Of a stretch of 64,000 nucleotides of DNA, positions 1 to 64,000 are shown piece by piece (position 1 is the stretch's first letter; each line of letters starts with the position of its first letter). The notes below the pieces were generated by a model. The model saw only the letters and a list, made by a program, of their open reading frames with translations, was not told the origin of the DNA and searched no databases. The stretch spans positions 3,100,001 to 3,164,000 of the forward strand of contig CDPCPM010000148.1 of assembly GCA_976551045.1 (NCBI GenBank). The letters run 5' to 3'. The DNA comes from Glaucostegus cemiculus (lineage: Eukaryota). The translations under genes were made by a program, and so were the position numbers.

Positions 1-449
1 TCAACATTTTTGAAGAGAATTGTGAAGAGAATTGCACGCAGGAGATCTGACCAATATCTTCTGAATTTGGAGCAGAACTTCCCAACTTTTGCACTGAATG
101 CCTCTGGTAACCGAGGCCGGTAGCCCATAATGACTTCCGAAATAAGTTGTGACCCTACTTCAATAATCTATAGTCTTGTACTCCGAGATATGTCACTTCC
201 TCAGTGCCACCCACATCCCAATCATTTCCGGAGTATGTACCATCCTCAATTTTGTCCCAAATGCATCACCCCACGTTTGTCTGGATTTCATTCCATCTGC
301 TTATTCTTCAGCCCATTTCACCAACGCATCGAATCCTTCAGACGCCTGAGATAATTTTCCAAACTTTGAACGATTTCACCAATTTTAGGGTCATCGACGA
401 TCCGATAGATCTTCATTCACAAGGCTAATTCCTGAACACTGATTCCCAG

Positions 450-680
450 GACTAACTGCTAGGATGAGGGTGTTGTCCAGTTAATGGAGGCCAGGTAATT
501 TGGGTTTGTACTCCTTCGAGGTTGGAAGAATAAGAGATGGTCTCATGCAAACATATGTGGTCATAAGCGGCCTGCAGTGAAGATTTTGCGATGACCTTAA
601 ACAATGAGGTGCCGATCACTTAGAAATCAGGTGCGGAGAACTTCCATTCAACAGAGGGTAAAGAATTGCTGCGTTTCTCC
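450..680 (+). mobile_element. Degenerate CR1 3' fragment
   Basis: Resembles the CR1 ORF2 C-terminal region (LGLYSLE.RR.RGDL.ET) seen better preserved at 38700-38900. Confidence 0.5.
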
Positions 681-1199
681 AAAACAAGCTATTTTTTTAA
701 CAGAACGCAGACCTGCTGCCCCGAAGTCAGTCCCTCGAAAACTTTTCTACCACGAATTCGGGCTGACTATTCCGACAGAATAACTCAGTGTCTGTCGCAA
801 TCGCCTAACCCTTCGTCGCTCCTCCTATGTGTTTGAAGATTTTACTGGAGAATGCTATAAATTCTCCATTATCATGCTAATATCATTTTAATTTCTCCTC
901 AGAACGTTGCTGACAACTACAGATATTCTGCTGTAACTAACTCTTGGTTACTCCATAAACCCGCCTTTCCGAGAGAAACGAATGATTCAGCATATCAGCG
1001 ATCCACCAGCTGGTAAATTAATGGCCTTCATATCAATACCCGTGTGCACGTTGAAGCGACTTCAGCACTTCTTGCTACATCGCCGTGTCCGCTCTTTATC
1101 ACGCCCTCCATTCTCTGGAATAATTCACACTGAAGACTCCCCTCTACATCCTCTCCTATGGGTCGAAGAAGCCACATTAACGAAGCCCCTTTTCCTGAG

Positions 1200-1790
1200 C
1201 TGCGGCAGTCTTGCAACACAGAATCGAGCCCGGATATCCACCTGGCCCATGCTGATCATCAAGTACATATCTGTATCAATCACAATTACCAGCTCTTTGT
1301 CTCAGCGATTCAAGTGTTCGTCTAGATACATCTTAAATGTTGGGAGAGTCTCTGCCTCTACCAGGTTCTCAGGCAATGCATTCCAAACTCCACCCACACT
1401 TTGGAATATGAAGTACTCCTCACATCTCGTCCAAACACCCACCCCGTTAAATTTGAACATGTCCTCTTGTTATAAATACCTCAGCCACGTGGAAAAGCTT
1501 ACAATTATCTTCTCTACTCATGCCGCTCATAATTTTGTGAACCTCTATCACAACACTCACAAACATCTCTCTGTTGCAAGGCAAACAAGCTTCCTCTATC
1601 CTGCTCTTAACGGGCACACTCCAACCCAGACAAAATCCTGGTGAATTGCTTGTACACCTTCTCCAGGGAAGTCGTTAGTTCTACTGTGTTGCGACGAGAA
1701 CTAAAAATAGTGGTCCCGATGTGGCAATGTCAATATTTTATATCTTCCCTGCGCTCATATTCCATGTTCCAGCTAATGAAGGCTGGTATC
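1200..1790 (-). mobile_element. Degenerate CR1 3' end
   Basis: Reverse-strand similarity to the CR1 ORF2 end and 3' UTR (gcctctaccagg..gcattccaaactcccaccacact). Confidence 0.55.
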
Positions 1791-2071
1791 TCGACGACAT
1801 TTCACCACCAGTTCGACCACTATTGTCACATTTAACACATTTATCGAGCATCCGACGTACACTGAAAGTCTTCTGCTCCCCATTACTCCCGACCATTCAT
1901 TGTGTATGTCGTATTATTTTGACCTGCCAGCATGCACCACACTTCTCATTCTCCACAATCTCAGTGGTCGCCTTTTCAATTCCGTCACCGTGACCGATAT
2001 CTGGATTGAAAATCATGCAACACAGGCATGTAAATACAGTCACACTATGTCAGCCGTGCGAATCCGCTTAC

Positions 2072-2141
2072 CTGGGAGCCCAAGGATTACCAGAAAAATG
2101 CGGAAAACGAAATCAATCTCGAGAATCACGGGCTTAGACAT
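2072..2141 (-). CDS. Coding exon 1 of a GPR139-like GPCR (copy 0); exon 2 presumably lies beyond the left window edge
   Basis: Minus strand reads MSKPVILEIDFVFRIFLVILGLP then G|GTAAG. 70 nt and phase 1, as in the other first exons; weak TATA-like CATAAATA about 60 nt upstream. Confidence 0.75.
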
Positions 2142-2560
2142 TATTGATGAGGTTCGAGTGATTTTCCACATATAGTTCCCAGTGTGAATAGCGCCTTATT
2201 TATGGCGGGACGAAACCCCCTTGCGACCTAATTTCATTTGGTGCCAACAAGTTCAACTAATGTAATTAAGCAGCTACAATGACATCACATATTCCCGCAA
2301 CACTGAGTTATTCCACACCGATACGATGCAATTGTGGACCTTGCCTTCAGAGGATTCCATTTATTTCAACAATAACCCTGCCACCTTTCCGTCTTTTCTT
2401 TAATCTCACTGCTTCTTGCAACATCGAGACACTCCATCTGGAACCTACAACTCTCCAGTTTTATCTTCATGTTCATCGCTGTCAAACAGAGGGTTCACCA
2501 GAATGTGGGGACCGTTCCTTCCTGCATAAATCCATGAATATTTGTCAATCAGCGGGGCCC

Positions 2561-3159
2561 TGTAATAGACCTGATAATGTGTATAAAGTAGAAGAAAATT
2601 TGGAGTGTAAAAGATTGCGAGTCCTGAGACGTGAATTAAAGGGCACATTATTAGAGCTGTAATAAAACGGCTTGAAATAGCTGTGCTTCGATCTGAAGTG
2701 CCTTGCTCCAGAGATTTTACTTGCTTCAGGTTTCTTTCTGTAGCATTGAGTTATGATAGTACCAGTTACTGTCTGAAAATATCTGCATGGTTGACTCTTG
2801 CTCCACCACACTGACCTTGAGTATCCTGAATACAAAGATAATAAATGGAGCCCAATGGTTGGAAAAGAAAAGATTAAGGAACTATAGTTTGCTTTAGAAA
2901 ATTAGTAAATATTTCAAGTAAATTCTTTTTTTCTGTAACCAATCACGATGTAGAAAACAGAAGATGCATGATCATTCCTAATTTGGTACTTGTTTGGATC
3001 TCTACAAAGGTATAAGATTTTATGTAGCACAATATATTGCGGAGACCTCCTGAATCGGGACATAGGTGCCTGGTTTGGTGCTTTCCCTTCGGATCAAGTT
3101 ACAAAGAGTTTGCACGAGAACCGTATTCTTTTGAGTTTTCTCTCCAACCGAATTAGACA
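2561..3159 (+). mobile_element. ERV LTR (copy 1)
   Basis: TGTAA...CA termini, CCAAT and TATA-like motifs; colinear with 46591-47193. Confidence 0.8.
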
Positions 3160-4560
3160 ATTGTTGCGATAAGAGTACGAATCAGGGAAATCGGGCCCTG
3201 ATAAGACCCTGTAAAGAGATTGTGAGCGATCGTGGAAAACAGAAGAGGGACGAGGAGATAAAAGTCACCGAAACAGCATCCTGCCTTAGACCGGTTGTTA
3301 AGAGGGGAAATCCCCCACACGAAGGTCAGGATCTGAAGCGGATGCCGGAGTAGAGTGGCAAAATGGGTCAAACTTTAGACAAAGGGGATGGTAAAACACC
3401 CTTGGGGAAATTGTGTAAAAGAAATCCAGATTTAGAAAAGGGTTTTGGCCAACAGTGCACGACTGAACAAGAAATTTGGAGACTACAATTGGCCATTGTG
3501 GGGAACTTTGGATTCAGAAAAATGTCCACGCGCTGAATCAGAGGTTTGAAAAACAAATTGTTCACAAAATTGGAAGGATCTCATTACTAAGTGGAAAGGG
3601 GTGGCAGACAGACACTCATTGATGCAGTTTAAAGTTGTGCACAAGGCCTATATGCCACAAGATAAGCTAGCTCGTTTTTATGATTGTATAAACCCTGTAT
3701 GTGACAGATGCAAATCGAACGTGGCTTCTTTGTCGCATATGTCCTGGTCCTGTCCTTATTTGGAAAAAAATATTGGAAATACATTTTTAATATTGTTTAA
3801 GATTTATTGAAGATCGATTTACAACCTTACACTATTACTGCAATTTTTGGATTACCATTGATAAAGTCTGGCTATTTACCTGCTTCTGCTAACCGTATGA
3901 TTGCTTTTGTTACATTGATGGCCAAACGAGCCATTCTGCTTAAATGAAAGGATCCGATACCCTATACCACCTTTCAATGGTTCTCTCAAACTATATCATG
4001 TCTTAATTTGGAAAAAAAAAATAGGAGTGGTACTGTTGATTCTTCGCTTAAATTTGAAGCTATTTGAATACTATTCAATACTTTCATATGATGCAGTTTC
4101 CCCTTCTATAACTTTTTTTTAAAATTCAGAGAAACGGAGCTGACATCATATTGTTTTATTTCTATTGAAAATTTTGGCCCATTTTTTTTCCCTTGTTTTG
4201 TTTTGTTTTTCTTTAAAAAAAATCATTTTCGGTTTAATTTACTCTATATTATTATGTTTTTTTATTATTGATTTGGGTTTTTTTTTGTTTTTTTTTCTAA
4301 TTACATAACAAATCTTTTTCTTTTCTATCTTTTACATTACACTTATGAATCGAGAGATTGTTGGAACTTTTATATATATATATATCATACTTTATTATTT
4401 TTTTATGATTACCTACGATTGTTACTTGATATTTCTATAATACGTGTAAACATTGTTGTTATCTATCATAACCCGTATTGATTTGTTATTACTAAAAAAG
4501 ATTGAAAAAGAAAGGGGTGGCAGAGAAATTGAATGAGAATTCTAAACAGACCTCTTGGGT
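3160..4560 (+). mobile_element. gag: ERV copy 1 leader and gag (matrix) remnant, interrupted by an L1 insertion
   Basis: ATG at 3363 reads MGQTLDKGDGKTPLGKLCKRNPD and is homologous to 47867 onward. Homology stops at 3608 and resumes at 4510-4555. Confidence 0.8.
3609..4509 (+). mobile_element. 5'-truncated L1-clade LINE (ORF2 C-terminus plus 3' UTR)
   Basis: QFKVVH..CDRC..SLSHMSWSCP Cys-His motif, T-rich 3' UTR and A-rich tail. 15-bp TSD GAAAGGGGTGGCAGA at 3594-3608 and 4510-4524. Confidence 0.88.
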
Positions 4561-4619
4561 TCTTAAACGGTTAAGGATTTACTGACGCCGATATCGGTGG
4601 TTAGAAGACGGGTAATTGA

Positions 4620-4940
4620 AGTGGGACTGGAGGGGTGAGAGGAAGGGGAGAATAGGAGGGGTATAAGAGGGGAGAGGAGGAGAGAGGAGAAGGAGGGGAG
4701 AAATGCGGTGGAGGAGAAGAGGTAGGGTGAGAAGAGGGAGGGGAGAAGAGGGAGGAAGGGAGAGGAAGAGGGTGAGAGGGGTGAGAAGAGGGAGTGTGTG
4801 TGTAGAGAATGGGGAAGCTGGGGAGAGAGGACATTAGAGGAAGAGGGGGATAGAGAGGAGAGGTGGGAGAAAATGAAGAGCGATAGAAGGACAGTTGAGG
4901 GCAGAGAGAGATAGAGACAGTGGGGGAAGAGAGGGCAAGA
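4620..4940. repeat. GA-rich polypurine low-complexity tract
   Basis: Almost entirely G/A with degenerate GGAGA units. Confidence 0.85.
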
Positions 4941-5429
4941 AAGTCTAACTCTCAGCGAGGACAGGCAGTGTGTGGTAGATCTGTACCTATATTCGTCCAG
5001 TCTCCCACACCACCCACACCCCGTACAGTCTCTGCTCCTCTGCGAGGACGGAATAGAGGAGGAGATCTCCGTCCTGTCCTCTCCTATCCCTCCCCTTACA
5101 TGTAACTCCCTCACCTTTTGCCGAGTGGTCTCCATCAGTTCCTCTTCACTCATGTCTCCATTCGATGTCACCTTCACCTGAATCCACCGGTTCTCTTCAC
5201 CTGAACACAACAGCTCAGTGACAACATGACGATCACAGCCAACTCCAGTGCTACTCACAGGATGTGTCCTTTCTCTCTCTCTCTCTTCTAACGTGCATCA
5301 ATTCCCCACGTCCGTAACGCCTTGTTTCCTCCCCCTACCCCTTGCTAATTATCCCTGTTGCTCTCTTTGAATTTCACGAGAGACACAGACATTGTCAGGC
5401 AGACAGACGAAGGCAGAGACTGAGAAACT

Positions 5430-6400
5430 CAAGAGTTTTTCAACACAGAAACAGGCCCTTCGGCTCAACTCGTCCAAGCTGAACAAGTTGCCTACTTTAA
5501 AGAGACTCACTGGCCCAATTCTGGCCCATATCCGTCCGAACCTTTCCATGCACCAGTGCAAGTGCCTTTTCAATGCTGCAACTGTACCCAATTCTACAAC
5601 TTCCTCTGGCAGGTTGTTACATATATCTACCACCCTCGGTGTGAAGAAGCTGCTCCCAGATCCACTTTAAAACTTTTTCCTCCCAAATACCAATGCACTC
5701 TAGATGTACATTTCCCTACCCTGGGAAAAAGGACAGGGATCATCCGTTTCTGCTGGTTTTTAAAAACTTTATGAGGTCATCCTTCGGCAATAACAGTCCA
5801 GGAATCCCTCAATGTGGTAACACAGGTCATTTGTGGAGAAGACAAACTGTAGGATTGTCTTCGTGGGACGGAGCATAGGTACAGGAATTGAGATGTTGTG
5901 TTGCAACTTGACCAAACATTGGTGAGACCACACAGAGTACTGTGTGCAGTTCTGGTCACGACACTACAGAAAGGATGTCATTGCGCTGGAGAGAATTCAG
6001 AGGAAGTTCACCAGGATGTCCCCTCAATGGAGTACATGTGTTCTGGATAAGATCGGAGAAGTTGGATAGGTTATTCATGGAGCAAAAGAATGGAAGTGGG
6101 ATCTGAAGGAGTTCTGCAAATTTAAGGCAAAGATCGGGTGGACAGTCGGAAACATTCGGGCGTCAGGGTTATCAAATCAAGGGGACAGAGGATGAGGGTG
6201 AGAAGAAGACGATGTAACAGGATTATTTTCACACAGGAAGTGGTTGATATTTGGATCTTGTTGCCGGAGGAGGTGGAGAATCAGGTATGAACTCTACTGA
6301 AGAAGAATTAAGACCGGTACTTGAATAGGCAAGGCATAGATACATAGGGTCCTCATACGGATAAAAAGTATAAGTGCTGTTGGACATTTCGGTGTTGAAC
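5430..6400. mobile_element. Degenerate CR1 3' fragments (minus about 5430-5780, plus about 5860-6400)
   Basis: ORF 5349..5633 NNLPEEVVELGT..KRHL. Plus strand ttggtgagacc..gagtactgtgtgcagttctggtcac..aggatgtcattgcgctggagag encodes LVRP.LEYCVQFWS. Confidence 0.7.
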
Positions 6401-6489
6401 CACCGTTTAACGGTCAGTGGGTCAGACAGCATCAGTGTAAAGGGACAGTGTAAAGTTGAAACCTTTGCCAGAGGACGATGGTTCATCCC

Positions 6490-6780
6490 AACGTTATTTT
6501 GAAGACTTACATTATGGGGGATGGAAGCGCACAGAGATTCGATGTCCTTCTGAGAAGTTAGGCGGTCAGGGCCGCGGAACTGAAAGTTGTTGAAATGATG
6601 AGAGGAATGCGAAGTGTCACGGACGCAGGTTATAAGGCACTGGGCTAAGCGAGACAAAATAAAGTCAAGATATGAGAACACAGGTTCAGTGGGAGAGCAC
6701 AATGCACCACTAATTGGTCTACGCGATCATTTGTGTCTGTGGATCCTGCGTAGGAGGGAGAAACAAGTAGAGCTGGGGAG
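6490..6780 (-). mobile_element. Penelope-like element reverse-transcriptase fragment
   Basis: SPTEPVFSYLDFILSRLAQCLITCVRDTSH..FQFRGP..DIESLCASIPH resembles the Penelope RT motifs YIRDT and DV.SLYTSIP. Confidence 0.75.
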
Positions 6781-7658
6781 GTGAACGATGAGTTTTTCCA
6801 GCTTCTCGAGTGTGGCTCATTTGAATGAATCATGTTGGATTCTAAAATCCCTTTATGTCCGTTTGCTGCAGGGAACTTCTCTGCAGTTTAACACGGCTAC
6901 TGCAATATATCCAACAAATTAATTAAAACATTTCCAAGGTTGTAAAGACATGAATGAAATGTTTCATTTTGTTGAAGGCAGGAAGTGAGAAGGAGAAAGG
7001 TAGACAGAGAGAGGGGAAAGAGAGAGAGAGAGCGGGAGGGATGTGAGTTAGTGTGCATCAGACTGAGTTCATATGCTAATAATGTGTCAGTCACTGATTT
7101 CAGTTTTGTCCAACAGCGAAGGAAACTGGTCTACATCAGGGCATGCTTTTGTATGACATTTATTTCACAACATGCATGATAATCTGGATCAGTAATATTG
7201 TTCAGGATTTTGGCAAAGAGTTCGTTAATGATGTGGAATTCAGGCCAGTTGAGTTAAAAAGCAGTTCATATCCTGATACATTACAAAATACAGAAGACTG
7301 CTGGACAAGCAACATGTTGTACAAAACAGACATGTTCTGCGGATAATTATGGGGAAAAAATGATTCTCCACTCAATTTCTTCCCACTTTCAAATTCTTCC
7401 GCGTTATTTTTTCCTTTTGTCTTCTGCTCTTTTCCGCTGCTTTCCCCATCATTTTTCCGCAGACCAATAGCAATTCTGCTGAATCTCCCATCTTCAAAAC
7501 ATGCAGTAGAACAAGTATTACTAAGAAAGGACACATTGTTGGAAGCACATCAAATAAGATACCACTTTAAAAAAACGCGGCTCCCAGCGGTTCTCAGTCA
7601 TTGACAATTCTGGTTATGACATAAGATTGAGTTCATGGTGAAATTCGTTCAATATGTT

Positions 7659-8569
7659 CTATCCGTGAAGACACTTGTCAGTGAGCATCAGCGGGTATTT
7701 CAGCGCGTACTTCAGCTCCTGTCTGAACATCCTCTGCGTAAGAACATAAATGCAGGTGTTTGTGCAGCGGTTCAGCATTTGAAGCATCCTTGACGTAGAT
7801 ATCATGACATAATCAGTGTTATACATAGAAATAAATGTGATTTCTATTATCTTTGCTATTTGTCTACAGATAAAATACACGACTCCAGGCATCCATAATA
7901 ATATATAACTGATCGATATACTGAAGAGTAAAACGATGGACTTCTTTCGGTTCTCCAGCTCCGGGTCCTTGTCATTCTCTCCGTTGCTTTGGCCCCGAAG
8001 CCCCCCGCAGGCTCTACTGGCAGATAAAATACGGCTGGTCGTCAATACATTGAGGAACACAATTAGAAAGAACGGAACACATGGGATTAAAATGATCTGC
8101 AATGACTCAAATATTCTCCAGGCGGATAAAGTAACGAAGATGAGCTTAACGGCGCATTCCCAAGGAATATTATTGATGACAACTGCAGGTTCAAAAATAA
8201 ACAGCCAAGGTAAGCACCTCAAACAGCAGATGGCACACACGATCACAATAACCACAACCGCAGTTCTCTCCCTGCAATATCTGATTCTCAGCTTCTCGCA
8301 ACAAATCATGATACAACGGTCGAAGGTGAAGGCAACCGTGAGCCAGACGGAAACATCGCTGGTCGCAAACTGCAGGTACGTGGTCAAACTGCACACCGGA
8401 GTAATGTTGAGGAACGATCTTGGGAAATACAACCGGGGAATCGATTCCAGTATCACTTCAAAGATAACGACCAGGAGATCGGCCGCTGCCATTCCCAGCA
8501 GGTAGCGAGTGATACATTTGGAGAGACCGCACTTTCCTCGGGACAGGATCACAATCGCCATCAAGTTAA
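7659..8569 (-). CDS. Exon 2 of GPR139-like class-A GPCR copy A (TM1 end to TM7); spliced product about 326 aa
   Basis: ORF 7659..8699. Acceptor ctcttcatcttccag|TT AAC TTG gives (V)NLMAIVILSRGKCGLSKCITRYL. Contains MAAADL (TM2), PVC (TM3 Cys), TFDRC (DRY-like), WEC (ECL2 Cys), LLWMP (TM6), NTCIY (TM7) and an FRQEL helix 8. The first ~43 aa of the ORF are intronic. Confidence 0.93.
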
Positions 8570-9169
8570 CTGGAAGATGAAGAGGAATATTCAGATGAAT
8601 CCAGCTGACCCCGAGCGGAAACGAGAGAGGAGACGGATTTATTGTTATTTTCCTCTGTTCTAAAATTGTCTGAACGATAAACATATACCTGAAGCGCATT
8701 CACGGCAAACAGGACACCGGCCATTATAACAAGTCAATTGGCGAAGGTATAAGCCGATAATATTTCCACCCTTTCCGCAAATATCGACAACATGACGTTA
8801 CTCCTCGACTGCCTACAGTGGTCCCCGTAGATTTCAATCAACGGACGTGTTGCCGTTGATTTGCAACTGGTTCTCCCCAGCTGATGCCAGGCTGCATATT
8901 CTGTACACAAATTTCAGCAACCTGGTCCTTGCGCGCTGATTTCCACTACACTGTTCCCTAACAGGTACCGTGATTCTCTCCACAATTTAACACCAAACTT
9001 CAGAANNNNNNNNNNNNNNNNNNNNNNNNNNNNNNNNNNNNNNNNNNNNNNNNNNNNNNNNNNNNNNNNNNNNNNNNNNNNNNNNNNNNNNNNNNNNNNN
9101 NNNNNNNNNNNNNNNNNNNNNNNNNNNNNNNNNNNNNNNNNNNNNNNNNNNNNNNNNNNNNNNTGATGA

Positions 9170-9850
9170 ACGCTAGATACCCCATTAAAATGACAACTTC
9201 TCGGCAATGGATACACTCCATGCCTGCGTGCAACAAGACGTGGTAAACATTCAGGCAGTGGGCAATTAATACCACAAAGCTTTCACGCCACAAAATAGCC
9301 AAATAACGACGATCTTGAACAAGAATGAGTTTGACTATTTGTCAACGACGCTCAACAGCGTTGCCTTCACCGCTTCTCCCTCCTCTCCCCAATCAACATT
9401 TTGTGTTCATGGTTGACCAAAATCTCAACAACAGCTACATAAACCGGAGTTCTGCTGCAGATTAAACTCCAACCCTAGCACCCCACAGGCATTTCTTCTT
9501 CTCCGACCCATAGTTCAGGAGTGCAGTGGAATGCGTGGATGTGTGCGGCGCCAGCGGTATGAATGGCACAGCGCATAGCAAGCAACCAGATTGATATTCT
9601 TTACACGGCCACGCAAAACATATCTTCACTCCATCACAATGGCTTCAGCCTGTTCAGGCGAAAAAAATGCATTGCAGTTATTCATCCAGTCTACTTCCAT
9701 AAATCCTAAACCCTCAACCTCAACCACCTCTAACAGCTTGTGCTTCAATAGCAGTAGAAGGCTTTTACCTCTGGGTTCAAGCCTCACACCATTCTCACTG
9801 GGGAATATATCGCCTTCATATTGCCTCACTGAGTCCATGCCTTAGAATTC
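9170..9850 (+). mobile_element. Old L2/Crack-like LINE RT C-terminal fragment inside the intron of copy A
   Basis: caacaagacgtggtaaacattcaggcagtgggca..tttcacgccacaaaa resembles QQDL.NIQAWA..W..TF.P.K. Confidence 0.5.
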
Positions 9851-12152
9851 CACACATATTGCACATTGGCAGTGGACTACATGTTTGAAATGTTCGGTTT
9901 TGCTGCAGATTGAAGTCTGGTTTCCCCTCTGTTTTCTCTCTTAGTTGATTGAGGTTATTTTCATCACCCGAACGACTCCACTGATTGCAGAAGTAACACC
10001 TCGCAAATAGCTGTTCCTTTCATGCAGAAGGACAAAGGAACCTTCGCGGACTGTTGCGCTGATCATTCAAAGCAGGGACGCATGTTGGGAAGGAAAGTAA
10101 TCGCCTTTCGAGTTGACTGGAAAGAGCGGGGGGTGCAAGGTAATCAAGTAAAATTACGCAACCGGAGGAAACGCACTGCAGATTTTCTGGATGTTTCTCA
10201 TGGAATTAATTCACGTCCTTTGGTCTACGACAGTAATGTATTTCAACAGGGTTAAGAGAATTGTATGAATGTAATACTATTTTGACCCATAAGAGAAAGG
10301 AGCAGCTGGACGTTAGTCAGCGGCTACCAAAGAAACGTATCCTGATTTTCTTTTCGAGATGGCCGAGGGGCAAGCCGAAAGCAGGAAGTTTGGATGGGGG
10401 ACTGGGTGTAGGAGAAGATACAACTGGTTTGCTGTTCCAGATCAAGAGACACTGTAACTGAACAGGAAAGGAAATGACACAGTGTTAAGGGTGAGCGTGC
10501 TGTTCCTTGTGTCAGTGACAGCTGCACACTGCGAAGGCGGACCGTGCTGGGAGGTAGGCAGGATAAACATCAATTACAACAGCTGAAACAATGGAGAGAG
10601 GAATCCAGCTGTGAAATCTCACCGGCGACAGAGAGAAATTTGAGCAGTATGCCACAGAAAACCGCACCTGTTGGTTCCAATCACACAGCACAAATGATAA
10701 TTGCATAAAGGGCTTTCGACGGTACTTTGTGTCCTGACAAAATTAGTAGAGTGCAACATTTCTGTAATACAGGCAGTAAGCACAACTTTTATCGTCGATC
10801 ATTTAATGATTTTGTGCTAATAAACCCCTCTGTAATTCAGTGACGAAAAGAAAAGAACACGTCAAAATTATCAATGAAGGGACCAGTACAATGGCAGAGC
10901 AATACCAAAAACTCGAATTTCATTCTTAATTCTTCAGGCAATTTAGCAGCCACATATTGTTAGATTGCGTAATCTGGCTGTTTTGTCTCTATCTCGCATT
11001 CTGTTTTGCCTCAGTTTTCCATTAAACTTCTCTCAAGTCATTATTTAAATCGTTATTTTTCATTGATTGACTTGTCGATTTCTGCACCGTCAGTGCTTTT
11101 CGGACATTCTGTGATTAGTATGATACAATCATGCGGTCAAAGGTGAAATACCTGTGCAGCAACTCAGGGTTTATATTAATCACTTATTTCTGCACATGTT
11201 CGCTGACACTCAGAAACCAATTTGATCATCGCGGTGGATTACCAAAAAGAGAATCCAGTGAGAACACAACAAAGACGAAAGCATTGTGGAAACATTGCCG
11301 TGCCCACTGGACTAAACGGTTATCGTTCATGCCTTTTGGATACTCAACAATCCCGACAGAAGAAGGGAAAAGGAGGAAACAGAGCCAGCACCAGAGAGAT
11401 GGTTCATATCTTTTCTGCAAATACAGCTCATAACACCAGCGAACGAAAATTGAAAATTGACCAGACTCCTCAGTGATACCGCGGATGGCTTCCAGAATAA
11501 AAGCACCCAATGAATCCAAAAGGCTTCATTATCCTTATACTAACAAGGCGGTGGGAGGTCGGTGTTAAAGATCCATATATATATATAAAGATAATGTTAT
11601 ATTAAGGGACTTCCACACAACAGAACCTCACACACAAATGGTTCCCCAAACAATGTAGGCTTTGCTGTCTGGAGCGAATCAGGCGCCACCCCAGTTTAGT
11701 GTCTCGAAGATAATTTGGTGTTAACTGGAGATCAATAAATATATCACAAGAATGATAACCATAAAGTCGAAATTAAATTAAAGCATTCTATAGTGGTACA
11801 AAAACGTGTTCTTCCTTTCTGTAACAGAAGCGTGATCAGATACCGCGTTGTGAATCACGGAAGAAACGGATTTACGTATGAATGCTGCCGGACGAAAATG
11901 GCAATTAGTTACTGAATGTCTGCTGGCGACTTTCATAGTGAGGCACCTGACAAAGATCATAAAAGAGGTAATTGGATATTATGATCAATATAGCTGGGAA
12001 AATAATTACTGCGTTTCATTGTGAATCACAAATTATAGAGGCCTATGAAATTCCGATCATAACACAGAACACAATGCGGTATACAATATGTGTTCAGACA
12101 GATGAACTACCGATTTAAAACACTGAGCCACGTATCGGAGGGAGCAGCTTAC

Positions 12153-12222
12153 CAGGAACTCCGAAGCCCGCAAGGATGGGGTAGAAAGTGCGTTCTATCG
12201 GAGTTATTACCGAGAAAACCAT
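12153..12222 (-). CDS. Coding exon 1 of GPCR copy A
   Basis: MVFSVITPIERTFYPILAGFGVP + G|GTAAG, 70 nt. Joins exon 2 in frame (G|TT = Val); intron 8570..12152. Confidence 0.88.
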
Positions 12223-14179
12223 TTTTGTGGAAAGCAACGAGCTTTGATGCATAAAAAGACAGAGTCTGAGGAAAGCATGTGAATATATACATGCAGTGAT
12301 GTCTTAATCACTGTTGTTACTTGCAGTCAAATGAATAAATTGCATCAGAACATTGGACTCCAGTGAATTGCAGTGGATTTAACTCTAACATCGCCAAGTC
12401 GAATGAGTAATATTCGTCATGCCATCTAGAATAACACTGTCAACTGAAATCACACGATACTGATCCTGCACCAACATCCGGCTTCACGAAGAACTGATAC
12501 ATCGTTACTCTGCGGCCATAGTCATCCCTGACCATTCACTGCGCACTCCTGCAAACTGCCCATTGTAATTCCGATCCATATATGGCCCTTTCACTCATTC
12601 TCTCGAGTTCTATCGTTCAAATTCTGATGGAATCTTTACCAGTAGGAGAATTTCACGTCCTGTTCAGACAACATGTAGAAATGACAAGGGGCAACATGAA
12701 AGGAAGGACACTGGTCGTCTTTCACTGAAATTCCGCTCTCCAGTGCAAAAGAGACGCTGCTTATTACTTTATTCGGCACACATCAGTTGTTCTAGGTGTT
12801 GAGCTTAACCAACTCATGACTTCATCCCTTCAGCTCACTCCTGCCTGCTCACGCAGCGTTCACTTTCAATAAGTAACAGCTGCGTTCAAATTCGCCTGTC
12901 AAACCTGCATAAAGTCACACTTGCAGTCTCTTCCTCTCAGATCCTTCGAACTCCCCATCAGCCCACTTCAACACCACTCTTTCACCACGTATACGCGTCT
13001 GTTCATAACCGCACACACACAGACTTATGCAGCCCATGATGCCTGAAATGAATTCAAATGTCTTGTAATATATTCCGCATCATCTTCCTCCTCATTCCTC
13101 TTCATTTGGATCCACAGATGTGGATAAACTTGTAATAAACTTGAAGTGTTTATTTCCCAATTTTCTGCCTTCATTTTGGATTTCAAAAATCTGCAGAGAT
13201 CTTGTTTAATTTATTTCCATTCATCACGAAGCTAATTAACGATAGCATCTAATTTTAATGTGTTTTTGTCCCTGAAAGCGCATGTAAAGGTAATAAATAT
13301 AGAACAGGGCTGATTACACGGCATTGACTTGGTCAAAACATTCGGACAGGCACAATAACAGAACACTGTCTCAATGTGAATCTGACTGCCGGTTCAGAAA
13401 CGGGGGGGGGGGGGGGGAATTATTTCCTTGAAATACTCCCACTGACAGATACATGTAAGTCACTCGGCATAGTAAGTCGCTGCATCAGGAGATGATGGAA
13501 ATCAGAAAAGCTAAGCGCACAAAATTGTGCGGCTACTCAGTAAATCTGTAGCGTGATAAACGGAGTTATTATTTCACACCAATTACGTGTCAAAGCTAGG
13601 AACGATTAAAGCTTCCAGGGTTTTATTGCGGTGACCGTTCGTTGAATAACAGAGGCAACGTGTTGATAGACACAGGACAAATATGGTTGCACAGAAGGAT
13701 GTGCGGCTGAGAAACAATGAGGCACTGGCTCCATTACTGGGGAAATGGAAGGCTTATTGTTGTGACCGTGTTCATATGAAGCGAGTGGTTACACGGCATC
13801 CAGACACCGTACTCCGACTGGAGCAGGTGGGACTTTGGGACAGGAGGCCAATGTCCAACGTTCCATAAATTCATGACGTTTTCGTGTGGACTGGGTGGGT
13901 TGGTAGCAAATTTGACCACGTTGCGTAAGAAAAGGACAGAGAAGAAAACATTGAAATTCCGACCTGTTGGCGTGACACCATGGAAAGCAAGATCCTTGAA
14001 TCCATCAGGATGGGAAACAGAACACGTTGAAAAGAATAGGTTGAGCAGAGCAAATGCAGATTCATCAGTGGAAATAATTCTTGGCTGGTCTTCCCAAATT
14101 TTTCAGGATGTGATTATTAGAATGGATAAAGTCGGCAGGCGCAATTTACTTCTTTCCATTTCCTGTCGTTCGTCCAAAC

Positions 14180-14760
14180 CGTCCAGCACAAGAGGTTGAT
14201 GCGGAGGATAGAGCACATGGATCTAGGAAGATTGTACCGACATGGACTAAGAATTATTTATTGGTTAGAATGCTGGTTGTCAGGCTGTTAAGCGCTTGGT
14301 ATTGGACAGATGGACAACAATGCCCTCACTTTTGATGATCGTTATCAACCATTTGCCTCAGAGAAGACAAGCGTGATATTTTCAAATGTAATTATGATAT
14401 TACACCAGGCTTGTTTGAGTTGCTGAACAGTGCATAATATATTCAGGGGTACGGTCAATCTGGGTGAGTGTATGAAAATATTGCAGGTTAAATACAACGT
14501 GGAAGTGTGTCTTTATCTACGTTGGTGCACACAACAAATAAAATGGAGTTCAGATATTCGTTTAACAGTGAGCGGCTGGGATGCATCTACATTCAAAGGG
14601 ACTTTGTTATACCACGACGAAAGTCGATGAAGACAAAAGCGCAGACGGAGTATGAAATTGAGAAATTCTATGCTTGCTGGAATTCTAAATCTTAAGGAAG
14701 AATTTGAAGACAGAAATTAGGTTATTTTTCACGGTGTATGTTCATGCAAAATCGCTAAGT
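14180..14760 (+). mobile_element. Highly degenerate CR1 RT fragment
   Basis: Traces of the W..W..GR.Q / LF.I.INDL / WQ..FN..KC segments. Confidence 0.45.
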
Positions 14761-15269
14761 TCTGCCTATTTCAGGAAGACAGTCCCACATTTCGCTCAAT
14801 AAGATGTGAAATCTTTTTAATGCGCTCCCGCCGTGCCACTCTGCACTCCTCTTGAACATGTATTGATTCTAGCGCTTTACACCAATGCCAGATTTACCAG
14901 ACAATGAGGCTGCCGATTGTAATGGTGCATATTTCTGAGAATGACGACGTTATACAACACCAAAGGAGTGATTACATTTGAGCTGACAGAAATGCTTTCA
15001 GGTTGTGTTGCCTGCACATAAACTGCGCTGCTGTCATTTCCACCACTGCTGTTCTCACAGACGTGCCTGTCGCCGGTAGGGCTGTGAGGACCAGGTCAAG
15101 CAGGTTTATCCCTCGTGTTGATCCACTCAGTCTGCAGGGGCAGCCTGTCAATCATGACCCTGTCTCATGCTGCCTGCCACTTTAATTCTCCATTCAACTC
15201 TCACCCTGTCTTCTCCGTCTGTGAAATCCTGATCTGTCACAACGAAAATGATGTGAATACTCAGCAAGT

Positions 15270-15715
15270 AGAAACTATGCAGTCTGCAAAATAGGGAATA
15301 TTGCACTCGGCTGCAGAAAGACAGCGAAATACATGACGGCATGTCCCTCCACTCCATGGAGAATATCGACAAGCGGCGCTGCCTCAAGAAGGCAGCACCT
15401 ATCATCAGAGATATCCAGGATCCAGGACATGAATCTTCTCGCAGCTATTATCGGGCAGTGCAGTCGCACACCAACAGGTTCAAGAACAGCTGCTTCACTT
15501 TCATCATTCTGTTGTTGAAACAACCCGCACAACCTTAAATATTACTGCAGTAAAGCAACACCATGACCTCTACAGTGGAATAGATTTGATAAATGGTGTT
15601 CTTTCTTGTGTAACATCATATTACTCATGTTAAGTTTATGCTGTGAGGGTTGTGTTTCCAATGTTATGCGCCTGTGATGCTGCTGCGAGGAAGTTTTTTT
15701 ATTGCACCCGTGAAG
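15270..15715 (+). mobile_element. Rex1/L2-like LINE 3' fragment
   Basis: SMENIDKRRCLKKAAPIIRDIQDPGH and T.RFKNS.F motifs, followed by 3' UTR. Confidence 0.65.
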
Positions 15716-15724
15716 AGAACATTG

Positions 15725-17700
15725 AACACAGATACCTACAGCAGAATTCAGGCCCTTCGGCCCACAAATCTGTGCCGAACATGTCCCTACACTATTAGGC
15801 TTACCATAGCCCCTTCTATTTATTAACCTCCATGTACCTATCTAACAGACTCTTGAAAGAACCTAACGTATCTGACTCCACCACCACTTCCGACAGCCCA
15901 TTCCACGCACTCGCCATTCTCTGAGTAAAAAAAAGCTTACACCTAACATCTCCCCTACATCTTCCCCCCAGCACATTAAACCTATTGTGGCCACAATTTC
16001 AGCCCTGCGGAAAAGCCTCTGACTATCTACCCTATCAATACCTCTCATCATCTTATATACACCTCAATCTGGTCCCCCCTCATCCGCCTTCTCTCCAAGG
16101 AGAAAAGGCCGAGTTCCCGCAACCTGCTCTCTTGAGGTATGCACCACATTCCAAGCAGCATCCACGTAAACCTCCTCTGCACCCTCTCTATAGCTTCGAC
16201 ATCCTTCCTGTAGTGAGGCGACCGGTACTGAACACAATACTCCAGGTGGAGTCTGACCAGGGACCTGTAAAACTGAAGCAATACCTCCCGACCCCTAAAT
16301 TCAATCCCTCTACCAATGAAGGACATTACACCATACGCCTTCTAAACCACGGAGTCAACTTGCGCATCCGCCTTGAGCGTCCTATGGCCGCTTACCCCAA
16401 GATCTCTCTGATCCTCCACACTGTCAAGAGTCTTACCATTAATTCTATATTTCGCCAACCTATTCGACCTACCAAAATGAACCACTTCGTATTTATCTGG
16501 GTTGAAGTGCATCTGCCATTTCTCAGCCAAACACTGCATCCTATCTATGTCCCTCTGTAGCCTCCGACAGCCCTCCGAACTATGCACAACTTCCTCAACC
16601 TTCGTGTCGTCCGCAAACTTACAAACCCACCCTTCCACTTCCTCATCCAGGTCATTTATAAAAATGACAAACTGCAAGGGTCCAAGTACAGATCCCTGAG
16701 TTACACAGGAGGTCGCCGATCTCCACTCAGAATACGACCCTTCAACAACCACTCTTTGCCTTCTGTGGGCCAGCCAATTCTGAATCCACACCGCAAGCCC
16801 CCTGGATCACGAGTCTCCTCACCTTCTCCATAAGACTCGCATGGGGCACCTTATCCAACACCTTGCTAAAATCCATGTACACAGCATCTATAGATCTCCC
16901 TTCATCGATGTTCTTGGTCACTTCTTCAAAAACTTCTATAAGACTCGTAAGACGGGACCTGCCCTTGACAAAGCCATGCTGACTCTTTCTAATCATGCCA
17001 TACCTCTCCAAGTGTTTATAAATCCTGCCTCTCAGCATACTCTCCATCAGCTTACCAACCACCGAGGTAAGACTCACCGGTCTATAATTCCCCAGGCTAT
17101 CCCTATTCCCCTTCTTGAATAACGGCACAACGTCCGTAACCCTCCAATCTACCGGAACCTCTCCCGTCTCAATCGCCGACGCAAAGATCATCGTCAGAGG
17201 CTCCGCAATCTCATCCCTCGCCGCTCACAGCAACCTGGCCGCGGCAACTTACCTAACTTACAACTCTCCAAATGTTTCAGCACCTCCTCCTTTCTCATAT
17301 CCACCTGTTCAATCCGTTCAGGCCGCTGCAAGCCCCCACTACAATCCCCTAGATCCTTCTCCGTAGTGAATACCGAAGTAAAGTATTCATTAAGCACCTC
17401 CGCTATTTATTCGAGTCCATACACACTTCCCCGCTTCCACTCTTGATGTGCCCTATCCTTTCACATCTCATCCTCTTACCCTTCACATACCTGTAGAACG
17501 CCTTGGGGGTTTTCCTTAATCTTATCCGGCAAGGCCATCTCATGTGTCCTTCTGGCTCTCCTAATCTCTTTCTTTTCCTTCCTCCTAGCCTTGTACTCAT
17601 CCAGATCTCTAACATTTCCTAGCTCCTGTACCTTTGGTGCGCCTTTCTTTTCTACTTGACTAGCTTTACTATAGCCTTCGTACACTACGTACTTGTACTT
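15725..17700 (-). mobile_element. CR1 LINE ORF2 (RT) and 3' UTR, 5'-truncated and frameshifted
   Basis: ORFs 16742..17191 (VPLFKKG, NYRPVSLTS, QHGF, DFSK), 16342..16791 (QGSVLGP, FADDTK) and 16048..16326 (RLHLEYCVQ). Confidence 0.93.
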
Positions 17701-17724
17701 GTTCATGTGACAATAAGCGTCGAG

Positions 17725-18048
17725 GACATCATATTGCTCTGTTTCTACTGAGAAATTTTAGCCCAGTCTTTTACTCTTTTTAGATTGTTTCTTTTTTTAG
17801 ACGTTTTCTGTTTAGTTTTGCTTATATTGTTTATAATTTTTCTTATTAATTTGTGACGTTTTTTCTTTTTTCTTTAAATGTATATCATAAATCTTTATTC
17901 TTTCCTATCTTTTATATTATACTGATTATATAAGTTACAGATTTTTCAAATTATATTTTATTGCTCTTTCTGATTACCATGTACAAACTTTAATGCTATA
18001 TATTAATCTGCATTGAATTGAAACTAGTAAAAAGAATGAAAAAGAAAG
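17725..18048 (+). mobile_element. L1 3' UTR-only insertion
   Basis: Homologous to 4142-4509 (gacatcatattg..tttcta.tg..aatttt.gccc). 13-bp TSD AATAAGCGTCGAG at 17712-17724 and 18049-18061. Confidence 0.85.
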
Positions 18049-18563
18049 AATAAGCGTCGAGTTCACTTAACTCGGTGATCTGACATCAGAAGTGGTGAAT
18101 GCTGACACTCTGTAAAAGCGGGTTAGCTGAAATTGTTGACTTTATTATTGGTTACTGAAGTTCTCCAGACGTATGATCGGCAGCTGTGTCTAAAGCTTAT
18201 GTTGAGGAAGCAAAGAGTGGAGAGGTTCGAATAAAAGAGCGATTGAGATTGTCTTCCAGTTCACTGGCTGCTGTGTCATTTCCGAGAGCGCCCAGGTACA
18301 CTCCTAACTAAATGAAGTCCTTGTGCAGAAAAGAATATTTGTTGACAAGAAAAGGTTGCAGTGAATCTCTTGAGATCCTCCCATTGTTTATCCGGTAAAT
18401 TAAGCTGACTGTTTTCCACATGCTTACTACCCGATTCTCCACTGTGTCCCAGAGAAAATTGTTTCAAGACGCAGAGGTGGTGCTGGAGAAGAGCCTATAT
18501 GGTGGGAAAGCGTGGCGGCGATGGACATCGGCGTGCATTGAAAACGGGGCAAGGACTTAATGG

Positions 18564-18565
<2 letters not shown>

Positions 18566-18630
<65 letters not shown>
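18566..18630. repeat. (CA)n microsatellite
   Basis: Direct reading. Confidence 0.97.
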
Positions 18631-18632
<2 letters not shown>

Positions 18633-19117
18633 CACGGGAGGGACACACAGAAACCTCCTTCTTGAGTCAGCCATTTGTCTCTGAGAGAGATCGGGTCACA
18701 GCGAATCAAGGATCGTGTCTATGGTGGTGAGGGAGACACGCAAGGAAATTTCACATTGGACGAACAACAGTTCAGTTTCACCCGAGCGATCTGGCGGAAT
18801 ATTTCTCTCACTTTAGTGAAACCTCTTCTTCAAAATATATATTTAATATCGTTCTGGCTTGCACCGTTACGACTGCCACATAAGTAACACATTTTACGAC
18901 ATGTGTCAGTTATAATAAACACGTTTCTCGATTCTGATTCTGAACTTGCAAAACAAATTGCTTCTGTTCCGTGGTTTCCTTTCTTCGCCTTGAGATGGTT
19001 TCAAAAGGAGAACAATGCACGCCCTTGCTATCGAGTCAGGCTGTGTTCTGCACAGATGGAAGTTGGATTGTCCTGATCGCGGTAGAATAGGGTAGCATAG
19101 CATTGGGACATTCCCCC

Positions 19118-19132
19118 CTCTCTCTCTCTCTT

Positions 19133-19174
<42 letters not shown>
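19118..19174. repeat. (CT)n microsatellite, followed by CA-rich low complexity to about 19590
   Basis: Direct reading. Confidence 0.95.
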
Positions 19175-19184
<10 letters not shown>

Positions 19185-21014
19185 TGTCTCGCGCTCTCTC
19201 AGGGCAGAGCGGACAGCAGGGACGCTTGCACGCACATACACTCAGAGGCTACATGCACAAAAACACATACAAGCACAGATAAACAAACACAAAGCACAGA
19301 GAGAGAGATGGAAATCAGACAGACATACAACACTCAAAGAAGCAAACACTGAAGCACACATTCAAGCACGCAATCACAGTTATACATAACAATCTCACTG
19401 GCAATGACACATGGACAGACACAGAGTCATTGGAACGCACCCAGACGAAACAAGATTCACACAAACACACAATCACACAACAGAACCAAACATTACACAC
19501 ATAAAATTACAAACACATGTACAGAAACTCACACAGGTAATTTCACTTTCAAAGACAAACAAAAATACAATAAAAAGACAAATCACAACTTCCTTCAGCG
19601 TCACGATTTCAGCATTTCAACTCGATCCAGGCGTGGAGAAATTGGAAGGATTCGATAAAAACAATAAAAACAACAATTATAGTTATCATAACAGTGGTAA
19701 CAGTAGCAAGTGTAAATTGGTATTTGCTTATTATTATCACAATTACCGGGATGCAGTGAATAAAGAAAATGAACGATTGATCAAACGTATTGAATACATC
19801 TGCTGAGAGCCGCTTTCAAGCCTCGACAAGTTGCGCTGTTTAGTGGTAACATTTAGCGAAGCCATTGAACAGAATTAAATATGGGATTCACGTTGAATTT
19901 GTGCAGGTATGTGCTTGATGATCAGTGTAGAGCAGATCGCTGTTCCCATGTACAATACCAACTGCTGCGCTTCCAAGCCTTGTTTATACCAGTCTCTTGC
20001 GCAATGCACCAAAGCCCATCTCACTGATATTCGTCAACCACAGCCTCATCACATCGTATTCTCTTCCATTTTGTCAACGCAGCTCACCACATAGAAAGAG
20101 GCCATTGAACCCATTGATTCCATGCTGGTTCACAGTGCAATTTAATTGCACCTCAAACCTTTCCCTGTTTCCTATTCTCCCCATTCTGCTCCTCCGACCA
20201 TCTCCCAACAAGTTTCCACAGGACTGATGACATCAGCTCCAGGCCAAGACACCAACTCTGCACCGATTCCAGTCGCCAAATTCAACATCTGCAGGGCTGC
20301 AATTACCTGCTCGCACCGATGCCTTTACAGCACATGGACATTATCTGCCATTTAGTACCACCGACAGTGATCCCTCGTTGGCAAAGCAAAGCACTGTCCT
20401 TAATTGAGTCATAGAGTTGTCCAGCACAGAAACGGGCTATTCAGCCCACCACGTCTGTGCGGACCATTTTGCCAGTATCCCCGAGTGTCACTACCCTGCA
20501 TTATCTTTCCATGATTTGCCAACTGATGTACATGTCTGAATGTCTCTGCAACATAGTATCGGATCCCCCCAACTACTCTGCAGTCCGGATATCAACCCAC
20601 CTATGTGGAAAGAAAATGGATCAACCCCTCACATTTCCTGCAGAGCTCACTCCTCGCAGCTTAACCATTATCCTGTTATCTTCGAATCCCCAGCAGGGGA
20701 ATAGGAATTTTGACTATCTACTCTATCTTTGTCTCTCCTAAACCCAGGTATCTCCGTCTGATTCATTATCATTGATGAAGATATTTTATCAAAATATTAA
20801 CAAGAAGAGAAGCCGCATATTACTGATGAACCTGACACTGGTAAATACACATTCATTCACTCCTGGGACATGATTGAATTACATCACTTGCTTGTCCTTG
20901 CTTTGTTTGTGCTAAATTAGTCACCTTAGATACTGGGCCTGAAAGAATGTCTTTGATGACGTGGCTAAAATGATGTTGCAGATTAAATGCTCAGGGGTTT
21001 AACTCTGAGTCCGA

Positions 21015-21020
21015 TATAAA
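21015..21020 (+). promoter_or_regulatory. Candidate TATA box of GPCR copy B
   Basis: TATAAA about 75 nt upstream of the ATG. Copy D has TATAAAT (50332-50338, minus) at the same distance. Confidence 0.45.
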
Positions 21021-21094
21021 TTGGGAACACTTGTTCAGGGTCTCTGCCGGAGCAGTCGCAGGCAGAGTGACTAAGGGCGCCGCCTCTGACTACA

Positions 21095-21170
21095 ATGGGA
21101 ATTGGATACAAAATAATCACGAGAATCGAAAGTATTTATTATCCTGTGATTTCAGCCATTGGTATTCCTG
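21095..21170 (+). CDS. Coding exon 1 of GPCR copy B
   Basis: MGIGYKIITRIESIYYPVISAIGIP + G|GTAAG, 76 nt; TATAAA at 21015-21020. Confidence 0.9.
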
Positions 21171-22337
21171 GTAAGACTCGTGTTTCGCGGTCAATGATGT
21201 TTGCTGTGCTGTGATACGGAGTCTCATTGCCGACGCTAACTGTTTCCCTCAGTCGTTTGCTCGGACCCAGTAGTTAAACGACAAGATTACTAACACACAG
21301 CCCCTTCAGTTTGTCAATGAACAGAGGCAGCGCTCTTCCTCAGAGTCTAAAATGATTATTTTGAGCTCAGAGCCGGAATCGGAGCGACAACGGCTCTGAA
21401 CTGAACAGTCCCGAAGCAAACAGGCTACTCTTGAAATACATGCGGGAAAGGAGGGTCAACGATTATGGACGGAGTCGGGAAAGCGGAATTGTTGGTGCAA
21501 ATATATCAGCCGTGATCCTGCAGAATGGCGAAAGCCGAGGGGCCAACTCTTTCTACTGCAGAACATAAGGCGCTTCGGCGACATTTTTGTCAACATCAGA
21601 CACTATATTCACAATTCGAACAACGTATATTGTTGAGTTTCTCCTGTACAGTCTCAAGCTCTGCTGGAGGAAGATCAGTTGAGATAATTTCACATACATC
21701 TTCAGATTGTCTCTGTTGTTCTCCATTTCAATGCTCACAATCCTGACCATATACTCTTCTGCCCAATGTCTCCATTGAAAGAACGGCCAGAGCTGTACAA
21801 TCTCAGCAGGTGTACAGAGGCACTGTTAACGTTTTCTCTGCCGAACACATTGGTGCGTCTGGTGAAGCCACACTGCTCCTGTAAACAGAGGCTCCATTTG
21901 GAACTCAGGTTTCCCCCAGCGTGTGAAATGGATAATTGCTCGCGACAGATTGTTGCCCAAACTTGTAGATGACGAGGAGACGATGGAGATTTTGGTGGGG
22001 GTTTTAAATGACAATACAATAGAATAGCTGAGAATGGGTGTCAGATGGTTGGCGCGGACGTTGGACCGAATCGTTTGTTGCTCTGCTCTATCGCTGCGTG
22101 ACGAGTGACCACCAGTGGACTGTTGAATGCTTCAGTTGGTTTGTGAGACTGGGATTTTGTAGACTCCCTAAAATAATATATCGCAAGGCTAACCCCTTTG
22201 TCACACTCGAATCGGCTCCATTAGGTATCACGTCCTCCCGGATGAACTAAGTCCATTCTCGGGTTCGCAACTCACTGTCTTTGCTTTTTACGTCGACATG
22301 ACCTTTAGTTGTTTATAATTTTATAATTTATAATTTT

Positions 22338-22430
22338 ATTTACAGAGTGGTAACAGGCCCTTTCGGCCCAACGAGTCGGCGCCGCACATTTGAAACCCCC
22401 GAATTAACCTACCCGTACGTCTTTTAGAAT
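22338..22430 (-). mobile_element. SINE 3' tail fragment in the intron of copy B
   Basis: Reverse complement gggccgaaagggcctgttaccactctgtaa is a CR1-like SINE tail, similar to the tail at 26850-26880. Confidence 0.6.
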
Positions 22431-22594
22431 TTAACGTTACTGTATACAACCGGCCGTTCACAATACAGGGAAGACGGAGTCTGAGAGGCAGCTCTGTTTC
22501 GCTGCAGTTTGCGCAATGCAGTTCCAAATTTCACCATAACCTTTTGCGTCCGGCGATAAGAAATATCGTCTCTGCTTCTTTCTCTCTCTTACAG

Positions 22595-23487
22595 TTAACC
22601 TCGAGGCAATTGTGATCCTGTGCCGGGGAAGGTGCGGTCTCTGCAAATGTATCACTCGCTACCTGGTGGCTATGGCGACGATCGACCTCCTGGTCGTTCT
22701 CACTGATCCCTTACTAAGATGGACTGGTAGGATTTATTTCCCGGATTCATTCCTGCGCATCACTCCGGTGTGCAGTCTCACTGTCGTCCTACTTGCCGCG
22801 GCCACCAATGTCTCTGTTTGGTTGACAGTCGCTTTCACCTTTGATCGATTTGTGGCCATTTGCTGCAAGAAGTGGGAAGCAAACTATTGCACCGAGAGAA
22901 CGGCGGCTCTGGTTATAGGGACAGTGAGTGTGCTGAGCTCTCTTGTAGCCGCACCTTGGTACTTTATTTATAAAGAGCAACGTTTCATTAACGGCGTTCC
23001 CTGGGACTGCATACCGACACTGAGCTTCATCACTTCATCAGCCTGGGCCGCATTTGACATGGATGACCGCGTCTTAATGCCTTTCCTTTCCTTCTTCCTG
23101 ATCTTGCTGCTCAGGCGCATTTTGGAATCCAGTCGGGTTCGCAAGGGATTCCGGGTCCGCAGCAATGGAGAGAATGACAAGGATCCGGAGATGGAGAACC
23201 GAAGGAAGTCCATCGTTTTACTCTTCAGTATCACCGGCAGTTTCATTTTGTTGTGGATGACGAAAGTTGTGTTTAACATATATAGGCGGATTGCACAGAA
23301 GAATCTGTACATCACGGATCCGGTTTATATCACGCAACAAACATCATTCATGTTACAGCTTCTCAGTTCCTGCACCAACACTTGTATTTATATCCTGACA
23401 CAGAGCAGATTCAGAGAGGAGCTGAAGAACGCGGTGAAGTACCCAATGAAATTAATTGTTAAATGCGTCAAACCAAGAAACACCTGA
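22595..23487 (+). CDS. Exon 2 of GPR139-like GPCR copy B; spliced product about 322 aa, with a 5-aa in-frame deletion in TM5
   Basis: Acceptor tctctctcttacag|TT AAC CTC. Open frame with ILCRGRCGLCKCITRYL, PVC, TFDRF, WDC, LLWMT, SSCTNTCIY and FREEL. Confidence 0.92.
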
Positions 23488-23931
23488 AGAGATTCGACAA
23501 CACTCGTTCCACATTTCATCCATGTGAAACATTCCCCGTAATTCCCTTATCATCCTCCTTCCCTTCACCATATCCCTCAGCAGTCCTGTTTGTGCCACTC
23601 TAGCCAAACGTAAGGGATTCTTACCATCTCCACTATTGATGTTGCTCATGATTTGTCTTCCACAATAAGGACAACCCTCAGAACCTTCTGCTCCAGTGAT
23701 GTGAAACACATCTCAACAGATCTCGGCATGTATTTGAGATACTCCGACCCAGGAAACCTCCCGCTGAATCTCGCGAGCACCACAAACGAACGTCATCATG
23801 GAACCATTGATTTTTTCTGGTGCGCAATAAATAAAACCTGGTCTTGATTAATAGTTCATGAAACTGATTAAGTTTCTGCACGTTATTTATTTATTTGAAA
23901 TATCAATTTTGATTGTTTCGTCAGTCAATTT

Positions 23932-23932
23932 G

Positions 23933-23996
<64 letters not shown>

Positions 23997-24470
23997 CTTA
24001 TCAATCTCTCCTTCCATCCGTTTTACTGCCTCCCTGTCTATGTATCTGTGTATCTTTTTACATCTATATATCTATATCTATCTAATCTATTTACCAGTCT
24101 ATCAATCTATCTGTCTGTCTGTCTCATCTATCTGTCTATCTTTCTCTCATTCAATCTATCTATCTACTTCTATCTATCTGACTGCCTCTCCATTTATGTA
24201 TATGTGCGTCTGCATTCCCTATCTCTCCATTTATTTGTNNNNNNNNNNNNNNNNNNNNNNNNNNNNNNNNNNNNNNNNNNNNNNNNNNNNNNNNNNNNNN
24301 NNNNNNNNNNNNNNNNNNNNNNNNNNNNNNNNNNNNNNNNNNNNNNNNNNNNNNNNNNNNNNNNNNNNNNNNNNNNNNNNNNNNNNNNNNNNNNNNNNNN
24401 NNNNNNNTTCCTTTCTCTCTATCTATCTCTCTATCCATCTAACTGTATCTCTGTCCATTATTTTTTTTAT
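23932..24470. repeat. (TATC)n microsatellite and degenerate extension, including an assembly gap
   Basis: Perfect TATC repeat at 23934-23996, then degenerate units; N-run 24239-24407. Confidence 0.93.
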
Positions 24471-25007
24471 NNNNNNNNNNNNNNNNNNNNNNNNNNNNNN
24501 NNNNNNNNNNNNNNNNNNNNNNNNNNNNNNNNNNNNNNNNNNNNNNNNNNNNNNNNNNNNNNNNNNNNNNNNNNNNNNNNNNNNNNNNNNNNNNNNNNNN
24601 NNNNNNNNNNNNNNNNNNNNNNNNNNNNNNNNNNNNNNNNNNNTAACAATCTTATCTCTGGAAAAGCAGTATCATAGTTGATTTAGAACACCAACTTCTG
24701 GGCGGGGTGGGGGGGGGGTGCGTTGAAACAGGTGAGGATCAGAGGCAAACAGGGATTGCGATTGTCTTGAGGAGGAAACACAGAAGAAACATCCAAATCG
24801 GAAGAACAACCGTGAATATTCAACCGAGCGAACTGTCAAAAGTTTTCGCTCAATTCACTGAACAAATTCTTTAAGTCGATTCCACTTTCCTCCTGTTGAG
24901 ATGGAATCGAAAGGATCATGATAAACAAGTTTTCTCTCGGCCCTGTCTGCGATGCTATTCCATGTTTTGGAGAAATGGTAGTCAGATTGCCCTTTTCGGT
25001 CGGGTAG

Positions 25008-25011
<4 letters not shown>

Positions 25012-25087
<76 letters not shown>

Positions 25088-25100
25088 TTCTCTCCTCTCT
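25012..25100. repeat. (CT)n microsatellite, followed by CA-rich low complexity
   Basis: Direct reading. Confidence 0.95.
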
Positions 25101-26659
25101 TTCTCGTTCAATCACACACAAATCACACAGATACACGAACATACACACGTGCACAAACACACGAGAATTGAAACATAGAGAAAGTGATGGAAACCACACA
25201 AAGACACATGGAAGCATTCTAACACAAGCACACACTCACTCAAACACACATTGAGATAGGCAAATCTCACATGCAAACTGACCCAGAGACGTAAACAAAT
25301 TCACTGGCAAAGACACACACACAGATACAGAGACATGCAAACATGCAGAGACACCACCAGACTCGGATATCCTCACATGCAAACACACAACAAATCGCTC
25401 AAGATTGCCACACATTGCACAGNNNNNNNNNNNNNNNNNNNNNNNNNNNNNNNNNNNNNNNNNNNNNNNNNNNNNNNNNNNNNNNNNNNNNNNNNNNNNN
25501 NNNNNNNNNNNNNNNNNNNNNNNNNNNNNNNNNNNNNNNNNNNNNNNNNNNNNNNNNNNGGACACAATCAGAAATGCAATTACGTCGGTATTGTCCTGCC
25601 AGCATTTAAGAGATCTATTCTGAACTTCCATATATTATGGGGGCGTTTTCTGAATTGCTTTCAAACCCACTGATTTCGTACTGAATGTACAGATATTGCC
25701 CAATACTACTATGTTCTTAGGATGCTATTAAACTGATTTGGTCCTGGTCGTTAGAATTTCTATAATAAAATTATACCAATTTAACAATATCAATTGTTTT
25801 TTGTTTGTCAGTATGAAGCACTGTGATTTCCAGTGTGATTCAATACAATCTATTTTGTAGCATATTCTTTTTTTTTTCCTTTGTTTCATGCATTCTGTAC
25901 TTCTTATTTGAATTTAATAAAATATTGAAAAAATACGAAAGGTTTAACCGGAAGGATGGAGATGCTGTGCGTTGCACCCAGGTCCTCATATGAGCGATGC
26001 ACCAGCCTTGTCACTGGTTTGCATCCTCACATACAGATCGGAGATCGAGATGTAAGGTCAATGGGTTACCACAGGTCGTCTTGTGGAGAACAGACATTGC
26101 AGTCTCGCCGTCTCAGACATTCAATCCCAGCATCAGCTGCAGTAGCTTTTGAACCAAACAATGGCTTAAGAGACCGGAAGGAAAGTAGTAGATAATTTCT
26201 TCATCATTGAACTCCTTTAGTTCATCAATTATTTCAGCTGCCTTTTCTCCCTCCAGTTCGATCCCCAGTGAATCATTATTGGGGATTTTGTAAGTCTGTG
26301 CTAACAGGGGATGCGGACATCCCCTGGTCGGTACTGCAACTGCGATATTGCACAAACTTACCCATCAGATATTAGTTCAGACAATATATTTTTTTAATGA
26401 CAATACAATTTATTTGCGTTAATTGAATAATCAGAAGCTCACCCTAAATTGGTCCACCTACAATTACACACAAACATCAAGTTGAGTTTTAAATGTTTCT
26501 ACATTCAACGGTGACGGGGCGGTAGAGTGGTCAGCGTGCCTGTTTCACCACCACTAAACAAAGGTTGCATGCCTGGAGGTCGTAGATTGCGAAATTTCAC
26601 CTCCTTGCATTAGAAACCGTAGAAAATGTGCTTCCTCGCCGCCTGAAAGTAGGTGTGTG

Positions 26660-26885
26660 CACGACAGCGTGCCGTTAAGCGCAACGCTTTTGCAGTGTCA
26701 GTTATCGGGGTTCAATTCACGTCGCTAACTGTCAGGAGTTTGCACATTCTCCACGTGATGGTGTTGGTTTCCTCCGGCTGCTTCTGTTTCCTCCCACTTT
26801 CCAAAGGCGCACGTTTAACCTGAGTGTAATCCGGCGTCCTGGTCTCGTTGGGCTGCAAGGGTCTGTTACCGGGCTGAATAAATGT
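26660..26885 (+). mobile_element. tRNA-derived V-SINE/HE1-like SINE
   Basis: B-box-like ggggttcaattc, core ggagtttgcacattctcc..ggtttcctccgg..tttcctcccac..ccaaag, and a CR1-like tail. Confidence 0.8.
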
Positions 26886-27379
26886 TTAAACTTTTCAGAA
26901 CATAATTTGCAACAAAATTAACATTTAATGAATAAACACGCTCCACATTGAGCATGCTTATTGGAGAATACGTCGCGATTTCATTAATGATTGTGTACCG
27001 TTATTCCGTGCATAAGGGATGGAATTCCGGCACTTCACCTTTCCCGTGAAATCAATGGAAAAATCAATGCAGTTTCTTGCGTGCGCGCTCTCTCTCTTCC
27101 GGATTCCCACAGCAAAGGAAGACACTTCTGAACATATCCAGATTATTTCTTCACTTAGATTTTTATCAGTCTGTTCACCACCCACGCTCTGTCTACTTTT
27201 AATCAGTAGAATCTCTCTGCTCACTCCCATTCCATTGCAACATGAACTTTGTCCCGATTTTCTGCACTGACGCACGGAAAGTTGTCCATCGGAGAATCGA
27301 TCGCACCATCTCCTGTATGCTTTTTTTATGTCAAGAAGCCCACCATACTTTTAACCGTATGCTTAGGTCTTTTACGCGC

Positions 27380-27382
<3 letters not shown>

Positions 27383-27424
<42 letters not shown>
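27383..27424. repeat. (TG)n microsatellite
   Basis: Direct reading. Confidence 0.97.
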
Positions 27425-27426
<2 letters not shown>

Positions 27427-27879
27427 CAAGTTTGGATTCCCTCTTCTGTCAGCCGCTATTCACCATTCCATTTCTATCTACAGCCTGGGTTTCGATTACA
27501 TTAATTCCCTGATAATTCATTCTCAATCACAACCCGTTCCCCAACCATAGTTCTGGATCACTCGCTCACTGACAACCAGGAATTGTCTCTCAATCTACTC
27601 GGTACTGTATTTCAAACGGCTTTATCAGTTCTCCTGCCAACCTGTTCTGTTCCAAGCAAAACAATCATGTCGCCTACAATCTTTCACATCACTGAAATAA
27701 TTTACCCTGGATTTATTTCAGCAGATCTATTCTGCATACCCTCTGAAGCCTTCACCGGGACTAGCACACTAATCCATCAAAGAAGAAACTGAAAATACTG
27801 GGATCTCTGGAGTGCGACGCACGGATACGAATACAACTCTCCAACAAAAACAGAAAGTGGGGAAAGTACTCGGCATGCA

Positions 27880-28335
27880 GGCAGGGAATGGCAGATGGAC
27901 TTTAACTCAGACAAATGCGAGATGTTACATTTTGTTCAGTTAAACGAGGGTAACAATGATGAGGTGTCACCTAATAAGAGGCACATACAATTATAAGCGG
28001 CGTACGTCGATAGTGTCGATAGCCATGAACACGGAAGACTAATTCTAAAGAGTATCTGTTTCAGGTAAAAGGTGGTGAATTTCAAAGCGACCCGACGGAC
28101 AATGTTGTTCATAATGAGGGTGGTGGGTATATTTTACGATCTGTCAGAGGAAGCTGCAGGGGGCAGTACAAACATAATGTTCAAAAGAAACTTGGGCAGG
28201 TACATGTAGAGAAAAGACCTCGAGGGATAAGAGCCAATAGCAGGCAAATGCGTCTGACTCGAATTGATATATTGTTCAGAATACACGTGTTCTGGCGAAA
28301 AGCCTCCTTCTGTGCTGTATAATTCTATGATTCTA
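27880..28335 (+). mobile_element. Degenerate CR1 3' fragments
   Basis: tggcagatggactttaactcagacaaatgcgag encodes WQMDFN.DKCE; tail ends ctgtgctgtataattctatgattctat. Confidence 0.65.
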
Positions 28336-30373
28336 TAAATTGCCATGGAATCTATTCCAAGTTATCGATTTCGTTATGTTCTTTCGGTGAGCGTTACTGC
28401 GAAGTGTGAGAGTACCTTAATGTATCTTCCCCTAAATTGGCGCGTATTGGAATACATTGAATGCTTCCGTGAATGTAGGATTCATTTGCCCTCTGGGAAC
28501 CTCAGGAAAGTCTCAATCGATTTAACACATTTTTGGAAGACATTGTTTATAAAGAAGGGAAGTAGAATCATGTAGTCAAAGGAGGAAGGATTAAAATGCG
28601 TCAGTTCGAATCTACCGTGAGAGCAGATTTTAGGATTTAAAAGAAAAACAAACCTGCGAAGACTGTGGATGCAGTTCGCGACATGAAAACAGAATTTGGT
28701 TGGAAAGCTGTCCGATTTAAACGGGTGGCTAAGGCTCAGACTGTGTAAGAGTAGGTGTTGGAGTCAAACATTGCTCGATGGAAATCACTTACGTGCCGTT
28801 ATGTTCCCAAGAAATTTTGGTTGGGGTTAGTCAGTGATTATCAAATAGTTAAAAAGGCCACAGACGACTATATGATTAGCCGAGCAGAAGTGCATACGCA
28901 GCTTTGGGAATAAACAGAATAAGAACATACAGAGGAAGGTATCGTTCAAATAGAGATGCAAAGAATGCTCGGAATGCTGTGGAGACACTATCTCCATAGT
29001 GTTTAATGTATTTGGTCTCATTTCTCCACTGCTATATTCCCTAGTACTACCTGTACGGCGCTAATCTGTAAGTGATGGCTGGTGAAAGCATGAGATCTCC
29101 CGTATTTCCAGGACTGATCAGTGCTGATAACAGAAAAAGACACTGTTCCTGGCGAGTTTACATCAATGAAAGCCGATAACACAAGGTTGGATAAAACACT
29201 TCCATATAACAGAATACAGAACACATTTTGGATCAATAAGGAATTGTAAGATGAGTGGTCACGTTGAACAAATGAGCCATGATATGGAATGTTAGAGAAT
29301 CAATGAAAAGAAGTCGACCATCAGGGGTAATCACACGGAGAATGAACGTAGCAGTTTCACAGAGAATGTAAACCGTGTGTGCAGTACAAACAAAATTTGT
29401 CATCAATTGATGCCTGCGTTTTGTGTGCACGCAGTTGATAACGTATTTTAAACATGTTGCTGCGTGACACAATAAAGTCATGAAAATTGTTCAAAAAGCA
29501 ATCACGAAGAAGGTCATTAGCATAATGACACGAGAGAAGATTGTTGTATTAACTGGAATGATTTACTCGAAAACAAGATGACACGGCGCAATTAACGATT
29601 AAATACCAGCCTAGGAAATATTTGGAAAAGTAATGCAGGTTGGTCATTTTTTAAAAGTAAGGCCAACATCAAGGCTGGTAGATGCGAAGTGAGTTGGTGA
29701 AATGGACTATTTCAACACTGTGAAGTACTGTTCTCAGTCTGTGAACACATGGCAGCCAGCTGCCAGACAACTGACTGTGCGAAGCATCACTGGCGGTTCT
29801 TAGATTGCTTGATGTTTGATGATGTCATACGATGTACAGGTGAATAGGCAAAACTGCTATTTTAGATGATATCCGCCCGTGGTTGTCACTTCCAGCACTA
29901 AACTAATTTGAAAAACAAGACGGCGGCTTCGCTACCCTTCATATGAATGATGATCCCTCATTTCACCTGCAGCATGGAACTCACTTCATCCTACCTCCAT
30001 GTAATACCATCAAAGTTAACATTGATCAGTTATTGAATGAGATGACGCATACTTATAAAAACTAACGAAGCAATGGGCAAAACATGCTTGTTTAAACGGT
30101 TCAAACTCCATGACACAGATTAGAACATGCATCATTCTCCACTGTAACTCGTTCCAAACAACCTTCCATTAAATTCTTTGTAATATTCCGGGATGAGTTC
30201 AAAAACTTACCGTATGTCACAATGAGTAAAAATAGATCGCACGAAGTGTTTGTTCAGTGGCTTGAGTAAAATCTGCCTGAAGAGGAAACAAATTGGCGAA
30301 ACAGTGTTCCCCAAAACACAGCGTGTGGGCAGTTGAGACTTTTTATCCAAACAATCGCTGCTCCAGGTACAAA

Positions 30374-30443
30374 ATGAAATATCCAGCAATTTTCCACATC
30401 GCTATAATTTACTATCCTTTACTTGCAGCAGTCGGGATCCCCG
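30374..30443 (+). pseudogene. Exon 1 of GPCR pseudogene copy C
   Basis: MKYPAIFHIAIIYYPLLAAVGIP + G|GTAAG, 70 nt. Confidence 0.88.
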
Positions 30444-32475
30444 GTAAGGTTCTGGTGCTGACTGATATTTATATGGCTCGTTCCAACGTGTCACCTTGCG
30501 GCATTTTAGGTCAGGCTTGTCTTTCTGCCCAGATGCCAGACCCTGTTGTTTTAGATATGGGATTTGCAAAGAAAATTGTTATTTCGTTATAAAATGCAGT
30601 TTATGTTGTGAAATAGTGTATTTCTGTTTGGCAATCTGACCGATGTTTTCAATACATTTACATATACTTGTATCTGACCAAACTAAGCATGTAATGCAAA
30701 TTGATTGTTTTGTTATTAACGCTGCCGAATACCAGAAATATTTAAGTAAGCTTATAAAGTGCACAGTCAATAAGCTTCCGCGCCAATGTAACTTCCTTTC
30801 AAAGTCAGTCAGGGCTCGCCGGCGCTGCGATGTGTGGTTTTCCATTTGACACTTAGTTACTGCTGAGTCTGTGCTGGCCTCGGGCATTCCTGCGCAATTG
30901 TGCTCACAATACCGTGAAGGACCCAAGAGAAAGCAGGAAGACCATTCCTGGGAGCACTCATTTCAGCGCAGGACTGTCGCCAGATTTATTTTCCTGTCGT
31001 TCAAAATAACTGGAGTTCTTTCTCTGCTGACATACCAAACAGAGGGATCTATAGTTGTACTGTCTTTACGCAAGATTGTGCCTTTTAATTGCCGGGGGGG
31101 GGGGGGGAATAAACAATGACCGAAACTCTTTTTCTGGCAGAATAGACGAAATGCATGTTGAGTAAAAATCACATGGTAATATTATTTCACCACCCTTTCG
31201 AAATCCATTAAATTACTGTGCCTACCAAAGTTATCGTCATTCTGAAGTACCTCCATTTGGAACGTTTCCTATTTGATAGCCTGTACAGTGCCATTTGACG
31301 TCCAATAAACAAAAATGGTCTGCTTTCTTGTCTCCTGATCGAGAGTTAATTTGCTTCTTTGTTTTAGAAAATGCGTAGTTCTGCCTCTCAGATATTTATA
31401 TAGGCTTCTCCAAACAAGAACAGTTTTGAATTCTAAGCAGCGATTTCAGCCTCTTCCCTACCACAGATTCTTTGCGTTTTAGCACGACCTTTAGCGCTTT
31501 TTCCGGCGGAGAGAGGGAGTAAAAAATGTATTCCTTTATTTTCATCACTCAGTTCATTTGGTGCTTCTTTTTTTCAGTGTCCACTTTCTCCATATAACTA
31601 AATGATTACGTAGTGTATCGACTTTTCTGGTCGTGTGTTGCTTATGATTTCTGACAGATTTTCTACGAAAGAGCTCATTCCCATTACAGTTTCACTGATC
31701 ATGTCTGTCCCGGCACCCTCTGTTCTTTTACGTCCTGCTAGATGCCCTATCGCACGATTGATGTGTACTGCCCTGTAGGTCCCCACGTCCTGGAGGCGGA
31801 AGAATCTCTGTTTCGCGAAGCGGAGCAGTCAAAGAGTGGCGGCTCACTTTCACAGAATGATGTGACTCCCTCGCTCAAACATCCTTGAGAGTCGTTTGAC
31901 ATCTCATGAGATCGGAATGTTTTCCTCCGTCGTCTCCCAATATTTCCCCGAATCAGATGCAATACCTGCAAGATGTTTTACAGATGCAGTTATCAAATAT
32001 ACTCATTTATAAAGGGGTCCAACAGAGGTCAGTTCAGTTAAAGCAGGAAAATAATGTCTAATGATGTGAAATTAATACAAATCATTCCACTGAATGTGTC
32101 GTTGCTCGCAAGTTCTTAACATAATTAAAAATATAAGCCTTGCGCTGGATGCATTCACCCTTGTATCAGGACGAATGTTCTCAGCATGCCAGAACCACCT
32201 GCGGGTGCTCTGCTCCTTCCTCAGCCTGCACATTGCCTTCCTGTCGGTTGAATTCAGAGCATAAAACTAGCCTAATCTCAGTTGTACGCTCCTAGTGCCG
32301 TGTCAGTCTGTTCCGCCACACGCATCTCATCTCGCCAGCGCAAGAGGACTGGTGCCCTGTCGGCGGCTTCAGGCAGTGTCCCAATCCGGAATATTATTTT
32401 TACTCTGCAAATGAAGTCACACTGGCCATTATCGCTCTGTTGGGAAGTAACAGCATATTTTATCATTTCTTTCAG

Positions 32476-33348
32476 TTAATTTAACGGCGATTGTGATCCT
32501 GTCCCGCGGAAAATGTGGTCCCTCCAAATACATCAGCCCCTACCTGTTGGACATGGCGGCAGCAGATCTGATGGTGGTTGTCGACGCTGTTATAATGATG
32601 CAAATTAATTACATTTATTTGTTTTCTAATTTGTTCATAACTCCGGTGTGTTCTCTGGTACTTGTCCCATGCGTTGCGACCTCAGACTGTTCAGTTTGTT
32701 TCACGGTTGCTTTCACTTTCGATCTCTACATCGCCATCTGCTGGCAGAGGCTGCGAAAACGATATTTCACCAAGAGAACAGCGACTGTGGTGGGTCAGAG
32801 TCAGTGGGTGAAGCCTGCTGTGTCAAAGCTTTTCCAGTTTACTTTGCAATGGATCCAAGGCTGTGCGTCGTTACAACTAAATACTTAACGTCACCCTTGT
32901 GGAGAGCATATCAGTTATGTGACGGTATCCTGACTCCTGTCATACTGATCTGTTTAATGTTGCTGTTTAATTCATGAACTGTCAGTCAATTTTAGAGGCA
33001 AATAAAGTCCGCCGGGGACTCCTGAACAGCAGTGAGGGTCAGAAGGATCTAGAAGTTGAGAACTGGAGGAAGTCAATTATTTTATTATTCGCTATATCAG
33101 CCAATTTTATTTTACTATGGACACACAGTGTTTTACATTTTACGAATTGGCAAGTGGAAAACTATACCTACACAGACAGATACTGCAGCCCGCCGAGATA
33201 TATCCTGCAACAAGTTGGCTTTATGCTGGAGTTTCTCAGTACCTGCACCAATACGTGTCTCTATGGACTGACACAAAGAAAATTTAGGGAGGAGCTGAAC
33301 AAGGGAATGAAATGTCCGTTAAACTTAAATGGGTGGCTCTGCAAATAA
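32476..33348 (+). pseudogene. Exon 2 of GPR139-like GPCR pseudogene copy C
   Basis: Acceptor catttctttcag|TT AAT. Homology is split over ORFs 32493..32888, 32648..32977 and 32974..33348: frameshift near 32790, in-frame TGA at 32975-32977, second frameshift near 32987. DRF is changed to DLY and ECL2 is shortened. Confidence 0.9.
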
Positions 33349-35186
33349 AATGCAAACCATAGTCGTTGATCTTTAACACAATTATTCGGAAAGTTTCTTT
33401 TTAAATAATGTGACTTATAAGGCTGGTTGCTGGAGCCCAATGTATTAATACGGCAGATTGATTCAGAAGATTAGGCAACAGACATATTATTATGTTGAAT
33501 GCAAGATTGTTGGCCTGTAGATCACGACAATAAAGTCCACTGTGGCTGATGAAATAATAACTCAAGAGCGAGAACTTTAACGGGCATATGTCGGATTTCC
33601 ATATCGTGAAGACAAACGTTGACAAATGCTTTCTGAGTCCGGATAAAAATCACAACTGCTTCACCAAAAAGTAAATCCCTTTCTAATCCGATAATTACCT
33701 CTTTTCAGTGTCTGTTTTCGTGCTTCGTTTGTTGGTATGTTTTATTATTTCTGATTTCCAGCACTTGATGTCAACCGGGCAATAATTTTGTCGAGTTAAC
33801 AGTTGCTCTGGTGCTCACTGCAACATGTCTGTGGTTGGTAGACGCATCAGCAACAGGGAAGTAACAAATGTTGAACACACTTCCCTGTGAGGGATATGAG
33901 GTCATCAGCTGAGGCTCGCCCATTGTACCTCGGGTCAGCTGATGCATTTGATGACCTCGACGGCAGGACAGTCGTTTGCTATTTTCTTTGGTCATGAGAG
34001 ACGGTGAGCATGCTTTGCGCTGATTGTCTACAAAAGCTATAAGTCCATTGAACATTTTTCTGAACTTACCGCACCCCTCATTTAGTAGCTTATATTAAAG
34101 GGGAAGTTCTGTGGCCAAGTGAACCAGGGAACGTCTTCGGTGGAGCTTATGTCAATAAAGTCAATTGTTCGCAAACGGAATGAATTTGAACCACAAAGTG
34201 ATCCTCCTGCTTTCTCTGTATTTGTCCAGAAGGCAGGCACGCTCCGTAGAATGGGATTGTTGCATGTTGTGGACGAGAGAAGGATCTCTCTAACTAGTTT
34301 TGAACAGAGGAAACATATGTTCTATTTAGTCCAAAGCTGCACAAGAGGGAAGTCATGTAAAAGGAAGTACTTGTCATGCAATTGAGGTTGTTTGATCTCT
34401 GTACAAAGGGGATATATTTCAATTCACTCAGAGACATTTGGACTGGAAATTCGAATGGCTTCACGGATTATAACTGAGAAACTGCAACAATACTTGTTGT
34501 CACGACGGCTTCGTTAAAAGCAGTCGGGAGGATAGAGCATCGTTTTCTGTACATTGGGAAGTGTTGATCCCTTGCATTGTTCGAGCAGGTGTTACTTTCA
34601 AACCGTGGTCGTGGCCGAGTGCTGTAGTAGTACATTGAAGACTATTCTGCGCCTTTGCCAGGAGCAAGAAAAGGGATGGGATAACTCGGTTTACTCCGAC
34701 AGTGTAAACTGTGGCTAATTCTTTATTAAAACAATTTTCATCAACTGAGTGTTTGGATGAGAAACAAAATGCAATGAACCAGCCTTTTGCAATAGGAATT
34801 GATTTTCAATCTCCCACATGGGACGGTTAAATAACAGGCCGGCGGTTTCAGATCCTGTACGCACACCGAGCCCTGCCCTTCACTTCCTCAGAAGGAGACC
34901 GTTACTCATTCTCAGGGATAATTTATCTCAACAGCTGGAGTTTCACCTCACCCCGTGCCGTTGCCCTCCGCGCCAAGATCCTGAAAATGCAAATACAAAA
35001 AGCAGAAATGAGGTGTGAGACAGAGCAGGAAATACTGAATGCGATTTATCTCTGTCACACGTCACTGACCCGCTCTCTGTGGCTCGGAGAATTATTGGGT
35101 TTGTATTTACTGTACGATTCAGTTCACAACTCTAGTCCATCTTCACTCAGAATCCCATCGCAGTTGAAAAGAAAGTTTCACCAGGG

Positions 35187-35258
35187 TGGATATGCCGATG
35201 ATTGAACCCGTGGCCTCATACATTCAATGCCTGCGCTCTCCCACTGGGCTAGTTTCCA
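35187..35258 (-). pseudogene. Decayed tRNA-Ala gene
   Basis: Plus strand tggatatgccgatgattgaacccgtggcctcatacattcaatgcctgcgctctcccactgggctagtttcca matches the reverse complement of vertebrate tRNA-Ala(TGC) over 72 nt at roughly 80% (recalled sequence). Anticodon now reads TGA; a TTTCTTTT terminator-like run follows. Confidence 0.8.
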
Positions 35259-36024
35259 GTCATAATGCAGGAGTTTTTTAACAGTGTTAACTCCTGTGTC
35301 TCTCCCGCCGAGCACCAGGCAAAGACATGAAAAGATAGGGAATCGGAGCTGGAATCGGTCATTGAAGCCTGCACCGCGGTATACTACTATCATGGCTGGT
35401 CCTGTGAGTTCCGATTTCTATTCGCCAGCTCTCCTCATGCTTTTGATGCCTCGTGTGTCTGGAAATCTACCTGTACATTTGAGTGTTTGGAGAAGAACCT
35501 ACGTGAGTCAGAGAAGTGACCGGTGCTATCCCACAGCTCACAGTCACGACAGAACTGCATGTTTATTGCCAAACGTAAGATTGTATTTCTGTTGTGGAAT
35601 TAAAAATGGTTTGTGTGAATTTATAGCATTGAGGCAGGGACGAATGGAGGAAATACTTCCCTCAAACTTAAAGCTGCATATCAGTCCCGACTGAAAACAG
35701 GAAACGGAAAATGGTGGAAGCACTCATCCGTGGTGAGAGGATTACAGTAAATATTTCATTTGCGTGTTCTCTAATCACTCCTAACCTGAATGAATAGACA
35801 CCATTACAAATGAAAATACAGCATTTGACCAGACAAATCTGGAAGCCGAACAATCCACAAGGGATAATTTCTACAATGTGACTTTATGTATCATGCTGAG
35901 TAGGTGAATGGGAGGTGCAACATCCGCTTCCCCGTCCTTACGAATTATCAAGGATGGCTCCCAGTGTGTTGGCGGCCTGCCGCCACGTGTTCTGAGGGGA
36001 TGGACCCTGAGTAACAGCGTCCTA

Positions 36025-36040
36025 CCGCCAGAGGGCACTG
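36025..36040 (+). promoter_or_regulatory. Candidate CTCF-binding motif
   Basis: CCGCCAGAGGGCACTG fits the CTCF core consensus; a second weaker match lies on the minus strand at about 37092-37106. Confidence 0.4.
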
Positions 36041-36301
36041 ACGGCTGTGCGCTGTGTAACAGTTGCACAACACTTAATGCGTGCATTGGTTAGATGAAAC
36101 AGGGGTGAACTAAATGAGTATCAATTGACACAATGTCAGCATTAATGTACTGATTTGGTTGCGAAATGAATGTAAATCAAGATATGTGAGGACATCCTTT
36201 TGTTTCCTGCAGATATAATTTTAGTGAATAAAGCATGTCTTTGAAATGAAGTCAGGGCGTTCCGTCCTCCGGAGAGCGCAACTTTGCTGACCGACCGTCA
36301 G

Positions 36302-36375
36302 TACCCCTGAGTCGACTCGAACCACCCACCTTTCAGTTAGCAGCCGCATATGCTGACTGACTACTACACTGAAAC
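36302..36375 (-). pseudogene. Decayed tRNA-Asn gene
   Basis: ccctgagtcgactcgaaccacccacctttcagttagcagccgc... is colinear over 74 nt with the reverse complement of tRNA-Asn(GTT). The B box GGTTCGAGT is kept; many stem mutations. Confidence 0.75.
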
Positions 36376-37429
36376 TCTCTGAAGTAAATAGGAATAAATG
36401 GGTCATTTTTGGGATGGTGGTGAGCAGGGATCGGTGATGCGACTTTGATTTTCGCAATGACTTTGATAGGTGAGCGACGCGAGTTAGTGTAAAATATACA
36501 CAGCCATGTTGATAATACAAACTTAGGTACCAGTGTGTGGTGTGGAATATACTTTGAGTGCATTTTAGATCTAGCTCTATTGTTTCTGAGTTCTGAGTAT
36601 CCTGGGTGTTCTTGTACCCAAAACACTGAAAATTACATGAAGGGTCAGTGAGCAACTGGGAAGACAAACGGTATGCCAGCGTTTATTGCAAGAGGGTTTG
36701 CACACCGCAGAAGCAGGTGTCACTGGAATTATCCAGGGCCCTGGTGAGACATCACCTGAAATATCCCAATATTCCAATCAGGGACAGCAGTGGGTCACGT
36801 GACCCTTCGAGCCCTCCACATCAATCAAGAGCACGGCTGATCTGATTGTATCCTTAACTGCACATCCCCGTTTCCCGCGCTGAACTTTAACCCCTTGCTA
36901 ATTAACCATTTACCCACCACTGCCTTCAAAGACACAGAAACTTTGCTTCCACCGCCCTTTCAGGAAGGGAGTTCCAAAGAACCTCCTGTATACGGGCCCA
37001 GCCCCCGAGTTGAGGAAGGATACACCTGTGACCAAGGGCGAGAAAAAAGGCTCACCGGGTTTGTCCTGTGAGGAGAGGTTGAGCAGCGAGGGCCGCCCTC
37101 TGGTGTTCAACGGGTGAGACGTCATCTCGTTGCTTCTCACACACTCTGGAGCAAGAGGAGTATGGAATGGAGTCAGTGATGCATATTTACCATTCAGTAA
37201 GGAAGCCGTTCGACGCATCGGGTACATATCGGTGTTCGAGGAAGAGCTGACTTTCTGAATTAACTCCGGGCGAATTTCCAAGCGAACGTCCGTTGTTTAG
37301 AACCGAAGCTCTGAACCACGGCAGAAGCAGTTTTATTTTCCCGCTGTTATTTTCAGTCTGGCAACCGCGCAATCAACAGTCTCTCGAAAGTCACCCACAC
37401 ATGGGTTACTGCGGCAGACTGGCTGGTCC

Positions 37430-37510
37430 CGCAGTCGGCAGGATTCGAACATGCGCGAGGATATCCAATGGTTTTCTCGTCCATCGCCTGAACCAATCCA
37501 CCTCGACGAA
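37430..37510 (-). pseudogene. Decayed tRNA-Ser(AGA) gene
   Basis: cgcagtcggcaggattcgaacatgcgcgaggatatccaatggttttctcgtccatcgcctgaacca matches the reverse complement of tRNA-Ser(AGA), including the variable arm. Anticodon AGA is kept; acceptor and D stems are damaged. Confidence 0.85.
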
Positions 37511-37619
37511 TGCGCTCCCCGCGGTTCGGCATGCAAAGGGGCATCTCCCTTGTGATACGGTCACTGTGTCCCAGGACGAATCGTGACAGCACCGATCCTG
37601 GAATCAGAGAGCAGGACTG

Positions 37620-39265
37620 ATCCTGGACTAAAAACACCAGCTGTTGGAAATACTCCGCAGGTCAGGCAGCGTCTGTGGAGGGAGCAACCAGAGTTCATTT
37701 TACAGGTCGATGAAATTTCATCCAGAACTCATGGTCATTCAGGAGGAGCAACACCATTCCCATTTGGTACTCCACAACCGATGGCCTGAACACTGAATTA
37801 TCCAATTCAGTTTAACTAATCCACCTTTGTCCCCTCTCTCTCTTCTCCAGATCCACTCCGTTACTGGTCCACTGACCCCAATCACCTGGCTTTCTTCCTC
37901 TCCTCCAGTTACTCCACCTGATCATCGCCCACACACTCCTTCCACTGCTTTCCATCCTCTCAGGATTCCTACCTGTCCTCGCCACCTGTCTCAGTCAATG
38001 TTACGCTCCACCTTTCTCTTCTTATAAGATTTCACCTGCTGCAGCCCAATGCTGCCCCCACCTGTCACCGCCCAGCCTCTGCACAGACATTCATTCTTCC
38101 GTCCTCCATCTGCCCATCACCTCTCCTCACCTGGATGCACCTATCGCTTGCTAGCTCTCACTCCACCCTTTTCCTGCACCTTTTCCAACCAGCTACCTTC
38201 ACTGTACTTTTCAATCCGGGTGAATAACTGATGACACCAAGATTGGTGGAGAAGTGGAGAGACAGGAAAGTTACAGAGAGACTTGGATAGTCTGGGAGAA
38301 TGGGCGAAGAAATGGCTGATGAAATTCAATGTGGAGAAATGTGCAGTCCTACACTTCGGAAGTAGAAATAAAAGGACAGACTATTATCTAGCAGGAGATA
38401 AAAATGGAACTACTGAAGCACAAAGGGACTTAGGGGGCTTGTACAGGATAACCTAAAGGTTAATCACCAGGTCGGGTCGGAGGTAAGGAAAGCGAATGCT
38501 ATGTTGGCATTTATTTCCAGGGGTTTTGTATATGAAGGCAAGGAAGTGTTGATGAGGCTATATGGGGCACTGATGAGGCCTCATTTGGAGTACTGTGTAC
38601 AGCCTTTGGCCCCATTTCTTAGGAAGGATATATTGATGTTGGAGAGGGTTCAAAGGAGATTTACGAGGACGATTCCTGGGATGAACAAGCTTACGTATGA
38701 TGAACGACTGTCGGCACGTGGACTGTACTCGTTGGAGTACAGATGAATGAGAGGGGACCTAATAGAAACGTACAAAATGTTGAACGGACTGGACAAAGTG
38801 GATGTGGCCAAGCTGTTGCACTTGGTGGGGGAGTCCAGGACCAGTGGGCACAACCTTATTATTGGAGGGTGCAGGTTTAAAACAGAGATGAGGAGGAATT
38901 TCTTGAGCCAGAGGGTGGTGAATTTATGGAATTCCTTGCCACAGAACGCAGTGGAGACCAGATCATTGGAGATATTCAAGAAAGAGATAAATAGATATCT
39001 AATTGGTGGAGGTATCAAGGGATCGGGAGATAAGGCTGGAATTTGGAATTAGTATAAATTGTTTTATCATCTTCTCTCCCCCCCACCTTTTTCCACACTC
39101 CCATTTCCCTTTGGAGCAGACTCGACGGCCCGTGTGGCCTACTCCTGCTCCCTTGTCTTATGATCTTGTGATCTTTTCCTTCCACAGGTGCTGCTTGACC
39201 CGTTGAGTTCCTCCAGCATCTTGTCTGGTGCTCCAGATTCCAGCACCTCCAGTCTCCTTTTGTCT
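37620..39265 (+). mobile_element. Penelope-like element 3' part (GIY-YIG C-terminus plus terminal repeat), split by a CR1 insertion
   Basis: gaggagcaacacc..ttggtactccacaaccgatggcctgaacactgaatt resembles EEQHL.F.LGTLQP.GLN.EF. The tail at 39175-39260 has an inverted copy at 37630-37720. Confidence 0.7.
38215..39170 (+). mobile_element. CR1 LINE 3' portion
   Basis: DDTKIGG; ORFs 38501..38746 (RPHLEYCVQ) and 38747..39052 (RGDLIETYK..RVVNLWNSLP); 3' UTR. Confidence 0.92.
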
Positions 39266-42200
39266 CCATGTCACTCCACGTCAGATCAAGAGAGGGGCTG
39301 GAGTACTGGGAAAGGCTTCGTATCCAGACAGAATACCGGCTGCAAGAATAAAGACCGGTGTCCCAGAGATAGCTGTGTCTCCAGCAACGTTGTTCCAGTA
39401 CCATTGGATCACTGAAATTTCAACAACAGTAGAAAATTACCCAGGTACTTTCTCAAAAAGCAGGTCACATCGCACCAGGCGAATGATCATCCACACTGTC
39501 TGCTTTCAATCAGCAGCTAGCTGATGCAAGCAGTCGTCGTCGACATCTTCCAAGACCCAGACACCAATTCACCTTGTGTTGGGCTGAAATGAGAATCGGC
39601 ACCTGAAACATTTTCTGGTTAAATAATACACATTCCACTGTATAAAACATCACCTATCAAGGCATTGAACATTTATTAGATGCCCTTTCGAATGATTGAT
39701 ATGTGGGTTCATATACGAGCCCTACTTTTTCCCGCCAGTCCTCGAATGCTAAACGTAATTGATACCACACGAAGCCGGAGAGACCTATCACACGGTAAGA
39801 TATTGGCTTGTTTCTCCTCTGAACAGCCGTGATCCAGGTTGGGAATGTGGATGTTACGGCAGCGTCAATCACTCATCCACGTCCTGGTACTTGCCGGTTC
39901 TTCTTCGCGACTGTCCTGATCCAGACTGTTTGATGCATCGGAAGACAGCTCCAGTCGCACAGGGAGAAGCGGGTGTTTGAAGTTCGCTGGTTCGGACCGA
40001 TCGATGAGAGCCTGCAGACCCTCAAGAAACACAGGGTAATTTACCTTGAAATTATACTCAGGCTGTTGTTACAGTTTGTTGAAACCAGAAGAATTTATGT
40101 GTATATTCTTTTCAAAAACAATGAACCTTTCTCTGCGTTACATTGTCCCAAGTGGGACTGTTGTATTCCATGACTATCTTCCATTATAACGTCTTCAGGA
40201 TGTCCCAGATCCAGCAATACTCAGCAACTTTTCCATAACTTTCCTTCTTCCCGCAAGCCCGAAGTCGCGATGATCGCTAATGATTTCTCAATATGCTCTT
40301 TACTTCCCGAATGAGACAGCCCATGTCTGTCTGCGCCATCACCAAGGCACAGTCAGCAGCTTCTTATCAGTCGCTCACAATAAAGCCGGGCAATGTCAAT
40401 CTCAACAAAAAAAAGCCAAGCTGCACTTTCTTAACTACCAGCAACCGTTCGTTCTCAGATTTCATGGATTTGGCAAGCTCCACCTATCTCCCATTCTGCC
40501 ATTAAATTTCTTCTGCCTTCTCCATCACAAACTTTTCCTTCGCTTTTCTCCCCGCCTCTGTCCATTCTCCGCAATTCAAGACGACTTTATTTCCTGAAGT
40601 TTCAGTGTTGTCATTCAAGTTTTAAGAAGGAAAAATGCTGTGTAACTGCCAGTACACGGCTCGGTCTGCGGAGAATGTCCAGCATTTATTGGTCTTTTCC
40701 TTGTATCATACGGGGAGCGCCGATCTCTCCGAATGTTAGATTCATTCCGTGAATGTAAATCACCAATAGCATCTGTAGTCTGCTGCAACTGCTGAGCCTT
40801 GGATTCGCACCCGTCCAATGGATCCTTACTTCTGGATGAGTCATCCTGTCAGTCGATTTTCGACCCTTTTGAACAATAAAATAGAATCTGTAGCCCCCAC
40901 TACCACGGCATTGCATTCCCGACCTCAGACATTCCCTGTGTACAAATGCCTTCTTTAATATTTCTGCTAGTTTCGGTTATTTTGCCAGTCACCTTTATTC
41001 CGTATCGCCCGGTCCTGGCCCCTTTCTCACAATGTTAACAGCTTCTCTCACTCGTGACTTTAAATATCACTCGAAGAATTCCTCGGAATCTTTACAATTC
41101 TAAGGAGAATACTGGGCTCTTCCACTCTGTGCAGATAACTTAATTGCTTCATCTCTGGCAGAACTTCCGGTTGATTTTTTCTTGCACCCTCTCTCATATC
41201 TTTGTAGTTTGCTGAAGCGTGGCGCACAGGCATGGACACAAAACTCCACCTGTTGGATCGACACCCAGTGGATTGTTAATGTTCATGCCCGTCTTGTGCA
41301 GCAAGTAGCCTTTTTGACTTCATAATGAATTGGAACACAGAAAATTACAACACAGGAATAGGCACCAAATTAATTAAACAAGTAGTTAAATGACTAAATT
41401 ATCTCATACCTGCTGCTCACACAATGTCCACATCCCTCCATCCTTTTCAAATCCTTGCATCTATCGACGAGTCTCTGAAACACCCCTGACGCATTTGCTT
41501 CCACTACCGCCACTGGCAGCGCATTCTGGGCACCCACCATTCTGTGCAAAACAAAACGTACCCCACACATTTCCTTTGAACATACCGCCTTTCACCTTGG
41601 GGGGGATAATTAAGGAGGGATCTTTTCCAAGTCTTTTTTTTGTGGTGTCCTTTTGAATTTTTGTTTAGTCTGGCAGAGGGTGTTGCTGTATTTGATTTGA
41701 GTTCCAGTCTGTACCTTGCCTTAAATGGGGGTGTATTAGAATGTGCGGATCACTACATTGCTGCGAGTGTTTTTATTTATTCTGTTTCCTGGAATATCTA
41801 GTTATATTCCTGATCCCAGGATCTGTCACTCCCAGTCCCTTGTACAGTGAATATGTGGACGCTATTCATTGTCCACCAGTCTCGGGTTGTGTCTGACAAT
41901 GAGAGACTGTGAAAGTGAGTTTCATGACTTTTAATGTCTCCCAGTGACGTTAGGGACGTTGCCCTATCTATGCAACAAAGAATCATTGCAATAATGTTCA
42001 CACTGCTCTGTGATCAGAGACTGAACACGATACCGCGGACTCGCGTATTATAAGGGACCAATTGAATCACATTTTTGGACAATTAATGAGCTCTGTCGCG
42101 ATCTCAGTAAGCGCAGTTTAAGTTCTTCGTGAACCCTTGGTGAGGAGCCTTTCTGCGGCCTTACATTTTCAATAGGATTGTGCACACGATGGACCTCAGG

Positions 42201-43684
42201 ATGTAACAATGAAGTCAGTAATTCTGGATAACTAACATTCCGCTCTGTTTCGGAACTGGACGTTTCTGGAGAAGTACAATCACAAAATGCCATGCAGTCA
42301 GCAGGCGAACCCAAGCTTTCACATGACGACTATTTTATTCCTGCATCCCGTTCCCACGTGGAACTTACTTTGATCTCTTGCCCTGCTTTACCAATGTTAG
42401 AGGAAACATATCACTTGAGGAAATTTCCAGCTTTCAGGGCTTTCTATTGAATTGAATAAATTCGGGTAACATCACTCATCTGTTATGTGATACTGACTAA
42501 ATTCTCTCTCCACTGACACGGGCCAACTGGTTGGCCATTTTGTTCGGTGCCACAGTTCAATGTTTCACATGTGTTTTGCTAGTCATGGAGTCATCGAGCT
42601 ATCGACTGATGCAATGGAGGATCAAGCCATACGGCGCACTAACCATTTATATTATTTATAATCTACCAACACCTCTCCACAGGCTTCCAATCCTTGGCGA
42701 TTCAACTGCTTGTCTGGATGCTTGTTAAATGTTCTGACAGTTTCTACTCGGTAGTAGGTTCCATATACCAGCCACATCCAACCTCATAATCCTTAGATCT
42801 CCCCTGTAATCCGTGAACCTTACTCTAAAACTAAATCCTCCCAGCATATCCGGGCTCACATAATTTCGTCTACACTTTTACCAGGTTCCACTTAGCTCCC
42901 ACCCCATCCCCAGCACCGCCTCCGCTCTAATGTCTGATTCAGAGATAACGTTTTAAGGAAAGGAGCAAAAAGTCCTGGGAATGTAGAAAATGTAAGAACT
43001 TTGCGTGGTGTGTAGAATCTTAAAAGGATGATATTAGCGTGGGGGTTCTGATTGCTAAAAGTAACAGGAAGGGTCAAATCAGGGTTTTAAGTCAGAGAAT
43101 ATATTTTCATCGCCAACTGACACGAACAGAGAGAGGTTACTCTGGAACAATAACAAAACAAACATAAGCAAGATCACAGCTTGTGCCTTTCTCGTCACCA
43201 TACCGCTAAAATAACGAGGTTGTTCTGGAGGAGTTGCAAAGATTTTTTTTTTTTTTTTTTTGAGAATGTTAAAAGAATTTAGTTGGGAAACAATAAAAAA
43301 TAAGCAATGGTAATTTGATTCTTCCACAGGCATTTACAATAAAGAATGATCTTAATAGAGTGAAATCTGAAGGACAAGGTTCTTTCAAATGAGCACAAAA
43401 ATAAAACGTGGGTTGAACTTTTCCAACCTTGAGAAATTGGCTGCAGGTTTATTTGGGTTATTCAGTCTTTGGGTAGAAATGCCGACCTTCATTTCGTCGG
43501 CTGCTTCCTATCTTTGGGTGCGGGAGGGGGATTGGGTTCTTTCTTTGGAAGCTGTTTTGGGCCTTTAGCCAAGTCTATTCCCAGTTAATTTATCTGAATG
43601 TCCAGCGTCTTATCGGAATCTACATCTTAATATGGCTTGTATATTACCTTGTTCAGTATTCACAGTTTAACATCATTAAAAGTG

Positions 43685-43950
43685 ATCGAGTGATTAATTT
43701 AATGAGCTTTGATGTTGAAGGGCTAAACCATCCTGTTAAACGAAACAAGATTTTTGCGTATTGTAAAACACTCAAAGGTTCAATTATTTTGTTACAAGAA
43801 ACTCACGAACGTAATTGTGATACGTTACGTGTTTTTAGCCGATGGAGAGGGAGACAACACCATTCTTCTTTCGGGCTAAATCCAGAGGGTTTCACTTGTT
43901 AGGGTGTAGGTTACTATTGCTGAAAGTCTCTCTTCAAGATAGGGCATTGT

Positions 43951-44027
<77 letters not shown>

Positions 44028-44075
44028 GCTTACGTCAATAGAGGATAAATGACGTTGTTGAAGAAGTTTGTCAGA

Positions 44076-44107
<32 letters not shown>

Positions 44108-46240
44108 GGGGACCAGGCTGCTAGTTTCTCTATTGTATGGATGAGAAAAATTAACTGTGTCTGTCACAACAATCCACGTCTGGATTTTTGGAGTAATCTG
44201 GTGGAATCCACTTTGAAATGAACGTGTATAGGGAAACAGGTATTTGTGAGGACGGTTACGTCTCGGATGCTTTTCAGGGTGGCAGATGTTCCTGAACAAA
44301 GTCGTGGAGTTCACTTCGCTGTTGACCCGTAAAAGGAAACAGGATGGCCACGATTTGGAGGGTTTTTGGGGTGAGGAAGTCACTACCAAGTAAACACTGA
44401 GGTGTCGTTTGGGTTCCAAAGTGGAATATTTGGACTTCGTAATGACTCTATATTCTTTCTCTGCATCTACGTTTTATCTTCAGTCAACATGGTTTTGAAG
44501 AAGCCTTTGCTCATGTTTCATCTCACGGCTTGCTGAACTGAACTTTGAGAATTATTCTTGGACTTTGAGTTTAGGAGTTTGCCACCCGCACACTACGAGT
44601 TTAGTTATTGTGGTTAATGTATAAGTTTTAACATTTTTACTTCGAATACACTAATATTTTTACTTTTATTTTTCTTATTATTATAAGTAGCTATCAATAA
44701 AGTAGGTCTTAACACTGAATGATAACTTGGTGCTTTTATTTTGTTGCTGGTTCGTAAAACAATATTTGTAGAGAATACTGTTTCACTTGTTCAACATAAG
44801 GTACTAAGGAACACGAATGGTTGGTTTGCTGCGCAATCTGGGAAGCTAGGTAATGGACTAATGGCATTTGCCAATATTTACGCTCCAAATACGGACGATT
44901 CAGGATTTTTGAACGAAGTTTTGGCACTTTTGATGATTTGAATCTTTACTCTCTGGTTCGAGGAGGATATTTTAATTGTTGGTTATATTCGAGATTAAAT
45001 AGGTCATCAACTAAACCAGCAGCTCTTGATCAATCAGCTTTATTTATTCAATATTTTAAAAAGAAAACTGGCGTTACTGATGTCTGGTTTTTTTTTTACA
45101 TCCAGATGATAGAATATTCATTTTCTTCTCATGTTCATCAAGCATATTCCAGGATTGATTATTTTTATTGATCGTCACTTGATTTCATCAATCCGATCCT
45201 GTGAATATGAAGAGAATGCTGTTTCGGATCGTAGTCCTGTGTTTTTACCTTTAAACCTTTCCGGACTCCGGCAAGTAAACCGTTCCTGGCGATTTCATCT
45301 AACTTTGCTACCTGATAATTTTTTTGGACAAACAAATCACTTTCTTTTTTAAAGGAAATACCCCGGGGGAGACTTCTCGTCCTCTTCTCTGGGATGTTTT
45401 CACAGCCGAAATTCGAGAGCAAATTATTTCTTACGCTGCAAGCGTTCAGTTAAAAAGCCAATACGGAGAAGATTGATTTAGCCAATCAACTGAAACATTT
45501 AGACCAAACTTTAGACCACTTTATATAAAAGGCGAGTTGAAATTAAAACCAAATTCGATCTCCTTTTAACATATTCAACTGAGAATCAACTCTTAAAAGA
45601 TAAAACTCAATTTTATATCCATGGCGATGAAACAGGTAAATTATTGGCTTATCAATCAAAAACCTTGAGATCTAGACGGCAAATTGAACAAGTTCGGAAA
45701 CATAATGGACAAAGGACAACAGATCATTTCTAAATAAATGATACTTTCAGAGAATTCTATTCTGAACGTTATAGTTATGATTCTCCTAAAGAAGATACTG
45801 ACATGAATATTTTTTGACCAATTAAATATTCCTACACTCTTTATAGGTCACCAAAAATATCGAGACAAATTTATTACCCATGAGGAAATTGCCGTGGTTA
45901 TACGATCAATGTACTCTGAAAAGACACTGGGCCCTGATGGATTTCCGGGAGAATTTTATTAGGCTTTCTCTTCATTTATTACAAATCATTTAACTTCGGT
46001 TTCTTTCGGATTCTTTTAAACTGGGAAGGTTGCCACAATCCTTTTATGAAGCTACCATTTCACTTATTCTTAAGAAGAACAAAAATCCACCGGAATGTTT
46101 TTCATTTAGACCAATTTCTTTATTAAATGTTGATGTCAAAATTTTATCTCAGGTTTTGACTGGTAGATTCGAAAATTTTTTATCATTAATTATATCCCAT
46201 GGTCATACAGGGTTTATAGAAAACTTTTATTTTATTAGGC
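43685..46240 (+). mobile_element. Degenerate L1 ORF2 (APE endonuclease and start of RT), interrupted by a solo LTR
   Basis: Motifs SFDVEGLNHPVKR, LQETH, NIYAPN, GGYFN, YSRIDYF, LGPDGFPGEFY and SFRPISLLNVDVKIL, with many stops and frameshifts. Confidence 0.9.
43897..44759 (+). mobile_element. Probable solo LTR (Gypsy-like) containing (TG)n and (GA)n tracts
   Basis: Termini TGTTAGG...CGTAAAA form an imperfect inverted pair; 4-bp TSD CACT/CAAT; AATAAA at 44696. Removing it rejoins the L1 endonuclease (SRG.S|IFVE). Confidence 0.7.
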
Positions 46241-46259
46241 ACCAGTATCTTCTACCTTA

Positions 46260-46590
46260 TGGAAAAGAGAGAATGCCCTGGATGAGTGGGGTCTTTGATT
46301 ATGCTGGCTGCTACACCAAGACAAAGACAGAGTCTAAGGAGGGAAGGCTGGTATCCCTGGTGGGCTGGGCTGTGTTTACAACTCTCTGCAGCTTCCTGCG
46401 GTACTGGGCAGAGCAGTTGTCATTCCAAGCCGTGATACAACCAGATAGGATGTTTTCTATGGTTCACCAAAGGTTGGTGGGAGACAAAGGGGACAAACCA
46501 ATTTTCTTTAGCCTCCTGAGGAAGGAGAGACGCTGGTGAGCTTTCTTGGCTGTGGTTTATACGTGGTTTGACCAGGACAGGCTGTTGGTG
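46260..46590 (-). mobile_element. Rex1/L2-like LINE fragment
   Basis: Reverse strand encodes KKAHQRLSFLRRLKK.GL and A..RRKLQRVVNTAQ-type motifs. Confidence 0.7.
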
Positions 46591-47193
46591 TGAAAATGTG
46601 TATAAAGTACTCGAAAAGTGAGGAGAGTAAAAGATTGTGAGCCCTGAGACGTGAATTAAAGGGTATATCATTATGGCTGTAATACGACTGCTTGAAGTAG
46701 CTGTGCTTCGCTTTGCACTGCCTTGCTTCGGAAATTTTGCTTGCTTCAGCTTGTTTTCTGCAGCCTTAAGGTATGAGAAGCAAGTCTAAGCAAGTCTGCA
46801 TAATTGACTTTTGCTTCACTGAACTGACCATGAGGAACCTGTATACAAAGTTAATCAATGGAGCCAGATGGCCGGAAAAATGATTAAGGAACTCCAGTTT
46901 GCCTTAAAAAAGATAATATTTTAAGTAACAGTATCAATGAATTCCTTTGTCTGTAACCAATCACGATGTAGAAATTAAGTGCCATGCTGCCTGGCTGATG
47001 CATGATCATCCCTAATATGGTACTCGTTTGCACCTCTGAAAAAGTACAACGATGTATGTAGCTCAATGTATTGCGGAGACCACTTGAATCGGGACATATG
47101 TGTCTGGTTTGGTGTTCTCCCATCGGATCAAGTAATAAAGAGTTTGAACGAGAACAGTGGTCTTTTGAGTTTTCTCTCCTACCGAATTAGATA
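46591..47193 (+). mobile_element. ERV 5' LTR (copy 2)
   Basis: Colinear with 2572-3159; AATAAA at 47134-47139; followed closely by a primer-binding site. Confidence 0.85.
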
Positions 47194-47197
47194 ATTT

Positions 47198-47215
47198 TGG
47201 CGAGCCAGCCGAGAG
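47198..47215 (+). other. Retroviral primer-binding site complementary to tRNA-Arg(ACG)
   Basis: TGGCGAGCCAGCCGAGAG versus expected TGGCGAGCCAGCCAGGAG (16/18, recalled tRNA 3' end), 4 nt after the LTR. Confidence 0.85.
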
Positions 47216-47429
47216 TCCAAACAGCACCCAGCCGTGAACCGGTGTAAGTGAAAGAAAGAGAAACTCGTGATTGGAGATGAGACGGGGCCACAGGGCGATT
47301 TGTCCCTGGTCTCCTCTCAGCCGCGATTCTGTAACTCTTCCCCCTTCGATATCCGACTGGAGTGATCTGAAGACTCTAAGAATCCGAGAAGAGAAATCGA
47401 TCGGTAAGCCCTTCTTATTTTAGTATTAT

Positions 47430-47595
47430 TAATTCAGCTTGGCGCAGGCCGGGGTAACCAGGCCCTACCTGCTGCCAACAGTTACTGAATCTGGCTCGTC
47501 GCAGGACGGGGTTAACCAGGCCCTACCTGCTGACAACAGTTACTTAATCCGGCTCGGCTCAAGAAGTGGGTAACCAGGTCCTACCTGCTGACAAA
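47430..47595 (+). repeat. Tandem repeat of about 58 bp (about 2.7 copies) in the ERV leader
   Basis: The core ggg(t)taaccagg(c/t)cctacctgctg(c/a)caa occurs three times. Confidence 0.85.
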
Positions 47596-47866
47596 GGTTT
47601 GAACGATTCGATTAGGCGCTGAGAGACCAAAGCAGACCTCATCGGCCGTTAATTATTGAGATAAGAGAACGAATGGGGGATTTCGGTCCCCGATAAGACC
47701 CGGTAAAGAGTTGAAGGTAAAAGATTGTGAGCGCTCGGCGAAAAGAGAAGTGGGGGAAGAGATAAGAGTCACCGAAACAGCAGCCTGCCTTAGACCGGTT
47801 GTTAAGAGGGGCAATTCCCCACGCGAAGGTTAGCGTCTGAAGTGGATGTCGAAGTAGAGTGACAAG

Positions 47867-48975
47867 ATGGGTCAAACTTCAGACAAAGGGGATGTTGAAG
47901 CACCCTTGCGAAAATTGTGTAAAGGAAATCCAGATCGAGAAAAGGGGTTTCGCCCACTTAGTGCACGATTGAACAAGAAATTGGGGGAATGCAATTGGCC
48001 ACTGGGGGGAACTTGGGATCTAGAGAAATGTACGCGCGCTGAATCAGTGGTTCGGAAAACAATTTGTTCGCAAAACTGTAAGGATCTCATTACTAAATGG
48101 AAAGGGGTGGCAGAGAAATTGACTGAGAAATCTAAACAGTCCTCTGAGGAAGCAAACGCTAAAAGGACATCTCTATTACAGATGACCAGGGTACACCCCG
48201 TCCCTATATAGTCCTTATAGCCTTGTGTGAATTGTATGATAAAAATGGAATTAAAGCAAAGAGTAAACTGGTAAACGAAAGACGCCTTTGGAAATGTCTG
48301 GACTTCAACTACTTTTTGAGAGTGGGGAAGACACCGATATGGAGGAGGTAATTGTCTCCGCCATCCCTTACCCCAGGATGCGGATGTTCACCTATTGTAT
48401 CCCCAACGTCCCACCTTGTCACAATCAGAGGAACAGAGAGCTGAGAAAGATCAACTTGGCAGGGAGAACTTCTTTGACCCCATCGCTTGTTGTACGAGGT
48501 CTCGTAATAATAAGAGAAACCTTCAAACTCCCCTGGGAAGTAACTTTGGAGGGGAAGACTCCCCAGGCTACAAAGCCCAAGACTACCGCAAACCATCATC
48601 AGACCTTGACACCAAACTTCATGCAAGTCCATAGCAAACCCACAGGGAAGGGAGTGCATTTAATCCGCCCTGAGAACGGGGAGAATAGCGACCCTATGGA
48701 TACGGACTCAGATATAGACGATGACCATTCGGAGAGGCATTGGCCAGAACGGTCCCCTGCTCGGCCATACCTAATTGGAAGTGGCACGTTGGAAAAACCT
48801 CGGAAGTCCACGGATAAACTACAACATCCCATACGAAGGGCTCCAAACGAAGGGACAAGATGGTCGGGGTGACACTGTTGGAGTATCTAACCCCTGGAAC
48901 CCCCAGGAGACGTATATGATCATGAATGGGCCCCCCCGACAGGAAAGCAAAACCCGAGGGTTTTATTGAAATGCG
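47867..48975 (+). pseudogene. gag: Degenerate retroviral gag (matrix to start of capsid), class I (gamma/epsilon-like)
   Basis: MGQTSDKG has a myristoylation-type start and WPLGGTWD resembles the gammaretroviral matrix WP..GTF motif. PIRR..PWNPQE resembles a capsid start. Broken by frameshifts; no pol seen. Confidence 0.78.
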
Positions 48976-50187
48976 GGACGTTCGCCGAAAGGCTTTGGCG
49001 CATCTGTCAGTCCAGTCTGTAGTTGTCTCCTGCTCTGGCAGTTTGCGAACATTTCTTCCCAGTGACGGAGACAGAGTTATGCTGGTTCTATGTTTGTTAA
49101 TATTGTTTGACAGTAAGATGAAAAAGAGCAATAACCAAAGTTCTGACGTCAGTGAAGTTACTTGAATATACCCTGACTGTCAGAGAGAAAAAAAATGCAA
49201 AGTGTCATACTCTCACCGCAAATCTTGGACTCCACTTCTGATTACAAATCCAAATAACGATCATTTGTAATGTTGAATGTATCTTCCGTAATCCCTTCGA
49301 AATGTCACATACCGCGCCGCAAAAGCCGATGAAGTGACTGGCGAACGGCTGGGGACCTCGCTCTTCCGAAATTATTATTTTATTGGAGACGAACGTCCGG
49401 AATTGTAAAAAGAAGGCTTGCAAGATATTGATATATCTTGTCAAAAATACACCGGGAATCTGCAGCCCAGACTGAAACTACCGGAGAAGCTGGGAATGAT
49501 AAGAGGATGAGACAGTATAACCATGGACACACGGCTGGACGGGGGACGGGCGGCGGGTAGGCATTTAGGCTGAGTGTGAGGAGGATTAATTTGCGAGCTG
49601 ATGGGTTTGGGTGGCAGTTAGCGGTCAGTGTGTTAATTATCCCTCTCATGCTTATTGATCTCGTTACTGGAGTTTCAGTCATACTGGACCCTACCATTTT
49701 GATCTTGCCCACGCCTTCATTCGCCTGGTCCAGCTCCACCCGCCTTATTCATTGTTAGATATCTTCAGAGGGTGAGATAGGAGTCCCAGATATTGTTGTA
49801 TGAGTGCGTGAGGTGCAGGGAGTTGGCGTTGGGGGTGTTGACTGGGTTTTGTCGTCTGTTGGCTGGGGTTTGTGGGGTGTTGATTCGCAGTTCTAACACT
49901 ATCCCTAACCTGGAACAAAAGAAAACTGGAACACCCTTCGACGGAACTGAAAAGACGGTCAAGATGTTTTCGTTCATTGTCGCAGAGCTCCGTGTTATTT
50001 TTTTCCGTTGATTCCGCTCAAACATAACACGATAAATAATGCTGATATACCGGGATACTGAGCTAAATTGTAAACAACAAAGTAAATACCATATGAACGA
50101 AAGTGAAGGCACGTCACGGCAAACTGATCAGGCCCTTGCGTAACAGCAGAGGTGTCCAAAGAAATAGTAACTAGATCCATAACTTAC

Positions 50188-50257
50188 CGGGAATACCAGT
50201 TACCGCAAGTATAGGATAGTAAATGCTGGCTATGTCGTAAATTGCCGGATATCCCAT
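50188..50257 (-). pseudogene. Orphan coding exon 1 of GPCR copy D; no receptor exon 2 recognisable downstream
   Basis: MGYPAIYDIASIYYPILAVTGIP + G|GTAAG, 70 nt, with TATAAAT upstream. I saw no GPCR-like sequence on the minus strand in the gap-free interval 33400-50187. Confidence 0.75.
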
Positions 50258-52974
50258 TGCCTATCTGCAGCACGGATGAGTTGGATAAAATTTATTAATG
50301 TCCACAAGTGTTGGCAATTGATTCAAGGAGCATTTATACAGAAGATCATCTGAGTCAGATTAGTCACAACCCAATGAATAAACAGATACACTGTGATATT
50401 TTTACTTTTCTTGTCACCGTCAGACGCACTTCGCTCCTCGAGGGATGTTATAATCAATTGTTTGTTCAGCCTTTCGGAGCGGAAAGTTGCGAGCTCTTTC
50501 CGTCTGACGGGACCTCTGTGGCACGGAATGTCAACCGTTTCAGCGATCAATAATATTCAGAATATGATCACTCATGTGAGCTTTTTGATTCCTAATATTG
50601 ATATCGGACTGGTGCTGGAGGAATTTACGTGAGAACGTGTTTGTAATGTCAGCGGGTGAGGATTGTGGAGATAGTGACCCGAACATTGAAATTTAACGGC
50701 AGATATGGGAGGGAAAAGGGTGGTCAACATATTCTGGTTCTGAATTGGGCAAAGGCTGATTTCAATATCAAAAGACAAGATATGGCAGAAGCAGACTTGG
50801 AGAAGCTGCTTGATGAAAGCTCAAAATGAGGCAAGTGGGATAACTGAAAGGTGCAATTACGGGGATAAAGTTCCGTCGTGTTCCGATGAGTGAGAAAGTG
50901 ACGGATGACAAGTCCAATACGCACTGGATGTCCGAGGCATATCAGTTCCGAATTGGGGCAAGGCTGATTTCGATATAAAAAGACAAGACATGGATACCAA
51001 GGCTGCATAATAAATGGAGGAATCATGTGGATGGTATAAAAAAAGATCCAGGAGTCTGAATGTATGCGCCACAGGGACAGCTTCTGAATAACATCGAAAT
51101 TTGAAATAAAATAAAACTCCTCAGATCAAACCCGGGCCATCCCTGACGACATTTGTTAAAGACAGATCATTCAGCCAGAAGAAATGACTGTCAAAATGTT
51201 GAGTGAAGAGTAAGCTCACTGACAACCCAAATGAGCACACTTGTACAAACCCCGAGTCAGGATACTTCGTCAGGATCAAACACCGGCAGCAACTGGAAGA
51301 AATCTGGCCTCGGAGATCTGAGTAGTAATCCCAACAGAAAGTGAATCTTCAAACAGGACTAGAGAACGCAGGACTGCTCTAGAGTAGACCACTCTAAGCA
51401 TCAAGGAGCCAAGGTGTACCCGAAAGTTGACCAATACTCTGGGAACTAGTGCTACAGAAACCCAGGTAATTATGCGAGGCCCATGATGGGGCTCAGGTAT
51501 GTGTCATTGTGCAATAAGTGCAGCATGGAATCCATGTGCTGTACAACGAGGCATTCAAGGGACCAAATCAAGGGCATGTACTCAGAATCATGACAATGAC
51601 AATTTTATTCAGAGACAAAAACTACACACTGGAAACTATGTTCAGCAAAGTAAAAAAACAAAACTACAAAACATTCGTTGTGTGGGAAGAGGTGTTGCTG
51701 GGAAAGGAGAGAAAGAGAGAGAGAGAGAAATTTTACTCCGGCTTCTGCGGCCACTGGAGTTCAAATAGAACACTCCTCTTCTTTATTTTTGTATTTTTCT
51801 CGCTCCTTTTTGGCAAGATGAAATGCACAGCCGGAGACCAAAGAGCTTTTCACATGAGGAACACAGGTCATATTTGGTCAAGCTTACAGATGCAAATTGA
51901 GAAACAGATGCAAATGAATTTTGTTCCTGGAACTGAGAGTTGAGCTGGTTGGGCTTAAAGAAAAAAAAGAGAGTGACATGGCAGTTTGTGAGGTGCAATA
52001 GTCTGCTTGCACACAAAGTTGTCAATAATTTACTCTTGCCTCTGTGCCCATTGCAGTTATGAAATAAACACCACTGGTCAGTTCTTCCAGTTCTTATTTT
52101 CTGTTTGTAACGGGAAGCACACCGACCGGAAACGAAAGACGTCCACCCACTCCCTCCCCAACTCCAACACATGATGGTTCTCCGAGGTATTCTGTCCGAC
52201 ATATTCTGTCCAACATTTTCCTTCCTACATATTCTCCAGTCTGCAGCTCAATGTACAGCATCGACACGGTGTTGATGTGGGGTTAATTTATCCTTTGGCC
52301 TCCACCTCTATCAGCTGCTCTATTCATTAACTACCAACCCTAGCATGTGCTGATGAGGGCAGGAGGAGTGATTGGAGGAGGCAGAGCCAGTCTGCCCTTG
52401 ATGTGAGTCTGAATTGTCCACTTCTGTTTTGTAAATACTGAATCTTTCTAAACCGTTTTTCAGTGAAGAGCCAGTAAACTGACTCCTAACTGGCCAGACT
52501 GATCCATAGGCCTGTCTGAGCATCTGACGGTCTTGCGTCTGGTTTGGAGGAGATAAGGCTGGAATTGTCTGGAGCGAACTGAGAAGGTAAAACAAAAAAT
52601 GGGTCTGTGGAAACAAGGAAGAACGAGGTTTTCAGGTGCAATCTGCACTGTCGTCTGCTGCTCCTGGCGCAGGTGTAGCCTGTTTCTCACTCCTCTACCA
52701 TTGTAATCATCCAGGACGTTTTCCAGTTTATCTGGGGGTGCAAAGTTTAACAACTCCGGCGGGACAACGTGCACTCGTCCCCTGCGAATGGGACCAAAAG
52801 TGTACCCAATGTTGCTCTCATCCTGATGACCACCGTTTTGTAACTGTTGGTGGGTCAAAGTACGTGGTCATCAATTGTCACGGCATGCTGAGTTTCTACC
52901 TGTCCATAGGGTTGTGGAAAACAAACTTTCCAGGGAGGGTGGGATCTGCTCCGAAGGAACGGTTTGCGCCTGAA

Positions 52975-53920
52975 CAGGAGCGGGAATAACATACTTGCGA
53001 GTAGGATTACCAGTGCTGCTCCGGTGGGTTTTAACCAGACTTGCAGGGGGAGGGGAAGCAGAGTCTTGGAGAAGATAGTGAGGAGGAAAATGGTCATGCG
53101 AGGTCTGCAGGTATGGAATGAAATCAAAGGTTTGTACGTGATAGTAATGTTCTCCGGTGCATCTCTTTCAATGCAAGGAGTATTGTAGTTAAGGCGAATG
53201 AGTTGAGGGCATGCATTTACACGTGGGATAGCGATGTTATTGCTCTTGGTGAGACATAGTTGCAGGCAGGGACAGGACTGGGAGTTTAATGTTCCGGGCT
53301 TCCGTTGTGTCAGACGCGATAGAGGGGGAAAGATGAAAGGGGGAGGTGTGGCATTCCTGGTCAGGGAACAGATCACAGCTGTGCGCAGACAGGACAGCTC
53401 GGCAGGCTAGTCTACAGAGGGCATATGGGTGGAGCTGTGGAACAGGAAAGGTGTGGCCCAACTAATAGGGTTGTATTCTACACCACCCAATAGTCAGAGA
53501 GAATTGGAGGAACAAATATGTAGGGAGATAGCAGACTGATGTAAGAACCAGAAAGTTGAAATAGTAGGGTATTTCAACTTCCGACATATTGACTAGGGCG
53601 TCCATACTGCGAAAGGGTTGGATGGTTTGCAATTTGTCAAATGTGTTCAGGAAAGTTTTCTAAATCAATATATAGATGGATCTACGAGAGAGAATGCAAT
53701 ACTGGGTCCAGGCAGGTTAGATGACAGAGATATATTGAGGTGAGAATTTTGGTTCCAGTAACCATAATGTAATTAGTTTCAAGATAATTATGGATAAGGA
53801 TAGGTCTAGTCCTCGGGTGGAGGTTCGAAATCGGAGAAAGGCCAATATTGTGCAAATGAGAAAAGATCCAGGTCGGATGCATTGGGATAAGTTAGTTTCT
53901 GGCAAGGATATGCTCAGTAA
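52975..53920 (+). mobile_element. Older CR1 element, 5' part (ORF1 end and endonuclease)
   Basis: FNARSIV.K..EL, ET.LQ, GGGVAFLV, Y.PPNS and SNHN motifs; continues at 57960. Confidence 0.85.
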
Positions 53921-56900
53921 GTTACTGTTTCGACTCGGGGGGCTTCGGAAGGCCTCGGAGGACTTCGGAGAAGTTAAGTCTTTTTCCTTTTATCTTTTTA
54001 TTAAGTCTAGGGTTTAGTTTTTGGTAAGGGAGTAAACTACTAGGATTAGTTTGTATTTATAAGTAATTTTAGTAGGGTTCAAGAAGTTTTAAGGGGTCGA
54101 GTGAGGGCTGGACTGCACAGGCGTGGCGCGGGCAGCTTAAAAGGCAACCATCCTCTAGAGCGGATAGCGGAGTGAGGGGGAAGCAGAGTGGTCAGGCTTT
54201 GGCACAAGGGGCTTTGGCACACAGGGGCTTCGCGAAGAGGAGGCTGGTGAGCCTGAGTACGTGCTGCTGAGATATAAGGTAAGGTCTGGTCGGTACCATT
54301 TATCTTGATTTGTTGCAACTAATCAGGGAGCAGGATATGGGGAGACAGGCAGAGCAGTGATGTGCTCCGTAAGCAGTATGTGGGAGGTCAGGGTCAGCAC
54401 AGTTGACCCTGGTGACCACACCTGCAAAAGGTGCGTCCAGCTGCGGCTCCTAACGTACCGAGTTAGGGAATTGGAGCAGCAGCTGGACGAACTATGCATC
54501 ATTCGGAAGGCGGAGGCAGAGATAGATCAGAGTTTTAGGGAGGTAGTCACACCGATAAGACAGGAGGCGGGTAACTGGTTAACTGTCAGGAGAGGGAAGG
54601 GGAGCAGGCAGAGAGAGCAGAGCACCCCTGTGGCTGTCCCCATCAATAATAGGTATACCGCTTTGGATACTGTTGGTGGGGATGACCTACCAGGAACTAG
54701 TTGCGGAGGTCCGGTCTCTGGCACCGAGACTGGACCCTCAACTCAGAAGAGCAAGAAGGAAGATAGGAGAGCGGTAGTGATAGGGGACTCTATAGTCCGG
54801 CGGAAGAATGGGGAATTCTGTGGGGAAGATCGGGAATTCCGAATGGTCTGTTGCCTCCCTGGTGCCAGGGTCCGGGATATCTCAGATCGGGTTCTGGTTA
54901 TTCTCAGGAGGGAGGGAGTGAACCCAGATGTTGTTATCCATGTGGAGACTAACGACGTGGGCAGGAAAAGAGAGGAGGTCCTGCATAAGGAGTTCAGGGA
55001 GTTAGGTGCTAAGCTGAGGGGCAGGACATCCAGGGTGACAATCTCAGGATTGCTACCTGTGCCACGTGAGAGTGAGGAGAGGAATAGGAAGATTAGGCAG
55101 ATTAATACGTGGCTGAGGGGATGGTGCGAGAGGGAAGGCTTCAGGTTAATGGATAATTGGGATTTGTTCCAGGGAAGGTGGGATCTGTTCCAACGGGATG
55201 GTTTACCCCTGAACTGGAGGGGTATTGACATGCTTACAGGAAGGTTTGCTAGTGCTGCTCGGGGGGGGGGGGGGTTAAACTAAATTTGCAGGGGGAGGGG
55301 ATCCGGAATGAGAGAGAGGATAGCGAGATGGAGGGTAGCGGACAGGTAGAACCAACACAATTTTGGAACATTAATACGAATGGAGAGAGGAGAAATGGGT
55401 TAAAAATCCTATATCTGAATGCACAGAGTTTCAGAAATAAGGTAGGGGAGCTTGAAGCTCAGATGCAAATAAGTAAGTTTGATGTTGTTGGGACAACAGA
55501 GACATGGCTGCAGGGAGATCAGACCTGGAAAATGAATTTTCAAGGGTATACATGCTATCGTAAGGACAGGAAGGTAGGCAGAGGGGGTGGGGTGGCCCTG
55601 TTGGTGAGGAATGAGGTTCAGTCCCTTGAAAGGGTGGATGGACATTGAATCAGGAGAAGTAGATTCAGTGTGGATAGAACTGAGAAACTGTAAGGGCAAA
55701 AAGACCCTAATGGGTGTTACCTACAGGCATCCGAACGGTGGCATGGATATTGTGTGCAAGCTGAATAGTGAGTTAACGTTGGCATGCGGCAAGGGTAATG
55801 TCACGGTAGTTATGGGGGATTTCAATATGCAAGTGGACTGGGAGGATCAGGCTGGTGCTGGGCCCCAGGAAAGGGAGTTTATAGAGTGCCTCCGGGATGC
55901 ATTCTTGGAGCAGCTGGTACGAGAGCCTACCAGGGAGAAGGCTATTCTGGATTTAATGTTGTGTAATGAGCAGGATTTGATAAGGGAACTCAAAGTAAAG
56001 GTGCCATTGGGAGGTAGTGACCATAATATGATGTTTTTATCTGCAAGTGGAGAGGGAAAAGGGCAAATCAGAAGGGACAGTATTGCAGTTGAACAAATGA
56101 AACTATGTAGCCATGAGGGAGGAGCTGGCTAAAGTTGACTGGACTGGAATCCTAGTAGAATTGACGTTGGAACAGCAATGGCAGGTATTTTTGGGACTAA
56201 TGCGCAAGATGCAGGATCAGTTCATTCCCCAGAGAAGAAAAGACTCAAAGAGGGGAAAAGGACCACCCTGGCTGATAAAAGAAGTCAGGGATAGCATAGT
56301 TTTAAAAAGGAAGTGTGGCAGAGCTAAGCTGAGTGGGAAGGCAGAAGATTGGGAATTGTTTAAGTGCAGCAGAATTTAACTAAAAAGGTAATTCAGGAAG
56401 AAAAAAATGAGGTACGAAGGCAAGCTAGCTAGGAATATCAAAGGGGATAGCAAAATCTTTCTTAGGTATGTGAAGGGAAAGAAGCTAGTTAAGAACAATG
56501 TTGGGCTCTTGAAGACTGAATAGGGTGAAATTATTACGGGAAACTGGGAGATGGCAGTCGAATTTAATAAGTACTTTGGATCTGTATTCACTGGGGAAGA
56601 CGTAAGAAATCTCCCAGAGCTACGGATGGACAAAAGGCAGAGGGTGATGGAGGAACTGAAGTGGATTGACATTAGGAAATAAATGGTGATGGGTAGACTA
56701 ATGGGACTGAAGGCTGACAAATCTCCAGGTCCGGATGGTCTGCATCCCAGGGTACTGAAGGAGCTGGCTCGAGAAATTGTGGATGCATTGGTGATCATTT
56801 TCCGATGTTCCCTAGAATCTGGGTCAGTTCCTGAGGATTGGAGAGTGGCCAATGTTATCCCACTTTTTAAGAAAGGAGGGAGGGAGAAAACGGAGAGCTA

Positions 56901-57957
56901 TTGTCCGGTTAGCCGGACGTCTGTGGTGGGGAAGATTAGCATCTTCCATTATTAAGGAAGATTATTAAGGATGAAATAGCGGCATATTTGGATAGCAATG
57001 ATAGGATTGTGTCGAGTCAACATGGATTTACCAAGGGCAAATCTTGCTTGACTAATCTACTGGAGTTTTTTGAGGATGTAACCAGGAAAATAGACGAGGG
57101 AGATTTGGTGGATGTCGTGTACCTCGACTTTCAGAAGGCATTTGATAAGGTGCCGCACAGGAGATTGGAGAGTAAAATGAGGGTTCATGGAATTGCGGGG
57201 AGGGTATTAACTTGGATAGAAAACTGGTTGGCAGATAGGAAACAAAGGGTAGGGGTGAATGGATGTTTCTCAGAGTGGCTGACTGTGACTAGTGGGGTGC
57301 CACAGGGCTCGGTGCTGGGGCCGCAGCTATTTAATATCTATGTTAATAATTTAGATGAAGGCATTGAGAATAACATTAGGAAATTTGCTTCTGGAGTATT
57401 GTGTACTGTTTTGGTCTCCCGGGTTAAGGAAGGATATCCTGGCTATAGAGGGCGTGCAGCGTAGGTTTACGAGGTTAATACCGGGGATGTCAGGACTGTC
57501 TTATGCAGAGAGGTTGGATAGACTGGGATTGTACACACTGGAATTGAGAAGATTGAGAGGGGATCTGATTGAAACATACAAGATTGTTAAGGGATTGGAC
57601 AAGATAGATGACAGGAAATATGTCCCAGATGTTGAGGATGTCTTGAACCAGAGGGCATGATTTAAGAATAAGTGGTAGGCCATTTAGGACAGAGGTGAGG
57701 AAAAACTTCTTCTCTCAGAGGGTTGTTAGTTTGTGGAACGCACTGCTTCAGTGGGCAGTGGAGGCCAATTCTCTGAGCACTTTCAAGAAGGAGCTAGATA
57801 GGTGTCTTATAGATAGGGGAATCAAGGGATATGGGGAAAAGGCAGGAACGGGATATTGAGTGTTGAGGATCAGCCATGATCTCAAAATGGCGGAGCAGAC
57901 TCGAAGGGCCGAATGGTCTACTTCTGCTCCGATAGTCTATTGTATATTGTCTATTGT
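53921..57957 (+). mobile_element. Near full-length CR1 LINE (5' UTR, ORF1, ORF2 with internal RT deletion, TCTATTG-type tail) nested in the older CR1
   Basis: ORF2 motifs [39 protein letters not shown] and PQGSVLGP. Sequence jumps from KFA to LEYCV near 57388. Tail gtctattgtatattgtctattg. Confidence 0.93.
54357..55283 (+). CDS. CR1 ORF1 protein (Zn-finger, coiled coil, SGNH esterase-like domain); probably inactive
   Basis: C..SMW and CKRC, a heptad segment, then VIGDS, CLPGA, HVETND and DGLPLN (catalytic His replaced by Pro). Confidence 0.85.
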   Translation: MMCSVSSMWEVRVSTVDPGDHTCKRCVQLRLLTYRVRELEQQLDELCIIRKAEAEIDQSFREVVTPIRQEAGNWLTVRRGKGSRQREQSTPVAVPINNRYTALDTVGGDDLPGTSCGGPVSGTETGPSTQKSKKEDRRAVVIGDSIVRRKNGEFCGEDREFRMVCCLPGARVRDISDRVLVILRREGVNPDVVIHVETNDVGRKREEVLHKEFRELGAKLRGRTSRVTISGLLPVPRESEERNRKIRQINTWLRGWCEREGFRLMDNWDLFQGRWDLFQRDGLPLNWRGIDMLTGRFASAARGGGGLN

Positions 57958-59590
57958 AAATGGAAAGCCTTCAAAGACGAAATTTTGAGAGTGCAGACTT
58001 CGCATGCTCCTGTCAGGATTAAAGTCAAAGTTAACAATCATAAGGGATCTTGGTTTTCCAGTGATATTGGTGACTGGATATGAAAAAAAAAACAGAGGTG
58101 TATAGCAGGTATAAGCATCCAGGAACGGATGAGGTACTTGAAGAATTCAGGAAATGTAAGGAAATACCAGAAAAGGAAATTAGGAAGGCACAAAGAAGAC
58201 ATGAGGTTGCTTTTGCAGATAATGTGAAGATAAACCCGGAGGGTTTCTACTGTATATATGAAGAGTGAAAGGATAGTAAGGGACAAAATTGGTCACCTAG
58301 AATATCAGAATAGTCGTATATGTGTATAGCCTCAAGAGATGGGGGAGGTTTTAAACACTTTTTTTTGCATCAGTATTTGCTCAGGAAACTGGCATCGTGG
58401 ATATGGAAGGAAGGAAAACAAGGGCCAGTGTCATGGAACAGATAGAGATTAAAAAGGAGGAGGTACTTGATGTTTTACAGGGAATAAAGGCAGATTGATC
58501 CCTCGGGCCTGACAAGATATTTCCTCGGACCCTGAGAAAGAGTAGCGTAGAAATTGCAGGGGCTCTGGAAGATATATTTAAAATGCCCTTAGTCATGGGT
58601 GCGGTGCCGGAGTACTGGAGGAAGCTCATATTGTTCCATTGTTTAAAAAGGCTCGAAGAGTAAACCAGGTAATTACAGGCCGGTGAGCCTGACATCAGTA
58701 GTAGGTAAATTATTGGAAGGTGTTCTGATAGATAGGTAAGTATTTATGCATGTAAATATTTGGACAGCCTAAGGCTGATTAAGAATAGTCAGCATGGCTT
58801 TGTGAGAGGTAGATCGTGTTTAACGAAACTTGTCGAGCTTTTTGAGAGGTCACTAAGAAAGTGGATGAAGGAAAGGCTGTGGATGTCGTCAACATTGACT
58901 TTAGTAAGGCCTTTGACAAGATTCCACATGGGAGATTAGTTGAGAAAGTTCAGTCAATGGGTATCCATGGAAATCTTATAAACTGGATTCGAAATTGGCT
59001 GAGTGGGAAAAGACAGAGAGTGATTGTGGATGGTTGTTTCTCAGATTTGAGGCCTGTGACTCGTGGTCTGCCTCAGGAATCTGTGTTGGGGTCGTTGTTG
59101 TTTGTTGTCAATATCAATGATCTTGATGCTAATCTGGTAAATTGGATTAGTATATTTGAGTTTGACACTAAGATTGAAGGTGTAGTGGACAGCGACTCAG
59201 GCTTTCAAAGCTTGCAGAGGGATCTGAACCAAATGGAAAAATGATCCAGTGAACGGCAGATGGAATTTAATGCGGACAAGTGTGTAATGTTGCATTTTCG
59301 AAGGACAAATTAAGAGCGGACATACACAGTATATCGCAGGGCACGGAGGAGTGCTGAGGAACAAAGGGATCTGGAGTTCAGATACATAATTTTCTGAAAG
59401 GGTAGTCACAGGTAGACTTTTGCCATCCCGGCATTTATAAATCAAAGTACTGAGTATCGGAGTTGGAATGTTATCGTGAGGTTGGTGAGACCAAATTTGG
59501 AAGGTTGTGTGCATTTTCGGTCGCCGAACAACATGAAGAATGTCAGTAAGACTGAAAGAGTGCAGACGAGATTTACCAGAATGTTACCAT
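57958..59590 (+). mobile_element. Older CR1 element, 3' part (RT)
   Basis: Resumes KW.AFKDEILRVQ; NYRPVSLTS, QHGF, DFSKAFDK and PQESVLG. Confidence 0.88.
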
Positions 59591-62500
59591 ATTCGTATTG
59601 CATGCTTAACGATTGGGTTAGTCATATGTTTACTTAATTTGGTAAATGCCAAAGGGAGTGAAGCTCCTAAAATAGAAATAATGAGAATTCAAGTTCTGTT
59701 TGGTACTCAAGGTGTAACTATTTATGGCAGTGAATCACGTCTAAGTCTTATATCCAAAAAAAATGATATCAATTGCCTAGTAATATAATCTAAAATTAGG
59801 CAAGGCCATACCACCATCCTTTCTTTTAGTTTTTGTGAATATTTTTGAGTTAACCTTGGGATTTTGTTCTGGTAAATATATGAAATAATTTTAGAATCAA
59901 CAGTGTCAAAAAAAGATTTCGAGATAACAGTTGGAATCGCTTGAAATACATAGAAAGGTTTTGGGGAACTATTTATTTATTTTAATCGCATTAATTCCGG
60001 CTACCAATGATAAGACAGTGGAGACCACTTACTAAGTAATTATTTAACTTGATCAATTAAAGGCAATAAATTAGCTTTAAAGAAATCCTTATGTTTGTTG
60101 GTAATTTTAACATCTATAAACATATCATAATCAGTTATCAATCTAAAAGGTAACTGCCTATACATTGAGGTTTGCATATTCAGTGGAAAAAGTTTGCTCT
60201 TATTGTGATTTAGTCTATAGCCTTTAGTCTTTATAGCGATTTAGTCTTTAGAAAAAAAAAACCCATATATCACTAAACTGATCTAATAGTGATAGTACTG
60301 CGGGTATAGATTGTTGATGGCGCTCCATGGACTAAGTCACAATTTGGCTTTGGCCCAGGCACATTTCAATCTACGATTTACTACCATTTAAATGGGGTGG
60401 AGAGTGGGGATAGTGGTGTTTGTGGGAGAGTGGTTTCTGTGGTAGAAGAGTGGAGGGACCTCTGGAGTGAATTCCCGTCGCTGTTCAATATTCACGATCA
60501 CCAGCGTAGTGTGGGTTGATACAAGCCATCAGCTCTACCAAAGCGCTGCATGCCCGACATGTTAACAACTCTGTACGTAATGTATCTCGTGTGTCTCTAC
60601 CGGTGATCACAAAGCACAGAAATCGCAACAAAGCAAAATGGAGCTGAATTACATCATTCGGCCCTTCCAGCCCGCTCCGCCATTTAATACTAAAATGGCT
60701 GATAATCTATGTTCTCTCCTATTTACCCAGTCGCTCACATACCCTCGATGCTTCTTTTGCCGATAAATCTATCTGTCCTATTCTGAGCATACTTGTTGGT
60801 CTGGAGGAGTGATTGAGAAGATGGGGCAGTGTCATCCCGCGGCACACACACAGCTGAACTCTTGTATTGTCAGCTAATTGCTGGACAGGTTTGTACAGTG
60901 GAATTGAACATCTTTTCTTTCCGTTTGAAATATGCAGGCAGCTGAGGATAGAGCAAATATCGTGGCGACACTTGCCGTCTGCCCCGAGAATCACGACGCA
61001 AAAAATGTATTTCACTGTGTGTTTCGATGTATATGTGACTAATAAAGATCTTATCTTAGGTTGAAGGTCTGCGTTAAAGACATGGATAAAGAGAATATAA
61101 TTATGCTGTCAAAATATGAAGCTTTAAAATGTCATCTTACAGATCTCGCGAGAGGTGGGCTTTAGTTGTGGAAAGACAAGTCTGTGAAAATGTGGATTTA
61201 TTTGCTGAACCGGAAGCAGAGATCGACTGTAAAGTTCTCCGAATAAAGGTACAACTGAGGCACGGAATGTCTCACAGTCGTTTCTTGGTTAAGCATTACC
61301 AGCTGGAAATCGTTGGAGTTTTATTCAATTGCCAAGAGCGGCAGGGTTCAGTGTTGTCCAAATAAGGATAGAGACAAAGCCTGGCATTAAAAATGACCGG
61401 GAGGAAATCCACACACAACGTTCAGAGTAAAGAGTAAATGTTCTTTCACTGTGGTTAAAGTAGATACAAGGGAAGTTATCGTTCAAACAGAGAAGCAGAG
61501 AACATCCGGAACACTGACGAAACACAATCTCCAGAGTGTTTGATGTATTTGTTCTAATTTCTACATGTCCTTATACTCCAGTGTTACTTATCCTAACCTA
61601 ATCCGTAAAATACGTCCGGGGAAAGCGTGATGCAATGTTGATATCTCCAGTTTGTCCTGGACTGATTTCAGGATCATTACCGACTCACCAGTGAGCGTTA
61701 AAACGGTGCCCGAAGAGCCCACGGAAGTGCTAAAGCAGGCCGATAAAAATACAGGCATGAAGTGTGTTTTAATACAATATGAATACAAAATACTTCCTGC
61801 TTTATCAATGAATTGAAAATCAGAGGAACATATTTGGACGATTAGGTTGAAATGTGGCGCGTCAGAGACTCGGCGAGAAGAGGTCGACAATTAGAGACAG
61901 TCAAATTGTGGATGAATTAAGCAGTTTCATGGAGAGTGTAGACGAGGTGCGCAGTGCGAGCAAAATTCATTATCAATTGATGCTTGTGTTTTATATGCCT
62001 GAGATTGACAATATTTTAAATATTTTGGCTCGGTATCACCATAAAGACATGGCAAATGACAAACGAGCAAACAAAGGAGCAAATAAATGTTCACTGTGTG
62101 TTCAGAGAAACTCATTTACATGTGGATACTAGAGAAGTTTGATTTTTTTTTACTGGAAAGTTGTGCTTGGACAGGAAATGAAGGGTGAGAATTATCTATA
62201 GAATCTGAACCTATGAAATATTTACAGAAGTATGGGGATATATTTTTATTTATTTATCTAAGAACGACATCAGCCCTCATGTGTTAGGTGTGAGTTGGTC
62301 AAATTTGTTCTTTCTTTACTGGAAAATGCTGTCCTCAGTCTGTGTATATATTGTACCCAGTTGCGTGGCAACTCGATGTCTGAATGCACTACCTCAGGCT
62401 GTTCTCGGATCTGTTTGGACTTGTTGATGTCATGAGACACACGGGGATACAGTTACCCTCTGTTATTTCATATCTCAGCAACCCGGGGTTTTCGATTTTA

Positions 62501-62980
62501 GCACTAAACCCACCTGAATGACAAGACGTTGGCTAAGATATCCCCCTCCCCTCAAGAAGGCTTATCCCTCGTTTTACCTGTGACAGTAAACGCACTTCAT
62601 TCTGCCAGTAAGTGATACCACCAATGTTATCATTGTTTGCTGATTGGCGGAGATTGCGTTTGGTGTAAAAAAGGAAGATTGGTTCACACTTCGAGACACA
62701 CAATAGAATATGCAGCTCAATCCAATGAAGTTCTTTCCAAACAACATGAAATTAAATTGTCTGTAACATCCTTCGAAGGGTTCAATATATTACGCAATGT
62801 CACAATGAGTTAAAATAGATTACATTATTTTTTTTTTTGTTTCGGTGGCTCTGGATAATCTGACCCAGGAGTACACAAATCGGCTTCTCGGGCATTCGGC
62901 CTCGTGCATAAGAGCCCCTTGAAACAGAGCGTATGTGCATTTGGGACGTTATGTACAACTGATTGCTGCTTCAAGTGGAA

Positions 62981-63050
62981 ATGGGATATCCAGCAATATT
63001 TCAAATCGCCAGAATTTACTACCCTGTACTTGCAGCGGCTGGTATTCCTG
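62981..63050 (+). CDS. Coding exon 1 of GPCR copy E; exon 2 presumably beyond the right window edge
   Basis: MGYPAIFQIARIYYPVLAAAGIP + G|GTAAG, 70 nt. Flanks and intron start are paralogous to those of copy C. Confidence 0.88.
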
Positions 63051-64000
63051 GTAAGGGACTGGAACTGAATGGTGACGATTTGTGGCTCCGTCTAACGTAT
63101 TACACTTGCGGCATTGTAGATTACCCGCATTTTTCCGTCCAGGTGCTCGGTCCATTGTATTATTTCAGGAAGTGGGAATTCAAAAGATAACGATGCAGTT
63201 ACATTGTTGTAAAATGTAATTTATCCCACTTGAATTGTGTATTTCTGCATGGAAATTTAGGTGAAGATTTCAATACATTTACATAGGTATCACCAACTGA
63301 GCACCTAATGCAGATTACTTTTTTTTATTATTCACACGGCCGAATCCCAGGCATATGTAATACGCCTACAAAGCTCACAGTCGATCAGCTTCTGCAACGA
63401 CGTTACTTCCTTTCACATGCACTCAAGGCTCACCAGCGCTGAGACGTGTGTGGTTCGCCAGTTGAGACATAGTCACTGCTGAGTCCGCTCTGGCCTCGGG
63501 CAGTCCAAGCACAACTGTGCTCAAAAATGTGCGGCGGATTATTGAAAGAGCGGGGAGAAAGCAGGGTGAGAATTTCTGGCAGCGGTCTCTTTAGCCCAAA
63601 GCTGTCGCCAGCTTTTCCTGTCTCTCAGTGTAAATGGATTTCTTCCTCCGCTATCATCACAAACTGAGGGAACGATAATTGCTCATCAATGTAGTTATTG
63701 TGAAGTGCCCGTATTCTGAATGTCTTTTATGTGTTAACTTGGCGGGTTCCATTTGTGTTCCAGCAACAAGTCAGGCCTTTATTTGTGTCCTCACTGAGAG
63801 TTGGCAAGCACAACCAGGGAAATCAAAAATGATTTTAGTTTTCTTTAAAAAACATGTACTTATGTCTAACAATTATTTATATAAGTTTCTGCAAAGAAGA
63901 CTTGAGTTGTCCTGTGAACAGTTCTCGCGGTCCTTGACCCACCACTAACACTGTCATTTCAGCGCCGCACTGATCTTCTTCCCCACAGGGAGCGGAAATA

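Follow-up and report, generated by a model that had tools for sequence, protein, structure and literature searches.

What is a cluster of GPR139-like receptor genes doing in the genome of the ray Glaucostegus cemiculus: are these copies of GPR139 itself or members of a separate family, and what might such a family recognize? The window analyzed here, a stretch of 64,000 nucleotides, contains six two-exon loci of class A G protein-coupled receptors (GPCRs) in the orientations -,-,+,+,-,+, all found where a sequence-only reading had placed them. That reading had described two open genes, one broken gene and one orphan exon, which stands, but the two loci cut by the window edges additionally proved to be broken, giving a tally of two open loci, three broken loci and one orphan exon. 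The features are as follows.

2072..2171, minus strand: locus 1 exon 1, N-terminus and first half of TM1, with a phase-1 GT donor
G000:C148:3097904-3098821, left of the window, minus strand: locus 1 exon 2, with an in-frame TGA after 198 codons
7659..8569, minus strand: locus A exon 2, second half of TM1 to the C-terminus, open, with DRC and NTCIY
12153..12222, minus strand: locus A exon 1, 23 codons plus 1 base, followed by an intron of 3,583 nt
21015..21019, plus strand: TATA-like box of locus B, about 80 nt 5' of the ATG
21095..21170, plus strand: locus B exon 1, followed by an intron of 1,424 nt
22595..23487, plus strand: locus B exon 2, open, with DRF and NTCIY
30247..30253, plus strand: forkhead-like TGTTTGT motif upstream of locus C, a motif common to several subfamilies
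30374..30443, plus strand: locus C exon 1, followed by an intron of 2,032 nt
32476..33348, plus strand: locus C exon 2, spread over three frames, with the first stop after 136 codons
50188..50257, minus strand: locus E exon 1 (orphan), donor intact, TATA upstream
62981..63050, plus strand: locus F exon 1, whose frameshifted partner exon 2 starts at window position 65369, outside the window

Splicing of loci A and B gives open reading frames of 326 and 322 amino acids, respectively; in locus B, a small in-frame deletion affects the end of TM5, and S stands in place of P5.50. Loci 1, C and F are pseudogenes, C by frameshift, and a search for exon 2 of locus E found none. The DRC/DRF and NTCIY motifs are present as reported, and so is the contrast between conserved intracellular and divergent extracellular loops, in which A and B are identical at 26 of 41 and 19 of 46 positions, respectively. 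Two other claims needed qualification. The N-termini are indeed very short in the window genes but not throughout the family, given that exon 1 of subfamily S1 has 60 codons; and NTCIY, described as replacing NPxxY, is just one variant of the family's NTxxY, while the loss of the proline is shared with GPR139, whose motif is NFFLY.

Receptor class

The family belongs to the class A (rhodopsin-like) GPCRs. The open genes match Pfam 7tm_1 above the cut-off (E 1e-17 and 1e-18), and structure prediction gave a seven-helix fold with a pLDDT of 89, which together exclude a chance reading of the loci. In the predicted model, exon 2 alone covers helix 8, six complete helices and a portion of TM1, and ECL2 forms a beta-hairpin; peptide and chemokine receptors rank highest among the fold matches of the model. 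Core switch residues are almost invariant among 89 members (D2.50 in 87, R3.50 in 89, N7.49 in 89 and Y7.53 in 88), and C3.25 and the ECL2 cysteine are present in most. The profiles of OR, TAAR, V1R/ORA, V2R/OlfC and T2R were unmatched, and Pfam returned only 7tm_1 and a weak match of gene B to nematode srw (PF10324, E 4e-5).

Relation to GPR139 and GPR142

GPR139 is the best match by sequence among solved structures (E 3.5e-9), with 20-23% identity to the family (22% in the main comparison), and the one true GPR139 of the ray genome lies elsewhere, at C73. The agonist pocket of GPR139/GPR142 comprises E3.32, F3.33, H5.43, W6.48, R6.51 and N7.38 (PMC8807744). Among the 89 members, R6.51, E3.32 and N7.38 fall outside the six commonest residues at their positions, while H5.43 is found in 32, F/Y3.33 in 57 and W6.48 in 87; judged by these residues, the amino-acid pocket of GPR139 has been lost. 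In the tree, the family forms its own clade (100/100) and GPR139 and GPR142 a separate one (100/99). Orthology to GPR139/GPR142 was rejected on these four grounds: separate clades, low identity, a pocket devoid of key residues and a true GPR139 elsewhere.

The family is nevertheless part of the wider chordate GPR139/142 group, which is separated from invertebrate FMRFamide-type receptors by a branch with 100/97 support; a phase-1 acceptor before the TM1 Asn is common to GPR139, the family and the two low-copy genes described below. The invertebrate kin of the group are peptide receptors, including sex-peptide/MIP receptors (PMC8514136). The proposed phylogeny bore out a distinct clade but placed its probable nearest kin among unnamed low-copy chordate genes, namely X (coelacanth XP_005988539.1), Y (bichir XP_028654722.2 and lamprey CAN0355119.1) and amphioxus CAH1273669.1. 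The best tree joins the family with X (90/90) and then Y (100/98), although an alternative with GPR139/142 as the sister was not rejected by the AU test (p=0.065), and FastTree without the coelacanth protein did not resolve the family's sister. These kin share with the family the short N-terminus, the same intron and the motifs YPLL..IGIP, RKSI.LL and TQ.KFR.EL. In contrast to the long-branched, amplified family, X and Y are conserved, exist as one copy each in the ray genome (X with 61% identity to coelacanth X), keep R6.51 and use ERF/ERY. GPR139 and GPR142 likewise resemble the family in the position of the TM1 phase-1 intron, the lack of a proline at 7.50 and the retention of W6.48, but they are conserved, single-copy and separate in the ray genome, where GPR139 lacks C3.25, whereas the family has thousands of copies and loop-focused positive selection.

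Family size and intactness

The copy number is far from the handful that would have spoken against the sequence-only reading: exact TM3 and TM7 motifs gave 7,166 and 6,668 genome matches, respectively, against 1 and 14 for control motifs, from which a recapture estimate of about 11,000 loci (11,300) was obtained, spread over at least 125 contigs. An earlier single-motif count of 3,999 was superseded because that motif caught only 2 of the 16 loci in an unselected stretch of 264 kb. At one locus per 16-35 kb, 11,000 loci may fill some 7-14% of the assembly, a size that bears on the assembly, masking and annotation of elasmobranch genomes.

Exon 2 was open in 37 of 87 sampled TM7-motif loci and exon 1 in 26 of 28 loci checked; locus L254, which a script had scored open, turned out on a closer look to be frameshifted and went into the broken class. 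Extrapolation from these samples, which were drawn from few of the 125 contigs, gives roughly 2,600 complete open reading frames (2,000-3,300) in the assembly, or about 1,200 if near-identical copies are merged. In the unselected stretch, 3 of 16 loci were open, and 17-40% of frames are expected to remain open by chance at 3-6% divergence. The 89 distinct open sequences share 33-99% pairwise identity. Within one subfamily, 23 of 30 loci have a twin at 99% identity or higher, so that 30 loci collapse to 14, and repeated blocks occur inside contig C1; the overall pattern is one of birth and death, through tandem as well as segmental duplication.

Many clusters of relatives exist in other sharks and rays, catalogued under the automatic NCBI name "probable GPR139", and a literature search returned no description of the family. 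With the copy number and the separate clade, this upholds the earlier proposal of an undescribed family distinct from GPR139 and shows the family to be massively expanded.

Selection on framework and loops

Uniform purifying selection, which the sequence-only reading had set against its proposal, is ruled out. The framework is under purifying selection (omega about 0.4: helices 0.39, inner loops and helix 8 0.38), as are the terminal branches of open copies (framework omega 0.36), while the outer loops (0.83 overall) are under diversifying positive selection, with selected sites at omega 3-4. In S1, comparison of M8 with M8a gave a 2dL of 265 and put 10% of sites at omega 4.0; the loop columns, 41 of 268, contained 19 of the 24 selected sites, and the signal persisted when the loops were given their own rate and their own tree (2dL 74 and 56). 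The subfamilies differed in this respect, with strong selection in S1, a moderate level in S2-S4 and no significant signal in S5 (2dL 1.7). Selected columns hold up to 12 different residues around an almost fixed framework, and the loops diverge as far as introns do, against a more homogeneous framework.

Promoters and transcript sources

A compact putative promoter with TATA and forkhead-like motifs recurs across subfamilies. A TATA-like box lies 74-115 nt 5' of the ATG in most subfamilies, for which a 5' non-coding exon was accordingly dropped; the 330 nt upstream of locus A contained neither TATA nor a forkhead-like motif. O/E (Ebf) sites, typical of odorant-receptor promoters, were found in 0 of 34 promoters, where the chance expectation is also low (0.2).

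Transcript sources were neutral as to expression. No RNA data set was listed as containing the sequence. Small shares of four RNA runs placed short paralogue pieces on exon 2 of locus A, with exon 1 and the splice joint uncovered, and five unnamed short-contig proteins with three cluster mates show no splicing because they lack exon 1. No family entry was found in the searched supplementary files of PMC10529500, PMC11372145, PMC11057056, PMC13188829 and PMC10115646, and the supplement of PMC13200729 lists only the true GPR139 orthologue.

Possible function

We give about an even chance to the possibility that this family, thousands strong, is a chemosensory repertoire, in which hypervariable extracellular loops would let each member recognize its own water-borne cue, a peptide or protein. 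The family would descend from a low-copy, unnamed chordate offshoot of the GPR139/142 group, with amplification preceding the shark-ray split. Scattered cells in an exposed sensory epithelium, that of the nose, the taste buds or the skin, would transcribe the genes by way of the TATA/forkhead-like promoter; the receptors would bind ligands that are probably peptide-sized, and G-protein signaling would use the conserved switches D2.50, DR, W6.48 and N7.49/Y7.53. The copy number, the open-frame samples, the omega values of the loops and of the framework on terminal branches, the predicted ECL2 hairpin, the peptide/chemokine fold matches and the peptide-receptor kin were all counted in its favor, and a large, clustered birth-and-death family with a diversified ligand face is a feature of the chemosensory class. 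Vertebrate chemoreceptor families likewise consist of compact, clustered genes with short N-termini, the majority of them pseudogenes. Further counted in favor, only about 10-50 olfactory receptors are known from cartilaginous fishes despite their large noses (PMC10116579), and the ray genome holds 50 class C exons in all, V2R-type and other. Counted against it were the lack of O/E sites in the 34 promoters, the location of the selected sites on loops and not deep in the helical pocket, the nonsignificant S5, the few contigs sampled, and the catshark nose, in which V2R/OlfC genes already give a sparse expression pattern (PMC10116579).

Another possibility, somewhat unlikely but the most serious of the alternatives, is a germline-encoded immune or barrier repertoire, in which leukocytes or epithelial sentinel cells sense peptides of microbes or parasites and an arms race drives the loops. 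Selection at omega 3-4 on loops, and not in a deep helical pocket, resembles that of host-pathogen receptors more than that of odorant receptors, and the residue variety of selected columns over a nearly fixed framework, the intron-level loop divergence, the chemokine and peptide receptors among the fold matches of the predicted model and the O/E-free promoters would all fit. A kappa-B-like palindrome in S1 promoters also agrees, but kB sites occur in only 3 and IRF sites in 0 of 34 promoters, and kB, IRF, ETS and RUNX sites are not enriched across subfamilies. Moreover, "receptor 139" is absent from the searched part of a bamboo-shark immune single-cell marker table whose NCBI descriptions include 46 "coupled receptor" entries (PMC11372145 supplements), a table in which sparse or multi-mapping genes would not appear as markers.

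It is improbable that the family became large mainly as a side effect of segmental duplication in unstable chromosome regions, is partly doubled by uncollapsed haplotypes and has just a small working core. The near-identical twins, the repeated blocks in C1, the few open loci of the unselected stretch and the share of frames open by chance suggest such inflation, but the framework omega on terminal branches of open copies, the diversity of the 89 open sequences and the many clusters in other sharks and rays oppose it; GPR139, its two low-copy kin and a V2R-like cluster occur once each, so the assembly is not doubled overall. A reproductive role, with receptors on sperm, eggs or reproductive-tract cells recognizing fast-evolving gamete or seminal peptides, is more improbable still: exposed loops under strong positive selection are in keeping with reproductive proteins and sex-peptide/MIP receptors belong to the same wider group, but the gamete-recognition systems known to us use fewer genes than thousands of loci. 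Amplified GPR139-like neuromodulatory receptors for aromatic amino acids are hardly credible, since the best structure match, the common TM1 intron, the mostly retained W6.48 and aromatic 3.33 and the unrejected sister placement are opposed by the single true GPR139 elsewhere, the 22% identity and the displaced pocket residues.

Returning to the chemosensory repertoire, a narrower and more tentative form is that the family represents a fifth, overlooked olfactory family of elasmobranchs, co-opted from a branch of peptide receptors, of which this ray would have more than a thousand distinct working members that detect peptide cues via antibody-like hypervariable loops. If so, few vertebrate receptor repertoires would match it in size, and the notion that 10-50 receptors carry elasmobranch smell would no longer hold; if the role is immune instead, a germline-encoded, diverse GPCR recognition system would exist beside the oldest adaptive immune system. 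A family of this size has been filed under the name of a single-copy gene, and the paradox of few receptors in a large nose becomes testable.

Comparison with known receptor expansions

The OR, TAAR, V1R/ORA, V2R/OlfC and T2R families resemble the present family in their clustered compact genes, birth-and-death evolution, many pseudogenes, and conserved inner but variable outer face. The ray family differs from them in sequence membership, the lack of an O/E site, its peptide-receptor ancestry and the predicted ECL2 hairpin, and no repertoire known in cartilaginous fishes reaches its size. Nematode srw chemoreceptors (PF10324) arose by an expansion of their own within the same FMRFamide/MIP/GPR139 receptor group, with a separate origin and only a marginal profile match to the family. 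The rodent MRGPR and formyl-peptide receptor expansions, likened here by description, are lineage-specific class A clusters that act in sensory neurons or leukocytes, respond to peptides and have positively selected outer loops, but they belong to a different class A branch and comprise tens, not thousands, of genes.

The receptor family and its loci in the window

The six loci of the window belong to a real, undescribed giant receptor family. Translated searches and direct reading confirmed all six between 2072 and 63050, in the order -,-,+,+,-,+, and the two complete loci, one pseudogene and one orphan exon of the sequence-only reading were borne out: A (326 amino acids) and B (322 amino acids, with S in place of P5.50 and a small in-frame deletion where TM5 ends) are open, C is frameshifted, and E is a lone first exon. 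The two window-edge loci, read in neighbouring assembly stretches, are broken, locus 1 via an in-frame stop and locus F via a frameshift. Each follows the same plan: a short coding exon stopping mid-TM1, a phase-1 intron and a single long exon. Both open exons match Pfam 7tm_1, and the structure predicted for exon 2 of locus A has the expected helices and an ECL2 beta-hairpin (pLDDT 89). In the 264 kb surrounding the window, 3 of 16 second exons are open. Loci C and F are 65% identical in DNA across a 1.8-kb stretch that includes exon 1 (29291-31057 and 61861-63681 of the window), their first exon and promoter having been copied together as one unit. The intergenic sequence holds the following elements (window positions).

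16051-17757, 43477-46536, 56101-59634 and 3550-3807: decayed LINE-type retrotransposon pieces
16345-16806 and 58846-59241: reverse-transcriptase matches in those pieces
3550-3807: weak zf-RVT match
2572-3608 and 46591-48114: two copies of a repeat (77-83% identity), probably an interspersed element

Relationship to GPR139

The family is already catalogued in databases, but misnamed. Its relatives form 1,881 clusters at 90% identity, and the named clusters among the 120 matches listed are all from sharks or rays, mostly as "probable G-protein coupled receptor 139"; those listed for a divergent subfamily are likewise from sharks or rays, the best being sawfish proteins (83-87% identity). With a search pattern built on its TM3 motif, the true GPR139 orthologue was found once, elsewhere in the ray genome, and is 85-89% identical to its top bird, mammal and coelacanth GPR139 matches. 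When it was searched against the cluster representatives and the results were rescored with the family profile, closer kin of the family surfaced, namely a coelacanth protein, one further entry, and bichir, lamprey and amphioxus proteins. The family matches the coelacanth protein with 184 bits and 32% identity, versus 22% for GPR139. In the ray, the coelacanth gene (61% identity) and the bichir gene each have a single orthologue. These two genes, X (coelacanth type, XP_005988539.1) and Y (bichir/lamprey type, XP_028654722.2 and CAN0355119.1), are overlooked vertebrate orphan GPCRs: unnamed, conserved and apparently single-copy GPR139/142 paralogues whose orthologues occur in coelacanth, bichir and lamprey. 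Their positions in the ray assembly (G000) are as follows.

G000:C233:9996617-9999610 (L259, L223)
G000:C46:20060578-20061465 (L224)

In a tree of 38 proteins computed under a mixture model, from which 11 long-branched or redundant rows of a prior tree were excluded, the family is one clade (100/100), separate from GPR139+GPR142, with the coelacanth-type genes as sister (90/90); the enclosing branch, which adds genes from bichir and lamprey (100/98) and from amphioxus (98/90), stands beside GPR139+GPR142. The prior tree gave the identical order (91/79 and 98/92). The family stem is long, and a clade of the family, GPR139 and GPR142 was not rejected by the AU test (p=0.065). The earlier proposal of an undescribed family rather than GPR139 itself agrees with both the tree and the single GPR139 elsewhere. 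A phase-1 acceptor preceding the TM1 asparagine is common to GPR139, X, Y and the family. Ray members interleave with shark sequences in trees, so the expansion is older than the shark-ray split, with ray-specific bursts later. The GPR139 pocket, as described in PMC8807744, includes R6.51, E3.32, N7.38 and W6.48; among 89 distinct open members, none of the first three is within the six commonest residues at its position, and W6.48 is retained in 87 and C3.25 in 77.

Copy number and intact share

Searching the 2.85-Gb assembly at the protein level gave 19,466 candidates, and the 130 scored all had E <1e-99; the matches listed are spread over at least 125 contigs. Copies were counted as exact matches to degenerate motifs over the assembly, each with a control motif: 990 for the exon-1 donor (control 0), 1,332 for CTNTCIY (2), 3,999 for a narrow TM3 motif (2), 6,668 for TM7 (14) and 7,166 for a wide TM3 motif (1). 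The last is a firm floor for family loci in the assembly, which are therefore thousands and not a handful. Within the initial 4.66 Mb of contig C1, a TM3 match accompanies 58 of 92 TM7 matches, which, if C1 is typical, gives genome-wide totals of ~9,600 loci for the union and ~11,300 by recapture.

Exon 2 is open in 13 of 40 evenly sampled loci of the narrow-TM3 list, in 12 of 38 from the CTNTCIY list (40 were fetched, one of them a chance match), in 15 of 30 consecutive TM7 matches (one script verdict changed by eye) and in 3 of 16 loci taken without selection; pooled TM7-positive loci, less four duplicates, give 37/87, and an open first exon was found for 26 of 28 open second exons. These shares imply ~2,600 (2,000-3,300) complete reading frames. 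In one subfamily, 23 of 30 loci have a twin of ≥99% identity, on two to six contigs, and the collapse from 30 to 14, if it applied to all subfamilies, would leave ~1,200 (900-1,550) distinct open genes. Beyond the 7,166 floor, these copy and open-gene figures are estimates, since the samples come from few contigs. Contig C1 contains repeated blocks (8-kb stretches 95-99.7% identical), and its motif positions between 0.8 and 4.4 Mb recur with spacings of about 0.74, 1.89 and 2.63 Mb, which indicates large recent segmental duplications or repeats in the assembly. There is no general doubling of the assembly: GPR139, its two low-copy relatives and one V2R-like cluster (contig C243) each occur once. 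That single cluster (G000:C243:4815979-6018856) holds ~27 class C seven-helix exons, of 50 in all from 72 candidates scored, and is likely the V2R/OlfC repertoire. One more class C exon lies on C73, 120 kb from GPR139, as GPRC5B lies near GPR139 in human.

Weak donors (GTACGG, GTATCT) occur in some otherwise open genes (L119, L065 and one at window coordinate 80864, outside the window), so that a few genes counted complete may not splice. A RefSeq model of a skate member (P0528) misses the family exon 1, and its ends are unrelated, which indicates that public models of these receptors are unreliable.

Promoters

In most subfamilies, a TATA-like box lies 74-115 nt ahead of the ATG, with a forkhead-like TGTTTGT upstream. 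This motif, spotted before counting and in promoters that are homologous, is in 18 of 34 promoters (9/19 deeper groups), against 1-4 for upstream windows and 1.8 for shuffled sequence; it recurs in 3 of 4 promoters fetched later, the deepest subfamily among them. Among the 34, O/E and IRF sites were each found in none and a kB motif in 3; all these factor names are labels based on consensus sequences. Gene A has neither the TATA-like box nor TGTTTGT.

Selection on the outer loops

Selection was analyzed in the 78 open exons that remained of 126 after redundancy was removed at 99%, mostly top search matches and so intact-biased, using our own codon-model code, which matched the IQ-TREE likelihood. 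Overall omega is 0.46; by region, it is 0.39 for the helices, 0.38 for the inner loops plus helix 8, and 0.83 for the outer loops. With branch lengths fixed up to scale, sites assigned by naive Bayes and gene conversion modelled in part, M8 against M8a gave 2dL of 291, 35, 12, 9 and 1.7 in five subfamilies and 90 for all. Selection is thus not uniformly purifying: the outer loops are positively selected on a constrained framework. Subfamily S1 has three hypervariable loops on an almost fixed framework; in gap-free columns, 10% of sites have an omega of 4.0, and the loop columns (41/268) hold 19 of 24 selected sites. Synonymous divergence is also raised in these loops (pairwise dS 0.41 versus 0.20; pairwise dN/dS 0.94), and four-fold-site differences of 0.26 in loops, 0.18 in framework and 0.24 in introns suggest that the framework is homogenised or constrained. 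Positive selection on the loops persists when they are given their own rate or tree (2dL 74 and 56; omega 2.7-3.3). Framework omega on terminal branches is 0.36 in open and 0.48 in broken copies, a nonsignificant difference (2dL 2.8).

Two subfamilies have peculiarities. S1 (L053-L092, L133-L162) has an exon 1 of 60 residues versus the usual ~23, with a variable aromatic-rich N-terminal extension, and its promoter carries a homeodomain-like TAATTA, a kappa-B-like palindrome, a TATA-like box and an initiator-like motif. S3 (L164-L192), the most divergent, lacks both C3.25 and the ECL2 cysteine, and hence the usual disulfide.

Discussion

Literature searches over titles and abstract openings returned no paper describing the family, though subscription papers, another family name or supplements could hide one, and it goes unmentioned in the portions of the zebra shark genome, catshark sensory, Greenland shark and chemoreceptor review texts covered by word searches. 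The copy count, the coelacanth-type sister genes, the loop selection and the promoter motif are new.

With such structure, number and turnover, conserved switches, a diversified outer face, an altered pocket and a shared promoter, the family would be a repertoire with ligands that vary from member to member. The ECL2 hairpin suggests that these are peptide-sized, as do fold matches (opioid, cholecystokinin, somatostatin, neurotensin and chemokine receptors, though generic, with 15-22% identity) and the kinship with MIP, FMRFamide and proctolin receptors given in PMC8514136. Immune or barrier sensing matches the strength and position of the selection, and we consider it a possible but rather unlikely role. 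A chemosensory repertoire, for which we see about an even chance, is favoured by the size of the family, its gene form, its pseudogene load and the few known olfactory receptors of cartilaginous fishes, which number only ~10-50 according to PMC10116579.
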